Source: an uncultured Gemmatimonadaceae bacterium
GTDB lineage: Bacteria; Gemmatimonadota; Gemmatimonadetes; Gemmatimonadales; Gemmatimonadaceae
Direction of reading: 5' to 3'
DNA: 64,000 nucleotides
Assembly: GCA_963829055.1 (NCBI GenBank)
Contig: CAWHHI010000009.1
Span: 1 to 64,000, forward strand
Shown here: piece after piece, positions 1-64,000 of the stretch
How the letters are laid out: every line of letters starts with the position of its first letter
How positions within the stretch are numbered: the first letter of the stretch is position 1
Translations under genes and position numbers: made by a program
Notes under the pieces: generated by a model
Told to the model about the DNA's origin: nothing
Seen by the model: only the letters and a program-made list of their open reading frames with translations
The model's database searches: none

Positions 1-43
1 TCGGTCGAGCCGCCTGATCAGGCGGACCGGTAACACGCTGCGA

Positions 44-451
44 TTACCCGAGCAACTCGAACCCGGCGACGGCGAAGTGCCGGTCGAATGCGAATGCGTG
101 CGTCACCTTGTGTCGACGCATGACCTCGAAGCTGACGGCGTCGATGAGGGGGAACGTCTGATCGGGGTAGCGAGCCAGCCATCTGACGACCGCTTCGCGC
201 TGGAGGTCCGGTGAGACCGCAAGCCAGTCATGCACCGGGTCGTCGAGCAGTGCGGACACCGCGACGCGCGCTTCAGTGGATCCGCGCAGGTACAGCAGGT
301 GCGAGTGGAACTCAGTCAGAATCAACGTGGTGCCGACGAACTGTCCGCCGGCCCCGAGGTGTCGCTCCGCTATGTCAATGGCACGCGCGTGATGTTGGTC
401 TTTCCGCCGGCTGAGCGCGAGCAGGGCGCCCGTGTCAACGAGTGCGCGCAC
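44..451 (-). CDS. vapC: PIN-domain (VapC-like) toxin
   Basis: GTG start at 451; N-terminal ALVDTGAL and C-terminal LIDAVSF...AFAFDRHF PIN motifs; overlaps the upstream small gene. Confidence 0.85.
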   Translation of the reverse strand: MRALVDTGALLALSRRKDQHHARAIDIAERHLGAGGQFVGTTLILTEFHSHLLYLRGSTEARVAVSALLDDPVHDWLAVSPDLQREAVVRWLARYPDQTFPLIDAVSFEVMRRHKVTHAFAFDRHFAVAGFELLG

Positions 452-743
452 GCTTTGGCGGTGTGCGTCGCTTGTACTCTCCTCCATACAGGTAGTCGTC
501 AGCCCGCTCGGCGACGTCGGGCGGGAGGTCGTCGTTGCCGGCCGTCGCGACGAGTTGGCGTAACGAGAATCCCGGCGCCCTGCCCGTAAGGGCCTCATCG
601 GCCAGGCGGCGGAGCCCGCGACGGAACAACTCCGTTTTCGGGAGCCCAGTGGCGTTGGTCAATTCCTCGAGGAGCGCGCGATCACGCTCATCGAGGTAGA
701 CGACGACCTGTTCACGTACGCGCTTTGGTACTGCCTTCGCCAT
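435..743 (-). CDS. RHH/CopG-type antitoxin (VapB-like)
   Basis: VVVYLDERD...LPKTELFRRGL ribbon-helix-helix pattern; overlaps the PIN gene start. Confidence 0.75.
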   Translation of the reverse strand: MAKAVPKRVREQVVVYLDERDRALLEELTNATGLPKTELFRRGLRRLADEALTGRAPGFSLRQLVATAGNDDLPPDVAERADDYLYGGEYKRRTPPKRARTR

Positions 744-750
744 TGTACCT

Positions 751-767
751 GTACATGTAGTGTGTAC
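751..767. promoter_or_regulatory. Possible TA autoregulatory operator
   Basis: GTACA-N7-TGTAC inverted repeat in the AT-rich stretch just upstream of the antitoxin ATG. Confidence 0.35.
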
Positions 768-806
768 TAGCACAATCTACTATGAAATCACGCACAATGA
801 GTGCAG

Positions 807-1307
807 TCAGTGGGCCCACGCGCCAGGCCCGCTGGTCACGCGACGCAGTGGCGTGCGAAGCATGACGGAGACGATATGCCGTGGCGCATCGGGCGGCAGA
901 TCCGGGAGATCACTGGCGGCGTCGATCCGCAACTCGCGAGCGAGACGCCTGACCTCAGCCGGCTCGCTGAACGCGATCAATGCGAACTCCACTCGTCGAT
1001 TGTCAGGCGCGCGCATCTCGACGTCGACGAACATGCGCCCGAGGCCTAAGATTTTCCGGCCCGCGGGCGTCGTCTCGAGGAGGTCATCGATCACGCGGTC
1101 GTCCACGTCGTCAGGGCACAGGCCGTTCGCCTCGAGGTGCGTCCTGAGGGCGTGCGTCGCGGTGAGCATCCCGGCAAGACGCGGGAACAGTTGCAGGCCA
1201 TAGGTCGTGGGCCAGAACACGCCGCCGCGTTGTCCGGGGTGCGGTGATGCCGCCTCGAGGTCAGAGTGGCCGATGACGAGCCCGCAGTGATAGAACGTGT
1301 ATGACAT
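807..1307 (-). CDS. Hypothetical protein
   Basis: 166-aa ORF with protein-like composition and ATG start. Confidence 0.65.
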   Translation of the reverse strand: MSYTFYHCGLVIGHSDLEAASPHPGQRGGVFWPTTYGLQLFPRLAGMLTATHALRTHLEANGLCPDDVDDRVIDDLLETTPAGRKILGLGRMFVDVEMRAPDNRRVEFALIAFSEPAEVRRLARELRIDAASDLPDLPPDAPRHIVSVMLRTPLRRVTSGPGAWAH

Positions 1308-1460
1308 GGCCGCACGTTACCACCTCAGCCGCTCAGCGCGTCATCATTGCAGCGCACCGCGTGCCGATTCAACGCGGTCAGCGCCTAACGCAATTCAAGC
1401 GACGGCACAGCGAGCCGCCAACGCACTCGCGGTGGCCGCTCGCTCACGGTATCATGTGGC

Positions 1461-4167
1461 GTGACCTCCGGACCTACCGTACGCCCCGAAGATGTCCCGC
1501 TCCACGACGACGTGCGGTGGCTCGCCGCATCGCTCGGCAAGGTCATCCAGCGCCTGGAAGGCCAGGCGGCGTTCGAGAGCGTCGAGTCCCTGCGTCAGGC
1601 GTGCCGAGCGCGTCGCCACGGCGAGCCTGACGCGCCCACGCTCGACGCGTTGCTCGAGCAGGTGTCGGCGCTCCCCATCGAGCGCGCCGCGATCGTGGCC
1701 CGAGCGTTCACGCTCTTCTTCCTGCTGATCAACACCGCGGAGCAGGTCCACCGCGTTCGCCGCACCCGCGCGCACCGCTCGGCCGAGACCGACGCGCCGC
1801 AGCCCGGGGGAGCGCGGTGGGCCATGCGCACGCTCAAGTCGGAAGGGCACGACGCCGCGGCGGTGGAGCGCGCGATGCTGTCGCTGGACGTTAGGCCGGT
1901 GCTCACCGCGCACCCCACCGAGTCCACGCGACGGACGCTGCTCGGACTTCAGGCGCGCGTCGCCGACATGCTGCTCGAGCGCGAGGGTGCGCCGCCGGCC
2001 GACCGACGCGTCATCGAGGACCAGCTCGATGCCGAGGTGGAGTTGCTCTGGCTGACCAATGAGGTGCGCGACGATCGTCCCACGGTGATGGACGAGGTGA
2101 GCACGGTCATCTGGTATCTCGAGACGCGCCTGCTCGACGCGAGTGAGCGCGCGAGGGCAACGCTCGTGCGCGCGTTCGAGGAGGAGTTCGCCGCGACGTC
2201 CGAGTCGCTCAGAAGCTCGGTGCCGCTCACGATCGGCAACTGGGTCGGCGGCGACCGCGACGGCAACCCGTTCGTCACTCCGGAGGTGACCATCGCGACC
2301 GCGCGCCGCGCCAGCTACGCGATACTCGGCCGGTACGCCGCCGCGCTCGACGAGCTGGTGGAGCGTCTGTCGGTCTCGGCCGCGCTGGCGGAGCCGAGCG
2401 ACGCGCTGCTCGGGTCGATTGCCAGCGACGCGGCGCTCCTGCCTAACGTCTACGAGGCGAACAAGCGACGCAACGCGAACGAACCGGTACGCCTCAAGCT
2501 CACGCTGATGCGCGCGCGCGTGGACGCCACGCGCCGACTCACCGCGGCACGGGACGCCGGGCGCACCGCGGAGGAGCCGGCCGCCTACGCCAGAGCGGCC
2601 GAGTTGGAGCAGGACCTCCTGCTCGTGCGCGAGAATCTCGTGAATGCCGGCGCGACGCGCGCGACCGAGGCGACGATCGATCCACTGTTGGCGATGCTGC
2701 GCGCGCACGGGTTCTACGGATACGTGATGGACATCCGCGACCACGCCGACTCGCACCGCGAGGCGGTGGCGGGGAAGAACCCGCGCGTCCTCGAGACCTT
2801 TCGGGCGATTCGCGCGATCCAGGACGAGATGGGCGAGCGCGCCGCGAGCACGTACATCGTCTCGATGACGACCGAGCCCGCCGACCTGCTGCGCGTCCTG
2901 CAGCTCGGCACAGAGGCCGGGCTCGTGGCTCTCGATGAGATCCCTCCCAGGTCGAGTCTCGACGTGGTGCCGCTGTTCGAGACGCGAGCCGACCTCGAAC
3001 GCGCGCCCGAAGTCATGGGCGCGCTACTGCGCGATGAGCTGTACGTTAGGCAGCTGCGCGCGCGCGGCAACCGGCAGGAAGTGATGATCGGCTACTCGGA
3101 CTCGGCCAAGGATGCCGGCATCCTGGCGTCGGCGTGGGCGCTGTACGAGGGGCAGGAGCGTCTCGCGACGCTGTTCGCCGATGCGGGCATCGCGCTCGAG
3201 CTCTTCCACGGCCGAGGGGGAGGTGCAGGGCGCGGTGGTGGGTCGCCGGTCTATCGCGCGCTCGCCGCGCTGCCGCCGGGGACGGTGAACGGACGCATCA
3301 AGATCACCGAGCAGGGCGAGATCGTCTCGCAGCAGTTCGGATTGCTGCCGGTGGCCGAGCGTACGCTGGAGGTGACGCTCGCGGGCGTGCTGATGCAGCA
3401 GTTCAATCCCGGGCCGGACGATCCGTCAGAGACGGAGCTGCGTGAGTTCCGTGATACGATGACCGACCTCGCGCAGCGCGGGCTCGCCGTGTATCGCGAG
3501 CTCGTACACGAGGATGATGCGCTGTTCCGGATGTTCCGCTCGGTGACGCCGGTCGATGCGCTCGCGAACGCGCGGTTCGGGTCGCGTCCCTCGTTCCGGC
3601 CGGGTGGGAAGGAGGGCATCGAGGGGATACGGGCGATTCCGTGGGTGTTCGGGTGGACGCAGATGCGGCTGATGCTTCCGGGGTGGCTCGGGGTCGGAAC
3701 GGCGTTAGGCTCATTACGTGGAGACGGCGGGTGGGCTCGACCTGTTGCAGCGCATGGCGCGGCGCTGGCCGTTCTTCGACGATCTCCTGAGCAAGATCGA
3801 GATGGTGTGCGCGAAGGCGGACATGGAGATCGCGCGGCTCTACGTCGAGACGCTCGGCGGGGACGTTAGGCTGTTCGAGCGTCTGGAAGCGGAATACGAC
3901 GCGACGGTCAGCGCCATCCTGCGGATCAGAGAGAGCGATGTGCTGATGCGGGACACGCCGGTGATCCAGTCGGCGATCATGCTGAGGAATCCGTACGTGG
4001 ATCCCTTGTCACTCATCCAGGTGTCGCTGCTGCGGAGACGAACGGTGGGCGGAGGGGACGAGCACACGGCGGGCGATTCGACGTCCGACCCTACGGCTCA
4101 CACCGTTGATTCCGTCCTGTCGACGACGCTGAGCGGTATCGCACAGGGTCTGCGAAACACGGGGTAG
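1461..4167 (+). CDS. ppc: Phosphoenolpyruvate carboxylase (frameshift near 3715)
   Basis: VLTAHPTE, GGDRDGNP, QEVMIGYSDSAKD, FHGRGG, RAIPWVF, LRNPY and terminal GLRNTG motifs across ORFs 1461..3869 and 3718..4167. Confidence 0.95.
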
Positions 4168-4180
4168 GTTGCGCAGGTTG

Positions 4181-5505
4181 CTACCGGCCAACGGCGACGC
4201 ACGTGCCCGGCGGTTTCCCCGCGCGTGGAACGGCGTGGTCGCCGCCGGGGACTCTGGCGTAGATTGCCGAAGCCCGTTCGAGAAAAGTCTGCGCCGCTTT
4301 GCAGTCGCCTTGTGCGGCGAGCACCGGAGCCATCTCGACCAGCCAACCGGCCGTCTCCGCGTCCCACGTTGCCATTCCCTCGACGGTGAACCCGAGCACC
4401 TCGCGCGCGAGATTCGCCGCGCCCCGGTCGTCGCCCCGGTGATGCCGAAGCATGGCGAGTTCCAGCACTGTCCTTCCATAGTCGATGTCCCCGCTTGCGA
4501 CCTTGCGGTAGACGTCCACGGAACGGCGGAGCATCTCTTCGGCTCCCGCGAGGTCGCCACGCAGTCGTGACATGGCGGACAAGTTGGCGAGGCTGCCGGC
4601 GACGTCTCGGTGGTACTCGCCGAGTGCGCGCAGGCGTCCCTCGAGGACCTCGCGCTGCATGCGCTCCGCCGTAACGAGGTCGCCTCGGTCCTTGATGATC
4701 AACGACAGCTGGGATTTCGTGGACAGGGTGGCCGGATGGCCGGACCCGAGCCGTCGCTCCTGGATCGAGAGCGCCCGACGTGCCGCTCGCTCGGCACCTT
4801 CCCTGTCGGCGGCGCTCAGTATCCAGGCAAGGCGCGTGAGCCCACTCGCGACTCGCGGATGGTCAGGTCCGAACAGGTGCTCGTTGATCGCGATCGATCG
4901 TCGCACGAGCTGTTCGGCGCCGGCGTCATCTCGCGCCAAGGAGCGCTCGATGGACAGTCCGTCGAGTGCGTGCGCGAGCTCGGACCTCTCTTCGTGCTTC
5001 TCCAGAATGACGATTGCCTGCCGAAGCAACCTGCCGGCCTCGACGTGGTCACCCCAGTCGCGGCGGACCGCGCCCAGTTCAATCAGCGTGGCCGCCACTT
5101 CCGGATGGTCCGCCGGGAGGACGCCTGACGAATCGCCAACGCGCTCCGAAGCCATGCCTCGCAGGATTCGTAGGAGTTCTCCAGACGCAGCGTCGCCCCG
5201 AGCTCGTGAAAGAGACTTGCCAGCCCGCAGTCCGTGCGGTCGTTAGGCGGAAGGACGCGGCGGCGCTCGTCGATGGCCTGGCGGAACAACGTCTCGGCCG
5301 GCGCGTAGCTCCCAAGGTTGCGACGGATCACGCCGAGTTGGTGCAGCAATTCCACGCGCACGTCAGGCTGTCCCGCCAGCTCACGCTCGATGCGCGCGGC
5401 GGCAGCGTCGAGCGGTCCGCGTGCGTTGACGCCACTGCTGGTATCTGCCGGCTGGAACGGGTCCGCTTCGCGAAACATCCCGACCAGAAAGCCCGTGAAT
5501 CCCAT
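4181..5505 (-). pseudogene. 5'-truncated TPR-repeat region of a Ser/Thr kinase-TPR protein
   Basis: TPR repeats (GPDHPRVA, GSGHPATL); begins at FLVGMFREADP, equivalent to the post-membrane segment of the kinase at 46552-49592; no kinase domain; frameshifted near 5100-5155. Confidence 0.65.
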
Positions 5506-6052
5506 GCGACCTCAGTTCCACATCGCCAGCCTGTTCGTGCTCGCATCGTCCATCCCGGTTGCTGGCTGCGACCCGTCGCCGGTTGCCGCCACGCCAACGG
5601 GCCCGTCGCGTGCGGCTGCCGCCGATCCGGCAGCCGCGCGTTCAGTGCCTAACGCGGCTAACGAATCGCCGCAGGAGCGCGCCGTGCTGGCCGCGATGGA
5701 GGCGCTCAAGCAGGCGATCATCGATGCGGATGTCGCTGAGCTCGCCCGCACGTGGACCGACGACTACACGTTCATCAACCCGCAGGGTGCGATCGTGACG
5801 CGCGCGCAGCGACTCGCGAACCTCGCGTCAGGCAACACCGACGTGAGCGTCATCGACGACGAGCGTGAGATTACGGTGCGCGTGTACGGCGACATGGCCG
5901 TCGTGCAGAACCTGTCCACGCTGCACGGCCGTTTCAACGGCGTCCCGACCGACACCGACCTGCGCGGCACCTTCGTATGGATCCGCCGCGACGGTCGCTG
6001 GAGGCTCGTCACCAATCAACTCACTGCGGTAACGGTCTCACCGTCGAGCTGA
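5504..6052 (+). CDS. NTF2-like (DUF4440) lipoprotein
   Basis: Signal peptide ending VAGC; DDYTFINPQG...VRVYGDMAVV...WIRRDGRWRLV. Confidence 0.85.
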   Translation: MRPQFHIASLFVLASSIPVAGCDPSPVAATPTGPSRAAAADPAAARSVPNAANESPQERAVLAAMEALKQAIIDADVAELARTWTDDYTFINPQGAIVTRAQRLANLASGNTDVSVIDDEREITVRVYGDMAVVQNLSTLHGRFNGVPTDTDLRGTFVWIRRDGRWRLVTNQLTAVTVSPSS

Positions 6053-6175
6053 GCGATGCGGACCACCATGAGACGCCAGGCCAGTCCGGAACCCGAGAAG
6101 CGCTCGCGGTAGGCGCACCTGGCGGAATTGTCGATGGACAGGCATCCAGAAAACCAGCGCTTACGCGACAATCAT

Positions 6176-6727
6176 CTATTGCCCAAGTGTTCGGATGTCC
6201 GCTGCCACATCGGAAAGATCGTCGTCGAGCTGATGGTCCCGCCTCTCGAGGCGGCGAACCACGGCGTGCGGAAGCGCCCGCTCGAAGAGGTCGACGTGCG
6301 CGAACGGTACCGTCTGGTCATTGCTGCCGTGATACAGGAACACCGGCGTCCCGGCCGGAAGCCTCGCGGCAAGAGGTCTCGGCAGCTCGAACTCGTCGTC
6401 CGTCCACCCGCCGTCACCTACGAAAGCTGCGGCGATGAGAAAAATGCCGCCGGCCCTGCCTTTGAGCCCGCCCTCGGCGAGAAACCTGATGAGCATCGTT
6501 GCGCCGATGGAATGGCCGACGAGGATCACGCCGTCGTGGCTCGTCGCCACCACGTCCGCCAGACGTGGCCGCCACGCCGGGTATTCGGGCGATGACTCGT
6601 TAGGCATCGTCGGGTAGCGGACATCGTACCCTGCACCCAATTCGTTGCGCAAGCTGGCCACGAGCCTGCCGTCCTCGGCGTGGGCGCCCTCGCCTCCGCC
6701 CTGAACGAACACCACTTCTTTCTTCAT
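6176..6727 (-). CDS. Alpha/beta hydrolase (YdeN/RBBP9-like)
   Basis: GHSIG nucleophile elbow, HGSNDQTVP, C-terminal His. Confidence 0.85.
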   Translation of the reverse strand: MKKEVVFVQGGGEGAHAEDGRLVASLRNELGAGYDVRYPTMPNESSPEYPAWRPRLADVVATSHDGVILVGHSIGATMLIRFLAEGGLKGRAGGIFLIAAAFVGDGGWTDDEFELPRPLAARLPAGTPVFLYHGSNDQTVPFAHVDLFERALPHAVVRRLERRDHQLDDDLSDVAADIRTLGQ

Positions 6728-6933
6728 TTCGAGGAGTCGTCGGACTGGCCGTCAGCTTGATCGCTGTTCGGCGTTGGTCTCGTCGGCCGTGGGGCCCCGT
6801 CGGGCGCGGCAGCGTCGGCTTCGACAGTTGGGAGAGGATCGGTATACGGAACAGTTCCGTCCGATGGCGCTGGCGCTACGCGTTCGGGCACGCGCTGGGG
6901 TGGCTGTGACTTGGACTTGTCCATGGTCATCAC
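6724..6933 (-). CDS. Small Pro-rich hypothetical protein
   Basis: ATGA overlap with the downstream hydrolase. Confidence 0.45.
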   Translation of the reverse strand: MMTMDKSKSQPPQRVPERVAPAPSDGTVPYTDPLPTVEADAAAPDGAPRPTRPTPNSDQADGQSDDSSK

Positions 6934-7137
6934 CGGCAGGCTAGGGGAGCGGGCTCTTCGCAGGGGAGCCCCGCCAGGCTATCCGGCAGACGGCATGCCG
7001 CCAGCGGAGGTGACAGCGTTCAGACGAGGCTGCATTCGCAACTGCGAGGTCGAGGAATCCCCCGTGCCTAACGTGTCGGTGCTGCCGTGCTGAGCTTCTG
7101 TTCGAGGTGATCGAGTATGCTCATGAGCGCCTAACGC

Positions 7138-7644
7138 TCAATTCGATTGCTTCGCGGCCGTCGGGGGCGGGCCGTTACTGTTCCAGATGAGTCGCGCCAG
7201 CTTCCATTCACCGTTGAGACGCTGGTAAACCCAGAGATACTTGGCGCTCTCCGTCGCGGCCGGACCGCCGGCCTTCGGGGTCATGGTTTCCGTCGCTGTC
7301 CCGCGGTCGAACGCCCAGTCGCCGGCGATGACGATCTCGTCGCTCTTGTACTGAACCTCCACGGTGTACGCCGCCAGGAAGTCGCGGATCCACTGGCGAT
7401 CCGCGTCGCCGATCTTCGACGGTCTGTTCGGCGGCATGGCGACGATGTCGGGAGCGGCGTGCGCGTACATGCGATCGGCGTCGCCGGCTCGCTCCGCGAT
7501 CTCGAAGTCTCGCCGGAGGCTATCCAGCGTTGCACGGTCGCGTCCGGTGTCGACCTGTGGCGCGCGCGCGGTGTCGACCTGCGCCGAGGTTCCGCACGCA
7601 GCAATGGTGACCGCCACAGCATACACCGCCAGGATGCGGGTCAT
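7138..7644 (-). CDS. NTF2-like (DUF4440/YybH) lipoprotein
   Basis: IAAC lipobox; GDWAFDRG...KYLWVYQR.NGEWKL. Confidence 0.85.
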   Translation of the reverse strand: MTRILAVYAVAVTIAACGTSAQVDTARAPQVDTGRDRATLDSLRRDFEIAERAGDADRMYAHAAPDIVAMPPNRPSKIGDADRQWIRDFLAAYTVEVQYKSDEIVIAGDWAFDRGTATETMTPKAGGPAATESAKYLWVYQRLNGEWKLARLIWNSNGPPPTAAKQSN

Positions 7645-7700
7645 GGAGCTCCGGGGATATGGGTTGGCCAACGGGCTTGATTGTCGCTCCAACGGCCCGG

Positions 7701-8273
7701 TCACTCAGTCTTCCGCACTTGGTGGCACTCGCGCCGCACAACCTGTAGTGCCTCCGCGGACGGCGCGACGTACCGGTCGCCGGGCCGACTGGACTGGGCG
7801 CGCAAGCACTTTTCATAGCCAGGCGCATTGAACACGAAGAGAACGGTGGCGGTGTCTGTGCCAACGACTCGGACGCCTACCCATGTGCCGCGAGGAACGA
7901 ACACCGCGGCACCGGAACTGACCTGGCGTGTCCTCTCCCCCAAGGCGACGTCGACGGTTCCGCGGTGGACGAACAGAATCTCTTCCTCGCCGAGATGCTT
8001 GTGGACCGGTATTGAGTCGCCCGGCACCATGTCTGAAAGGCCCGCGACAATGGTTGAGGATCCAGCCGTCACGGAGTCAACGAGGATGTACACCGGCCTG
8101 CGCCCTTGCATCGAGCGATGCTCTCCTTCGCCGCGCGCGAGGATGACGGGGCGGGCCGCATCGTACGATGGGTTGCCCGAGTGGGAGGCGGCATTGCTCG
8201 CGCCGGTCGCGTGCGAACACGCGGCAAGGAACCCGGTTAGTGCGAATGCATAGTCAAGAGACAGTCGGCCCAT
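7701..8273 (-). CDS. Cupin-domain lipoprotein
   Basis: LAAC lipobox; PVHKHLGEEEILFVHRG and VFVPRGTW cupin motifs. Confidence 0.8.
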   Translation of the reverse strand: MGRLSLDYAFALTGFLAACSHATGASNAASHSGNPSYDAARPVILARGEGEHRSMQGRRPVYILVDSVTAGSSTIVAGLSDMVPGDSIPVHKHLGEEEILFVHRGTVDVALGERTRQVSSGAAVFVPRGTWVGVRVVGTDTATVLFVFNAPGYEKCLRAQSSRPGDRYVAPSAEALQVVRRECHQVRKTE

Positions 8274-8485
8274 TGCTGTTGATGCCGTGGGTCGGGTCGC
8301 TGTCCGCGGAATCGCGACGGCCTCGTACGTGCTGAACGCGTGCCTGATGTTCCCGAACGCCTCGCTCGTGCGCGCGATCTCGCGTTCGCTGAACCCGTGT
8401 ATCGTCATGGTTGCCTCCCGCCTTCGGTCGACGTGAACGGACAATGCGTCGACGCAAGGCCAGGGCGCCTAACGTGGTCGACGCC

Positions 8486-10222
8486 TCATTGACGCGTCGC
8501 GTTCCGCTCCACCTGCGCCATCATGATCCGCAGCAACTCCTGATTCGTCCACGGCTGCCACCCATGCGGCTTGAGCGGACGCCCGTACTCGACCGTCCCC
8601 GCATAGTACGGCCCTTTCCCCGGCTCCTTCGTGCTCTCGAGGAACGTCTCCATCCGATACACGCCGAGGTTGAGGAAGTAGTTGTCCATGTCCCCGACCG
8701 CGATGTGCAGCTTCCCCACGAGCTGCGGGCCTAACGTCTTCCAGTTCCGCTCCACGTAGTCGCGCAGGTCATACCCCTTCGCGCGCATCTCCTCCGCGAC
8801 CGCCTTGTCGATGTGGCCCGTCCGCTTGTCCCACAGCGGCTTCGGGTAGCCGTCCGCACCCACCGGCGCCCACGCGGCCTGCCAGCCGTCCCACTGGCCG
8901 CCCGAGCGGCCCTTCGACGCGATCACGAGCTCCGCCTGGTTCTCCTCTCGCACCGTGAGCTCCGTGAGGCCCTCGATCGTGCGGCTCGACGGGATCTCGC
9001 GCGGCAGCCACGAGCCGTCGGCGTTCACGAACGCGTTCGTGTCCGCGTAGATGTTGCCGAACTGATAGTTGCGGAAGTCGAGCTGGTCGGGGTAGAGGCC
9101 CCACGCGCCGCCGAACACGTTAGGGTAGTGGATCTGCAGCGCCAGCACGTCCCACCCGCCCGTCGAGCCGCCCGTCAGCACGCGCGCGTACGGCGACGCG
9201 ATCGTGCGGAATCGCTTGTCGATCTCGGGGATCAGCTCCTGCGTGATCGCGTCGCCATACGGGCCATTGTTGGCCGAGTTGAGGACGTAGCTGTCGTCGT
9301 AGTACGGGGTCGTGTGCTGGATGAAGACCGCGATCACCTCCGGCACCTTGCCCGTCGTCCACGCCTGCTGGAGCTCGCATCCCGGGCTCGCGATTCGTGC
9401 GCGCGAGACGCGCGGCCCTCGCCTCCGCGGTCTCCGGCTTGTCGCACCCCTGGAGCGTGAAGCCTAACGGGGGACGCTCGCTGTAGTGCCCGACAGTGTA
9501 GACGACCGGATAGCGCTTCGTCGTGTTCTCGGCGTAGCCCTTGGGCAGCAGGACGACGGCGCCTAACGGCATGGGGTGACCCCAGAACGCGCTCGCGAGC
9601 TTCGACGTCATGTGCACGCGCTTCACCCACTCGGTCTCGGTCTGCGCGGCGACCTGTGGGATGACCTTCGCGAGCGACAGCGACACGGTGGTCTTCTTCG
9701 CGGGGTCGATGTGCACCTTCCGCACTTCACTGATAAGCGAGCCCGGGGATCTATTGAAGCGCTGCCCCTCGCCGGCATCCATGTGCGCCCAGATCGTGTG
9801 GCCGTCGCTGCGCTTGAACTGCGTGTACGGCAGGATCATCCCCTGCACGAAGTAGTCGCCGGCGGGCAGTCTGCTTGAGCGACGCGACGGGGAAGCCGGG
9901 GACGGTCGGGTCGATCGTCACCGCCTTGCCCGGCGGCGAGCGCCTCGACGTCCACGCCGAAGAACGGCTCGCTCCCGCGGTCCGGGCCCGATTGCAGGCG
10001 CGGCTCCTCCTTGTCGGTGCGCGCGACGAACAGGAACGCGCGTCCGGTGATCGGGCCGGCATTGGCGCCGGCCGGATAGGAGAGCTGGAAGGTCTGCGCG
10101 CGCGCCAGCCGCGGTGCGGCGATGCACGACAGGATGGACGACGCGAGGAGGGCGAGGCGCGTTAGGCGCCGCCGGGCCGCTCGCGAGGCGAGGGCGCGCG
10201 AAGAGGTGCGGTGAGCAGGCAT
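8486..10222 (-). CDS. Secreted esterase-family alpha/beta hydrolase (several frameshifts)
   Basis: Signal peptide; VLLPKGY...YPVVY, NNGPYGDAITQELIP and GGSTGGW motifs across three ORFs. Confidence 0.8.
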
Positions 10223-10522
10223 CCCCAAACCTATCACGCGTCCCATTCGCCAGCCTCGACCGCGACGCGCGCCTCGGCCTCGCGCAGACAGCGCTCCCGG
10301 ATTATCATCTCCGTCGCTGACACCGAGGGACACGCGACCTCCTGTACTTCTGCGGAGACTGGCGCCGTGCTTCAGTGGCTGTATGAGACACCTTGGGGAG
10401 CGGCGGGGCCCGCGGCAGCGGCGTCCCCACCCGGGCGCGTCGAGCCGCCCGCGCTCCCGTTCGCGCCGCGTGCCGCGGCGATCGTCGGCCCGGTCTCCGT
10501 CATATGCCGCCGCCAGTAGCGG

Positions 10523-11395
10523 GTGCCGTGCCGGCGCCGCCGTTCCCGGTCCTCCATGCGCCGATCAGCCCGGAGGCCGAGCGTCGACAACGGGAGCTCG
10601 CAGCCTTTCTGGCCGAGATCGGGCCTCGCGAGGCTGCGGTGCGGCGGACACGTGGTGGCGCGGCACCATCCGAACCTCACCGACAAGCAACTGCAGGATC
10701 GCCTCACGACCGGTCTGGATTCAGCGGGAGCGCTCGCGGTCACGGGGGGCATCAGCTCCGCGTTCGCGTCCGAGGCGATCTTTCAGTCCACGCTGCGGCG
10801 TGTGGAGGATCTGCTCAACGCCGGTCTCGAGAGCACACGCGAGTACCTGCGCCCCAACCTCGACGAATACAAATCGACTCGCCGACTCGCGGAGGCCGCA
10901 CAGATCGCTGCATTGCCAGCCACCCTTGCACAGGCGAATCCGATCCTGACTGCCCACCGTCATGCGAGAAACGATCTGCTGGCGGCGATCCAGGTCACCC
11001 AACAGGGCACCGTCATACGTGGTCAGTTCAAGCTGCCCGCTCAAAGCGAGGATCTGCCCCCGATCGCGAATCGTGGTTTATGGGCTGCGATCCTCCGCAG
11101 CTATCTCGTCGTTCGGCTCTACGGGAGCTATTGCGTTGTCGCCTATCACTCCGGGCAGCAGGTCGGCCGTGGATTTCGGGGAACGAGCCCGCGCAGGAAG
11201 GTCGTGCAGGGGCAGGAGATCACCGTGTTCAATGTCGTCCAGCCGTTTCAGGGCCCCTCGGACCACACGTTCACGAAGTTGAAGGTGATGGGTCAGCACG
11301 ACTTCCGTATCGACCGACCGCACAACGCGCGCGACTGGGGCGTGACGACGCACTTCCCATCGGATTCGCGAACGGAAAGCATCACGCCTGCGTAG
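10523..11395 (+). CDS. Hypothetical protein with RNase-A-like toxin-type motifs; true start uncertain
   Basis: GGHVVARHHPNLTDKQLQDRL...SSAF...VGRGFRG...VTTHFP; lower GC than flanks. Confidence 0.55.
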   Translation: MPCRRRRSRSSMRRSARRPSVDNGSSQPFWPRSGLARLRCGGHVVARHHPNLTDKQLQDRLTTGLDSAGALAVTGGISSAFASEAIFQSTLRRVEDLLNAGLESTREYLRPNLDEYKSTRRLAEAAQIAALPATLAQANPILTAHRHARNDLLAAIQVTQQGTVIRGQFKLPAQSEDLPPIANRGLWAAILRSYLVVRLYGSYCVVAYHSGQQVGRGFRGTSPRRKVVQGQEITVFNVVQPFQGPSDHTFTKLKVMGQHDFRIDRPHNARDWGVTTHFPSDSRTESITPA

Positions 11396-11413
11396 CGCGA
11401 AGACCGTGATTCG

Positions 11414-12226
11414 TCATGGAACGAGAAATCGGAGAATGCCGAGACCGACCATCAGCACCCCTCCGACCCGCGCCACGAGCGCGCCATGTCGTCCGATTCT
11501 CTCGAGCAGGATGAAGACGGTCAGTGCACCGACCCACGCGAGGTTCATCACACCGACGGCGAACAGCACGGCCATCAACGCCCAGCAGCAGCCGAGGCAG
11601 TAGATGCCGTGGCGAATTCCCATCTGGTATGTGCCAGCGGGGCCGTCACGCCAATGGCTCATGAGAAACCCCAGCGGCGACTGGCACTGTTCGAGACACG
11701 CGCGTTTCGCGCGCGTCAGCTGATACACACCCGCGGCGATGAGCAGCGCGCCGGCGACACGCGGGCTCGCAACGGCCATCGCGCCGGACAAGAGCGCGGC
11801 GTCATGCAATGCCCATTGCGCGAGCGTCGCGACCGCGCTGAACCCGAGCCACACCGTCGCGTAGCCGCAGCCGAACAGCAGTAAGCCCAGGCGCGGGCCA
11901 CCGTGCAGCGCTTGCGCCTGCGCTCGCCGACGCTGCGTCGAGGCAAAGAGGAGCAGCATCGGTGTTGCGGCCGGAGTCATCATGCCGACCATCATCACGG
12001 ACCACATCGCGAACGTGATGACGACGTCGGTGGCGTGCCACGGCGCGTCCATCAGCCCGATCCCGCCCATTGCCACTGCGGACGCAGCGAATGACGACGT
12101 CATCGTGCGCTGCAGATGAACGAGATACGCCCAGGCGAGCGCGCCGACGCCCAGGATGCAGCTCGCGATAGCCAGGCGGTCGCGCCGCGGGGCCCAGCGA
12201 GCGAGATTGCCCGTAAGATTGGTCAA
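11414..12226 (-). CDS. DUF2182 metal-binding integral membrane protein
   Basis: MWSVMMVGMMTP, YQLT.AK.ACL..C, YCLGCCWALM motifs. Confidence 0.9.
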   Translation of the reverse strand: MTNLTGNLARWAPRRDRLAIASCILGVGALAWAYLVHLQRTMTSSFAASAVAMGGIGLMDAPWHATDVVITFAMWSVMMVGMMTPAATPMLLLFASTQRRRAQAQALHGGPRLGLLLFGCGYATVWLGFSAVATLAQWALHDAALLSGAMAVASPRVAGALLIAAGVYQLTRAKRACLEQCQSPLGFLMSHWRDGPAGTYQMGIRHGIYCLGCCWALMAVLFAVGVMNLAWVGALTVFILLERIGRHGALVARVGGVLMVGLGILRFLVP

Positions 12227-12249
12227 CTGGCGAAACGCGAGGTTCGACG

Positions 12250-12855
12250 ATGGCGGAGCGCTGGCATCTCAAGGGACAGGTTCTGGTCGCGTGCAACTGC
12301 GATTGGGGTTGCCCCTGCAACTTCAACGCACGACCCACCACAGGCAAATGCGAGGGCGGGTGGACGTGGCACATCGAAGACGGGTCCTACGCCGGCGTCC
12401 CGCTCGATGGTCTCAACTTCTCCGTCTACGCCAACTGGCCCGGCGCGATCCACGAGGGCAACGGCGAGGCGCTCATCCTCATCGATGAGCGCGCGGATGC
12501 CCGCCAGCGCTCGGCGATCGAAACGCTCGTCGGCGGCACGGTCGGTGGACCGTGGGGCGTGCTGGGATGGACGTGGCCGAAGATCCACGGTCCGTATCCG
12601 GTCTCGTACGATCTCACGTTCGATGGTGTGAACACGCGAATCAAGTGCGGTGATCTCGTCGAGGTCGAGTGCGGTCCGATCCGCAATCCCGTTTCGGGCG
12701 CCGAAGTGCATCCGGGGGTCGTGCTACCGCAGGGCATCATCGTCAAGCGCGCGGACCTCGGCGCGACGACTCGCTTCCGCGTCTCTCGCGGCGTGGAGTA
12801 CGATCACTCAGGCCAGTACATGGCGGTCGGACCGTTCGAGTACGCATCGGCGTAA
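12250..12855 (+). CDS. DUF1326 protein
   Basis: ACNCDWGCPC...PT.G.C and WPGAIHEGNG...IDERA motifs. Confidence 0.9.
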   Translation: MAERWHLKGQVLVACNCDWGCPCNFNARPTTGKCEGGWTWHIEDGSYAGVPLDGLNFSVYANWPGAIHEGNGEALILIDERADARQRSAIETLVGGTVGGPWGVLGWTWPKIHGPYPVSYDLTFDGVNTRIKCGDLVEVECGPIRNPVSGAEVHPGVVLPQGIIVKRADLGATTRFRVSRGVEYDHSGQYMAVGPFEYASA

Positions 12856-12875
12856 GCGAGGCGGCGGCCAGAGTT

Positions 12876-12996
12876 GAAACGGCGCACGGCGGTAACGGCG
12901 CCAAATGCCGAACGGCGCGAAATCCCAGACGGCGCGAAATCCCGAACGGCGCGAAATCCCGAACGGCGCGAAATCCCGAACGGCGACAAAGAGCGG
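12876..12996 (+). repeat. 17-bp-unit array, solo arm
   Basis: GAAACGGCGCACGGC leader, 5 x ACGGCGCGAAATCCCGA-like units, AACGGCGACAAAGAGCGG end; starts about 20 bp after the DUF1326 stop. Confidence 0.95.
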
Positions 12997-13428
12997 AAAG
13001 GCGGCGGCGTTCGGCGCAGGATGGCGTTCGAGTAATACCTCTTCCATGTCGAGTGCACGTCGCCGCGAGATCACAGTCGCGCCTAACGCTGGAATCGCGA
13101 CCTGCGCGCGTCGTACGACGGTGGGCGGGCGATCGTCCGAACGAGAATGTGGCACGGACTCCTCCGGCGTCGGCACCTAACGCGGATTGTCGACGACTGG
13201 TACGCCGTTAGGCGGCGAGCGGTGGGAGTGGAGCGGTGAAGGGCGGGCGCCGGCGGTGAAAGGTCGCAGCGTCATGCGGGCGCAGTCGCGACGAGCATCG
13301 AGCGCTGTATGGGCGCCACGCTGCGTGTCCGTTTCGTTAGGCCATCCACGTACTAATCAGTGGAGGGGAAGTGCCCCTGCTCGCACGTATGCAGACGCGG
13401 CCGACGCCGCACACGAAGGAGGAGGAAA

Positions 13429-14025
13429 ATGCAGTACAACGCATCACGATGGTTTGGACGTTCATGGCTCGTCATCGCAGCCGCTCTCGCGAGTGCATGT
13501 GCCGACAATGCACCGCTCGCACCAGTCGACGCGACGACCGCGCGACGCGTGGCGGCGGCCGCGGATGTGAGCGATGGGAATCGCCTACCGGATCTTCCGG
13601 CCGGCTGCGAAAAGCTCGGGGCGCCGGTGGGAAGCACGCTCCTGCTCCACGCCTTCGGCATTGGCGTTCAGATCTACACCTGGAACGGCTCGAGCTGGGG
13701 TACCGCCGTGCCGGCGGCGACGTTGTACGCCGATGAAGGAGGCCACGGAGTGGTCGCCGACCACTTCGCCGGTCCGAGGTGGAAGAGCAACAGTGGCAGC
13801 ACGGTCCTCGGCACGGTCGCCGAGCGCTGCATTCCGGACGCCGCGTCGATTGCGAATCTTGCGCTCAATGCGGTTTCGGACGGCGCCCCCGGCCTGTTCC
13901 AGAGCGTGAACTTCATCCAGCGGCTCAATACCGTGGGTGGCAACGCTCCTTCCACGCCCGGCTTCCTCGGCCAGGTAGCCAAAATTCCGTACACGGCCGA
14001 CTACCTGTTCTACAAGACTCCGTAA
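13429..14025 (+). CDS. DUF3455 lipoprotein
   Basis: AGGAGG RBS; ASAC lipobox; GVQIY, HFAGPRW, IQRLNTVGG.AP, PYTADYLFY. Confidence 0.9.
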   Translation: MQYNASRWFGRSWLVIAAALASACADNAPLAPVDATTARRVAAAADVSDGNRLPDLPAGCEKLGAPVGSTLLLHAFGIGVQIYTWNGSSWGTAVPAATLYADEGGHGVVADHFAGPRWKSNSGSTVLGTVAERCIPDAASIANLALNAVSDGAPGLFQSVNFIQRLNTVGGNAPSTPGFLGQVAKIPYTADYLFYKTP

Positions 14026-14155
14026 TTCGTCCGCTGCTGAACGTCGAGAGGCCGAGCGCGCGATCCAGCCTCAGCGTGGTCGTGGCAGAACGGGCCACGG
14101 CCACGCCACCGTGCGTCGTCCGGATGGAAGCGGACGTCACGCTCGAACGTGATCC

Positions 14156-14206
14156 TTCCTCATGCGCCCACTTCGTGGGCACCCGGCTACGCTCGCTCGG
14201 AATGAC
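14156..14206. repeat. REP-like half element (…CGCTCGGAATGAC family)
   Basis: TTCCTCATGCGCCC-hairpin-GGGCACCCGGCT..CGCTCGCTCGGAATGAC, nearly identical to 22953-23009. Confidence 0.7.
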
Positions 14207-14211
14207 CAGCC

Positions 14212-15732
14212 TCAATGGATCTGAATGTTGCCACCATCGATCGGTGTGGTGACCGGCGCGTTCTGCGCTGCTCCGGGCTGCGTGTCGTAGAGGACCGACG
14301 TGCCGGCCGCGTTCCACAGCTCGATACGGATTGCGTCCGCGTTGCTGCCGTGGCGGCCCTTCTGGCCATCCACGGCCGTGATGCGGAAGCGAGCCGCGAC
14401 GCCGTTCACCGTCCCGGTGCCCCAGAACTGCGCACGGTTGCCAGAAACGATGAGCATCTCGATCGCCGTGCTCTCGAAGTTCAACTGTGCGCCCGGGATC
14501 CAGAACTTCGCGTTCCCGTCAGGCACCGTCTGGCCGTGGAGGAACCTCACGGTGAAGGTGAAATGCGCCTTCGCATTGCCCTGTCCGGGCACGTCGTAGA
14601 ACCCGCCGCCGGTGGTGAACGCGCCTTCCGGATTGATGACGGGCGGGCGGAACTCGAGTGTCGCGACGCGGTCGGCGAAGACCACCTGTCCGCGATTGTT
14701 GATGGCGGTAACCGACGTCATTCCCGTCAGCGGGAAGACGTCCTCCATGCCGTCCGTCTCGGTCCACACGAAGCCATGTCGCTCGAGGGCCGCAGTGTAG
14801 CTCTCGCCGACGACCTGTCCCAGGTCGTTGACATCGCTCGCGATAGTCGAGCGGCCGACCGCGCCTAACGTGCCGATGTCGCGCATGCCGTCGCGCGGGG
14901 TCCAGAGAAACGCTCGGACGGAAGGCGGCCCACTGTTGGTGCGGCCGACGACCCACCCTGCTTCGTTGAGGGCCAGCGCGACCGTCGGTTCGCCGCCGAG
15001 ACTCCCGAGGTCCCGTGTCCCGGTGCCGGGTGTCCAGAGGAATGCATGATCCTCTTCGCCGAAGCGCGCGGTGCCGGCCAGCTGCCCGGCATTATTGAAG
15101 TCGATTACCTGACCGGGGATGCCGGTGCTCGCGGCGAGGTCCTGCATTCCCCCGCCTGGTGTCCAGAGGAACATTCTGCCCGCGCCAGTCGCCGAGCTGC
15201 TGAGGCCTATGACGCGGCCTTCATCGTCAATGGCGCGGGCGTAGCTGTAGACGCCATCGTCCAAGGTGCCGAGATCCTGCATGCCTGTCCCCGGTGTCCA
15301 GAGGAACGCATGCCATGTCTGGCTCCCCGTGAGGTCGGCGTAGCCCGTCACCTGTCCGGCGTTGTTGATGCCCACGGCGTAGCTGTGAAATCCACCGAGG
15401 GTTCCGAGGTCTTGCATGCCTCCGCCCGACGTCCAGAGGAAGGCGTGCGTGCGCCCGGCGGACGTGTTGCTCCAGCCAACCACCTGGCCGGCATCGTTGA
15501 TGTCGGCGGCCATCGTGGTCGCCCCGCCTAACGTCGGCAGTACGGTGACACTGGCGCCTACGACGGCGGCGCGCGGTACTGTGCGGCTGGCGATCGACGG
15601 ACTCGTCGGAAGCTTGTCGGGCTGCTGGTCGCACGCGGCCGCCCCGATGAGAGTCGTCAGGATCCCGACCAGCGCACGACGTACAACGTGTACGGCGGCG
15701 GGTCCGCGGATCGGTTGGATGAGATGCTTCAT
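14212..15732 (-). CDS. Extracellular HAF-repeat lipoprotein with C-terminal beta domain
   Basis: ATG at 15732 (MKHLIQ); AAAC lipobox; repeated INDAGQVVG...HAFLWT.G.GMQDLGTLGG. Confidence 0.85.
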   Translation of the reverse strand: MKHLIQPIRGPAAVHVVRRALVGILTTLIGAAACDQQPDKLPTSPSIASRTVPRAAVVGASVTVLPTLGGATTMAADINDAGQVVGWSNTSAGRTHAFLWTSGGGMQDLGTLGGFHSYAVGINNAGQVTGYADLTGSQTWHAFLWTPGTGMQDLGTLDDGVYSYARAIDDEGRVIGLSSSATGAGRMFLWTPGGGMQDLAASTGIPGQVIDFNNAGQLAGTARFGEEDHAFLWTPGTGTRDLGSLGGEPTVALALNEAGWVVGRTNSGPPSVRAFLWTPRDGMRDIGTLGAVGRSTIASDVNDLGQVVGESYTAALERHGFVWTETDGMEDVFPLTGMTSVTAINNRGQVVFADRVATLEFRPPVINPEGAFTTGGGFYDVPGQGNAKAHFTFTVRFLHGQTVPDGNAKFWIPGAQLNFESTAIEMLIVSGNRAQFWGTGTVNGVAARFRITAVDGQKGRHGSNADAIRIELWNAAGTSVLYDTQPGAAQNAPVTTPIDGGNIQIH

Positions 15733-15745
15733 GATACGCTCCTGA

Positions 15746-17896
15746 TCACTTGCTGCGGATCTGGATGTTGCCACCCTCGATCCTCTGTGTGACCGGCGCG
15801 TCCTGCGCGGCGCCGGGCTGGCTGTCGTAGACGAGCGCGCCACTCGCGTCCCAGAGCTCGACGCGGACCGCGTCGGCGCTGCCGTATGGGCCCCCTTCCG
15901 CCCCTCCTCGGCGGTGATGCGGAACCGCGCGGGTGCGCCGTTGAGCGTGCCGGTGCCCCAGAACTGTGCGCGGTTCGCCGACACGACGAGCATCTCGATG
16001 GCGGTGCCCTCGAAGTCCAGGTCCCGGGTCGGGATCCAGAACTTCACCGACCCGTTAGGCGTGGTCGCGTGCCCAGCCAGGAAGCTCGCGCTGAACGTGA
16101 AATGCGCCTTCCGGTTGCCCTGGCCGGGGATGTCGTAGAACCCGCCGGCCGTGACGGAGCCGCCCGCAGGGTCGAAGACGACGACGTACCGGAAGAACGC
16201 CGGCGCGCTCGCGCCGCCATCCTCATCGGAGACGGTGACGCTCACGGTGTAGACACCGGCACTCGTGTACGCGCACGTGCCTGCGTACGTGCCCTTTCCC
16301 ACGTACACTCCGTTCACGATGGTATTGGACACGGGTGACGTTCGTCGCGCTGAGCACCACGCCGTTACCGCACGCGACCTCGGCCGCATACACGTCGCTG
16401 ATTCCCGCCGGATCCCTGAACTCGAAGGCGATGGGGGCGCTCGCGCTACCGCCCGTCAGCAGGAGGGGTGTGGCCGGCCCCGTTAGGCTGCCGGGGAGAA
16501 TCGTCGGAGCGATGTTGGCGACGGTGACCGTCGTCGTGGCCGTGTCTCTGCCGCCCCGCCCGTCGGAGGCGACCAGCGTGAGGGTGTACGTGCCGTTGTC
16601 CGCGTACACGTGCGTCCCCGTCCGAGATGGAGAAGTATGGGGCAGCATGGTGTCGAACGCGTCCCACATGCCGTCACCGTAGTACACCAATCCCCAAAGC
16701 TGTCCGCCATCCAGATCGCTTCCGGACATGTTGAACAGCACCTGCGATCCCTCGGAGCCGGTGTACGGTCCGTCCGTCTTCGCCACGGGGAAGACGTTAC
16801 CCGGCGCCAGGTGGGGTATGGCCACGCGACCGTTGCCGACTACCTGCAGGCGGTCGTTGATGGCAACCGCCGTGGAAATGCCGGTCGTCGGCGTGATGCT
16901 CTCGAGCCCCTCCGACGTGGTCCAGATGAAGGCATGCTGTCCCGAGTTGCAGCAGCCCAAGCCTATGGTGCTCGTCCCGACGATCTGGCCCGCCTCGTTG
17001 ATGCCATACGCTGCGCTGCTGTTGCCCGGCGGCCCGAAGGCGCCGAGAGACCGGAAACCGTCCGTGGGTGTCCACATCCATGCGTGGGACGGCAGAATTG
17101 TCGCCACTCGGCCGACTACGGTTCCGGCGTCGTTGATCGCCTGGGCAATGCCGCCGCCGAGGCTCTGCATTCCCTGACCCGGCGTCCACAGGAAAGCGCT
17201 CGAGAAGTCCTCTGGATCGGTCGGCGGAAGAATGACACGGTCGACCGAGTACGCTCGACCCACCACCTGCCCGGAGTTGTTGATGTCGTAGGCGATGCTG
17301 GCGTTGAGGCCGCCGAGAGCACCGAGGTCCTCCATCCCGAGAGCGGCTGTCCACCGGAACGCATGTGTCACTGGCCCGACGAATGGAACGTCCGGGTTGA
17401 CGCGAGGCCTCGTGCTTTGCCCCACCACCTCTCCACGATCGTTCATGCCGCGAGCGATGCTCGACGTGCCGCCGGGGAGGGTGCCGAGGTCCCGCATGCC
17501 TTCACCCGGCGTCCACACGAACGCATGCGTGGCGCCCGTAGCCGTGGTGCTGGACCCGGCGACGTGGCCGGACCCATTGATCGCATACCCCCGGCTCGAC
17601 GGACCGCCGAGCGTGCCGAGGTCCAGGACCCCCCCACCCGGGGTCGATACCGCAGCATGGCCGTTCAGCGTTCCGGCCACCTGACCGGCCGCATTGATCG
17701 CGACACCGTCGAACCCGAGGTTGGTGATGTCCGCGCCAAGGATCGCTGGCAGCGGCGTTGGAAGAGTTCTTAGTGGACTGGTCGGCAGTGGATCGTCCCT
17801 GTTGCATGCCGTGACCAGGGCAAGCGTCAGAACGGCGACGACCCGTGTTGCATTGGACGTCGTCCGTCGGAGAAACTTTTGCATGCGGTATCGCAT
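15746..17896 (-). CDS. HAF-repeat plus PKD-domain lipoprotein (frameshifts near 16330 and 15880)
   Basis: HAF repeats; PKD motif HVYADNGTYTLTL; C-terminal domain paralogous to the next gene; stop TGA at 15746-15748. Confidence 0.8.
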
Positions 17897-18136
17897 AGAG
17901 GCCTCCTCACTGCACGAGAGGGATGCAGAGGCCCCATTCGTCGGGCGCGTCTCACCAGCCCTCTGCGGCTCAAGGTAGGCGTCTAGCGACGCGCATCAGT
18001 CCGGCCGTGCCTGAGCTTCCGTCCGGATATGTCCGACGTGGAATAGCTGTATCAGGCGTATAGGGCAGGAGGAGCCCGGTCAGCGAGTATGAGATGCTCC
18101 TCGGCGCTGCACGTCCGCGATGCGGGCGGTCGCTGC

Positions 18137-19315
18137 CTAACGCTTCCCGTCGGGGGCCGAGCGCAGCCACGCCGGCAGCCAATCGCCCCACAGCTTTCGC
18201 CGATAGACCTGGGCACTCGGCGGATCGTAGTTGGAGAGGACGATCAGCGTGTGGCCGGTGGAGTTCATGTAGAAGATCGTGTTGATCCCCTCCGCGCCGC
18301 CGGCCCACCCACCGGCCCAGCCGTCGGCGCCGAAGGGGGACGGGTTGCGGAGGTCGAGCAGCGAATCTGTGAACGTCGCATCGAGCAGGCGGTGCGCGGC
18401 GATCGCCTGCGAGAGCCGCAGCAGGTCTTCGGCCGAGGAGTAGCCGCCTCCAGCGGACGAACCTCGATAGGCGAGCAGCGACTCCGCCGGCCGCCGCTCG
18501 GGCAGTCGCCTGGCGTCCTCGGCGAAGTCGCCAGCCACACTCGGCGCCGTGGTGTAGGGGATCGCCGTGTTAGGCGCGCGGTCGTCCGGCGTGAAGTAGC
18601 CGGTGTTGCGCATGCCGACCGGGTCGAAGATGTGCTGCTGGACGTAGTCGTAATAGCTCTGCCCACTCGCGCGCTCGATGATCTTCCCGAGCACGACGTA
18701 GCCGGCGTTGCTGTACGCCTGGCTCGTTCCCGGGGCGTACTGCAGCGAGTCCGCCGCGAACAGCGCGATCCAGTCGTCGAGGGTGCGCAGCGTTAGGCGC
18801 TTCGCGACCAGCGTCCGGTAGTTGTCGGTGCCGAAATCGCCGAGCCCGGATCGCATCTCGTAGAGGAGCTTGATCGTCACCTCGTCGCGCACACGCGGGT
18901 TGGGATAGTCGGGCAGATACTTTCCCACCCTGTCCGTCATGGCCAGCTTGCCGGCGTGCTGGAGCTGCCGGATCGCGATGCGCGTGAAGAATTTGTCGAG
19001 GGATCCAAGGTTGAACCGCGTGTCGAGCTTGTTAGGCGTGCCCGTGGCGCGGTTCGCGAGGCCGACAGCTCGGGTGTAGATCGGCACGCCATCGCGGGCG
19101 AGCAGCACCACGCCCGAGAGCGAGTCCATCGCGACCCGCGTCCGCGTGAATGTGTCCACAGTCGCGACGAGCACGCTGTCTCGTGGATCGAGGGCAGAGT
19201 GCGGTGTGGCCTCCGGTATTGCGCCAGCGTCACGGCGTGGCGCCGACGAGCACCCGCCAAGCGCGATGTGGAACGCGAGCACGAGCGTGAACGAGTGTCG
19301 GCGCGACCGCATCAC
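18137..19315 (-). CDS. Serine hydrolase, beta-lactamase class C-like
   Basis: FNLGSLDK (SxxK) and YSNAGY motifs; lipoprotein signal. Confidence 0.9.
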   Translation of the reverse strand: MMRSRRHSFTLVLAFHIALGGCSSAPRRDAGAIPEATPHSALDPRDSVLVATVDTFTRTRVAMDSLSGVVLLARDGVPIYTRAVGLANRATGTPNKLDTRFNLGSLDKFFTRIAIRQLQHAGKLAMTDRVGKYLPDYPNPRVRDEVTIKLLYEMRSGLGDFGTDNYRTLVAKRLTLRTLDDWIALFAADSLQYAPGTSQAYSNAGYVVLGKIIERASGQSYYDYVQQHIFDPVGMRNTGYFTPDDRAPNTAIPYTTAPSVAGDFAEDARRLPERRPAESLLAYRGSSAGGGYSSAEDLLRLSQAIAAHRLLDATFTDSLLDLRNPSPFGADGWAGGWAGGAEGINTIFYMNSTGHTLIVLSNYDPPSAQVYRRKLWGDWLPAWLRSAPDGKR

Positions 19316-19896
19316 CGTTTCTCCTCAATGGCCTTACCGCGCTTCGCGGTCGCGGGCGCCGCATCGTCGAGCACCAGGTCGATCACGTCCTTGCTGAATC
19401 CTTCGAAGGCATAGCCGCCAGCGGAGCTGCGCCACCGTCGCTCCAGCCAGCCAAGCGTGGCGAGGTAGAGGATCTCGCCGAGGCGGCGTCCGCGCTCGCC
19501 CGGGACGCCTGCGTCCGACATGACCTGCTCGAAGAAGGCGACGCGCTTCGCCTCGATCGTCTCGACTCGACGCGCGACCTTCGAGTCGCGCCGTGCCCAG
19601 GCGAAGATCTCGCGGTCGGGTGGATACGGGCTCGCATTCGCGAGCTCGAAGAATCGGACGGCGCGCTCGCGCGGGGTCGGTGCCGCGCTCGCACCGGAGA
19701 TGAGCCAGGCGGTCTCCTCCTCCCATCGGGCGAGGATGGTGGCGAGCAGCTCTGCCCGATCCTCGAAGTGCCAGTAGAAGCTGCCGCGGCTGACACCGAG
19801 CTGGCGTGCGAGCACCTCGATGCGGACGGCGTCTATCCCGCCGCTGCGCAGCGCCTCAATGGCAGCGACGATCCATTCTTCGCGGCTGAGCGTCAC
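19312..19896 (-). CDS. TetR/AcrR transcriptional regulator
   Basis: HTH LARQLGVSRGSFYWHF; overlaps the hydrolase start. Confidence 0.9.
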   Translation of the reverse strand: MTLSREEWIVAAIEALRSGGIDAVRIEVLARQLGVSRGSFYWHFEDRAELLATILARWEEETAWLISGASAAPTPRERAVRFFELANASPYPPDREIFAWARRDSKVARRVETIEAKRVAFFEQVMSDAGVPGERGRRLGEILYLATLGWLERRWRSSAGGYAFEGFSKDVIDLVLDDAAPATAKRGKAIEEKR

Positions 19897-19906
19897 AGGC
19901 TGTTTC

Positions 19907-19968
19907 CATACAGGAGTGTATGCTCAAACTATGACAATCGGCCCAGCAGAGTCAATACAGTACTGTAT
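19907..19968. promoter_or_regulatory. Two TetR-type operators flanking a minus-strand promoter
   Basis: CATACAGGAGTGTATG (19907-19922) and ATACAGTACTGTAT (19955-19968), both ATACA-N4-TGTAT; minus-strand TTGACT-16nt-CATAGT between them. Confidence 0.7.
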
Positions 19969-20112
19969 GGTAACGACGACGAAGGGCCGTGTTCGCGCAG
20001 CGTGGCCGCTGACGATGAGATTGCCAGACACGTACATTGGCGCTCGCGTCGGAATCCGCGTGAAATGACGGGAGCGCGGCGTAAGGAATCGACCGAGTAT
20101 CGAGGTGGCAAC

Positions 20113-21435
20113 GTGAATCGCACTGTCGTTCGTGGCGCTCTGCTCGCTGCATTGCTCGCCCTCGCCGTCCGTGAGATCGGCGCGCAGTCCCAGCTCGACG
20201 CGCGACATCGGTGGGAGCGACTCTGCACCATCCGGCGCGAGAAGTTCGACCGCATTCTCCCCGAAGCGATGCGTGAGAACGGGATCGACATGTGGATCGT
20301 CGCCATGAAGGAAGGCCATTACGATCCGCTATGGGAGCTGCTCGGCCGCGGCTACGTGGGAAGCATCGGTTATTACATCTTCACGAACCGCGGTGGTGAC
20401 CGGATCGAGCGCGCCGCGATCGGAATAGACGATCATCATCGCGCGGCGTGCGGCGCGTACGACATCGACTCCACCGTCGCGTTAGGCCGCTTCGTCGCCG
20501 AGCGGAAGCCGCGGCGCATTGGCCTCGACATGTCGGAGGAGATGGGTCTCGCGGACGGGCTCTCGCACACGCTGTACACCCACATCGTGAAGGAGGTCGG
20601 CCCGGAGTACGCCTCACGCCTGGTGTCGGCGGAGAAGATGATCTCCGACTTCAGCTCGCGGCGCGTTGCGTCGGAGCTGGTGGCGTTCGGCGAGGCGACG
20701 GAGATCGGCCGACAGATCGCCGAGCGAGCGCTGTCGAAGGAGGTCATCACGCCAGGCATGACGACGCTGGCCGATGTCGCCTGGTGGATTCAGGACGAGA
20801 TGCTCCGGCGTGGGCTCGGCTCGTCGTTCGAGGCGCCGTCCATCTACATCACGGGACCGAACGGGATCGAGGCGACGTCGAACGATCGGATCATTCAGCG
20901 CGGCGATCTCCTGATGATCGATTTCGGCGTCGGTTACCTGAACATGTGGACCGACCAGAAACGGATCGCGTACGTGCTCAAGCCCGGGGAGACGGGGTTG
21001 CCGGCGAGCTATCAGCGCGCGTTCGACAACGCCGTGCGCGTCCGTGACGTGATCCATCGTACCGCGCGTCCCGGGAAGTCGGCGCAGGCGATGATGAACG
21101 AGCTGAATGCGGCGATCGCGGCCGCGGGGTTCACGGCGATGCGCGGCTTCAACGAGGTCCGTGCGGACGCGTCGGTCGAATTCATCATCGGGTGCCACTC
21201 GGTGGGCGACTGGGGCCACGGGATCGGGCCGTCGATGGCGTTCTTCAACCCCGGCCGCCTCACGTACGAGATGCGCCCGACGAACCTGTTCTCCATCGAG
21301 CTGTTCGCGTACACGCCGATCCCGGAGTGGCAGGGGAAGAAGCTCCGGATTCCGCTCGAGGACGACGCGGTGATCACGGCGCGTGGCGTGGAGTGGTTAT
21401 CGCCACCGATTCACCGAATAGGCCTCATACCGTAG
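20113..21435 (+). CDS. M24 (Xaa-Pro) metallopeptidase, secreted
   Basis: Signal peptide; IIQRGDLLMIDFG...TDQKR, HSVGDWGH, SIE and LEDD motifs. Confidence 0.9.
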   Translation: MNRTVVRGALLAALLALAVREIGAQSQLDARHRWERLCTIRREKFDRILPEAMRENGIDMWIVAMKEGHYDPLWELLGRGYVGSIGYYIFTNRGGDRIERAAIGIDDHHRAACGAYDIDSTVALGRFVAERKPRRIGLDMSEEMGLADGLSHTLYTHIVKEVGPEYASRLVSAEKMISDFSSRRVASELVAFGEATEIGRQIAERALSKEVITPGMTTLADVAWWIQDEMLRRGLGSSFEAPSIYITGPNGIEATSNDRIIQRGDLLMIDFGVGYLNMWTDQKRIAYVLKPGETGLPASYQRAFDNAVRVRDVIHRTARPGKSAQAMMNELNAAIAAAGFTAMRGFNEVRADASVEFIIGCHSVGDWGHGIGPSMAFFNPGRLTYEMRPTNLFSIELFAYTPIPEWQGKKLRIPLEDDAVITARGVEWLSPPIHRIGLIP

Positions 21436-21439
21436 CGCC

Positions 21440-22524
21440 CTACTTCACGCCCGGCCGCCGCGGATTGACGGCGACGGCGAGGTTCAGTCGCGTGTCGTGC
21501 GTGTTGTAGCTGATCTGCAGGTTGTAGCCGTTAGGCGTGACCGTGTGATAGCTCTTGTACTGCGCGACGTGAATCTCGGCCCCGTCCGACGTGTCGATCG
21601 TCACCGGAAGGCCGCGGCTCTCGAGCGCGGCTTTCACGCCGTCCGTGTCCCACGGCGAGATGCCGAACGAGATGTGATCGATCACGCCGCCAGCGCGGCC
21701 ACCCGCCGCTCCGAACGCCGGATCGAGCGGGTTGCCGCCGCGGATGATGATGTCGCCGACGTCGCCGATCATCAGCTCATTCTGGCTGCCCTCGTCGTAC
21801 GTCGGACCCCAGCCGAGCAGGTTGACGTAGAACGACACGCTGGCCTTGTAGTTCTTCGCGCCGAAGGAGAGGTGGTCGAGCCACACCGTTTGCCACCCGG
21901 TCGACTCGAACGGCGGTGCTTCCGAGAGCCTAACGTTGGCCGGCGATGTCGCGACGCGCCTTCGTGTAGCCCTTGCCGTTGCCGAGCTGCAGGTCGAAGC
22001 CGTCGCGGATCCCTGACGTGAAAGCTCTCGAATCCCTTGCCGTCGTTGTCGGCCACGGGGTCGAGGCCGCGCTTTCGCAGTTCCGCCTCGATCGACTTCG
22101 CATTCCACGGCTCGATGTCGAACGCGATGGTTTCGACGACGGCGCGGAGCGGCGGGCGATTGGCGTCGGCGCGCGCGGGTTGCGTGAAGGAGTCCGCGGG
22201 CGCCTGTCGAAAGATCACGGTTCCCCAGTCACCGACGTCCATGACGACGCGCTGCTCGTTCTCGCTCCGCGTCTTCCAGCCCATGAGCGCGGCGTAAAAC
22301 GCGGCTTCCTTCTTCGGCTCGGCGACGCGGAACGTGATGTGATCGAGCGACGCAGTGCGCCACCCCGTGCGCGCGAACACCGGAGGGATCGAGTCGGTGT
22401 TGCACGCCGGAGAGCCGTACGCACGGATGCAGCGCCCCTGCGCCGAGCCGACGTGCGGCATCAGGGTGATCGCGACGATCGTGCCTAACGTCAGCCAGCG
22501 GTGTCGCCGGATCTGGCCACTCAC
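21440..22524 (-). CDS. Two-domain VOC/glyoxalase protein, secreted (frameshifts near 21960-22010)
   Basis: Duplicated GW.T..LDHITF/LDHLSF...FY..L.GW modules. Confidence 0.8.
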
Positions 22525-22877
22525 CAATCCCCTCTGCTGTTCAGCCGATCCGCGGCGTACTGGATGGCGAAGGCGTGGGCGTCCCCGACTTCCTGCGGCA
22601 CATCGACCCACTCGCCGAGCGCGTCGCTGTAGTCGTAGATGCATGCTTCGCGCGCGTCGTCAGGCGACATGTGCCACGTGTCGCCACCGAACTCCCCGTG
22701 CGCGGTGTACCGGAAGAGCATGGCCCCTGGATCGTCGCCGGCGATCAGGAGGATCACGTCCGGCGGGGGAAGCATCTGCGACGGGTCGATCGGGAACCCG
22801 GCGGTCTGCGTCACGCGACGCTGGGTTGCGAGCGGGCCCACGAGGGCCAGGGAGCGTGTGCGGGTCGGTTGGGTCAT
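22521..22877 (-). CDS. Hypothetical protein
   Basis: 118-aa ORF (LFRY...GEFGGDTWH); overlaps the next gene start. Confidence 0.7.
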   Translation of the reverse strand: MTQPTRTRSLALVGPLATQRRVTQTAGFPIDPSQMLPPPDVILLIAGDDPGAMLFRYTAHGEFGGDTWHMSPDDAREACIYDYSDALGEWVDVPQEVGDAHAFAIQYAADRLNSRGDW

Positions 22878-22952
22878 AGGCAGAGTGACGGAGGCCCTCT
22901 AGCCTATCACTCGGGCGGCGTCGCCGTCAGGGGCATGTCCAGGGGACGCCAA

Positions 22953-23009
22953 GGATTCCTCATGCGCCCGCCTGTGGCGGGCACCCGGCTGTCGCTCGCT
23001 CGGAATGAC
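22953..23009. repeat. REP-like half element (…CGCTCGGAATGAC family)
   Basis: Matches 14156-14206. Confidence 0.7.
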
Positions 23010-23223
23010 CGCGGATCCGCGATCCGCTGGCACGCCTAACGTGTCGAGGACCGCCACGCGACGGCGACGACCGCGAAGGAGGCGATCTCGACCGCGGACG
23101 CACTCAGGCGCCAGACGCGTATGGGTCGCGTCGGGGCGAGAACACGAGGCTGGATGGACCAACACCGCGATCGCAAAGGCGACGACATAGCCGGACGCTA
23201 CCATGACTGTCCTGGCGGCGGTC

Positions 23224-23577
23224 TCAGGCGGTGCCGAACAGCACCTTCCTTCCATCCGGATCCGTCACCGTCACGACGACGTCGTCAACCGAGTACGGCT
23301 CAATGCCGAGCTGCTCGAGGCGCGCGCGGAATGCCTGCTGGTCTTCGATGTGGAAATAGAGCTGCGTCGCGTTCGAGCCGCACACGACGGGGAACGTATA
23401 GTCGGAGAACGCCTTCGCATCGTGGATCGCCAGCTGCATGCGCCCGTCATCGAGCCGCCAGTACACGTAGCCGCCGCTCTCACCCACCTGTTCCATTGGA
23501 AGACCGGCGACCTCGCGGTAGAAGCGTGCCGTGTCGGCTGGTTGTTCGGAGGTCAGGAACACCCCTCTCAGCATCAT
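23224..23577 (-). CDS. VOC/glyoxalase family protein
   Basis: ARFYREVAGL...TDPDGRKV; GGAG RBS. Confidence 0.85.
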   Translation of the reverse strand: MMLRGVFLTSEQPADTARFYREVAGLPMEQVGESGGYVYWRLDDGRMQLAIHDAKAFSDYTFPVVCGSNATQLYFHIEDQQAFRARLEQLGIEPYSVDDVVVTVTDPDGRKVLFGTA

Positions 23578-23711
23578 CACACAATTCTCCAAAAGACTGC
23601 CGACGCTCGGCGCAAACACTGGCCCGTGGCGTGCTGCGCGACCGGACGCGGGCACAGAACGACGTCCAAAGGAAGCAGCAACGTTACACGAACGTCACAC
23701 GAGGTGAGGTC

Positions 23712-24358
23712 ATGGCAGCACAACAATTACAGGGGAAGACGGTCGCGATTCTGGCGACGGATGGGGTAGAGCGCGTAGAGCTGACGGAACCGAGAAAGGC
23801 GCTCGACGCGGCCGGTGCGCGCACGGTCGTCGTGTCGCCCAGGACGGGGTCGATCAAGGGATGGGAGCACGATCACTGGGGTGAGTCGATCCCCGTAGAT
23901 CAGTCATTGGATGGAGCCCGCGCGGATCAGTTCGACGCGCTGCTGTTGCCCGGCGGCGTCATCAACCCGGATCAGCTTCGGCAGAACGAGCGTGCCGTTC
24001 AGTTCGTGCGCGGCTTCTTCGATGCGGGGAAGCCGTGGCGGCGATCTGTCACGGGCCGTGGATGCTCGTGGAGGCCAATGTCGTGCGGGGGCGAACGATC
24101 ACCTCGTGGCCCTCGCTCCGGACCGACATCCGCAACGCGGGCGCGGAGTGGGTGGATCGTGAGGTGGTGACCGATAAAGGCCTGGTCACGAGCCGCAAGC
24201 CGGACGACATCCCGGCGTTCAGCCGGAAGATGATCGAGGAGTTCGCCGAGGGCGTGCACGAAGGGCAGCGCCCGGCGGCCAGGCGAGAAGCTCGACCCAG
24301 CGGGCAGATGGAAGCGCGCGACGCGGTGAAGCGCGGACGAGAGCGCGGCGCGCGTTAG
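23712..24358 (+). CDS. pfpI: DJ-1/PfpI family protein (frameshift near 24033)
   Basis: [29 protein letters not shown] and [13 protein letters not shown] motifs. Confidence 0.9.
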
Positions 24359-24383
24359 GCGCGCCGCGCTCGCCGTGGTATTG

Positions 24384-24974
24384 CTACCCGATCGCGCCCG
24401 CCGCGGCGACGGCCGCGGGCTGCGAGTGCTCGAGACGATCCCGCGTCTCCAGTAACAACTCGAGGGCGTCCGCGAGGTGCTCTTCCGTGATGTGATGATC
24501 GCCGCGCTCGACGCGGAGTCGCTGCGCCGCCATCAGCACATCGGCATCACGGAAGCCGTCGGGCGTCTCGAACTTGTAGCACGCGAGCTCGACCTTGAGT
24601 CCGTTCGCGTCCTGCAGGTAGATCGAGTCCATGAACCCGCGATCGCGCTGCAGAAACTCGATCTCACGTTCGCGCAGACGAGCGGGTACCTGCGTGAACG
24701 TGGCTCTCGAGACGTTGAACGCAATGTGCTCCACGCACCCGACCTCGCGCGGCGCGGGGCGGCGAGCGTCGTCCCGGGACTCGTTGGTGAACACGGTGAG
24801 CAGACGTCCATCGCCGGGGTCGAAGTAGAGATGGTTCTCATCGGGCTTGCCGAGATTCGGCTGCTCCATGATGAACGGCATGCCTAACAAGCCGGACCAG
24901 AAGTCGATGGCGCTCTGCTTCGTGGAACCGACCAACGTGATATGATGAAGACCCTGAACCTGAAGTTTTTTCAT
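24384..24974 (-). CDS. VOC family protein
   Basis: MKKLQVQGLHHITL, HLYFDPGDGRLLT and EHIAF motifs. Confidence 0.9.
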   Translation of the reverse strand: MKKLQVQGLHHITLVGSTKQSAIDFWSGLLGMPFIMEQPNLGKPDENHLYFDPGDGRLLTVFTNESRDDARRPAPREVGCVEHIAFNVSRATFTQVPARLREREIEFLQRDRGFMDSIYLQDANGLKVELACYKFETPDGFRDADVLMAAQRLRVERGDHHITEEHLADALELLLETRDRLEHSQPAAVAAAGAIG

Positions 24975-25002
24975 CGGACTACCTAAGGTGAAAGTCGAAC
25001 GT

Positions 25003-25252
25003 CTAACGGCGCAAGCGGCTCTAACGGCGCGAAATGCCGAACGGCGCCAAATCCCAGACGGCGCGAAATCCCGAACGGCGCGAAATCCCAGACAGCGCGA
25101 AATCCCGAACGGCGACAAAGAGCGGAACGGCACCGCCGTTTGGCGCCGTTCTGGGATTTCGCGCCGTTCGGCATCTGGCGCCGTTTGGGATTTCGCGCCG
25201 TTCGGGATTTCGCGCTCTTCGGCATTTCGCGCCGTTAGGGCCGTCCGCCGTC
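25003..25252. repeat. Back-to-back inverted pair of 17-bp-unit arrays with no cargo
   Basis: Forward arm 25003-25125 and reverse-complement arm about 25135-25250; fills the amidohydrolase-VOC intergenic gap. Confidence 0.95.
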
Positions 25253-28200
25253 TTACTTGCCCGTGCCTGTTCCTGCCGATCCAGTCTCCGGGTTGAGGGC
25301 GTCGTGTGTCATCCACCATTGCTTGGGCATCGCACGCTGACGTGGCCAGATCTCGTTCAGTGTGCTGCCCTCGTATACGCGACCGTTCTTCATCACGAAG
25401 CGGATCGTGTTCGTGTTCTTGATGTCGTCGAGCGGATTCGCGTCCAGCACGATGCAGGTCCGCCAGCTTCCCGTTCTCCAGCGTGCCGATCTGCTTGCCG
25501 AGCCCGATCGACTCGGCGCCATAGATCGTCGCGACGCGCAGCACGTCCATCGGCTTCATGCCGCCGCTCGCGATGTTCCACATCTCCCAGTGCACGCCGA
25601 GTCCCTGCAGCTGACCGTGGCCGCCGAGTCCCACGCGGCCGCCCGCCTCCACGACCTTCTTCGCCTGCTCGGCGAACAGCTTGAACGAGTACTCGCTGTC
25701 GCGGAACCACTGCGGGCGACGCAGCGCGCGGCGCTCGAGCTCCGTGAACGGCGTGAAGTGCGTGAGCTTCGGCGTCGCTCAGGATGTCGTAGTGCTCGTA
25801 CCACCAGTTCTCCGCCCACGGGCCGCCGTACTGCACGAGCAGCGTCGGCGTCCACGTCGTCCCGCTCTTGGCGAACAGCTCGATCGCGTCCTTGTACATC
25901 GGCGCGATCGGCAGCGTGTGCTCGATGCCGGCGTAGCCGTCCATCGCCTCCGTCATGTTCTTCTTGAAGTCGAGCCCGCCCTCGAGCGTCGGCGTGATGT
26001 GCTGCTCCTTCGCCGCCATCGCGATCCACTGTCGCTGCCGACGGTCGCCGGCCATGTACTGCTTGATCGTCTCGGTGAGGTAGAACTCCGAGTAGCGCTT
26101 CATCACTTCCTTGCGCGTCGTCGCCGCTCGTGACGTTGTCCCAGTCGAAGATGCCCGGGCCGGTCGTGTAGATGCGCGGGCCGATGATCTGCCCGACGTC
26201 CACCGCGTCGCCGTACGAGATGACGTCGGCCGTCGACGTCTGCGGATCGCGCGTCGTCGTCACGCCGTACGCGAGGTTCACCGTGTACATGTACGGCTGC
26301 GGCGAGTGCACGCCCCACTGCGGCCACATGTGCGCGTGCACGTCCACGAAGCCGGGCATGATCGTCTTGCCGGACACGTCGATCGTTCGCGCGCCGTTAG
26401 GCACCGTGACGCTGCCTTCCGCGCCGACGGCGACGATGCGGTTGTTCGTGACCACGACGTCGCCGCGCGGGATCACCTCGTCGCCCTTCATCGTGATGAT
26501 GCGCGCGCCGCGCAGGACGACGGTGCCGGTCGGGCGATCCTTGGGCGCCGTGATCGTGATGTCGGTGCGCGTCGGCTCGTAGACCGGCTTGCCGCGCGCG
26601 GCACCGGCGTTAGGTGTTGCTGAATCAGGCCGCGCTGGACGCGGCGGCGCCTTGGCCGCCGAGTCCGCGGCGAGCGAATCGGCCCGCGCGACGTCGTACT
26701 GGAAGAACGCGCGACCCATCGAGTAGTACACGCCCTTCGAGTCGGCATTCCAGCCGAGGAAGTCGCCGCCGATGCGGGACAGTCGGCGGAAGGGAACCGC
26801 GCCGTTCGTCGCCTGCTCGACGGACACGGTCGGCGTCGGGCCGCCGGTCATCGGCAGCGGAATGACGTAGATCTTGTTGTCGACGAGCGCGAGCACCCGG
26901 CTCCCGTCCGGCGATGACCTGCAGCTCGGCTGCCCGTCGCGGTCTCGCGTTAGGCCCGCCGCCCGGCTGTCACGAAGCCCGTCACGATGAGGTGCGCCTT
27001 GCGGTCGGTGCCGTCCCAGCGCATCGACACGAGGCCATCCTCGTCGTCGTAGACCCACACGCGCGTCGTGTCGTTGCGTGAAGTGCGGGCGCTGGGCGTT
27101 CGTGAGCGGCGTGATCAGCGTCGCCGCGTCCGCCCGTCGCCGGGATCCACACCAGGTCCGTGATGATGAGCTTCGGGTTGATCTCGTCGTTGATCTCGGC
27201 GCGCTGCTCGCGCGGTGCGCGCACCGCGACGATCCGCGCGCCGGTCGGCGAATACGCGATCTCGTCGTAGAACGCCGACGCTCTCGTCAGCTTCTCCGGC
27301 TTCCCGCCGGCGGCCGGGACGCGCCAGATGTCGCCGCCTTCCTCCGTCCAGCTGACGAACGCGATGTACTTGCCGTCCGGCGACCACACGGGCGAGTGCT
27401 CGCCTTCGTCCGCCGTCGTCAGGCGCTTCGGCGTGCCCGAGGGCAGGTCCATGATCCACAGGCGATCGAGGGCCGAGAAGACGAGGCGCTTCCCGTTAGG
27501 CGACGGGCGCGCGCCGCGGATCTGGCGCACGGTGAGCGTCGTGTCGTTCACCGGATACTCGAAGCGAACGAGATCGCCGAGCATCTGGTCGACTTCGGCC
27601 GTGAACGGGATCTGCGTCTGCTGGCCGGACGTCGCGTCGACGCGCCAGATGTGACCGTGGTGCGCGAGCACGAGCGCCTTCGAGTCCGGCATCCAGGCGT
27701 AGCCGGGCAGCAGGTCGCGCGAGCCGCGCGACTCGATGTCGTCGCGCTGGATGTCGTTCGCGAGCCACTGCTCGTCGCCTGACGAGAGCTCGCGCAGCTT
27801 GAGTCCCGTGATCGCCATGCGCCGCGAGCCGTACGCGAGCCACTTGCCATCGGGGCTCACCTGCGGGCGGAAGCCCGTGCCGAGGTTGAGCGTGCGCCGC
27901 TCGAGCCGACCCGTCTGGCGGTCGTACATGACGACCTGTGTCGTGCCCAGCATCTGGTTGTAGCCGGCGGGACCCGTGCGCGCGCTCGCGTAGATGTAGC
28001 GGCCGTCCGGCGTCGCCGACGCACCCATGAAGTTGGATGGCGCGTTCCCGCCACCGGGCCCACCCTGTGTGCGGCGGTGGCGTCTGCCCCGTTAGGCGAA
28101 GTCCGCTGCCGCCATTGCGGTGATAGAGCCAGAGGTCGTTGCTCTTCGAGACGATGACGTACTGGCCGTCCGGCGTCCACGCGGGCGAGACGTACGCCTG

Positions 28201-28629
28201 GTTGGGTCCGCGCGTCATCGGCCGCAAATGCTGCCCGTCCGGATCGACGAGGTAGAGGTTCTCGCTCCCGGACCGGTCGCTGACGAAAACGATCGACTTG
28301 CCGTCGGGCGAGAAGCGCGGCTGTCCGTCGAAGCCGGAGCCGCTCGTGATTCTGTTCGCCGAGCCGCCGCCGATCGGAATCGTGTAGATGTCGCCGAGGA
28401 GGTCGAAGACGATCGTCTTGCCGTCGGGCGAGACGTCGAGCGACATCCACGTGCCCTCGTCGGTCGTGAACTTGAGGGGGCGCGTGGGAACGAGCGGCAG
28501 CTCGCTGTTCGGCGCCGTGCGGCGGGTCGTCGTGTCGGCTGCGTTGTTCTGGGAGAGCGCAGGCCCTCCCAGGCCGAACAGGAAAGCGAGGCTCAGCGTG
28601 AGCCGGATGAACAGGGCACTGCGCGACAT
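25253..28629 (-). CDS. TolB/PD40-repeat amidohydrolase (multiple frameshifts)
   Basis: FTTDEGTWMSLDVSPDG, repeated SPDG motifs, PGFVDVHAH, GHGQLQGLG, GKLADL. Confidence 0.9.
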
Positions 28630-28737
28630 GGGTGGCTCCGGAAGTGTTTCGATTGTTGACTTATGCGTCGCGACCGACGCTCGCAAGAGCGGCTGCAGCA
28701 AGAGCGCGAGTGTCTTGTCGAGGCTGCCGTGCTAGGT

Positions 28738-28890
28738 TGTCATTCCGAGCGGAGCGGAGGGCGGAGTCGAGGAATCCTTGATCGTCCCGGTAGAGAGCCC
28801 TCTACCTGCCGGACCAAGGATTCCTCGACTCCGGCCCTTCGGGCCTCCGCTCGGAATGACACCCGCTCGGAATGACACCGCTCGGAATGC
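28738..28890. repeat. REP-like palindrome TGTCATTCCGAGCGGAG...CTCCGCTCGGAATGACA with duplicated 3' end
   Basis: Terminal inverted repeat, inner GTCGAGGAATC/GATTCCTCGAC stem and GTAGAG/CTCTAC tip; homologous to 53629-53755. Confidence 0.9.
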
Positions 28891-28901
28891 ACGCGGCCTA
28901 C

Positions 28902-30218
28902 TTACCGATCCGCCGCCAGCACCGCGTTGAGCAGCACGTTGGCCCCGTTCACGACGTCCTCGGGCTTCGTGAACTCGCGCGGCGAATGGCTGATGCCGCC
29001 GACGCTCGGCACGAAGATCATCGCCATCGGAGCGATCTGGGCGATCTCCTGCGCATCGTGTCCAGCGCCGCTGGGCATCCGCTGACGTGTGAAGCCTAAC
29101 GCCGCCGCCGCGCCGTCGACCCAGCCCATCACCTGCGGGTCGGAGATCGCCGGCGCGCTGTCGACGGTCCGGTTGAACGTGAACGTCGTCCCGGTCGCCG
29201 TACCGATCTCTCGTCCCAACTGCTCGAATCGCCCGGAAAAGTGCTCGATCTTCGTCTGGTCGAGGTCGCGAAGATCGACCGTGAGAACGACCTGTCCCGG
29301 AATGACATTCGTCGTGTTAGGCGTCACGGTCATGCGGCCCACGGTCGCGACGGTGCGTCCCGGTACGCTACGCACCGCCTCGTTGATGGCGACAGCGAAC
29401 TTGGCCGCAGCGAGCATGGCGTCCTGCCGCTGGTCCATCGGCGTCGTCCCTGCGTGGTTGGAGAAGCCCGTGACGGTGATCTCGAACCACCGAAGGCCGA
29501 CGATGCCCTCGACGACGCCGATCTGAAGACCGGCCTTCTCCAGCAATCCGCCCTGCTCGATGTGCAATTCGATGTAGCAGGTGAGGTCGCCCTTGTGGAG
29601 CACGGCGTCGCTCAGGCGCGCGACGTTCCCACCGACGAGCCCGATCCCCTCACCGATCTTCTTGCCCGAGCGAGCGACCTTGTCGAGATCGGCGGGCGTG
29701 ATGTGGCCGATCGCGCATTTGCTTCCGATCGTGCCGCCTTCCTCGTTCGACCAGACGACGACGTCGACCGGATGACGCAGGCGTACGCCCTGCTCGCGCA
29801 GCGATCGCGCGACCTCTATCGCACTGAACGACCCGACGGGTCCATCGAAGTTGCCGCCGTCTGTGACGGAGTCCACGTGCGAGCCGATCAGGATCGGCTT
29901 GAGCGAGCGGTCCGTGCCCTCGAGTCGCCCGAAGATGTTCCCCGCCGCGTCGATCCGTGGCGTGAACCCCGCCTCACGGAAGAGGCCGAGGGTGAATGTC
30001 CGCCCCGCGAGGTCGGCCTCGGAGTAGGCGACGCGGTTGATACCGGTTGGCGTGCGGCCGATCGAGTCGAACTTCGCGAGCCAGCCGTTGAGCCGCGCCC
30101 CGTTCACATGCAATGGGGCCGGCATCGCGGTTGGCATCGACGTTCGGCCTGGCGCGCTGCGCAGAAGTGGGAGCGCGGCGACTGCGGCGGAGTGCTGGAG
30201 AAAGGTGCGGCGTTTCAT
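28902..30218 (-). CDS. M20 Zn-dependent hydrolase (allantoate/N-carbamoyl-amino-acid amidohydrolase family) with Tat signal
   Basis: KRRTFL Tat motif; GSHVDSV, NEEG, ELHIEQG, NHAGTTPM, SGAGHDA. Confidence 0.92.
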   Translation of the reverse strand: MKRRTFLQHSAAVAALPLLRSAPGRTSMPTAMPAPLHVNGARLNGWLAKFDSIGRTPTGINRVAYSEADLAGRTFTLGLFREAGFTPRIDAAGNIFGRLEGTDRSLKPILIGSHVDSVTDGGNFDGPVGSFSAIEVARSLREQGVRLRHPVDVVVWSNEEGGTIGSKCAIGHITPADLDKVARSGKKIGEGIGLVGGNVARLSDAVLHKGDLTCYIELHIEQGGLLEKAGLQIGVVEGIVGLRWFEITVTGFSNHAGTTPMDQRQDAMLAAAKFAVAINEAVRSVPGRTVATVGRMTVTPNTTNVIPGQVVLTVDLRDLDQTKIEHFSGRFEQLGREIGTATGTTFTFNRTVDSAPAISDPQVMGWVDGAAAALGFTRQRMPSGAGHDAQEIAQIAPMAMIFVPSVGGISHSPREFTKPEDVVNGANVLLNAVLAADR

Positions 30219-30272
30219 GCCCCATCATCGCGCCGTCGCGCGACATGGGGAAGGGGAGCCACTCTGGTACAC

Positions 30273-30794
30273 TCATTTCGGCTGGAGCGCGCTCCACTGC
30301 CACAGCCCATTCGTCACCGACGCGGGCAGACGGTGCCCGAGTTGCCGGGCCACCATGATGACCTGGCCGCGATGATGCGCTTCGTGCCCCGCGAAGTATG
30401 TCAGCACGTGACCGACATCGAGCGGCAGGTTCCGCCAGGTATACGCTGGCGATGGTGGCACTCGGCCGCCTGCGTCGAGGCCGAGCGTGAGAATCGCCTC
30501 GATGCCTTTGCCGCTCCGTGTGAGTGCCGAAAGCAGCTCACGACGCCTCACGCGACGCAGATCGACGAGCGGCGGGACCTGAACCCCGTGCGGAAGCCCG
30601 AGCGTGCGAATCCAGCGTGCGCGGGTGTTGTGCAGATGGGCGACGACCGTGCGGATCGTGCGGCGCGGAGTGACATCGGGAATCGCCGCATCCCAGAGGG
30701 CGGTCGGCAGCTCCTCCACCAGGAAGGCGGTGACACGGCAATTGGTCCGCCATGCGGCGAGCACGGAGGACCGCAGATCGAGTGAGTCTGTCAC
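30273..30794 (-). CDS. DinB family protein
   Basis: AHLHNTR..W and HEAHHRGQ motifs. Confidence 0.9.
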   Translation of the reverse strand: MTDSLDLRSSVLAAWRTNCRVTAFLVEELPTALWDAAIPDVTPRRTIRTVVAHLHNTRARWIRTLGLPHGVQVPPLVDLRRVRRRELLSALTRSGKGIEAILTLGLDAGGRVPPSPAYTWRNLPLDVGHVLTYFAGHEAHHRGQVIMVARQLGHRLPASVTNGLWQWSALQPK

Positions 30795-30814
30795 GCGAAC
30801 GCTCCTCGTCTCGC

Positions 30815-31243
30815 TTAGTTGACGATTCTCACCATCGCGCGCCTGCTGCCAAGGTCTGCCTCGACCGTCAACTCACGCGCCGCGGAGCACGCAGCGTACG
30901 CGTCGCTCGGCAGCACAACCACGGGGATCTCCGTCCCGTACAACTCACCCGCCACCAACGCACCTAACGCGAGAATCGGATCCGGCTCCGCGAGCACGAT
31001 CGCAGCGGGCCCGACGCCATTGCGGAGGCACTCGGCGAGCACGCTCGAGCTCGAGCTGCTGCCCCGCCCGCACTGGAGCACGAGAATCATCCCGGCCACC
31101 GACGCCCCCGACTGCGGGTGACGGGTATCGGTCACGCGCCCCGTGTTCTCGTCGACCCCGCCCCAGAAGGAGATCGGCTCGTCGAGTACCAGCGTCATTC
31201 CGCGCGCCTGGCCCGGCGTCAGCGCTTCACCGGCGAGCGTCAC
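30815..31243 (-). CDS. Aconitase X swivel subunit (DUF126)
   Basis: ISFWGGVD..TG...D..HP.G.SVAG and GRGSSSSS motifs. Confidence 0.9.
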   Translation of the reverse strand: MTLAGEALTPGQARGMTLVLDEPISFWGGVDENTGRVTDTRHPQSGASVAGMILVLQCGRGSSSSSSVLAECLRNGVGPAAIVLAEPDPILALGALVAGELYGTEIPVVVLPSDAYAACSAARELTVEADLGSRRAMVRIVN

Positions 31244-32502
31244 GCCACAGCTCCGCGTCGCGCCACCGTTCGCCCCGGACCGCCGATTCGACGCACTCTT
31301 CGAGACTCCCGAAAATCACCTGGATCCCCAGGTTGTTCGGTCCGTACCAGGCCCACTTCGCCGAGTTCGTCATCACCGCCCCCACGATCGGCGCCATGAT
31401 CGGCGCCAGGTAGGTGCAGGTGTCGGTCACGATCGTCACCCCTGCCGCCGTGATGTCGTCGAGCCATCCACGCGCGCGAAGTTCTTCCTGCACTGCCTCG
31501 GCCGGTGGAGGCGTAGAACGCCACGCGATCCGACACGCGACGCCCACCGAGCAGCGTACGCAGTCGCTCGAATTCGGCAAGAGAGAAATGCGGGGTCCCC
31601 ACGCTTACCGCCCCGAGCGACGCATTGCCGGCAGATGTCAGCTCCTCCGCCGCGTCGGCCAGGTCGGCGAGCGAGACCGGTATCACCTGCCTGGGCGCCC
31701 GTTGTCCGCAGGCTGCGGCAAGAGTGGACGCCTCCGGTGTGATGCCCACCATGTGGAACATGGCCACCGAACCCGACGACGCAGCCGCCGCACCGAGCGC
31801 CTTGAGCTGGTCCTCGGTGGCGTGTTCGATGCCATCGATCACCGGAACGTTACGCGCTGTCCGCCGCCCGATGAAATGCCCGAGCGCCGCGAAGAACACG
31901 TCACTCGCCGCCAGCCGAGCCGGTATCCGATCCAGACGGAAATGCACCGTCGCCAGCCGACCCTCGTCGGAATGGAGTCCCACGTAGGGCGCGCGCCCGG
32001 TGAGCGCGGCCGCAATGTCGATGAAGTCCCCATACCGTTCCGTGCGCGCCCCCAGAACCGAGTTGGCGAAGACGATGGCGTTCGACTCCGCCCAGGCAAT
32101 CTGCTCGCCTAACGACGGACGGTTGGGGAGCTGATACGGAGCACAGGTCCACGTGGGGCGGCACCCTAACGCCGAGTAGAGCCGCATCAGCTCGCGGCCG
32201 GCCGTGCGCCGCTTCGGATCGCCGCGGTTGAGCTCCGGATGCAGCAGGTCGACGGCCCCAACGTTGAGCGTCGTCTCGACCCGTACGGATCCGCCACCAG
32301 CAACCAGACGCTCGGCGAAGTCGATGCTGACCGGACCGTGATACAGGCATCCGTCCACGTGCGCGCTGGCGATGGGAACCAGGCGCTCGGCTCCCATCAA
32401 CTCTGCCATGCGTACGAGAAGACGAGCGGCGAGTTGGGTGGCGACACCTCCGTCGCCCCCCAGCATCGCCCGCTCGTCGCTCGTTAGGTCGATCGTCGGC
32501 AC
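31227..32502 (-). CDS. Aconitase X catalytic subunit (DUF521; frameshift near 31500)
   Basis: AHVDGCLY, TWTCAPY, WAESNA, GTPHFS, DTC and TNSAKWA motifs. Confidence 0.9.
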
Positions 32503-32547
32503 GCGAGGCCCCGAAGAGACGGGTGCGTGTCGAGCGACGCGCCCCGC

Positions 32548-33951
32548 TTACGGATTACGGTCCGTGCACCCTGACCAATTCGCGTTGTTCCGCTCGGCAA
32601 ACGACGGCGTGATGTTCTGATCGGTGCCGTAGGTACCGCCCTTGAAGTACGCCCCCGTGGGCCACACCGACGTCGCCGGACGCGTGTACTGCCGTACGAG
32701 CCGGCGCAGGTCGCCCACGCGGTGGGTGGTCAGGTACAACCAGAACGCCCGCTCGCGAAAGAGCAGATCGATGCGCGCGGCATCGGTGCCCGGATCGACG
32801 AGTGGGGGCAGTGGATCCGCGCCCGACGTGGCAATGGCCCACGCCGTTCGTGCACCGGCGTCGGCACGCGCCGTGTTGAGCGCCGTCATCATGCCCGCGG
32901 CGTTACCGGCTTTCAACGCGGCCTCGGCTTCGATGAGGCGCGCCTCGACACCAGTGGCCAAACGCGTCGGGGCGGAACCGTTCGGATACCCCAGAATGGT
33001 GTTGACGCGCGTTGAACCATCCTGTCCCAACCGAATCGTGGGGCTGATCGGCACGCGCGGATCGTTCGCGGAGATGAAGTTGAGACCGTTGCCGCCCTCG
33101 CGCTCGGACGGACCGAAGTTCGCGGTGCCCACCATCCAGTCGTAGATCGTGTTCACGAGCGTCGTGGCGGAGTATTCGGCATTCACCACGAAGCTGGTCG
33201 CGACAGCCGCCGAGCCCGCGCCGTCACCGCCGGCGCCGACAGCGGCCGCCGCGTCGGCGAACCGCGCCAGGTCGACCAGCGCGCGCGCCTTCGCGATGCG
33301 TGCAAGGTTTCGGAGTGGAAGGTCGGCGGCTGTCGTGGACAGCGTGGCGAGCGCGCTATCGGCCTGCGCCACCGCACGCGTGAACATCTCCGCGTTCGAC
33401 ACGATCGTGTATTCCGGAGCCGTGTCGTCCGCGTTGGACAGCGGAACCCCATTGCAGAACAGCTCCCCGGCGATGCTCAGCGAGAGACTGGACATCGCGT
33501 GCAGCTGGCCAATCTGGGTCGACCGCGTTGCGCCTGCGGGCGAGTACTGCGCCAGCGACTTGCGCGCTCGAATGAGTTGCGTATAGGCCTGGCCGAAGTT
33601 GTTCCACGCCACGTTCGGAAAGGTGTTCTCGTTGAAGGCGCGTTGGTCGATGTGATCCGCGCCAGGGCGCGCATTGATCAACTCGTCCGAGATGAGCCCA
33701 CCATACAGGTTGGCGCCGACGTTGATGGTGCCGCTGTAGAAGTTGTGGAAGTTGCCGATCGCCGCTGCCCTCAACGCCTGAGCACCGGCGGGATTGGCCG
33801 CATCACCCGGCGAAATCTGGTCCGGCGTCTCCACTTCCAGCAGCGTTTCCCTGCTGCACGCGGCAACCACGGCCAGCGCGAGTGCGGTGGCCGAACGGCG
33901 CAGCATCCCCTGGGTGCGTCCCACATATGTATCGATCATGATCGTCCTCAT
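32548..33951 (-). CDS. SusD/RagB-like outer-membrane lipoprotein
   Basis: VAAC lipobox; EARLIEAEA and ERAFWLYLT.HR.GDLRRL motifs; directly downstream of SusC. Confidence 0.88.
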   Translation of the reverse strand: MRTIMIDTYVGRTQGMLRRSATALALAVVAACSRETLLEVETPDQISPGDAANPAGAQALRAAAIGNFHNFYSGTINVGANLYGGLISDELINARPGADHIDQRAFNENTFPNVAWNNFGQAYTQLIRARKSLAQYSPAGATRSTQIGQLHAMSSLSLSIAGELFCNGVPLSNADDTAPEYTIVSNAEMFTRAVAQADSALATLSTTAADLPLRNLARIAKARALVDLARFADAAAAVGAGGDGAGSAAVATSFVVNAEYSATTLVNTIYDWMVGTANFGPSEREGGNGLNFISANDPRVPISPTIRLGQDGSTRVNTILGYPNGSAPTRLATGVEARLIEAEAALKAGNAAGMMTALNTARADAGARTAWAIATSGADPLPPLVDPGTDAARIDLLFRERAFWLYLTTHRVGDLRRLVRQYTRPATSVWPTGAYFKGGTYGTDQNITPSFAERNNANWSGCTDRNP

Positions 33952-36900
33952 CACAGGCCGAAGTTGAAACGGAGAAGCCAGTAGCGAACTGGTGGCGCCG
34001 CGAAAAAGTCGTTGTTCCCGCCACCGGTGTTGGCCACCGATGAGTTGATCTCCGGATCGAGGCCGGGATACTTGGTCCAGAGGACTCCGATGTTGCGCCC
34101 ACTCAGCGTGAGGCTCGCGTTGTGCCCGTGGGCGAACGACACGTACTTGTCGGGAACGCCCACCGTGAAGCTCAACTCGCGGAAGCGAATGAAGTCGTTC
34201 TCCACGAAGTAGCCCCATACCGAGTTGCCTAACAACGCGCTCGTCGTCGTGACCGCCGCCGCCTGGTCGGCCAGCGGGGCCTTGGGGTCGCTCACCGCTC
34301 GGCAGTTGCCCGAGACGCAGCGCTGGTTCTCGAAGCCCCATTGGTTGTAGAAGCCGCCGCGATAGTCGAACAGGGTGGTGATCTGCAGCTTGTCGCCGAA
34401 GAAGCCGAAGGTGTTCGTCAGGCCCCCCTCACGAGTGGGAAGGGTCGAGCCCTTGAAGGCGGGGTCCTTACCGACGACGACCTCACTTTCGGTGAGGAGG
34501 CCGTCGCCGTTCGCGTCGTTGAAGCTCGTGATCGGTCGCGCCCAGAGTCCGAACAACGGATACCCGACGACGTTGCGTGCACCCTGCGTTACCGCGAGCT
34601 GCGCCGTGCCTGCATCGACCAGTTCATTCTTGAGGAATGAGCCGTTCACATGCAGCGACCACTTGACCGGATCTGTGTCGATCACCTTCCCCTGCACCGC
34701 CAGCTCGACACCACGGTTGCGAACCTTGGCGAGGTTCTGCCACTGCGATGGCGCACCGGTCTGACTACTTCCGATCGACGGCGGAAGCGGGTTCAGAAAG
34801 AGCGCGTCGCGGCTTTCCTTGTTGAAGAACGTGGCTTCGAGCGTCACACGGTTGTTCCAGAAGCCGACGTCGGCACCGAGCTCGATCTCGGCCGTGACTT
34901 CGGGCTTGAGGTCCGCATTGCCCTGTGATTGCAGGCGAAGCGCAGCGGTTTCCGCGCCGCCTACGGGGACCGAGAAGGCACTCAGATACTGCAACGATGC
35001 CGTCGTGACCGTCGGGAATTGCCCCGCCTGACCGTACGCGCCGCGAAGTCGCAGATCGCTCATCCAGCCGAACTTCGGGAACCAGTCTTCCTCCAGGAGG
35101 CTCCACGAGAGCGCGGCGCGAGGATACACGGCATTGCCAGCGTTCGAGCCGAAGGCGCTGTTCTGGTCGGTGCGCACGCCCAGCGTCAGGAAACGCTTCT
35201 CGCTCCACCCGAGGACTTCCTCGAGGAAGGCGCCATAGGTGGCGTTCTCGTTGGTCGTCTCGGATGAGAGCTGCAACTGAGCGCCGTTAGGCGTCTGCGC
35301 GCCCGGCGGGAGCGAATAGCCGCGGGCGTCTGTCTGGTACTGCGTGTCCTTGAACCACTGCAGACCGACTGATGTCCGCGTCGACAACGCCGGCAACGCC
35401 TGCCACGTGGCGGTCGCGCCAGCGTCCGCCGAGTAGCGCGAGAAGGTGTTGCGCGTGGCGTCACGCCCGCCGGTCTGCCCCGGTGGGCCCCAGCCCGTGA
35501 CCGTCCCTTCGCCAAAACGCGCGAACCGGTAGCCGTAGCCCGTGTTCTGATCCAGACCGACGGTGGCGCGGCCGGTCAGCCACGATTTGGGCTGCCAGTT
35601 GAACGAACTGCTCCCCGTCAGCCGCTGGTCGCGCAGCTTCTGCGTGACGGAGAAGATATCGCCAATGTACTGAGCCGACGTGCCGTTGGTTGGCGTGCGG
35701 AAGCCAGGGGCGAAATACGTCTGGAACCACAGGCCGGCAAAGAAACCGCCCTCGAATGGTGTGTAGAGCGTTCGGTCCGAGTACCCGGACGAGAAGCTGA
35801 GCTGGGCGTTGGAACCGATCGGCACGCCGAAGTTGGCGCGCAGGCTCGTCTGCCCCAGGCTATTGGGCTCGACCTGCTCGTCGCGAGGGCTCGCACCGCG
35901 CGCTGTCGTTAGGCGGGCGATCTCCGCATCCGGCATGCGATACGGCCCGGTTTCGTCCTCGTGCTCGGCGGACAGGAAGAACGTGAACGCGGAGTTGCCG
36001 CCCGATGCCTGCGCACCCAGGAGATAGCGCGGTTGCGTCTTGAACGGCGTCGTCTCCGAGTTCATGAGCGGGTTGAACGTCGTGACCGAGTCAGCCACGC
36101 ACCGCTTGAGGGATTGGTCCGACAGACGGCAGGTGACTGGAGCGGGCTGCGCGACGCCGCCGACCAGATTGCGCCCCCAGGAGCGATAGTTGTCGGCGAA
36201 GGTGGCGGGCTGGCTCACCTGTCCGGCTTCGCCGTAGAGGTTCCAGCGCGTCTTGCCGGATGCGCCGCGCTTCGTCTTGATGACGAGCACGCCGTTGGCC
36301 GCGGCGGTGCCATACAGCGCGGCCGCCGATGGCCCCTTGATGATATCGATGGACTCGATGTCGTCCGCATTGAAGGCGCCGAAACGGTTAACTCGTGTGG
36401 TGGTGACGGACCCGCCAATGGCGCCAGGCGCCGCCGAGTTGTCGACGCGTACCCCATCCACGATGATGAGCGGCTCGTTGCTGAGCGAGAGCGAGCTCGT
36501 GCCGCGGATACGAATGGACGGCGACGCTCCCGTTAGGCCCGATCCCTGAATGATCTGCACGCCGGGCGTCCGGGCTTGCAGGACCTCGGTGATGTTCGTG
36601 ACCGGCGCGCGACCAGCGAGCGAGTCGACCGCCACCGAGGCGATCACGTTTCCGATTTCCTTTCGCGATTGATCGCCGGTGGCCGTGGTGACGACGGCCT
36701 CGAGCTGTGTGGCGACCTTGGCGAGCGAGAAGTCCGCGGTCACCTCTCCGGTCGACGGAACATCGACGCGGATCGAATCCGGTGCGTAGCCGATGCGGAT
36801 CGCACGCACGACTACCTGGCCCGCCGGTACCGAGTGGATGACATAGTTGCCGTTGTTGCCCGTCAGTTCGCCTAACCGACCGGAGCCGACGACGATGACG

Positions 36901-37037
36901 ACTGTGGCACCCACGATGGGTTGCGACGTCCCCTTCTCCAGGACGCGTCCCTTCACGGATCCCGTGGCCTGCGCCGCGAGCGGTGAAGAGACGAGCCCCA
37001 CGACAAGGGCTGTGGTCAGAACACGCACGATTCTCAT
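33951..37037 (-). CDS. SusC/RagA TonB-dependent receptor
   Basis: IRIRGTSS...PLIIVDG, DIESIDIIKGPSAAALYG, LKPE.T.E motifs; AAAGGAGG RBS. Confidence 0.95.
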   Translation of the reverse strand: MRIVRVLTTALVVGLVSSPLAAQATGSVKGRVLEKGTSQPIVGATVVIVVGSGRLGELTGNNGNYVIHSVPAGQVVVRAIRIGYAPDSIRVDVPSTGEVTADFSLAKVATQLEAVVTTATGDQSRKEIGNVIASVAVDSLAGRAPVTNITEVLQARTPGVQIIQGSGLTGASPSIRIRGTSSLSLSNEPLIIVDGVRVDNSAAPGAIGGSVTTTRVNRFGAFNADDIESIDIIKGPSAAALYGTAAANGVLVIKTKRGASGKTRWNLYGEAGQVSQPATFADNYRSWGRNLVGGVAQPAPVTCRLSDQSLKRCVADSVTTFNPLMNSETTPFKTQPRYLLGAQASGGNSAFTFFLSAEHEDETGPYRMPDAEIARLTTARGASPRDEQVEPNSLGQTSLRANFGVPIGSNAQLSFSSGYSDRTLYTPFEGGFFAGLWFQTYFAPGFRTPTNGTSAQYIGDIFSVTQKLRDQRLTGSSSFNWQPKSWLTGRATVGLDQNTGYGYRFARFGEGTVTGWGPPGQTGGRDATRNTFSRYSADAGATATWQALPALSTRTSVGLQWFKDTQYQTDARGYSLPPGAQTPNGAQLQLSSETTNENATYGAFLEEVLGWSEKRFLTLGVRTDQNSAFGSNAGNAVYPRAALSWSLLEEDWFPKFGWMSDLRLRGAYGQAGQFPTVTTASLQYLSAFSVPVGGAETAALRLQSQGNADLKPEVTAEIELGADVGFWNNRVTLEATFFNKESRDALFLNPLPPSIGSSQTGAPSQWQNLAKVRNRGVELAVQGKVIDTDPVKWSLHVNGSFLKNELVDAGTAQLAVTQGARNVVGYPLFGLWARPITSFNDANGDGLLTESEVVVGKDPAFKGSTLPTREGGLTNTFGFFGDKLQITTLFDYRGGFYNQWGFENQRCVSGNCRAVSDPKAPLADQAAAVTTTSALLGNSVWGYFVENDFIRFRELSFTVGVPDKYVSFAHGHNASLTLSGRNIGVLWTKYPGLDPEINSSVANTGGGNNDFFAAPPVRYWLLRFNFGL

Positions 37038-37125
37038 CTGCTCCTCCTTTCGAGTCGGCCTGCGTAATACCACTGCGGTTGCGGTGTACTGCCTCTGCTC
37101 ATCCTCTCGGATGGTTGTCGACTCC

Positions 37126-39593
37126 CTAGGGCGGGAGCATGCGATAGTCCGCCGGCGGCTCGGCGCCGAGCAGATTGCGGACGAAGTAATCCCACGAGCG
37201 CTTGATCGTGTAGGTCGACCGCTGGTGGCCTGCGTCCGGCACGACCAGCATGTCGAAGTCCTTGCCCGCCTTCATGAGCGCGTCCACGACGCGCAGCGTC
37301 TCCGCCGGCGGATTGTTGCAGTCCATGTCGCCCGTCATCAGCAACAACTTGCCCTTGAGGTTCGCGGCGTATTTGTAGTTCGCCTCGGCCTCGTAGTTGT
37401 CGGAGTTGCCAATCTTCTGATACAAGCCCTGGTACTTCTCGCCCCAGTACCAGCCGTAGACGCGAAAGTCGTGATTGCCCGACCCACTGACCCCAACCTT
37501 GAAGAAGTCCGGGTAGTGCAGCATGGCGGCGGCGGCAGAATACCCTCCGCCGGAGTGCCCCACGATGCCGACACGCGTCGTGTCGATCCAAGGGTACCTA
37601 ATGGCCAACTGGCGGATCGCGGCGACGTGGTCCGGAAGTCCGTTGTCGCGCACGTGTCCATAGAAGAAATCCTCGAACGCCTTGGATCGCTGGGGCGACG
37701 AGCCCATCGCGTCGAGCTGGATCACGATGAAGCCCAGCTCGGCAAGCGAGCGCCGCATGCCTTCCTCCCCCATGTTGCGCGTCGCCGTCATGCGATCCTC
37801 TCGCGTCTCGACGAGTGTGCCGAGCGCCCAATCCGGCCCCTTGAACACCCAGTCGCCGACGCTGCCGCGCTGCGGCCCGGGATAGATGTAGGTCACGATC
37901 GGGTAGTGCCTGGTCGGATCGAAGGTACTCGGCTTGTGCAGAATGCCCCAGAGATCCGTCACGCCATCGCGCGCCTTGACCGTGAACACCTCCGCGGGCG
38001 TCCAGCCGATCGCCCGCAACGGCGTGTCATTCCCACGCGCGAGCTCCATCACGACTTTGCCATCGACATCGCGCAGCACGGTTACCGGTGGCGTCGCGAT
38101 CTGCGAGTACGTGTCGATGAAAAACGGCGCGCCTGGAACCGGGCGAATCGTGTGGTTGCCGGGTTCGGGCGACAGCGACGTCATGGCACTGCCGTCGAAG
38201 CTCACGCGATACAGGTGGGCGTAGTGCGGTACGCCGGCTTCCTTGCCCCAGGCCGTGAAAAAAACGTGTCTTCGCGTACTGTCGACACGCACGATGTCGG
38301 CGACCTTGTACGATCCGCGCTCGACCTGGTTCTTGAGGGTGCCATCGCTGCCGTAGCGATAGATGTGACCCCAGCCGTCGCGTTCGGAGACCCAGAAAAT
38401 GTCCTCGCCGCCCTTCGCGACCGCCCAGTCGCCACCATTGAGGTCGACGAAGGTCGCCGCCGAGTCACGGGCGATCGTGCGGGACTTCCCGGATCGAAGA
38501 TCGAGCGCGGCCAGCTGCACCACTTTTTGGCCGCGCGTCGCGGTGACCACGTACAACTCGTTCGAGCTCTTTCCCCATCGCGCTTCGCCCGGACTCCCGA
38601 GCGCACCGATCGGCTCGCCCTCGACTTTCGTCGCCGAGCGGTTCGCGACGTCGAGCGTGTAGAAGTTGTACCGCATCACGGCGGTATCGCCGGGTGCGGC
38701 GTAGAAATAACTATGGTCCACCGGCTGATTGCTGCTGGATGAGTACAGCGGATAGATCCGCACGCCGCGAAGGTCGTCGCGTTGAACGAGCAGCTTCTTC
38801 GAGTCCGGGGACCAGCGCACGCCGCCCGGTCGTTAGGGTGAAGCGGTCGAGCTCGACGCGCGCGACCTCGAGGCCGAATCGATAGAGGCCGAATCCCCAC
38901 GACGTCGTGCCGTCGGTCGTGAGCGCGATCGAGCCCGCCGGTAGTGAAACGGAATCGCGAGGCGGAAGCGGACCCACCATCGTCGGAGCGTCGCATCCGT
39001 TTCGAACAGGGGCACGCGGCCGGGCACGCCACGCGTCCGGGTCGGCATCGGTGGCGCGAGCGGGTCGCACGTAGACGTTGTAGTTCCAGACGAATGCATC
39101 CCACTGCCCGTCGGGCGAGCGACTCGCCCACGTCGGTCCATCCGCCTTGGCCTGCGCGATGATCTGCGCCGAGTCCGCGAGCACGCATCGCTCGGAGTCG
39201 AGCGGACACCAGTACGACTTGCCGCGAACGTCGAACTGCATCGCACGCTCGCCGTTCACCAACTTCCTGGCCGGCAACGTGTGCGAGTCGATCGATGTGT
39301 CGGCGATGGCGGAGAGCGACGCGGCGATACGGACATTGTCGAACAGCGGGCGCCTGGTCCGTGCCCGTGGGTCGACGAGGTAGAGCGTTCCGCGATCGGC
39401 ACCGGCACCGGTCATCTCGTAGTAGAACCGCACGCTGTCGCTGAGCCAGACCGGGTAGACGCGACCGCCGACCAGCAGCGGGTCGAAGGTGCGGAATGCG
39501 ATCCGCCTTGGCGTAATCGACGACCTGCGCCGGAAGGCCGGCGGCCGACGCGCCACCAGCGAGTGCCGCGATGACCAATCGGCGGTGGCGCAT
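37126..39593 (-). CDS. S9 family dipeptidyl-peptidase IV-like protein (frameshifts near 38820 and 39500)
   Basis: YPGPQ, GHSGGG nucleophile, GDMD.N and GH catalytic motifs; DPP IV N-terminal propeller. Confidence 0.9.
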
Positions 39594-39690
39594 CAACCGA
39601 GTGATCGCAGCAGTGGCAACGATCGTCATGGCTGGCCCGTAGCCTTGCCGAGGGGGCGGGTTTGCCGTAGCATTGGCCGTCAGCTTCGAT

Positions 39691-39708
39691 GTATACAACG
39701 TTGTGTAC
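39691..39708. promoter_or_regulatory. Probable GntR/FadR operator
   Basis: GTATACAACGTTGTGTAC near-perfect palindrome in the divergent gap next to the GntR gene. Confidence 0.6.
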
Positions 39709-39723
39709 TTTGGTGGATACATC

Positions 39724-40554
39724 ATGCCGATCGATCGAGGCAGGCGCAATAGGCAATCGCGCGGTCAGCCCGTGGCCGACTCGAGCGATGACCCGCAGCT
39801 GGACGACACGATCGAGCCGAAGAAGTCATCCAGCCCCGATCCGTCCGGCCTGTCGGCAAAGGACGCCGAGCGGGGCGAGCGCCCGCTCGTCGTCTACAAG
39901 CAGCTGCGCAATCTGATCGTGCGCGGGACGATCGCCCCGGGAACCCCGTTGATCGAGACCGAGCTCGCCGATCGACTGAGCGTCAGTCGCACGCCGATTC
40001 GAGGTGCCCTGCAACGACTGCGGCAAGAGGGGCTCATAACGGACGCGAGTGGCCGCCGTGTGTTCAAGTTCGTGGTGGCGCCGCTCACGCGGGATGATGC
40101 ACGGTCGCTCTTCCACATCATGGGCGAGCTCGAGGGTCTCGCCGCTCACGGCGCCGGGATGCTGCCGAACGCCGAGCGCACGGTACTCACCGAGGCGCTG
40201 ACGCGCGTCAACCGTGAGCTACTCGCGCTCGCGCATACGACGGAACCGCACTCCGAGCAGTTCTTCGAGCTGGATCGACAGTTTCATCGCTTGACGACGG
40301 GCGCGGGCTCGAATCCGCGGCTGACCGCCTTGCGCGAAACGATCGAGCCCCAGGTCGAGCGGTACTGGCGCGCGTATGCGGTGATGCGCGCCGACGCCGT
40401 CGGTAGCTCCGCGGGCGAGCACGATGCCATCATCAAAGCCCTCGCTCGAGGCGACGCCGATGCCGCCCAGTACGCGGTCCGCATGAACTGGCGCAACTCG
40501 GCCGATCGCCTGACGCCCGCGTTCGTTCGGCAGGGCGAGCGCGGCCGGTGGTAA
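39724..40554 (+). CDS. GntR family regulator (FCD domain)
   Basis: ETELADRLSVSRTPIR.AL HTH; D..FH and EH motifs of the FCD domain. Confidence 0.92.
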   Translation: MPIDRGRRNRQSRGQPVADSSDDPQLDDTIEPKKSSSPDPSGLSAKDAERGERPLVVYKQLRNLIVRGTIAPGTPLIETELADRLSVSRTPIRGALQRLRQEGLITDASGRRVFKFVVAPLTRDDARSLFHIMGELEGLAAHGAGMLPNAERTVLTEALTRVNRELLALAHTTEPHSEQFFELDRQFHRLTTGAGSNPRLTALRETIEPQVERYWRAYAVMRADAVGSSAGEHDAIIKALARGDADAAQYAVRMNWRNSADRLTPAFVRQGERGRW

Positions 40555-40636
40555 TGTCCATTGGCGTTAGGCACGTGTACGACGACATCGAGCGGGTGAC
40601 GCAGGCGTAGACGATGCGGTTGATCCCGGTCGAGTG

Positions 40637-41053
40637 TCAGTCGCCGGTCGGAATGATGCTCGCGGTCTCGACCATCAGAATCACGGCGCGCTCGGGTGCC
40701 CGAGTGCGATGGCGAACGCCTCTGGGCACCACGAACCCTTCTCGCGGCTCGAGCGTGACCACTCGGCCCGGCGTGATGCCGTCGGCCTGCGGCTCCAGAT
40801 CAATGAGGAAGCGGCCGTCGAGGACGAAGAAGAACTCGTCGTCCTCGGTGTGCTCGTGCCAGTGATACTCCCCGTGCATGACGCCGAGCCTAACGACTGA
40901 TTCGTTGACGCGGGCCAGCGTCTGATTGTACCACGCATCGCGAACCGCGGCGACGAGCGGATCGAGCGCCACCTTCTCCAGGGGCCCGAAGAGGACGTTC
41001 AGATGCGTGGCGTACGGAAATTCGGCAGGCGAAGGCGTATCTGGCGTGGACAT
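40637..41053 (-). CDS. Cupin-domain protein
   Basis: GEYHWHEH..DDEFFFV...FVVPRGVRHRT. Confidence 0.9.
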   Translation of the reverse strand: MSTPDTPSPAEFPYATHLNVLFGPLEKVALDPLVAAVRDAWYNQTLARVNESVVRLGVMHGEYHWHEHTEDDEFFFVLDGRFLIDLEPQADGITPGRVVTLEPREGFVVPRGVRHRTRAPERAVILMVETASIIPTGD

Positions 41054-41870
41054 TATCGAATCTTCCTCCCGGGTCTGTCGCGGCCGAACTGGTGGAGGAC
41101 CAGCCCCGTCACCGCGCCGCTCGCGTCGCGCACGAAGCTGACCTGCGCGTCCGCCTCGGTGACGAAGAAGTCGCTGCGTGCTCTCCGGCCAGACGCGCAG
41201 CGCGTCGCCGCCGACGTTCGATTTGATGTAGAGTGCTGCGTCGCGCAGCGTCACCTCGAGCTGGAGGCCGGGCGCGATCTCGTAGAGGCCCACGTACGGC
41301 GACAACGCGGTCACGGGGAGATCGATGGCCGTCCGCTTCTTCGGCGGGAGCGCTGACGGTGGCACCATGCCTAACAACCGCATGTAGACCGCGAGCTGGC
41401 TGTAGTGCTCCGCCAGATCGGTCTCGAATCCGATCAGTGTGCTGGCGAGTGCCGCCGAGTTGAGTTGCGGGACCGCCTCCATCGCTGCGTCGCAGAAGCG
41501 GAGTGAAGCCCTGAGTCGCGCGACGAGCGTGTCCTTCGGCCACCGCGCCTTGACCGTGTCGGCCAGCGAGTCCTTGGCGGTCCGCGGACGCTCGAGGCTC
41601 CCGAGGCGCTCGCACAGACCGTAGTTCGCGTTCTCGAGATGCTGCGCGATGTACCCAATGGACTGCTGGGTGGGCATCGGGCGGTAGTCGTAGCGCGCCG
41701 CGGGAATGGAGTCGAAGGCGGCGACGAGTCGGGCGCCGAAGGCGTCGGCGATCCGAACGAAGCTGGCCATCACGCCGTCCGGCGCCGGGCGAGTGGCTGG
41801 TGTCTGCGCGGGGAGCGCCGGTGGGAAGGCGACAGACGAGTGCGATGATGAGCGCGGTGCGACGACGCAT
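41053..41870 (-). CDS. Secreted DinB-family protein with C-terminal DUF3471-like domain (frameshifts)
   Basis: YDYRP....SIG, EHYSQLAVYMRL.G.VPPS and L..YVG.Y motifs. Confidence 0.75.
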
Positions 41871-42065
41871 GCGGCCTCAGGACGTCCGGGTGAGGGAGGT
41901 TGGACACCGATTGTACTCCGCACGACGCCGTGCGTTCGAACCTCGGTTGCGCGTTTCTCACTCCGGGGTTCGCGCCGTGTTGAGCCACCTATCAGAAAGT
42001 CGCAAAGGTCCGTACCATTGTCACCGTTACCTGGATCGAACGCCCACTACCCGGAGGCTCGCCTC

Positions 42066-42392
42066 ATGCTGGACCGGCTCGCCCGGTTGGTCGGCGTCTC
42101 GCCCACGGTCGCCGCGCTCATGCTCGTACTCCTCGTCGTGCAGCTGGCGACGCAGGCGTACGCGCTGGTAGACCTCGCGCGACGCGACGCGGTGCGAGGC
42201 GGCAACAAGTGGGTGTGGGCGCTCGTCATAGCGTTAGGCAATCTCCCGGGCGCGATCGCCTACCTCGCCGCGGGCCGACCGATGATGGAGGCGGACGTCG
42301 CGGGCGCTGGCTCTGGCGCGAATGCATCGGCGGGCGTCGATGCGGCCCGGCACGCCGTGGATGCGCTGTACGGTCCGCGCGACCGACGATGA
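42066..42392 (+). CDS. PLDc N-terminal-domain small membrane protein
   Basis: ALVDL.RR...GNKWVWALVI...PGAIAYL. Confidence 0.8.
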   Translation: MLDRLARLVGVSPTVAALMLVLLVVQLATQAYALVDLARRDAVRGGNKWVWALVIALGNLPGAIAYLAAGRPMMEADVAGAGSGANASAGVDAARHAVDALYGPRDRR

Positions 42393-42419
42393 GCGCGGGC
42401 CGTCTGCCTGACGTCCTGG

Positions 42420-43427
42420 GTGTCACGTGAGCGGCGCGCTCTCCGTGCGCGACGCGACCTACCCGGCCGCCCCCGCGACGGCGCCGATGCGAGCGGCCCC
42501 GCTGCGATCGAGCTCCGCGGTCTGACCAAACGGTTCGGCGACACGCTCGCTCTCGACGGTGTCGACCTCGTCGTCCGCCCGGGCGTGGTATTCGGCTTCC
42601 TCGGCCGCAATGGCGCAGGAAAGACCACGGCGCTGCGCATCCTGTCCGGGCTCGCCCGACCCACCGCGGGCACCGCCCACGTCCTCGGCCACGATGTCAC
42701 GCAAGCGAGCGACGTGGTTCGTGCGCAGATCGGCTTCCTCCCCGACGTCCCGGGGTTCTATCCGTGGATGACCGCGCGGGAGTACCTCGAGTTCGCGGGA
42801 CAACTCTTCGGGATCGATCCCGCGACGCTCGACGCGCGCGCCACGCGCGCTGCTGGAGATGGCAGGCCTCGCGTCGGTCACCACGCGAGTCGGCGGCTTC
42901 TCTCGCGGGATGAAGCAGCGGCTCGGCATCGCGCAGGCGCTGATCAACGCACCGAGCCTGCTCATGCTCGACGAGCCGACGAGCGCGCTCGACCCCATCG
43001 GCCGGCACGAGGTGCTCGAGATGGTCGCGTCGCTGCGTGGGCGCACGACGGTGTTCTTCTCGACGCACATTCTCGCCGACGTCGAGCGCGTGTGCGACGC
43101 CGTGGCGATTCTCGAGCAGGGCCGCGTCGTGGCGAGCGCCAGCGTCGATGAGCTCACCGCGCGCGCGACGGCCAACCGCCTGATCGTGGAAGTGGAGGGC
43201 GATGACGGCCGCCGCGGTCGCGGGCGCTTCTGACGGGGCGAGCGTGGCTCACGTCTCTGGAGACCACCGAGCAAACGTTGCGCATGACCGTCTCCGACCT
43301 GCCGGCGGCTCAGCGGGAGATTCCGGCGGCGATCGCGGCCGCCGGCGTCGCGCTCCGGCGGTTCGAGATCGAGGAGGCGAGTCTGGAGGACGTGTTTGTG
43401 GAGCTCGTCGGGGGCGCGGCGCGATGA
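42420..43427 (+). CDS. ABC transporter ATP-binding protein (frameshifts)
   Basis: GRNGAGKTT, FSRGMKQRLG, LDEPT and STH motifs. Confidence 0.9.
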
Positions 43428-44190
43428 CCGGGCTTCGGCGCCTTCCTGCGAAAGGAGCTCATCGAGATTCGCCGGACGTGGCGGCTCTGGGTGATCCCCG
43501 GGATGCTGGTGTTCTTCGGCGTGACGAGCCCGATCATCGCGGCGCTCACGCCGGCACTGGTGCGGTCGATGGCCGCGTCGCAGCCGGGAGTCGTGATCCG
43601 GCTGCCGCCACCGACCGCGCTCGACGCCTACGCGCAGTTCATCAAGAACCTCAACCAGTTCGTGCTCATCGCGGTGGTGATCACCGGCGCGGGGGTCGTC
43701 TCGGGCGAGCGCGTCCTCGGGAACGGCGATCCTCGCGCTGACGAAGCCGCTCTCGCGCGGCGCGTTCGTGGTGGCGAAGATCCTGTCGCAGCTCGCGCTC
43801 CTCGTGGCGGCCACCGCGTTAGGCACGACAGCCTGCCTGGTGATGACGGCGGTGGTGTTCGGCGGCGCCGACGCCACTCGGCTCGTGACCGCGGTGGCGC
43901 TGTGGCTCGTCTACGCCACGCTGCTCGTCGTGGTGATGACGCTCTTCTCGGCGGCGTTTCGCTCGCGCGGCGCGGCCGCGGGTGCGGGGCTCGGTTTCTT
44001 CTTCCTCACGCTCCTGTTCTCGAGCTGGGGACCGGCGGCGCGGTACAGCTTCCTCGGGCTGCTGCCGGCCATGCGCAACGCGCTGGTCGGACAGCCGATG
44101 TCGTTAGGCTGGCCGGTCGTGACGGCGGTAGCGGCGATCGCGGTCGGAGCGGTGGCGGCGGTGCGGATCTTCGAGCGGCAAGAACTATAA
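43424..44190 (+). CDS. ABC-2 type permease (frameshifts)
   Basis: F..FLRKEL.E N-terminus, six hydrophobic helices, F.RQEL end. Confidence 0.85.
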
Positions 44191-44209
44191 GAAGACGCAA
44201 CTGCAAGTC

Positions 44210-44696
44210 CGAAACGGCGCACGGCCCGAACGGCGCCAAATCCCAGACTGCGCGGAATCCCGAACGGCGCGGAATCCCAGACGGCGCGAAATCCCGAACG
44301 GCGCGAAATCCCGAACGACGACAAAAGGCGAGACGGCGCTAACGGCGGAAGCCGCGGCGCTGGCCGCGCGCAGATGATTATCGGGCGTCAGATGGGTTGC
44401 GCATCGCGGCCGTGCAGGCGCCACCGTGGGGCCGTGCTCGACGCGGCCGAGCAGGCCGCCCAGATGGTCAACGACCTGATCGACGGCGCCGGTTCACAAC
44501 CTGTTGGTGGTGATCGTGAAGATGCTGAACTCGTTGCTAAATCGTTGACTGCGCTGTTCCGCTGTTAGGTCGTCCCGCTTTTTGTCGCCGTTCGGGATTT
44601 CGCGCCGTCTGGGATTTCGCGCCGTCTGGGATTTCGCGCCGTCTGGGATTCCGCGCCGTTCGGCATTTGGCGCCGTTCGGGCCGTGCGCCGTTTCG
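44210..44696. mobile_element. Element bounded by inverted 17-bp-unit arrays (44210-44330 and 44575-44696) enclosing a decayed ORF
   Basis: Perfect 32-bp terminal inverted repeat (44210-44241 / 44665-44696) followed by 5-unit arrays; mobility is inferred. Confidence 0.7.
44374..44548 (+). pseudogene. Probable internally deleted four-helix-bundle (TIGR02436/Avd-like) gene
   Basis: AVLDAAEQAAQMVNDLID (from 44431) joined out of frame to PVHNLLVVIVKMLNSLLNR* (44489-44548), resembling the first and last helices. Confidence 0.55.
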
Positions 44697-45858
44697 AGGC
44701 GGACTACGTCTCCTTCGACCGGGAGCGCGGCACGGTGCGGGCCGAGTGCGGTGAGCGGCGCGTGCTGCGCCACGCGCTCCGGGTCGTGGGCGACGACCGT
44801 GAACGCCTCGAGCACGAACGGAACGCCCTCGCTCCGAAGCGGCGCCGCCGCGGGGTCAGCAGCCTCGGTCACATGAAAGTGGAGGTGCGGCCCGTCCGAG
44901 TTCCCCGAGTTGCCGATCGCACCGAGGATCTGTCCCCGGTGAACCACGTCCCCTACCCGTACACGCAGGCTGCCGGGCTTGAGGTGCCCGTAGAGTGCGT
45001 ACCGGTGCGCCTCACCCTGTCCGATCCGAGGTCCAGGAGCACGTAATTCCCGAGGACGGTCGCCACCCGCATCGGCACCGCGCGGGAGCCCTCGCCTGGC
45101 GTGTTGTCCGGGATGCTGTCCATGACCGCGGCCACGCGCGCGTCCGCGACCGCGAGCACCGGCTCTTCGTAGCCGTACCAATCCGTGTTCCGCCGCCCGC
45201 GGTGGTCGCGCGCGTACTCGCCGCGGGCGTCCATCTTCACCCAATCGATCGCGAAGCGCTGGGCGAGGTGCGGCACGGTGTCTTCGCCGACGCGGATCAC
45301 GGCGCGTCGGTGCTCGGACACGTTCGACGGCCCGAGGCCGATCCACCAGTCGCCGGCGCCCACAGGCGGCGCGAGGACAAGGTCCGCTCGCGGACGCACG
45401 AGTACCGATACGCCATCGGCCACACTCCCGTCCGCGAACGCAACGTGGTGCGTGAGCGCCCTCGGCAACGTTGCCGAGGAGTCGAAGGTGAGCCAGAGAT
45501 AGACGACCGCGCGCACACCAGGAGTCAGCCCCTTTGGCGGTGGGGCGCCGCGGGGCGCGATCAGCTTCGCGTCACGCTCGATCTCCGCCCTTCCGTACGT
45601 GGCGACCGGAGCCGCGTCCGCACGGTCGGCGTCGCGCACTTCCAGCCGATCGAGACGGAGCGGCCGGGTGCCGACGTTCGCGATGTGCAGCTCGTACACG
45701 AGGACCACGCGTCCAGCGGCGGCGACCGGCACGGGCGCGGCGGGGACACTGAGCAGCACGGGAGCACCTTGCCTCGCCACGGCCGGCGAGTACTCGCGTG
45801 CGGCAACGCTACTGACCGCGACGATGGCGAGCGTCCGTATACCAGCGAAATGCCTCAC
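44537..45858 (-). CDS. M23 family peptidase (frameshift near 45010); 3' end runs into the repeat arm
   Basis: QRFAID, GNYVLL, YGHLKPGSLRV and GNSGNSDGPHLHF motifs. Confidence 0.88.
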
Positions 45859-45864
45859 GTGACC

Positions 45865-46479
45865 TCAGCGTCGATGCCCGCCTAACGCCTGACGGTCAGC
45901 TGCGTCAGCCGCCGGCGCGGACGAGTCGTCGGGTGGCAGCCGCACACTGGCGCCCGCACCACGTTGAGATGCCGACCGCCTGTGCACCCACGCCCACCCG
46001 ACCAGCGTGGCGGCCAGGAATGGATACCCGTAGAATGGCAGCGGCTCGGAGAGGGGCGTCAGGCCCGCGCCGCCAAAGATCCTCGCCGCCGTGACGGCGA
46101 ACAATATCGCCGCGATCGCCCCGGTCACCCTGACAAGTCCTGGCATGATTGGGGACGCGCTGACGAGGGCTAACGCCGCCGACCAGAGCCCCGCTCCAGC
46201 CGCGAACGACGGGGCGCTCGCCGCGAGGTCCATGGCGGAGCCGGAGACGATCAACGTCTCGCCCGCAAGGAATACCAGGAACCCAGCCGCAAGTTGCGCA
46301 TCTCCGCGGCGCACGTGATGGACGCAGAGCAACGCGCTGCCGACCACGAGCGCGACGCCGTCAGCTCCCCAGGCGAGACCGCGGAGCGCGGCGTTAGGCG
46401 CGAATGAGCCAACCATGCCCAGCAGGGCCCCGATCACGAGCCCTGCGGCCGCAACATTGTGTAGTCGTTCGTCGCTCAT
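45865..46479 (-). CDS. Hypothetical integral membrane protein
   Basis: About six hydrophobic segments; GAGGGG RBS. Confidence 0.75.
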   Translation of the reverse strand: MSDERLHNVAAAGLVIGALLGMVGSFAPNAALRGLAWGADGVALVVGSALLCVHHVRRGDAQLAAGFLVFLAGETLIVSGSAMDLAASAPSFAAGAGLWSAALALVSASPIMPGLVRVTGAIAAILFAVTAARIFGGAGLTPLSEPLPFYGYPFLAATLVGWAWVHRRSASQRGAGASVRLPPDDSSAPAADAADRQALGGHRR

Positions 46480-46551
46480 ACCGCATCCCCCTCGATGGAA
46501 GGCCGGCGGCCGGAGTGGTCCTCCGTCCGCCCGTCAAGGTCGCGAACGATT

Positions 46552-49500
46552 CTATGGGCGCGCTGACGCCGCACCGCGAGCGATCGAATCGACCGCGCCG
46601 GTGCGACCCTGCGCGAGTCGACGGAAGTCCGCCTCGTCCGAGGAGCGGTTCAACGCCGCGTAGTGCTCCGCAAGCGCCGTGTACGCAGCGTGAAATGCTG
46701 ACCCAGATCGCGGGCCAGCGGCTGGAGGATCGACGCCGCGCGGTCGAACAGCGCTCCCGATTCCATGGTCTCTGCCCCGACGGGCCAGGAGATCGGCAAG
46801 CAGCGCGCGCCACCACGCCGCTCGCCAGCGGGTCGGCGGCCCATTCGTCTCCATGATGGCGAGCGCTCGTCGAAGATCGGCTTCCGCCTCCACTCGACGT
46901 CCGGCCGCCGAGCGCACACGAGCGATGTCGAGTAGCGCGCGCGCGACGCGGTCATGTCGCGGGCCCACCGTTCGTTCGAGCGTCGCGATGGCGTCGCGAA
47001 GGATCGCCTCGGCTTCGGCAAGACGGCCCTGCGCCGCCAGTTGGCCCGCGACCGCGCTCATGGCGTCGGTGACCATGGGATGGTCGACACCGAACGTCCG
47101 GCGTTGCGCGTCCAGCATCTCCCGCGCGAGTGCCTCGGCTCGCACGTGGTCGCCGCGGTCGGAGACGATCCCGGTGAGGCCAGAAAGAGCACCAGCGAGA
47201 TTGGGAAGCCATCGCGGTGGTTGCTTGCGGAGGATCTCGACCGCGCGGGTGTAGAGCGACTCGGCCTCGGCAGGGCGGTTGAGGTGCCCGTCGAGCAGGT
47301 CTGCCAGGTGGATCATGCTCGTTGCGGTGATGGGGTGCTCCGGCCCCAGGCGGCGTGAGCGGATCTCCATGCTCTCGCGGAAAGGCAACGGCTCGCAGGT
47401 GGTCGCCACGCGCGTGGGCAAGGTGCTCGAGCCCCGGCAACGCACCGGCGAGGCGCACGGTCGGTGTAGGCGACCTTGCCGCAGACATCGATCGCGCGAT
47501 AGTACAGCGACTCTGCTGCGACTGGCTGGCCGCGGTGGAGCCGAAGCAGGGACTCCGCCAGGTAGGATCATGCTGAGCGTCGCGCTGCTCTGGTCGGTCC
47601 CGTTAGGCGCTCGCGGATGCGCAGGCTCTCGCGGAGCATGTCTTCGGCCGCGTCATAGTTCGATCGCGCGATCAGGACATCGGCGAGGTCGTCGTCGGTG
47701 GTAGCGACTGCTGCGGCCTCCGGTCCGACGGTGGCGCGCTGGATGTCACGCGCCGCACGATAGAGCGACTCTGCCGCGGCGACGTCACTGGTCCGCGTCG
47801 CTATCTTCGCCAGCGCCAGCGCGACATCGGGGTGCTTCGGTCCGAGCACGCGTCGCTGAATGGCCAGCGCCTCGCGTGACAGCTGGAGCGCCTCCTCACG
47901 CCGGTCCGTCTGGAAAAGGACGTTGGCCAGGTTGGTGAGTGTGGTGGCGACATCGCGCGTGATTGTCACCAAGGTGGGAACGACGCAGCTCGAGCGCCCG
48001 ACGCAGCATCCGCTCGGCATCGGCGAACCGCCCGAGCTGATCGTTCACTCGCCCGAGCGCGTCGAGCATCTGCGCCTGCACGACCGGCTGTCCGGCCAGT
48101 TGTTCGACGCGCGCCGTGCCGGTCACGAGCATGTCCCTCGCCATCACCTGCTCACGCGTCGCGCCGGGCGGCGCCGGCGTCCGGAACAGCCTAACGAGAA
48201 AGTCCGTGACCGCGTTCGACTGTCCCAGGGCCTGCTCGGCGCGGTCCCGCTCGCGCCGGGCGTCCGCCGCTTGCCGGACGGCGACCGTCGTCGCCGTCAC
48301 CAGCGAAACCCCCACGACGGCCGCGGCCGCCACCTTCATCCGGTGCCGGCCGAGAAACTTCCGCGCGCGATACCAGCGCGTGGCGTGGTGGGCGAGCACC
48401 GGCAGCCCGTCGAGATGCCGCTGGACGTCCTCCCACATGATGTCCGCGGACCCGTAGCGGCGCGCAGACTCCTTCCGCAGCGCCATCATCACGATGGCGT
48501 CCAGGTCGCCCTCGAGGCGTCGCCTCAGCCGCTCGACGGAAAGACCGCGTTCCGCGGCGACCACTTCCGGAGTCGGGTCGGTGGTGGCGGGCTCCGCCGA
48601 GCGACCCGACTCGGGGCGACTCACGGCGACGCTGGGGAGCCGCGGGTCACGGGCCAGATGATGACCTCCGCCAGCTCGTGGGCGGAGCCACTCGTTATGC
48701 GGTGGGGCCGCCGGCCGCTCAGCAGCTCGTAGAGCAGCACGCCGAGGGCGTAGACGTCACTCGCCGTCGTCAGCGAGTCGCCGCGTATCTGTTCGGGGCT
48801 CGCATACTCCGGCGTCATCACGCGCCACTCCGTCCGCGTCAGCGGCTGGTCGGCCGGTCCGAGCACCGGGTTCACGAGCTTCGCGATGCCGAAGTCCAGC
48901 AGCTTCACCCGCCGGTCTTCGGTGACGAGGATGTTGGTCGGCTTGATGTCGCGATGAATGACGAGATTCTGGTGGGCGTGGTGCACCGCGGCGCAGACGT
49001 CGTGGAAGAGACGCAGCCGCTCCTCGACGCCGAGCCGTTGCCGGTCGCAGTACGTGGTGATCGGGACGCCATCGACGTACTCCATGACGAGGAAGGGCAG
49101 GCGTCCCTCGGTGACACCGCCGTCGAGGAGCTGCGCGATGTTCGGATGGTTCAGCGACGCGAGGATCTGACGCTCGGCGAGAAAGCGGCGCTGGAGGTCG
49201 TCGGCGTCGGGACTGGCCCGCAGCACCTTGATGGCGACGCGCCGTCGATACTGGCCGTCGGAGCGTTCGGCGAGGTAGACGATGCCCATTCCGCCGCGCC
49301 CGAGCTCGCGGAGGACGCGGTAGGGCCCGATCTGTTCGATGCGGAGTGTGGCGATCAGGTCGCCGGCCAACTCGGCGGCGTTGCGGTCGAGCAGCCCATC
49401 GCTGCTTTCGGCTGCGGCGAGCAGCGTCTCGACTTCCGCACAGATGGAAGGATCGTCGGTTTGCCCGCGCAGCCATGCGGCACGCTGGTCCGGCGGCTGG

Positions 49501-49592
49501 TCGAGGGCGCCATCGAACAGGTCGTCAACGGTGCGCCGCCGCTCGTCCACGTCTCCCACGGTGTTCCTCTGTTCCTGGATCATCGGCGGCAC
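46552..49592 (-). CDS. Hanks-type Ser/Thr kinase with TM helix and TPR repeats (multiple frameshifts)
   Basis: GRGGMG, VAIK, HRDIKPTN, DFG, TPEYASPEQ and GDLDAIV..AL motifs; TPR repeats. Confidence 0.92.
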
Positions 49593-49758
49593 CCGTTCCC
49601 GAGCTCCGAGCGCCCTATTCTAGCTCGACGGCAGCGAATCTCGCCAGATCGATGGCCCCCAGCCACTGACTGTCACGATGCGCACGCTTCAGCGGCTCAC
49701 AGCTGTCTTCACCTAACGCGCGACGACGCGGCACCTCCACGCCCTCCTCTACGCGGGG

Positions 49759-50166
49759 CTATCTACTGAACCCCGCAGCCCGCGCCATCACCTGGGGTCC
49801 GAGCGTTTTCAGGGCGCCGCGCACTCGGTCGTCGGGCGTGCCATAGAGCGTGATGCGCTCTGGCGCTAGGACGTCGAAGAACCGCTTCATGTAGCGGTCG
49901 CCGAACGTGCCGAGGTGTGTCATCGCTGCATTCGAGTCGGCGTAGCGCTCGAACAGGTGAAGCCGCCGGCCATCGTCGCTCACGCACCACTCGTAGTCGA
50001 GCGTGCCGGGCTCGGTACGCTCCGTTGCATCAGCCATTTCGGCCATGAGTGCTCGGAAGTCGGACTCCTTACCTTCGTTCACGGCCAGCTCGAACATCCA
50101 AGCGACGTAGCGGCTGCTGGTTGCGGCCGCAGCAGCAGCAGCGGCGGTGCTGGTGTTGCTGGACAT
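49759..50166 (-). CDS. Antibiotic biosynthesis monooxygenase (ABM)-like protein
   Basis: EPGTLDYEW...ERYADS.A...H motif. Confidence 0.85.
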   Translation of the reverse strand: MSSNTSTAAAAAAAATSSRYVAWMFELAVNEGKESDFRALMAEMADATERTEPGTLDYEWCVSDDGRRLHLFERYADSNAAMTHLGTFGDRYMKRFFDVLAPERITLYGTPDDRVRGALKTLGPQVMARAAGFSR

Positions 50167-50440
50167 CTCTATCTCCGGCGTCATGAGGTTTGGTAGTGGC
50201 CGCGAGGTGTCGCGGCGGATCGGCACAACAAGATATACCGTGTTGGGCGCCGGGGTGCCCGCCGAGACGCTGGCATCTCGGCTCCGTCCCCAGCGGAACC
50301 GAGCGCTGCCTAACGCTCTGGCCAAGCCGCGAGCGAAGTGAGCGTGGACAGGCAAGCGCCGTCGCCCGTCCCGCCACGGGGATCAATTCCGCGCGGCGGC
50401 CCTCGCTCGGCGATTCACCCGTGAGCACATTCCAGCCGCC

Positions 50441-53400
50441 ATGACAAGCCGGAGGACCGCGTTGTTCGTTTCCCATGTGCTCCCACATCACGCGCGGCGG
50501 TGCGCGATCGCCGCGTTCCTGATCGCCGCAATCGGCGCATCCGGTGCGGCCCAGTCGCCGGCACGGCGCGAACCGAGCACCGCGACCCCGTTCGCCGACA
50601 CCGCGCTCTTCGCCCCGTACACGTGGCGCAATATCGGCCCGAACCGCGGCGGACGCTCGATCACCGCCGCCGGCTCGCCAGGCCGACCTAACGAGTACTA
50701 CTTCGGCGCGACGGGCGGCGGGTTGTGGAAGACGACCGACGGCGGCACGAGCTGGGCGCCCGTCACCGACGGGCAGATCGCGTCGTCGTCGGTCGGCGCG
50801 GTCGCCGTCTCGGCGTCGACCCCCGACGTCGTCTACATCGGGATGGGTGAGACGGAGCTGCGCGGCAACGTCATGCAGGGCGACGGCGTGTATCGCTCCA
50901 ACGACGGCGGACGCACGTGGGTCCACCGCGGCCTTGGCGCCACGCAGGCTGTTTCCCGCATCCGCATCGATCCCACCGATCCCAACCTGGTGTACGTCGC
51001 GGCGCTCGGGTCTCCGTTCGCGCCTAACGACGAGCGCGGCGTGTTTCGCTCGCGCGATGGCGGCGCGACGTGGAGCCGAGTGCTGTTCAAGGGCCCGCGT
51101 GCGGGCGCGGTCGATCTGGTCATCGATCCCTCCAACCCGCGCGTGCTGTACGCGACACTCTGGGAAGTGTACCGCCGGCCGTGGCAGCTCTGGAGTGGTG
51201 GCGCCGGCTCGGGGCTGTACAGGTCAACCGACGGTGGCGACACCTGGACCGAGCTCACGCACAATCCGGGGTTGCCGACCGGCGTGTTAGGCAAGATGAC
51301 GGTCGCGGTGTCGCCGGCGGACCCGAATCGCGTCTGGGCGAACATCGAAGCGACGGAAGGCGGACTGTATCGGTCCGACGACGGCGGCGCGACGTGGACC
51401 CACATCAACGCGGACCGCGACCTCTGGCAGCGCGCGTTCTACTTCCTGCGCATCGTCGCCGACCCGAAGGATCGCGAGACGGTGTACGTCCTGAGCTTCC
51501 AGCTCGAGAAGTCCACGGACGGCGGGAAGGCGTTCGCTACCGTCGCGACGCCGCACGCCGACCATCACGACCTGTGGATCGACCCTGACGATCCGCGCCG
51601 CATGGTGGAGGCGAACGACGGCGGGGCGATCGTCTCCGTGAACGGCGGGCGAACGTGGACGAATCAACGCTACCCCACGGCGCAGATCTACCGCGTCGCG
51701 ACGACGGACGAGTTTCCATACCACGTCTGCGGCGCGCAGCAGGATAATACCACGGTGTGTGTGCCGAGCAGCGACAGCCATCTCGCGGAGCCTGATGCTC
51801 GTTCGGGTGACTGGTACTATGCGGTGGGCGGCGGCGAGTCTGCCGACATCGCGCCCAAGCCGGGCGCTCCGGACATCTTCTTCGCCGGCGCCACCAACAC
51901 GCTCACGCGTTATGACCGTCGCACCGGCGTGTCGCGCGACGTGCAGCCGTACCCGCGCATCGTGATGGGCGAGCCGGCGTCGGCGATGCCGGAACGCTGG
52001 AACTGGACCTATCCGATCGCGGTCTCGCGCGTCGATCCGCGCATCCTGCTCGTGGGTTCGCAGCACCTCTGGAAGTCTGTGGACGACGGCCGCACCTGGC
52101 GGAAGATCAGCCCGGACCTGACGCGCGCCGACTCGTCGACGATGGGAAACAGCGGCGGTCCGATCGTCTTCGACCAGGACGGGCCGGAGATCTACGCCAC
52201 GATCTTCACGATCGCTCCATCTCGCCGCGACACGTCCACGATCTGGACCGGTTCGGACGACGGTCTCGTGCACGTCACGCGCGACGGCGGCAAGACGTGG
52301 CGCAACGTCACGCCGCCTAACGTCCCGCCGAACACGCGCATCAGCCGCATCGACGCATCGTGGCACAACGCCGGCGCCGCGTACGTGGCGGCCGAGCGGC
52401 ATCGAGATGAACGACAGGGCGCCGTACATCTGGCGAACGCGTGACTACGGCGCCACGTGGACGAAGATCACGGACGGCATCGCGGACGGCGACTTCGTTC
52501 GCGTCGTGCGTGAGGATCGCGAGCGCGCCGGACTGCTCTTCGCGGGAACGGAACACGGCGTCCGCGTCTCGTTCGACGATGGCGCGCACTGGCGATCGCT
52601 GTCGCGCAACCTGCCGGACGTGCAGGTCTCGGATCTCGCTGTCGAGAAGCGTGACCTGGTGATCGCCACGCATGGGCGGTCGTTCTGGATCCTCGACGAT
52701 CTCTCGTCGCTGCGTCAGATGACGCCGGCGATGCTGGCGGGAGGACCGTCTGCGGGAATGGCTCTGGCAAAGCTGATGCGCCCGGCCGATGCCATCGGTC
52801 GCGTCGGTCGCGCGAACCTCGACTACTATCTGCCTACCGCAGCGGACAGCGTCGTGCTCGAGATTCTCGATGCGAGCGGTGACCGCGTTCGCACGTTAGG
52901 CATTGCGGCAGGGCCTGCCGCGCGTGGGGCCGGGTTGCATCGCGTTCAGTGGGACCTCCGCTACCCGGGCGCCACCTCGTTCCCGGGTATCGTCCTCGAA
53001 GGCGGCGATCCTCGTCGCGGCGTGTGGGCCCCGCCGGGTCGCTACCGCGCTCGGCTCACCGTCCGCACGGGCACGTCGGTCGTCGTGGATTCGCAGCCGT
53101 TGAACCTGACGCGGGATCCGCGCGTCACCACGGTGACCGATGCGGACCTGCGCAGCCAGTTCGACCTGGCGCGTCGGATTCGCGACAAGGAGAGCGATGC
53201 GAACGGCGCGATCGTCGGCATTCGTGCGCTGCGTGCGCAGCTTCGTGAGCGGGAGGCCGCTGCTGGGCGACAATCACCGAGTGACGCCGCGCGTCGCGTG
53301 GCGGCCGACATCGCACGGCTCGACAGCGCGATCTCGCAGGTCGAGTCCACGCTCTATCAGGTGAGGAACAAGAGCCCGAAGGACAAGATCGCGTTCCCGA

Positions 53401-53618
53401 TCCGGGTCAACGACCGCCTAACGGGGCTCCGGTCGCAGGTGGACGATGGCTACGCGCGACCAACGGATGCACAGCGGGCAGTGTTCCGGGAGTTGGCGGC
53501 GGAGGTGGATCGGTCGCTCACGACGCTGTCGAGCGTGTACGCTCAGCAGCTCACGCGCGTGAACGAGTCGCTGCGTCTGGCGAAACTCCCGGAGGTCGGG
53601 ATGACGTTCGTGCGGTGA
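50441..53618 (+). CDS. VPS10/sortilin-like BNR-repeat glycosyl hydrolase (frameshift near 52405)
   Basis: WRNIGP.RGGR, repeated S.DGG.TW, DHHDLWIDP and ATHGRSFW motifs. Confidence 0.92.
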
Positions 53619-53628
53619 TGAGCGGAGG

Positions 53629-53755
53629 TGTCATTCCGAGCGGAGGCCCGAAGGGCCGCAGTCGAGGAATCGAGCGCTGTCCCGGTAGAGGGCCCTCTAC
53701 CCGTACAATCGCGATTCCTCGACTCCGCGCCTTCGGCGCTCCGCTCGGAATGACA
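53629..53755. repeat. REP-like palindrome (same family as 28738)
   Basis: TGTCATTCCGAGCGGAG...CTCCGCTCGGAATGACA between convergent genes; likely also a bidirectional terminator. Confidence 0.9.
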
Positions 53756-53760
53756 CACGG

Positions 53761-54852
53761 TCATTTCGCCGTCAGTGTGCCGAGCAGACCGTGCGTCTCA
53801 CCGCTCGGGCCCGCGCTGTAATACAGCGTCGTCGCCGGGGCCGAGCCAACGCCCCACTTCAGATCCCAGAGTCCAAGGATCGAGATGGGTACGTTGGTCG
53901 CGTCGTGGAGGAAACCGCGGAAGACACCCGTCGTCGCATCGTAGGCGCCGATTTGCCCGTCGCCGAAGTTGCCGATCAGGATGTTGCCGCCGGCGCTGCC
54001 GAAGGCGGCCGGAGCCAGCGCGACCGCCCACGGCGAGTTGAGCCTGCCGTTGGAAGCGAAGCGCTTCACCAGCGTCCCGTCGGGGTTGAAGATGTCGACG
54101 TACCCGTTGCCGACCCCGGGTCTGTCATCTTCGTTGTCCGGCGCGAGCTGCTTGGCGAATGTGACGTAGAGCTGCCCGTTGATGTTGTGGATGCCGAACG
54201 GCGCATAGCCCGCGGGAACTGTCGCATCAGTGAAGGATGATACGAGCTTGAACGTCCGGTCGAACACGTCCACCTTGTTCGCCTTGAAGTTGGTCGCGTA
54301 CAGGAAGTTCGCGCCGCCGTTGGACGCCAGGGCAAGCCCCTTGTACACCGCGCTCGTGGACGACTGGTTCGCGACGATCTGGGCGGTCGCGCCGCTGCCG
54401 CTGTTCCACGCAGTGATCGTCCCGTCCTCACTCGAGAAGATGAACGACGCCTTGTTGCCGTTTGCGAGCACGAAGTCGGTGGCCGGATTGGTGGCCGGAT
54501 TGAACACGATCCCCGTCGGCGCTCCAGCTGTTGCACCGGCGCTTCCGGGAATCGTGACGACCAGTGAGGACCTGACCCCAGTGCCGCTGTAGAGCGTCGA
54601 CGTGTGAGTGCGGTTGTTGCTCGTCCAGATCGTGCCACCCGCGCTGAAGGCGAGCCCCCAGGGGTTCACCAGGGCGGGATCGACGACCGTTGCCCCGAGT
54701 CCCGACACATCGGCCACGAGCTTCACGTCCTCGTACGCTGTCGGCAGGACTGGCGTGGTTACTTCATCGTCGGAGGAGCACGCGACGAGCCCGGCCGTCA
54801 GTCCAGCGGCTAGGGCAATCGACCGGCCAATCAAACCCGAAAAATGTTGCAT
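53761..54852 (-). CDS. TIGR03118 family lipoprotein
   Basis: LVNPWGL, PTGIVFN, VYKGLA, GYAPFGI, LNSPW and GNFGDG motifs. Confidence 0.92.
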   Translation of the reverse strand: MQHFSGLIGRSIALAAGLTAGLVACSSDDEVTTPVLPTAYEDVKLVADVSGLGATVVDPALVNPWGLAFSAGGTIWTSNNRTHTSTLYSGTGVRSSLVVTIPGSAGATAGAPTGIVFNPATNPATDFVLANGNKASFIFSSEDGTITAWNSGSGATAQIVANQSSTSAVYKGLALASNGGANFLYATNFKANKVDVFDRTFKLVSSFTDATVPAGYAPFGIHNINGQLYVTFAKQLAPDNEDDRPGVGNGYVDIFNPDGTLVKRFASNGRLNSPWAVALAPAAFGSAGGNILIGNFGDGQIGAYDATTGVFRGFLHDATNVPISILGLWDLKWGVGSAPATTLYYSAGPSGETHGLLGTLTAK

Positions 54853-55025
54853 AAGACGCCTCCCAGTGTGTGTCCGCCCCAGGCCCACCCGCGCGAACGC
54901 GATCGGTGGGGCTCGGTGGCACCGGTACACATACCTTGGAGAGCTCGATCGTGCGTAACGTCGCGCGGTGAAAGGCGCCGCTGATACGGCCAAGTGCGTC
55001 GTCGCGGAGTAAACGCGGGAGCCGG

Positions 55026-55337
55026 TCAGTGAGACGGCGGCGGCTTCCACCCGCGAAACGCGTAGTACCGCTCTTTCGGCTCACCCGTCCACCCATTGAT
55101 CCCGTTACGCGGCAGCCACCATCCGTGGATGATCAGAACGAACACGATCGGAAGGGCGATGAAGACGAAGGACCATGGGCGACCGAACTGCACGGACACG
55201 GCTCGCGTTACGGCGAGGAAGAGGATCACCTTGAGGACCCGGCGCCACTTCGGGGTTCTCTCCTCGAAGTGACCGAACAGGATATTGCCGATCGCGAAGA
55301 TGGCCGCGACGAGAGCGACTTCAAACCAGGAATCCAT
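55026..55337 (-). CDS. Small membrane protein
   Basis: GHFEERTPKWRR...HGWWLP.NGINGWT.EP...YY..RGW. Confidence 0.8.
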   Translation of the reverse strand: MDSWFEVALVAAIFAIGNILFGHFEERTPKWRRVLKVILFLAVTRAVSVQFGRPWSFVFIALPIVFVLIIHGWWLPRNGINGWTGEPKERYYAFRGWKPPPSH

Positions 55338-55615
55338 GTCAGTTCGCCGCGACCCTACCGCGTCCAGAGAACGATGCGTCATCCGCCCGCGATCTCGTGG
55401 TGTGACAGTGCCGCGGCTGCAGCAACGGTACGCGGGCCGGAAGTACACGGTCAAGCACGTCGTCCGAGGGCATTATAGCCTGGTCTGGCGCCGGGTCGCA
55501 CGGGCGGCCTGAATCCCCGACACTCAGCAGCTACACCGTCGAATCGTCACGGACATGGCAATTCCCCCAGGCAAACGAATCCGCAAACCCCAAACAATCG
55601 CTACACTCTGTTGAC

Positions 55616-55663
55616 GCCTAACGCCAAGCTGAGCTGACGGTCAGCTTCAACGATTTGTTAGAC
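55616..55663 (-). other. Integron attC site
   Basis: Minus strand GTCTAAC-AAATC-GTTGAAGCTGAC-C-GTCAGCTCAGC-TTGGC-GTTAGGC: R''/L''/L'/R' boxes with an extrahelical base, 9 bp after a stop codon. Confidence 0.8.
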
Positions 55664-55672
55664 GCGGCCGGT

Positions 55673-55890
55673 CTACTCAGCGAGCGGGATGAGTATCGAG
55701 ATGCGATCCTGAGTTCCGACGCCCCGGGATATGTGCCCTTTACCGGTCAGATCCTCCAGGAGGAGGATGCGTCCAGGGTAAAGTCAAATCTTCTTGCCGT
55801 CGGAAAGTTCAATCTCTCCTCGACCGCCCAGCGTGATGACGTACTGCCTCCGCGGAGCAGTATGCCAATCCTCGAAGTAGTTCGGAGTGC
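55673..55890 (-). pseudogene. Truncated cupin-like gene cassette with internal stop
   Basis: Own translation: ...DWHTAPRRQYVITLGGRGEIELSDGKKI*LYPGRILLLEDLTGKGHISR...; TGA at 55784-55786; 5' part missing. Confidence 0.75.
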
Positions 55891-56792
55891 ATCCCGCGGA
55901 TCGCATCGCGGGCCGCGCGTACAGCATCATGCAATCGCGCCTGACCGCGGCACCGAAGGGTTACTTCGGCACCTACGACATCCCGATCGTACGCGGGCGC
56001 GATTTCGAGACGGGCGAATACTCGCATGCATCCGACGATCCCTCGCGCCCGTTGGCAGTCGATCGAGCGATCATCGGAAGCGACCTCGCGCGCCGACTGT
56101 GGGGTGACGCCAATCCATTGGGCCGGCGTCTCACGATGGCATTCTCGGAGCCATCCAACTCTCCCGCGCTGGTCGTGGTCGGTGTGGTGAACGACGCGAG
56201 CGCGACCGCGAGTCTTGGCGATCAGGTCCATGTATACGTGCCGTATTCGCCGATCAACACGGGAGTCATTGCGCGCACCGCGGGACCCGCGTTGCCCATG
56301 CTCAATGCGATGCGAAGCGTCGTGACGGCCGAAGCGCCGCAGCTGCCCATCCGCAGAGCGCAGACCATGGAGCAACGCGAAGCCGAGTCTCGTCGCAGTA
56401 TCCTGCGGACCAGCGGAGCGGTCGCGGGGGGCGGACTGCTGGCGCTGCTGTTGTCCGCGATCGGACTCTACGCGGTCGTGTCGTTGGCGGTCGGGCAGCG
56501 CACGCGAGAGATCGGGATTCGGACGGCGCTCGGTGCGCGGCGCAGTCAGGTTGTTCGGCTGTTCTTCGCGCAGGGCCTCGCTTTGAGCGCGTTAGGCATC
56601 ATGCTCGGGTTGCCGCTCAGCATGATCGTCACCCGGGTCATCGTGACGACGCTCGCCTGGCCGCTCACCAGCTCACCACTACTCGGCATTGCGATCGGGG
56701 CGCTGGTGCTCGTCGTCGCGTCGGTCGCGGCGTGGATTCCGGCGCGGCGCGCCAGCACGATCGATCCGCTTCTGGCGTTGCGGATCGAGTAA
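55887..56792 (+). pseudogene. C-terminal fragment of MacB/FtsX (ADOP-type) ABC permease
   Basis: GLYAVVS..V.QRTREIGIR.ALGA and PARRAS.IDP motifs; N-terminal part absent. Confidence 0.8.
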
Positions 56793-56860
56793 GGGCAACG
56801 GCTTCGAGGTTCGCGCGCGCGGTCTCGCGCGCCAGCCATCGCGGCCGCATGTTCGTGCGC

Positions 56861-58630
56861 ATGACAACTCGCCTTTCCTCTGCCGCCACTGTCGCGACCA
56901 TCGCGGCGCTCGCCAGTGTCCTCGGCTGTCAGAACACGCCCGACGCTGCAACGCCCGCCGCGGCCGCAGCGCCCGCTCCCGCGATCGACCGTGATCTCAT
57001 GGACGTGACGGTTCCACGGCTTCAGCAGCTCTACGCGGACAAGAAGTACACCGTCAAGCAGGTCATCCAATGGCACCTCGACCGCATCGATCGCTACAAC
57101 GGCGTCTACGGCGCGATCGAGACCGTCCTCCGCGACGAGGCACTGGCAGCGGCCGCGCGTGAAGACGCAGCGGGGGCCGGCACACACGGTCCACTGTGGG
57201 GCGTGCCGATCGTCATCAAGGCGAATACGAGCGTCAAAGGGCAGGTGACCACTGCCGGTTGGGAGGGCTTCACGCGCGCGGGTCACGAGCTCGTTGCCCC
57301 CAAAGACGCCACGATCGTCGCGAAGCTCGAGGCGGCGGGCGCGATCATCGTCGGGCTCGCGAACATGCCGGACCTCGCGAACAGCGACACGAACCGCAGC
57401 ACGTCGTTCGGCCGCACGGGCAACGCGTACGACGTGCGCTTCTCGCCCGGTGGTTCGTCTGGCGGCGTCGTGACGGCCGTGGCCACGAACATGGCGGTGT
57501 TAGGCAACGGTACCGACACGGGCAACTCCATCCGCATGCCCGCGGCGACGAGCGCGCTGGTCGGCGTGTTCCCCACGCGCGGCCTCGTCAGCACCGCGGG
57601 CATCGCGCCACTCGATTGGCTGCTGGACAACACGGGGCCGATCGCGCGCACCGCGACGGACGCCGCCATCGCGCTCGCCGTGATGGCCGGTGAGGACCCG
57701 CTCGACTCCGCCACGTTAGGTGCGCCGCCGACCGCTCAGCGCGCGCCTTACGAGTCGTACCTCCAGGCGGGTTCCCTCAAGGGCAAGCGATTCGGCGTCC
57801 CGGCGTTCGTCCTCGCGGGTGACGGTGTTCCGTTTCACGGCATTCCGGCGGCCGTGCCCGATGCGACGGCGGAGAAGATTCGTCTGGCCGCGAACATGGC
57901 GCTGCGCCCCGACACGCGCGCGATGTTCATGAAGGCGGTGAACGCACTCGAGGCCGCAGGTGCCGAGGTGATCTTCGGCGACAGCGTGCTCCCGACGAGC
58001 TTCGCGCGGGCCGCGAGCCGAGTGGCGACGTACGCGTACATGAAGGACGGTACTGATCGCTTCCTCGCGACGTTCGGTCCGCCGGAGTATCACTCAGCCG
58101 CGGACTATCTCAAGGCCGTCGGGGCGCCGCTGTTCACGTCGTCCATTGGTACCGAGGATGGCTTCCGGAACATGGGCAGCGTCCACATCGACCAGCGCCT
58201 GCTCAGCGCGGATCCGGATGCCGAGCGAAACTATCGCGCCCCGCGGCGCGCGGTGCTCGGCGAGTACGTCGCGACGCTCGATCGCCTCAAGCTCGATGGC
58301 TTCGTCTACCCGGCGATCCAGATGCCGCCGCCTGACGAGACAATGCCGCAGGACGGTGGCCTGAGCGGAGGACCGCACTCGGCCACGAGTTGGGTGAACA
58401 TGATCGGCGTTCCGGCGGTCGTCGTGCCGGCTGGCTTCTACGCGAGCGGTCTCCCGTTCGGGCTGGAGTTCTCGGCACGTCCGTGGCACGACGGCGACTT
58501 GTTAGGCATCGCCCGCGCGTGGGAGCAGGCCGGGAGCTGGCGGAAGACACCAACGCTCGTCGAGCAGGGCATGCTCGCGGTGACCCCGGCGCGCCCGTCG
58601 AGAGGCAGCAGGTCGGCGGCACGAGACTGA
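56861..58630 (+). CDS. Amidase signature family lipoprotein
   Basis: GPLWGVPIVIK, PGGSSGG and GTDTGNSIR.PA motifs. Confidence 0.92.
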   Translation: MTTRLSSAATVATIAALASVLGCQNTPDAATPAAAAAPAPAIDRDLMDVTVPRLQQLYADKKYTVKQVIQWHLDRIDRYNGVYGAIETVLRDEALAAAAREDAAGAGTHGPLWGVPIVIKANTSVKGQVTTAGWEGFTRAGHELVAPKDATIVAKLEAAGAIIVGLANMPDLANSDTNRSTSFGRTGNAYDVRFSPGGSSGGVVTAVATNMAVLGNGTDTGNSIRMPAATSALVGVFPTRGLVSTAGIAPLDWLLDNTGPIARTATDAAIALAVMAGEDPLDSATLGAPPTAQRAPYESYLQAGSLKGKRFGVPAFVLAGDGVPFHGIPAAVPDATAEKIRLAANMALRPDTRAMFMKAVNALEAAGAEVIFGDSVLPTSFARAASRVATYAYMKDGTDRFLATFGPPEYHSAADYLKAVGAPLFTSSIGTEDGFRNMGSVHIDQRLLSADPDAERNYRAPRRAVLGEYVATLDRLKLDGFVYPAIQMPPPDETMPQDGGLSGGPHSATSWVNMIGVPAVVVPAGFYASGLPFGLEFSARPWHDGDLLGIARAWEQAGSWRKTPTLVEQGMLAVTPARPSRGSRSAARD

Positions 58631-58646
58631 CCTGGCCGCGCTCGCG

Positions 58647-59156
58647 TCAACGGCGAGCGGGCAGTTGCAGGGAGTGCCCGATGCCTATGCCGTGTCGGGC
58701 GAAGAAGCCGGCGTTCACCTCGAGCGCATACTGATACGGCACGTCCGGTGTGTAGGTGGGACAACCCTCGGCGATCGTGGTCGGGCAGGGCGTCATGGTG
58801 CGGATTGCGCGGACGACGCCGGCGGAATCGAGGAACGCGATGTCGAGCGGGATCCGCGTCCGGTACATCCAGAAGCCGGCGGTGGGCGGTTGTGTGCTGT
58901 CGTAGACGAAGAGCATCCCCGCAGCGTCAGCGAGGCGGCGGCGCTCCATGAGACCCATGGACTTCTGCTCGCCGCTGATCGCGAGCTGGAGGGTCAAGGG
59001 GAGCGTGTCTCGCGGACCTGCAAGGCGCACGGTCGCGGTGTCGAACGCCATGACGTGCTCGTACGCGTCGTCATCCTTCGAAGGCTCGGCGGTGCAGCCG
59101 ACGATGGCGGCGACGACCAGCATCCAGCGCAATACGCAGGATGCGATCTTAGGCAT
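58647..59156 (-). CDS. DUF192 protein
   Basis: GLM.R..L....GMLF, FWM..T.IPLDIAF and ALEVNAG motifs. Confidence 0.9.
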   Translation of the reverse strand: MPKIASCVLRWMLVVAAIVGCTAEPSKDDDAYEHVMAFDTATVRLAGPRDTLPLTLQLAISGEQKSMGLMERRRLADAAGMLFVYDSTQPPTAGFWMYRTRIPLDIAFLDSAGVVRAIRTMTPCPTTIAEGCPTYTPDVPYQYALEVNAGFFARHGIGIGHSLQLPARR

Positions 59157-59221
59157 TGCAGCCTCGGTGCATCGCTCGGTCGATCGCCGGTTGGCCTGCC
59201 TCGCGACGGGGATTGCGATCC

Positions 59222-60220
59222 TCACCGAATCACGCGATCGGCCTGGGTGAGAAGCGCCTTCGGGAGCGAGAGTCCAAGACCACGGGCCGCACGTCGGTTG
59301 ACCGTGAGGAAATACCTCGCAGGATATCGAATCGGCAGGTCGCCTGGCTTCGCGCCTTTCAGGATCTTGTCCACGTACTCCGCCGCGATTCGGTACTGTT
59401 CTTCGAGATCGGGCGCCCAGGTCATCAGCCCACCGGCCTCGGCGAACAACGTCGCCTGATAGACCGCGGGAAGGCGGTGCGTGGCCGCGAAGTCCACGAT
59501 GACCTGCCGGCTGGCGAGCGAGAGTCCGCCCTGGAAGTTCGCCAGCCCGTTCATGCCGTCGGCGACCATGGACGCGAGCGCGGGTTGCAGCTCACTCGGC
59601 GACGTCACGCGATACACTTTCACACTCACGCCCAGTGTGGATGCCGTCTGCTCGGCGTCGGCGAGCTGTACTTCGTGCCCGCCAACTCCGGGCGTCGTCG
59701 AGAGCAGCGCGATACGGGACACGGCAGGCGCGGCCGCCTTCAGCAGCGTTAGGCGTTTCGCGGTGACGCCCGGCGGCAGCTCGTCGATGCCCGTGGCGTT
59801 GCCGCCGGGATGCTCCAGCGTGCGAGCGAAGCCGTTGCTGACCATCCCCGGGCACGTCACGATCACCATGGGCATCACGGGATTGGCCTTCCGGATCTCG
59901 AGTGCGTACGGTAGCGCTCCCGCGACGATGAAGTCGAGATCCGACCGCGCGAGCGCCGCCGCGGCTTCCGGCAGCGCCGCGGTATTCGACGCGCCCCGCT
60001 CGATGAGGCGGGTCTCGACTATCAGATTCTCTCCTGGGACGTAGCCGAGGGCGCGGAGCGCGTCGTTGAACGCGGCGACGAGTGATGGCTCGTTGCCGGT
60101 GATGAAGCCGATCCGCCGTGGCGCTCGCAGCCTAACGTGACGCGTGATCGACGTCAGCGGCAGCGCCACCCCAAGCACCGCGAGGCGGCTCACGAAAGCG
60201 CGTCGACTGTGGGTACTCAT
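59222..60220 (-). CDS. ABC transporter substrate-binding protein (ABC_sub_bind type)
   Basis: [30 protein letters not shown] and LL.QAD.VI motifs; RRAF Tat-like N-terminus. Confidence 0.9.
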
Positions 60221-60233
60221 GGCCGCCTCACTG

Positions 60234-63200
60234 CTACAGGGGAACTATCCCGAGCCTGATCTCCGTTCCGTCGCCCACCTTGCCCGCGATGCCATTCGGC
60301 ACGGCGGAGTAGGTGACCTCCAGCGCGAGCGTCTCGCTCCGGATCAGCGCCTCGTGCGTGCGCGCCGCCGACGCGACGTTGCTCCGGCGCATCGATGGTT
60401 AGGCGCGATCCGATCCGACACCGACGAGCCCCATGTCGCGCCGCGCCTGCTGGATCGCTCGCACGAGGTCGCGCGCGAGCCCCTCCGCCTCGAGCTCCGG
60501 CGTGACCGCCGTGTCGAGCACGACGATGCCCGAGCTCGCCCGGCAGCTCGGCCGCCGCGCCCGCGTCGCGTCGACACGAGGCGTCGCTCGTATTCGCCTT
60601 CGCGCAGCTCGATGCCGTCCGCGACCACGCGCGCCCGACGGCGACGTCGTCCAGTGGCCCGCCTTCACCGCCTTGATCACGTGCTGCACGTCCTTGCCGA
60701 GTCGCGGACCAGCGGCGCGCGCGTTGACCGTGATCTCGAACGCGCCGTGCGCGGCGACGTCGGTCGTCAGCTCGACGTCCTTCACGTTCACCTCGTCGCG
60801 GATGAGATCGACGAACTCCCGCAGCCGCTCCGCATCCGCCGCCGCGACGCGCAGCTTCGCCAGCGGCAGCCGCACGCGCAGCTTGTTCGACGTCCGCAGC
60901 GCGAGCGCCGTCGAGCACACCTGACGCACGCGGTCGATCGCGCTCGACGAGGGCCGAGTCGTTAGGCAGCGAGTCGACGAGGGGCCAGTCGGTGAGGTGC
61001 ACGGATCGCCCGCCCGTCAGCCCGCGCCAGATCGTCTCCGACGTCAGCGGCAGCGAGCGGCGCGACGACGCGGCACGTCACCTCGAGCACCGTGTGCAGC
61101 GTGTCGATCGCGTCGCGGTCGCCCGCCCAGAACCGATCGCGCGACCGGCGGACGTACCAGTTCGTCAGCGCCTCGAGGAACTCGCGCACCGTCGCGCACG
61201 CGCCCGCGAGATCGTACCGGTCCATCTGCGACTCGACGTCCGTCACCAGCTCGTTCGTCTTCGCGAGGATGTACCGATCCAGGATGTGCCGCGAGTCCGT
61301 CCGGACCGTGCCTTCCATGTTCTCCGCGTTCGCGTAGAGCGCGAGGAAGTAGTACGTGTTCCAGAGCGGCAGGAGCGCCTCGCGCACGGCATCGCGGATG
61401 CCCGTCTCGGTCACGATCAGATCGCCGCCGCGAAGGATCGGGCTCGCCATGAGGAACCACCGCATCGCGTCCGAGCCGTCGCGGTCGAACACCTCGCGCA
61501 CGTCGGGATAGTTCTTGCGCGACTTGGACATCTTCTGCCCGTCGTTGCCTAACACGATGCCGTGCGCCAGACACGTGCGGAACGCCGGCCGGTCGAAGAG
61601 CGCGGTCGCCAGCACGTGCAGCGTGTAGAACCAGCCGCGCGTCTGGCCGTTGTACTCGACGATGAAGTCGCCGGGGTAGTGGTGCTCGAACCACTCCGCG
61701 TGCTCGAACGGGAAGTGCACCTGCGCGAACGTCATCGACCCCGACTCGAACCAGCAGTCGAGCACCTCCGGCACGCGGCGCATCGTCGACTTGCCCGATC
61801 GGATCGTCCGGGTTCGGGCGCGTGAGCTCGTCGATGCCTGGACGGTGCAGGTCCGTCAGGCCTCACGCCGAAGTCGCGCTCGAGCTCGGCCAGCGAGCCG
61901 TACACGTCGACGCGCGGGATACTTCGGGTCGTCCGAGACCCACACCGGAATCGGCGAGCCCCAGTATCGGTTGCGCGAGATCGACCAGTCGCGCGCGTTC
62001 TCCAGCCACTTGCCGAACTGCCCGTCGCGGATGTGCTCGGGCACCCAGCGGATCTGCTGGTTGAGCTGCACCATGCGGTCGCGGAACTTCGTGACCGCGA
62101 CGAACCACGAGCTCACGGCGCGCTGGATGAGCGGATTGTCGCAGCGCCAGCAGTGCGGGTACGAGTGCTGATACGTGTCGTGGCGGAGCAGGGCGCCCGA
62201 CGCCCTGAGATCGCGGATGATCGTCTTGTTCGCCTCGAACACGTGCATGCCCTGGTACGGCGGGACCTGCGCGTCGAACTCGCCGCGCGAGTTCACGGGC
62301 GTGACCGGCTCGATGCCGGCGGCGTCGGTGACGACCTTGTCCTCCTCGCCGTACGCCGGCGCGATGTGCACCATCCCGGTGCCGTCCTCGGTCGTCACGT
62401 AGTCGGCCGAGCAGGATCTGGTGCGCGTTAGGCTGCTTGCCGGCGAAGAAGTCGAACGGCGGCGTGTACCGCGTGCCGACGAGCTGCTGTCCCGGTGAAT
62501 CGCGCGAGCACCGGCGGGTGCCTCGCCGAGCTCGCGCGCGTACGCGGCGACACGCGCCTCGCGCGAGCAGGTAGCGCTCGCCGTTCGGCGCCTGCACGAC
62601 GACGTACTCGACGTCCGGATGCACCGCCGCCGCGAGGTTCGACGGCAGCGTCCACGGCGTCGTCGTCCAGACGAGCGCCTCGACGCCCTGCGAGCTCGGG
62701 CTTCGGTGACGTTAGGCGCAAGCCGACCGTCACCGCCGGATCCTGACGGTCGCGGTAGACGTCGTCCATCTTCGTTTCCGTGTTGACAGCGGCGTCTCGC
62801 AGCGCCAGCAGTACCACAGCACGCGGAAGCCCTCGTAGATGAGCCCCTTGTCCCAGAGCGTCTTGAACGCCCACATGACGCTCTCCATGTAGGAGAGGTC
62901 GAGCGTCTTGTAGTCGTGGTCGAAGTCCACCCACCGTGCCTGACGAGTGACGTAGCTCTGCCAGTCGTCGGTGTAGCGCAGCACGGACGCGCGGCAGGCG
63001 TCGTTGAACTTCGCGACGCCCATCGCCTCGATCTCGTTCTTGTGCGCAGATGCCTAGCTGCTTCTCGGCTTCGAACTCCGCGGGCAGGCCGTGGCAGTCC
63101 CAGCCGAAGCGACGCTCGACGCGTCTGCCCTCGCATCGTCTGGTAGCGCGGGACGACGTCCTTGACGTAGCCGGTCAGCAGGTGGCCGTAGTGCGGGAGG

Positions 63201-63409
63201 CCGTTGGCGAACGGCGGGCCGTCGTAGAAGACGAACTCGTTCGCGCCGTGCACGCCGGCGTCGCGCGCCTCGACGCTCGCCTCGAAGGTCTCGTCGCGCT
63301 GCCAGTACGCGAGGACGTCCGCTTCGAGCGCTGGGAAGGATGGTCGCGATGGAACGGCGTCGTTGTCGTGCGCTCGCCGACGCGAGCCTTCGGGTATGGC
63401 ACCGGCCAT
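60234..63409 (-). CDS. ileS: Isoleucyl-tRNA synthetase, type 2 (many frameshifts)
   Basis: [51 protein letters not shown] and KMSKS motifs. Confidence 0.95.
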
Positions 63410-63640
63410 CTCCTCGTTATGCGCTTTCGTCGCTCGGCGAACCGTTACGCTCGAGGCTCGCATACGGGGACGACGCGTGCGGCTCGATCGCACGCTCCGC
63501 GGTACCACCCCGCTTGCCCGCGTCCCATGACAGGACGCGCGAGCCACTCACGCGCGGCTATGCGGGCCGCACCCGACCGGGTCTACTAGGGTTCGACAGC
63601 ACCCGTTCTTCCGGTTGGCTCCCCGGTGATGGCCGGATCA
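63410..63640 (-). ncRNA. Translational T-box riboswitch (Ile, ultrashort stem I)
   Basis: Minus strand GATCCGGCC-ATC-ACCGGGGAGC stem I, GAAGAAC..AGTAGA stem II, AAGCGGGGTGGTACCGCG T-box, CGTCGTCCCCG, and an anti-SD helix. Confidence 0.92.
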
Positions 63641-64000
63641 ACACTTGGCTCAAGATAGCCGCGACTATTTTACTTAGGCAACAGCCGTCGAGTCCGTCGT
63701 TTGTCGAAATCTCGGCGTAGGCACAACGCGTGCGGGCGACACGCGCGCGGCGATGGTCGGAACCGCACCTAACGACAGTCATAAACAGACCTATCGGTCC
63801 AGCACAATTGCCCTGACGTCGCGCTGGCACTACGTGACGCCGCTAGCTACGGTTGGGTTACAGCGTGCACATTGCTCTTTGACGTTCACTGAGAAGCACC
63901 GCAGGAAGCCCTTTACGCCTTCTGTGGTGCTCACTAGCGTGTCTAGACCCGAGATGGACTGATATCGGTGCCAGCATCTCCCGCCAAGTCCCGCCGTCGT

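What the first reader, a model, noticed from the sequence alone, without database searches (positions are those of the whole stretch)
1383..62717. Octamer CGTTAGGC/GCCTAACG at about one copy per kb, embedded in coding sequence
A manual count gives about 60 exact copies (about 34 as CGTTAGGC and 27 as GCCTAACG; e.g. 1889, 2441, 3044, 3703, 3864, 9462, 9561, 16481, 36531, 47601, 60960) plus many single-mismatch variants. Base composition predicts only about 2-3 (rough estimate at 68% GC). Inside genes it is read as TTA-GGC, CCT-AAC, GTT-AGG or CTA-ACG, using codons otherwise rare at this GC, so selection appears to act on the DNA motif. The lack of strand bias argues against Chi/KOPS-type polar signals. 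It resembles DNA-uptake sequences or cyanobacterial HIP1 in behaviour but is a different, non-palindromic word. It also contains the integron core site GTTAGGC (GTTRRRY). Inference: a lineage-specific uptake, methylation/repair or nucleoid-protein signal.
Basis: partly seen in the sequence, partly recalled or inferred. Interest (0 to 1): 0.8.

Follow-up and report, generated by a model that had tools for sequence, protein, structure and literature searches.

The report
Hyper-abundant genome word matching integron core
This soil Gemmatimonadaceae bacterium has written the eight-letter DNA word CGTTAGGC about five thousand times through its genes against its own codon habits, much like the self-DNA tags of Neisseria and Haemophilus, and the word is spelled like the end of integron gene-cassette sites, but what reads it is still unknown.

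Summary
The window has 61 exact copies (35 +, 26 -) against 1.15 expected. The 7.78 Mb genome has 5004 copies, 0.64 per kb, about 49 times an order-2 Markov expectation, and it is the most over-represented 8-mer. Flanks are not conserved. Copies inside genes exceed a synonymous-codon shuffle 20-fold (3281 vs 160). The same holds in short-read relatives. There is no replication-strand skew. Gaps under 250 bp are strongly depleted. Sites are conserved 2.7 times better than ordinary 8-mers between species.

The word is hyper-abundant only in scattered genera of one order of Gemmatimonadota. It is also dense in some phage contigs. It is letter for letter the R' end of integron attC sites in relatives.

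Vsr, RecC, four DNA methyltransferase families, an AddB-like nuclease and IntI do not track word richness. ComEC is found in nearly all genomes searched.

Best reading, at 0.35: a DNA-level recognition tag kept up by a transfer-biased drive, as with uptake sequences. Earlier scan reports on other genomes reached the same point.

The parts
1383..1390 (-). CGTTAGGC copy
1889..1896 (+). CGTTAGGC copy, inside PEP carboxylase ORF 1461-3869
2441..2448 (-). CGTTAGGC copy, inside PEP carboxylase ORF
3044..3051 (+). CGTTAGGC copy, inside PEP carboxylase ORF
3703..3710 (+). CGTTAGGC copy, inside PEP carboxylase ORF
3864..3871 (+). CGTTAGGC copy whose TAG closes ORF 1461-3869
5241..5248 (+). CGTTAGGC copy
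5647..5654 (-). CGTTAGGC copy
6598..6605 (+). CGTTAGGC copy
7066..7073 (-). CGTTAGGC copy
7129..7136 (-). CGTTAGGC copy
8467..8474 (-). CGTTAGGC copy
8729..8736 (-). CGTTAGGC copy
9462..9469 (-). CGTTAGGC copy
9561..9568 (-). CGTTAGGC copy
10160..10167 (+). CGTTAGGC copy
13081..13088 (-). CGTTAGGC copy
13206..13213 (+). CGTTAGGC copy
13335..13342 (+). CGTTAGGC copy
14863..14870 (-). CGTTAGGC copy
15526..15533 (-). CGTTAGGC copy
16053..16060 (+). CGTTAGGC copy
16481..16488 (+). CGTTAGGC copy
18135..18142 (-). CGTTAGGC copy
18791..18798 (+). CGTTAGGC copy, inside beta-lactamase-family ORF
20480..20487 (+). CGTTAGGC copy, inside M24 peptidase ORF
21529..21536 (+). CGTTAGGC copy
21928..21935 (-). 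CGTTAGGC copy
22483..22490 (-). CGTTAGGC copy
23034..23041 (-). CGTTAGGC copy
24353..24360 (+). CGTTAGGC copy
26395..26402 (+). CGTTAGGC copy
26948..26955 (+). CGTTAGGC copy
27494..27501 (+). CGTTAGGC copy
28090..28097 (+). CGTTAGGC copy
29094..29101 (-). CGTTAGGC copy, inside M20 peptidase ORF
32107..32114 (-). CGTTAGGC copy, inside aconitase X ORF
35285..35292 (+). CGTTAGGC copy, inside TonB-dependent receptor ORF
35907..35914 (+). CGTTAGGC copy, inside TonB-dependent receptor ORF
36531..36538 (+). CGTTAGGC copy, inside TonB-dependent receptor ORF
40565..40572 (+). CGTTAGGC copy
40888..40895 (-). CGTTAGGC copy
42232..42239 (+). CGTTAGGC copy
43817..43824 (+). CGTTAGGC copy
44102..44109 (+). 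CGTTAGGC copy
45880..45887 (-). CGTTAGGC copy
46392..46399 (+). CGTTAGGC copy
47601..47608 (+). CGTTAGGC copy
48189..48196 (-). CGTTAGGC copy
50308..50315 (-). CGTTAGGC copy
51022..51029 (-). CGTTAGGC copy
52315..52322 (-). CGTTAGGC copy
52894..52901 (+). CGTTAGGC copy
53416..53423 (-). CGTTAGGC copy
55616..55623 (-). CGTTAGGC copy
56590..56597 (+). CGTTAGGC copy
59747..59754 (+). CGTTAGGC copy
60130..60137 (-). CGTTAGGC copy
60960..60967 (+). CGTTAGGC copy, read as ..L-P-N-D.. (CCT-AAC) in the true frame of the class I (IleRS-like) tRNA synthetase gene on the - strand
62426..62433 (+). CGTTAGGC copy, inside the same synthetase gene
62710..62717 (+). CGTTAGGC copy, inside the same synthetase gene

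Best explanation
CGTTAGGC is a lineage-specific recognition word that acts at the level of double-stranded DNA. It is not a codon effect, a repeat element or an RNA signal.

Shown: the word has been written by base substitution into genes and spacers all over the chromosome, in both orientations, wherever the protein tolerates it. It is then kept there.

Inferred, and the mechanism I think most likely: a sequence-biased transfer drive of the kind that builds uptake sequences (USS/DUS). An unidentified DNA-binding reader prefers fragments that carry the word. The preference could act at uptake or at another step of horizontal transfer and recombination. Alleles with the word therefore replace alleles without it. 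One copy per fragment is enough, which would explain the lack of close neighbours.

Cassettes of local integrons therefore carry the tag at their ends.
For: Shown by tool results:
1. 5004 copies against about 100-300 expected. It is the top 8-mer, strands are equal, and flanks are not conserved.
2. It overrides codon usage: 3281 against 160 +/- 12 in synonymous shuffles, and 46% of all TTA codons lie in the word. Short-read relatives agree: G014 273 against 11.7, G005 125 against 6.0.
3. Non-coding DNA is 1.5-1.7 times denser than coding DNA in those relatives: 1.74 against 1.18 per kb, and 1.01 against 0.59 per kb. This fits a pressure held back by protein constraint.
4. Short gaps are depleted whatever the strand: 0-50 bp 30 against 160 Poisson, 50-100 bp 41 against 155, with recovery by about 250 bp. 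G014 and G005 show the same.
5. Sites are retained and also turn over. Between G000 and G005 at 80% identity there are 43 shared, 33 G000-only and 36 G005-only sites, while only 20.6% of all 8-mers are identical. Between G000 and G014 at 72% identity there are 8 shared, 15 and 61 unique, against 10.8%.
6. The same word with the same tolerated variants (position 1 T, position 6 T, position 8 T/G) occurs in two genera. That points to one reader.
7. Two stretches of about 50 kb of housekeeping genes at contig starts carry 1-2 copies. The word therefore marks a lineage's DNA and not particular genes.
8. The generic DNA-import genes are present: ComEC in 40 of 41 relatives, and DprA and a ComEA-type HHH_3 domain in G000.

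For comparison, abstracts only: USS/DUS are described as hundreds to thousands of copies (PMC2346458, PMC2817400, PMC3630211; listing).
Against: - No uptake experiment exists and no receptor was found. The ComP_DUS search is uninformative because its controls did not ring either.
- ComEC, DprA and ComEA occur in word-poor relatives and in non-competent control bacteria too, so they discriminate nothing.
- The distribution is patchy and not family-wide. Only scattered genera are rich, and within genus g46 three species have about 3500-4100 copies while G294 has 66.
- No alternative 'dialect' word was seen in the 18 word-poor loci of 10 kb or more that I scanned (18 of the 22 loci; the rest are word-rich or hold integron arrays). 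The one candidate was a 21-bp tandem repeat.
- Phage contigs carry the word at host-like density inside structural genes. L136 has 19 copies in 15.2 kb, L243 12 in 11.4 kb, and a 46% G+C podovirus-like contig 6-7 in about 12 kb. Transformation does not transmit lytic phages.
- The letter-for-letter identity with the integron attC end is left as a coincidence or needs an extra assumption.
Confidence: 0.35

Rival explanations
1. Chromosome-architecture site, like HIP1. A nucleoid or condensin-type protein binds the word, and selection keeps roughly one site per 0.8-1.5 kb, with a footprint of about 200 bp that excludes close neighbours.
For: Hyper-abundance and between-species conservation resemble what is reported for HIP1 (15-300-fold, conserved, function unknown; PMC5861425, abstract read). 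Strands are equal and there is no skew. An exclusion zone of about 200-250 bp is seen in three genomes.
Against: - Selection at thousands of sites, each worth very little, has to explain a change from about 66 to about 4000 copies within one genus.
- Phages have no obvious need for such sites, yet some are saturated.
- No candidate protein was identified.
- The identity with the attC core is unexplained.
- I did not test long-range periodicity.
Confidence: 0.2
2. The reader is an integron-type tyrosine recombinase or a relative of one. The dispersed words are double-stranded copies of the attC R-box. They could serve as docking, titration or cassette-landing sites, or they could be written by abortive strand exchange with attC hairpins.
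For: - The word is exactly the R' end of attC sites in arrays of word-poor relatives: G027:C95, where 22 of the 23 octamer copies have attC-like flanks.
- In word-rich G305 it forms both ends of the attC, GCCTAACG...CGTTAGGC, 96-97 nt.
- It is the R' end in arrays of varied G+C among viral-collection contigs, though these were found by searching for the word.
- By my own count only about 0.4% of 8-mers contain any GTTRRRY, so a chance match is unlikely.
- IntI scores above its cut-off in 24 of 41 relatives, so integrons are common in this order.
- G000 has an IntI-like gene at C20:208041-208958, at 265.7 bits.
Against: - IntI does not track richness. It was not found in the rich genomes G002, G004, G010, G020 and G402, and it is broken into three frames in the richest, G014. 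It is present in many poor genomes, including G294 with 3 copies.
- Dispersed copies lack the R''/L''/L' partners.
- Published genome insertion sites (attG) need only GWT plus a CRGM motif and not this word (bioRxiv 10.1101/2022.09.11.507474, passages read).
- No known integrase reaction writes bases into a target.
- Landing sites inside essential genes would be harmful.
Confidence: 0.18
3. Self tag against a nuclease or defence system, Chi-like in logic. DNA that carries the word is spared by a helicase-nuclease, so the host and its phages are both selected to carry it.
For: Phage and prophage-like contigs are saturated, including inside capsid, portal and terminase genes. The patchy, accessory-like distribution is typical of defence genes. 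Foreign-looking stretches lack the word.
Against: - RecC was not found in 40 of 41 relatives.
- The AddB-like pair of G000 occurs in only 4 of 7 species of its genus and in one poor genome, and not in G014.
- There is no replication-oriented skew: 579 + and 531 - in the top GC-skew quartile, 563 + and 582 - in the bottom.
- From recall, Chi words are far less over-represented than 50-fold.
- The exclusion of close neighbours is not predicted.
Confidence: 0.12
4. Methylation- or repair-driven word. A methyltransferase marks the word, and a linked mismatch-repair bias (VSP-like) converts near-matches into it.
For: The enriched one-off variants at the two ends are C to T changes: TGTTAGGC 14.8x and CGTTAGGT 17x. 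This would fit deamination of modified cytosine. From recall, HIP1 has been linked to methyltransferases.
Against: - Vsr was found in 0 of 8 rich genomes and 4 of 33 others.
- G000 shows no N6_N4 methyltransferase, no C5 methyltransferase and no N6_Mtase.
- Its single D12-class methyltransferase has orthologues in 7 poor genomes and none in G014.
- One repair enzyme cannot correct all eight positions.
- The complementary G to A variants are not enriched.
- G000 is 86% complete and frameshifted, and I did not search all methyltransferase families.
Confidence: 0.05
5. Compositional, codon or assembly artefact.
For: A dicodon-chain null trained on the same genes absorbs half of the count, 1691 against 3281. 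G000 is an error-prone assembly.
Against: - That null is circular, because the word itself makes up most TTA-GGC pairs.
- Synonymous shuffles give 20-fold fewer copies.
- Short-read relatives show the same word.
- Relatives of like G+C have 6-50 copies.
Confidence: 0.01

Closest known systems
DNA uptake sequences: USS of Pasteurellaceae and DUS of Neisseriaceae (DUS receptor: minor pilin ComP)
   Same: - A short non-palindromic word at about 1 per kb on both strands.
- It sits inside genes against codon preference and is denser outside genes.
- Spacing is more even than chance.
- It is conserved yet turns over.
- Foreign-looking DNA lacks it.
- One-off variants at the weaker positions are enriched.
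   Different: - The phylum is different and the word is 8 bp with no extended flank consensus.
- Distribution is patchy at genus level and not family-wide with dialects.
- No uptake data and no receptor are known.
- Phage contigs are saturated.
- The word equals the integron attC end.
HIP1 (GCGATCGC) of cyanobacteria
   Same: A hyper-abundant octamer, 15-300-fold by the abstract of PMC5861425. It is conserved between genomes, lies inside genes, and has no known reader.
   Different: HIP1 is a palindrome and is found in most cyanobacteria. This word is asymmetric and patchy. I did not test long-range periodicity.
Integron attC recombination sites (R' core GTTRRRY, R'' RYYYAAC)
   Same: The word is letter for letter the R' end, together with the base before it, of attC sites in G027, G025 and G305 and in arrays of varied G+C.
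   Different: The 5004 dispersed copies have no R''/L''/L' hairpin partner and no conserved flank. They lie in both orientations inside ordinary genes. IntI does not track them.
Chi, KOPS and other polar architecture words
   Same: An over-represented octamer spread around the chromosome.
   Different: There is no replication-strand skew and RecC was not found in 40 of 41 relatives. From recall, the over-representation here is far stronger.

Membership tests
DNA uptake sequences (USS/DUS) | Short word at hundreds to thousands of copies, both orientations, far above composition | tested here: met
   5004 copies, 2547 + and 2457 -, 49 times order-2 Markov
DNA uptake sequences (USS/DUS) | Competent cells preferentially take up DNA carrying the word | not testable with these tools
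   Needs a cultured word-rich strain and an uptake assay
DNA uptake sequences (USS/DUS) | Sequence-specific receptor (ComP in Neisseria) | tested here: inconclusive
   PF16732 gave no match in G000, but it also rang in none of the 14 control genomes
DNA uptake sequences (USS/DUS) | DNA import machinery present | tested here: met
   ComEC in 40 of 41 relatives. DprA and an HHH_3 domain in G000. Not discriminating: also present in word-poor relatives and control genomes
DNA uptake sequences (USS/DUS) | Shared by the whole family, with dialects between genera | tested here: not met
   Rich genomes occur only in scattered genera of 3 families. G294 has 66 copies against about 3500-4100 in 3 congeners. 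No other dispersed abundant 8-mer in the 18 word-poor loci of 10 kb or more
HIP1-like highly iterated palindromes | Palindromic word | tested here: not met
   CGTTAGGC and GCCTAACG differ, seen directly in the sequence
HIP1-like highly iterated palindromes | Sites conserved between genomes beyond background | tested here: met
   43 of 76 G000 sites are shared with G005, against 20.6% of all 8-mers
Integron attC site | R' core GTTRRRY | tested here: met
   The word contains GTTAGGC and equals the R' ends of real attC sites
Integron attC site | Imperfect hairpin with R''/L''/L' partners 50-150 nt upstream, in same-strand arrays next to intI | tested here: not met
   No conserved flanks in the 61 window copies. 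Only 2 crude attC-like hits genome-wide. 38 inverted pairs within 59-154 nt among 5004 copies, a few of them attC-like on C20
Chi / KOPS polar words | Strong co-orientation with replication | tested here: not met
   Top GC-skew quartile 579 + and 531 -, bottom 563 + and 582 -. Spearman 0.16, p 0.06
Chi / KOPS polar words | RecBCD (RecC) reader | tested here: not met
   PF04257 found in 1 of 41 relatives, G019
REP / MITE repeat element | Conserved sequence beyond the core, or a hairpin unit | tested here: not met
   Flank columns are near background. The separate REP-like hairpin family is not associated: 44 of 686 cores lie within 50 bp, which is chance level
Methyltransferase target with VSP-type repair | A cognate methyltransferase and/or Vsr present where the word is rich | tested here: not met
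   Vsr in 0 of 8 rich genomes. PF01555 and PF00145 not found in G000. PF02384 in 1 of 7 species of the genus. D12 methyltransferase not correlated

The most novel reading that the evidence does not exclude
The word is the genome-wide form of the integron R-box. One reader, either an IntI-family protein or a DNA-uptake receptor with the same specificity, recognises both attC ends and thousands of chromosomal copies. In these soil bacteria this would couple horizontal DNA intake to cassette capture.
Probability: 0.15. Interest if true: 0.9.

Novelty: new variant of a known kind. Interest (0 to 1): 0.7.

Why it matters
Only two bacterial families are known to carry uptake-type genome tags, and HIP1 has lacked a function for decades. 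Here is a third hyper-abundant word, in an uncultured-rich soil phylum, with two features that make it testable.

- Closely related species with and without the word give sharp natural contrasts.
- The spelling is identical to the integron recombination core. This suggests a link between genome tagging and cassette traffic.

I found no paper on it. A full-text search for the octamer returned only unrelated papers among the 20 of 478 listed. 'Gemmatimonadetes' with 'uptake sequence' returned none. This scan had already reported the same word on other genomes.

Tried and rejected
- **Reads.** Only Logan contigs were available, so no methylation signal could be read. Of about 1000 differences only 40 were listed and none lay in a word. 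Uninformative.
- **REP-like hairpin family GTCATTCCGAGCG... as a carrier of the word.** No association.
- **'Dialect' CCGGTGTA in L087.** It is a 21-bp tandem repeat.
- **Standalone IntI N-terminal domain at G000:C4:2862-3170.** It is a truncated remnant.
- **Octamers next to intI in G005.** They are dispersed copies and not attC sites.
- **Candidate readers that do not track richness.** Vsr, RecC, N6_Mtase, the D12 methyltransferase, the AddB-like nuclease and IntI. addB_alphas found nothing in G000.
- **Motif-supplied stop codons in G000** (187 CGT-TAG, 228 GCC-TAA). These are inflated by frameshift errors. In cleaner assemblies the word supplies 16 of 205 stops (G014) and 3 of 187 (G005).
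- **Dicodon-chain null.** Circular, so not decisive.
- **Host of the word-rich phage contigs.** tblastn gave no close named relative.
- **Second phylum claimed by earlier notes.** Not reproduced. In the phylum of an Actinomycetes-labelled MAG, 0 of 401 genomes exceed 62 copies. In the phylum of a Myxococcales-labelled MAG, 1 of 301 has 408 copies and the rest have 108 or fewer. Other phyla were not sampled.
- **L077, an 'Actinomycetes' contig with 4 copies in 2.6 kb.** It looks mis-binned: 4 of that genome's 18 copies sit on this one contig.
- **attG sites.** The consensus is GWT and not this word.

Full report
**Observation.** The window (contig C9:1-64000 of a 7.78 Mb, 20-contig genome) holds 61 exact copies of CGTTAGGC: 35 on the + strand and 26 as GCCTAACG. 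100 dinucleotide-preserving shuffles gave a mean of 1.15 and a maximum of 5. The 15 bases on either side show no conserved column, so this is a bare word and not a repeat element.

Genome-wide there are 5004 copies (2547 +, 2457 -), 0.64 per kb, present on all 20 contigs at 0.48-0.80 per kb. Markov expectations are 297 (order 0), 102 (order 2) and 258 (order 3). Among 8-mers seen at least 300 times it has the highest observed/expected ratio, and the other top words are its overlapping neighbours. A maximal-order Markov model hides it only because its 6- and 7-mers are themselves made of it.

**Specificity.** Positions 2-5 and 7 are strict: variants are at 0.2-0.8 of expectation, and only T4 to C reaches 2.1. 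Positions 1, 6 and 8 tolerate T (14.8x), T (7.7x), and T or G (17x, 9.3x). The same profile appears in 260 kb of G014, another genus with 62% G+C, and in 242 kb of G005, a congener. Both are multi-contig assemblies. The variants are therefore real and one reader is implied.

**Coding context.** The assembly is frameshift-ridden. The IleRS-like gene at 60300-63400 hops between frames every 100-300 bp, and many ORFs match only parts of Pfam families. My ORF set therefore covers only 76% of bases, and gene-based numbers for G000 are approximate.

Within that set there are 3281 copies: xCG-TTA-GGC 1310, xxG-CCT-AAC-G 919, xGC-CTA-ACG 607, xxC-GTT-AGG-C 445. Ten within-gene synonymous shuffles gave 160 +/- 12, and 1310 of 2871 TTA codons lie in the word. 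In the cleaner samples (coding fraction 0.90 and 0.88) the shuffles gave 11.7 +/- 3.2 against 273 (G014) and 6.0 +/- 1.7 against 125 (G005). Non-coding DNA was denser than coding DNA: 1.74 against 1.18 per kb, and 1.01 against 0.59 per kb.

A dicodon-chain null trained on G000's own genes gives 1691 against 3281. It is circular, because the word supplies most TTA-GGC pairs. The fair control is phylogenetic: relatives of similar G+C hold 6-50 copies.

**Layout.** There is no polarity. In 145 windows of 50 kb, motif strand bias against GC skew gives Spearman 0.16 (p 0.06). The top skew quartile has 579 + and 531 -, the bottom 563 + and 582 -.

Neighbouring copies avoid each other whatever their orientation. 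Observed against Poisson: 0-50 bp 30 against 160, 50-100 bp 41 against 155, 100-150 bp 63 against 150, 150-200 bp 81 against 145, and parity from about 250 bp. G014 and G005 show the same.

Two stretches at contig starts, C6:5441-55038 and C11:1-46790, hold 1-2 copies although they encode aro/trp genes, FtsK, glutamine synthetase, FolD and the like. They are probably chimeric joins or recent imports.

**Evolution.**
- In 140 kb of G000-G005 alignments at 80% identity, 43 sites are shared, 33 are G000-only and 36 are G005-only. Only 20.6% of all 8-mers are identical. The alternative states include one-step neighbours (CGTCAGGC 9, CGTTAGGT 7) and common-codon forms two or more steps away (CGCTCGGC 5).
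- Against G014 (72% identity, 73.8 kb) 8 sites are shared, 15 are G000-only and 61 are G014-only, with 10.8% of all 8-mers identical.
- Sites are therefore kept well beyond background, but also gained and lost.

**Distribution.** Record titles of related contigs place the organism in the Gemmatimonadaceae, among soil MAGs. A 'Gemmatimonas sp.' MAG contig has 0.70 copies per kb.

Among 41 relatives, all 7 species of the genus are rich (2501-5112 copies). G014 is the richest, with 6360 copies in 5.1 Mb. A few genomes are intermediate (170-600) and most hold 6-50.

Among 401 genomes of the phylum, rich genomes occur only in scattered genera of three families of one order. Within genus g46, three species hold about 3500-4100 copies and G294 holds 66.

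Samples of two other phyla showed nothing comparable. In one, 0 of 401 genomes exceed 62 copies. In the other, 1 of 301 has 408 copies and the rest have 108 or fewer. Earlier notes of this scan claim a second saturated phylum. I could not reproduce that in these two samples, and I did not sample further phyla.

These tallies include unpublished genomes as single rows: G013, G086, G125 and G204, plus 15.

**Integron link.** In word-poor G027 the copies sit on one strand every 480-750 bp. 22 of the 23 copies in L001 end a roughly 95-nt attC site (R'' GCCTAAC, paired L boxes, R' ..CGTTAGGC). G025 shows the same. Word-rich G305 has an array whose 96-97-nt attC sites begin with GCCTAACG and end with CGTTAGGC.

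Pair scans of the viral collection mostly returned such arrays from DNA of 48-64% G+C, although the scan selected for the word. I noticed the link, before reading the earlier notes that also report it.

The dispersed copies are not attC sites. Integron integrase does not track richness:
- it scores above its cut-off in 24 of 41 relatives, most of them word-poor;
- it was not found in rich G002, G004, G010, G020 and G402;
- it is in three frame pieces in G014;
- it has three copies in poor G294.

Published attG genome sites need only GWT plus a CRGM motif (passages of bioRxiv 10.1101/2022.09.11.507474).

**Phages.** The opposite-orientation pair scan gave 37 loci.
- L136 encodes holin, large terminase, portal and head proteins and carries 19 copies in 15.2 kb on both strands with no attC flanks.
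- L243 (terminase, portal, protease, capsid) carries 12 copies in 11.4 kb.
- L252 (replication initiator, integrase) carries 22 copies in 18.7 kb.
- L246, L251 and L260 share copies with identical flanks and so appear to be overlapping pieces of one 46% G+C phage, of which L246 was annotated as podovirus-like. They carry 5-7 copies in 8-13 kb inside structural genes.
- Their hosts could not be named.

- Vsr: 0 of 8 rich genomes, 4 of 33 others.
- RecC: 1 of 41.
- N6_Mtase: 1 of 7 species in the genus, and many poor genomes.
- G000 shows no N6_N4 or C5 methyltransferase.
- Its one D12-class methyltransferase has orthologues in 7 poor genomes and none in G014.
- An AddB-like nuclease pair is sporadic.
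- ComEC is in 40 of 41 relatives. DprA and a ComEA-type domain are present in G000.
- The ComP_DUS model rang nowhere, controls included.

G000 is 86% complete, so absences there are weak evidence.

**Interpretation.** A pressure at the DNA level is established: both strands, all open frames, denser where proteins do not constrain, conserved, lineage-specific. The speed and patchiness (66 against about 4000 copies within one genus) fit a drive better than site-by-site selection. The spacing, coding behaviour and one-off spectrum match what is described for uptake sequences (abstracts listed).

I therefore rank the readings as follows:
- an uptake-like, transfer-biased drive, 0.35;
- a HIP1-like architectural site, 0.20;
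- an integrase-family reader, 0.18;
- a Chi-like self tag, 0.12;
- methylation or repair, 0.05.

The phage saturation and the attC identity are the two facts the leading reading explains least well. They keep the bolder reading alive, in which one reader serves both cassette ends and chromosome tags.

**Literature.** A full-text search for the octamer listed 20 of 478 hits, all unrelated primers or constructs. 'Gemmatimonadetes' with 'uptake sequence' returned none. I read the HIP1 paper's abstract and passages of the attG preprint. The other papers were seen only as listings with abstract starts.

Noticed in passing
window 60300-63400 (- strand), and the genome at large: The class I (IleRS-like) tRNA synthetase gene hops between all three frames every 100-300 bp, and many ORFs match only parts of Pfam families. 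The assembly (20 contigs, 86% complete) seems to carry many indel errors. These break genes and inflate the apparent non-coding fraction.
   Followed up: partly
G000:C6:5441-55038 and G000:C11:1-46790 (outside the window): Two stretches of about 50 kb at contig starts hold only 1-2 copies of the word, although they encode housekeeping genes (aro/trp, FtsK, glnA, folD, EPS genes). They are likely chimeric joins from a word-poor relative or recent imports.
   Followed up: partly
G000 genome-wide, e.g. C1:15293, C3:13004; also L102:5380-5500: A separate palindromic REP/MITE-like family of about 110-130 bp (arms GTCATTCCGAGCG...CGCTCGGAATGAC) with 686 core copies. It explains the other enriched 8-mers and is not associated with the octamer.
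   Followed up: partly
L001 (G027:C95:1-20000), L003 (G025:C3), L274 (G305:C2:839000-853000): Chromosomal integron cassette arrays are common in this order. IntI scores above its cut-off in 24 of 41 relatives. The attC families are conserved within each array.
   Followed up: partly
G000:C20:208041-208958 (-), C20:173525 and C20:183882; G000:C4:2862-3170: G000 has a divergent IntI-like gene (265.7 bits, cut-off 265), a few attC-like inverted pairs 25-35 kb away, and a truncated IntI N-terminal remnant on C4.
   Followed up: partly
L246, L251, L260 (IMG/VR contigs, 46% G+C): A podovirus-like phage of much lower G+C than Gemmatimonadaceae carries 5-7 dispersed copies in 8-13 kb, where about 0.3 would be expected. 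Its host is unknown.
   Followed up: partly
L028-L047 (G014 sample): TAG is the commonest stop codon among the 205 genes I called with a stop (90 TAG, 79 TGA, 36 TAA), which is unusual at 62% G+C. Only 11 of the TAG stops come from the word.
   Followed up: no
G921 (phylum of the Myxococcales-labelled MAG): One genome of 301 has 408 copies, equal to its control word, whereas in the other genomes the word is far rarer than the control. This is a mild relative enrichment that I did not examine.
   Followed up: no
window 44-743: A PIN-domain ORF with a small upstream ORF, a likely toxin-antitoxin pair at the window's start.
   Followed up: no

Follow-up and report, generated by a model that had tools for sequence, protein, structure and literature searches.

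The element described here lies in a 64,000-nt window of an uncultured Gemmatimonadaceae bacterium (assembly GCA_963829055.1, contig CAWHHI010000009.1, positions 1 to 64,000 of the forward strand), and positions given without a contig refer to that window. At 44210-44696, between a gene that has no Pfam match and an M23 peptidase gene, and not in an rRNA gene, two arms face each other in inverted orientation. A repeat search places them at 44210-44335 and 44571-44696, each of 126 nt, 90% complementary and 235 nt apart, and direct reading gives a perfect 32-bp terminal inverted repeat in which 44210-44241 is the reverse complement of 44665-44696. Both arms are tandem arrays with a period of 17 (5.5 and 5.6 copies according to Tandem Repeats Finder, that is, 5-6 units of 17 bp per arm), and a motif scan that allows up to three mismatches finds five unit matches in each. 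An original prediction, made from the letters of the window alone, had described arms of about 120 bp, the same 32-bp repeat and five units per arm, and it holds on all three counts. The parts of the element are the following.

44210-44335, no strand assigned: left arm, with an outer unit of GAAACGGCGCACGGCCC type, five 17-bp units of AACGGCGCGAAATCCCG type, and the inner cap CGACGACAAAAGGCGAGACGG.
44336-44430, plus strand: remnant of the 5′ leader of the cassette; in the alignment, about 21 nt holding the relatives' start codon are absent just before 44434.
44431-44484, plus strand: N-terminal gene remnant AVLDAAEQAAQMVNDLID, about residues 8-25 of the intact four-helix-bundle protein.
44485-44492, plus strand: deletion junction, where about 203 nt (about residues 27-94) are gone relative to intact relatives and the frame shifts.
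44489-44548, plus strand: C-terminal gene remnant PVHNLLVVIVKMLNSLLNR and its stop codon, in a frame different from that of AVLDAAEQAAQMVNDLID.
44549-44570, plus strand: remnant of the 3′ trailer, from the stop codon to the right arm (reading and alignment).
44571-44696, no strand assigned: right arm, an inverted copy of the left arm (reading, repeat search and unit matches).
44537-44699, minus strand: tail of the M23-peptidase frame, which crosses the right arm and stops inside the cassette; its native end was probably near 44700.

Folded as RNA, 44205-44701 has a predicted energy of -365 kcal/mol; 100 shuffles average -229.9 (z = -18.6), and 0 of them are as good. The locus is not a CRISPR array, as its units are contiguous and have no spacers, and it is probably no integron attC site either, since by eye the ends lack the GTTRRRY/RYYYAAC pair. 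The neighboring gene without a Pfam match had first been taken for an ABC-2 permease, which was not borne out.

What the arms enclose is the debris of a gene. When the interior is searched at the DNA level against 200 family members, its 3′ part gives short, significant matches. The best is to the congener G192, at the 3′ end of its intact gene (84% over 64 nt, E-value 4.5e-13), and both remnants align, in order, with four intact genes of relatives. Set against those four cassettes, two stretches are absent from the window copy: one of about 21 nt, with the start codon in it, and one of about 203 nt from the middle of the gene (columns 331-533 of the alignment of the window copy with the four cassettes). 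The larger deletion joins LDAAEQAAQMVNDLID out of frame to PVHNLLVVIVKMLNSLLNR-stop. This is what had been proposed from the letters, namely two peptides fused out of frame within an internally deleted arm-gene-arm cassette. Metagenome contigs from two runs of one study span the deletion junction at about 4.5% divergence (X1 record 4 covers 44269-44540, and X2 record 12 covers 44290-44549), so that the deletion is real, rather than an assembly error, and older than the divergence of these strains.

The proposed four-helix-bundle identity stands through the relatives and not through the peptides themselves. Five frames of the interior compared to Pfam report 0 families at E-values up to 10, because the remnant is too short and broken; the interior aligns, on the other hand, to genes of relatives that belong to PF05635/TIGR02436 and lie between inverted arms. 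Within this genome the interior is unique. It has no counterpart elsewhere, and blastn and tblastx searches against the genome's own 11 PF05635 genes report chance-level matches only. Judged by its sequence, then, 44210-44696 is a dead copy of a hairpin-bounded PF05635/TIGR02436 gene cassette.

Intact cassettes were read in four relatives from the same genus and the same family, named Gemmatimonadaceae in their record titles. The layout is fixed: an array of 16-17-bp units, a leader of about 75-200 nt, a gene of 108-112 aa, a trailer of about 3-200 nt, and the array again, inverted. The relatives' ORFs match both PF05635 (E-values 3.5e-18 to 1.1e-9; 38.8-66.2 bits, with a cut-off of 33.8) and TIGR02436 (38.7-67.8 bits, with a cut-off of 24). 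The original prediction had staked itself on a family match and on other arm pairs flanking such a gene, and these cassettes have both. Its expectation of an intact ORF of about 110-120 aa between inverted arms is borne out in the relatives (108-112 aa) but not in this genome, where the intact subfamily gene has 0 matches at an E-value of 1e-15.

The predicted structure of the intact G066 protein, from a model on 25 sequences, is a four-helix bundle with a pLDDT of 93.7 and helices at residues 2-25, 34-53, 58-83 and 89-110. Its structural matches are 2RLD (TM 0.91), 2GSC (TM 0.82), and the Avd protein of diversity-generating retroelements (DGRs; PDB 4DWL, 8UB7; TM 0.77-0.78). The model thus shares a fold family with DGR Avd, but sequence identity to Avd is 8-11%, and among solved structures it is closest to 2RLD and 2GSC, neither of which is a DGR protein. 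Neither a reverse transcriptase nor a template/variable repeat pair was noticed next to the cassettes that were read.

How constant is the association of gene and arms? A pattern scan of a species genome collection with one genome per species found 17 loci (16 of them titled Gemmatimonadaceae or Gemmatimonadota, and one only "bacterium"), and all 17 have arrays with 16- or 17-bp units on every side that the contig reaches. In a sample of the family, each of the 30 intact loci fetched has arrays both upstream and downstream, with an equal base period on the two sides in 27. At an E-value of 1e-15 or better, the subfamily gene is present in 33 of 401 family genomes and in 6 of 77 genera, with 1-4 copies each; plasmid and phage collections searched with the intact protein gave no match. 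G066 has three intact genes as well as over 25 hairpins. The protein tree divides, with good support, into two clades (SH-aLRT 99 each). One clade, of 9 proteins, has unit periods of 12-14. The other, of 21, has 16-17 on both sides in 19 cases, the exceptions being L125 (14/13) and L121 (25/16). Unit length follows the protein tree, which indicates joint divergence of the gene and its arms as a single unit. Purifying selection acts on the protein (dN/dS of 0.09-0.24 in 13 of 13 pairs), which is functional where intact. Moreover, one cassette is found at an orthologous locus in three species of the genus g31, which implies that intact cassettes can pass vertically for a long time.

The arrangement extends to other members of the protein family. 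In this genome, 7 of the 11 other PF05635 genes are flanked by inverted short-repeat arms made of other words, mostly heptamers, and an Rfam search beside the 11 genes found no rRNA. Two such four-helix-bundle cassettes have conspicuous neighbors. One (L006, G000:C16:411096-414305, at 957-1927) has inverted (GCCATCA)n arms and starts 43 nt past the 3′ end of a tmRNA gene (Rfam RF00023, 158.7 bits); the 3′ end of tmRNA is a classic landing place of mobile DNA. The left arm of the other (L011, G000:C8:326416-329601, at 1055-1239) lies about 30 nt from a TPP riboswitch on the opposite strand (RF00059, 67.8 bits).

A motif scan of the 7.78-Mb genome found 15 clusters with two or more units. One of them, C11:441578, is not an array, and 14 loci remain: 11 arm pairs, the window copy included, and three one-armed or truncated loci (C9:12876, C20:44440 and C16:1042965). 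Two of these loci are also in the window.

25003-25250, no strand assigned: gene-less hairpin of the short-loop type, with six units per arm, beginning at the TAA of a minus-strand gene.
12876-13000, plus strand: one-armed copy; the left arm has the short-loop inner cap, and the right arm is about two degenerate units.

Their unit arrays span 25023-25240 (an arm pair with a short loop) and 12894-12985 (a single arm), and the 25003 element folded as DNA has z = -14.6. The empty copy and the solo copy that the original prediction had named are therefore both real, and its view of them as a decay series of one element family agrees with the caps, junctions and units that the copies share. The loop junction AGCGGAAxGGCACCGCCGTTkGG is common to eight loci; the one-armed C9:12876 is a ninth short-loop locus, which has the left inner cap alone in common with them. 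A second junction, with a longer loop that retains both inner caps, is found at three loci. In an alignment of seven of the nine short-loop loci (C6:231 and C20:44 were left out), the six full copies and the solo arm match one another unit by unit, and the variants specific to each arm match as well. The gene-less copies occur in both orientations at unrelated sites. As an example, the 25003 copy is 91% and 87% identical to opposite-orientation copies on C20 and C8, and only 82% identical to its own reverse complement. Shared junctions, together with copies that are more alike than their own two arms, indicate that they descend from progenitors already without the gene, which spread to new sites by copying. 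In other genomes the loop junctions differ from these. At G000:C16:1042965-1043200, a solo arm of about 11 units precedes a 14-nt repeat, AACGGCGGACGACG, present in three copies, and no inverted partner lies within 3 kb. The gene-less hairpins are likely stripped-down copies that multiplied after gene loss, which would mean a kind of mobile cassette without a transposase.

The elements sit at the ends of genes. By crude ORF calling, at least 5 of the 14 take up the interval between two convergent stop codons and leave gaps of about 0-33 nt, and the C20:833 element begins directly after a TAG. At 44210-44696, the M23-peptidase frame (minus strand, 44537-44699) gains about 52 arm-encoded residues, while the G066 M23 homolog ends two or three codons past the arm boundary; the insertion has thus probably replaced the native stop codon of the peptidase gene. 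At the C20:816 site, the same two genes are separated by 34 bp in G192 and by about 411 bp here, which is presence and absence between species and which we count in favor of mobility. At the C20:833 site, G121 has a hairpin of a different family, built of 7-8-nt words, G161 has a degenerate array of heptamers, and both G066 and G250 have plain hairpins; in G192 there is no hairpin directly after the stop codon, but another gene and then a heptamer hairpin. The G121 locus (L145, G121:C21:51000-51600) can be set beside G000:C20:833357-833627: at the same site after a conserved gene, one has a gene-less hairpin of CAGTCGT type and the other a hairpin of 17-bp units. At the 25003 site, the stop codon of the same gene is followed immediately, in the congeners G161 and G192, by a short hairpin whose arms each contain one unit-like word. 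We count this against mobility, as it could mean growth in place.

Other comparisons between genomes are less direct. Around 44210, the upstream gene alone is syntenic in congeners, and for the C20:933 element the two flanks are on different contigs in five of five congeners. As originally reported, no target-site duplication is visible at the element ends; the empty sites are all in species with flanks about 78-87% identical, too diverged to place the element boundaries to the base. No metagenome contig skips the element at 44210 (the joints found stem from other gene-less elements), and for the C20:973 and C20:979 elements the metagenome contigs run from flank into arm, with no empty site. 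Insertion polymorphism at the strain level was not seen: in metagenome contigs of about 95-99% identity, the elements occupy identical positions. In the window, a segment of 12.4 kb (12848-25256) runs from the one-armed copy to the empty hairpin; in its place there are 3.4 kb in G161 and 2.4 kb in G192, with conserved outer flanks. The genes of the window segment are ordinary accessory ones, for PKD/DUF3466 proteins, a PF00144 hydrolase, TetR, an M24 peptidase, DJ-1 and a glyoxalase, and there is no transposase, integrase or recombinase among the 10 ORFs scanned. The original prediction saw no transposase, and none is found in or beside the window cassettes that we examined.

The two arms of an element do not stay exact complements of each other. 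When the pairing of each arm with its own partner is compared with cross pairings between elements, as a test of compensatory change, the own-partner score is below the best cross score in 10 of 10 gene-less pairs; the gene-bearing window copy stands out alone (102 vs. a mean of 74). In G177, at the g31 locus, the upstream array is 100% uniform over 10 units but does not match the downstream arm of the same cassette at 4 of 16 positions. For 10 of 27 cassettes, the uniformity inside both arms exceeds the similarity of their two consensus units. Arms that are more uniform within than between imply turnover by homogenization within each arm, in which exact complementarity is not preserved. The number of units also varies widely between close cassettes (5.2 vs. 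8.2 and 2.6 vs. 9.2 units for L111 and L115), and single arms are up to 99-100% uniform, from which we conclude that slippage is active. A gene-less element in G095 (L032, G095:C11:278040-278460) has at least 17 near-identical 17-bp units in its right arm and about 7 in its left, which is evidence of one-sided array expansion. This evidence for the evolution of arms by within-arm homogenization is specific to the present locus and its relatives.

The best known setting of this protein family is the intervening sequence (IVS) of rRNA genes. PMC4990558 describes, in helix 45 of the Coxiella burnetii 23S rRNA, an IVS with an S23p ORF and a 28-bp terminal stem that is cut by RNase III in vitro, and it cites Leptospira for ORF-bearing 23S IVSs. 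In CPR bacteria, insertions in rRNA genes that bear 23S_rRNA_IVP (PF05635) are described beside ORF-less ones (bioRxiv 10.1101/2024.02.27.582315). The present element is like a 23S IVS in that its terminal inverted repeats form a predicted stem with a PF05635-family gene in the loop, in its sporadic presence among bacteria, and in the existence of ORF-less forms. It differs in its location, which is between protein-coding genes and not in a 23S or 16S rRNA helix; in its arms, which are 126 nt of 16-17-bp tandem units and not a 28-bp stem; and in its gene-less copies, which are dispersed through the genome.

It is also like MITEs and REPINs (PMC10969869, PMC3116915), which are short dispersed intergenic hairpins in both orientations, derived by internal deletion from a longer gene-bearing form and then multiplied. 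Terminal inverted repeats and 14 dispersed loci are MITE-like; but the parent here encodes no transposase, only a four-helix protein of about 110 aa, no target duplication is seen, the arms are tandem arrays of changing unit number, and no units flank the single RAYT-like gene of the genome. A further possible likeness is to the foldback (FB) transposons of Drosophila. These have long inverted arms of short tandem repeats, and some copies have little or nothing between the arms. FB transposons are similar in their tandem-repeat inverted arms and near-empty copies, and unlike the present element in being eukaryotic and much larger.

Our preferred reading, to which we give a probability of roughly 0.6, is that 44210-44696 is a dead copy of a hairpin-bounded cassette of a type that likely spreads as a DNA unit, with the arms acting in cis and the protein in trans, and that the gene-less hairpins are likely its non-autonomous, MITE-like derivatives. 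The arms would be the cis sites and the small four-helix-bundle protein the trans factor, copying most likely taking place at the DNA level in the manner of MITEs. We propose the protein as the trans factor on four grounds: the full form encodes no other product, the protein is conserved, the unit length can be predicted from its clade, and one of its structural relatives is Avd, a pentamer that binds nucleic acid and a reverse transcriptase. On this reading the repeated units would be bound by the protein, and the copies would stem from transposition-like copying and not from chance. With the last gene copy broken, the family would now be immobile in this genome, and the surviving hairpins may be merely tolerated at gene ends or may be used there as RNA or terminator stems. 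Against this reading we count the imperfect fit between an arm and its own partner which, with the uniformity inside each arm, indicates that perfect pairing is not maintained. The negative results for a recombinase or transposase in or beside the window cassettes, for a target-site duplication and for insertion polymorphism among strains also weigh against it.

Three other explanations compete with, or complement, the transposase-less cassette. The strongest of them, which we consider possible but somewhat unlikely as the main account, is that the element works at the RNA level as an rRNA IVS does: it is co-transcribed, the arms pair, RNase III cuts the stem, and dispersal is a side issue. 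The cut would free the mRNA for the four-helix-bundle protein, and it would separate or stabilize the flanking transcripts, all of which is compatible with our preferred reading. It agrees with the predicted stems, which are strong both when the window copy is folded as RNA (z = -18.6) and when the empty copy is folded as DNA (z = -14.6), with the position of at least 5 of the 14 elements between convergent stop codons, where a stem would end transcripts, and with the place of the same protein family in the loop of the Coxiella 23S IVS, whose stem RNase III cuts in vitro (PMC4990558). A surplus of mismatches that are G:U-compatible on the sense strand over A:C mismatches could have favored an RNA stem, but the counts over 36 rows are 213 and 224 (binomial p = 0.63), with no excess; two loci are counted twice in these numbers, and without them the counts are 191 and 193. 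More than half of the arm mismatches (494) are neither G:U-compatible nor A:C. Nor is there any T-run terminator or sigma-70-like promoter in a scan of 44000-44900, or any Rfam family or rRNA in a search of 12500-45500. An explanation without any mobility is unlikely in our view. It would have the arrays grow in place from terminator hairpins by replication slippage, with the flanks of a resident gene attracting arrays. The one-word hairpins of G161 and G192 at the 25003 site fit this, and so do the varying unit number between close cassettes (L111 and L115), the 99-100% uniformity of arms, and the G095 element with at least 17 units on the right and about 7 on the left. Growth in place does not, however, account for the loop junction common to eight loci and the identical succession of unit variants in both of their arms, for copies in both orientations that are more alike than their own two arms, for an intergenic site that holds different arm families in different species, or for the patchy presence of the subfamily (33 of 401 genomes, 6 of 77 genera).

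Could a classical enzyme encoded elsewhere move the hairpins, as the RAYT Y1 transposase moves REPINs or an IS family its MITEs, with the gene as passenger cargo? This we hold to be the least probable of the explanations, and very unlikely. An inverted-repeat doublet with a short spacer does resemble REPINs (PMC3116915), the genome has one Y1 transposase gene (PF01797), and gene-less copies outnumber gene-bearing ones. Yet no arm sequence lies within about 1.5 kb of that gene (C20:35020-35346) in either direction: a search of the 3.5 kb around it reports two 11-nt chance matches (E-value 0.36). The 12-kb segment between the two other window copies has no transposase either. Moreover, the four-helix-bundle gene does not behave as random cargo, given arms at 30 of 30 loci, a unit length that tracks the protein tree, and arms at 7 of the 11 other PF05635 genes.

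The cassette reading can be carried further, although only as a speculative and rather doubtful extension. PF05635 proteins in general would be trans factors of widespread transposase-less foldback cassettes, and the IVSs of rRNA would be copies that landed in rRNA genes. The ends of such foldback cassettes would be arrays of protein-binding units, with a unit length that co-evolves with the protein, and the cassettes would shed gene-less MITE-like copies.

A literature search that covered sources other than subscription journals found no description of four-helix-bundle genes in repeat hairpins outside rRNA genes. The rRNA form, with PF05635 ORFs in stems, is already known; the novelty lies in the 16-17-bp units, in a copy caught midway from the full to the empty form, and in junctions that show copying after gene loss. 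To our knowledge, PF05635/TIGR02436 is a large family with no function known outside DGRs, and the origin and spread of rRNA intervening sequences has been an open question since the 1990s.

This locus and its relatives show that a gene and its repeat arms form one heritable unit, that unit length follows the protein phylogeny, and that gene-less forms were copied once the gene was lost. The question of what the protein does then becomes concrete. Does it bind its own 16-17-bp unit? Does it move the hairpin, or maintain it? The cassettes also offer a source for the long tandem-repeat hairpins at gene ends, which are otherwise unexplained intergenic repeats that break short-read assemblies. And if PF05635 proteins do belong to a class of foldback cassettes, nature's clearest record of their life cycle would be the 16-17-bp family of the Gemmatimonadaceae and its decay series.
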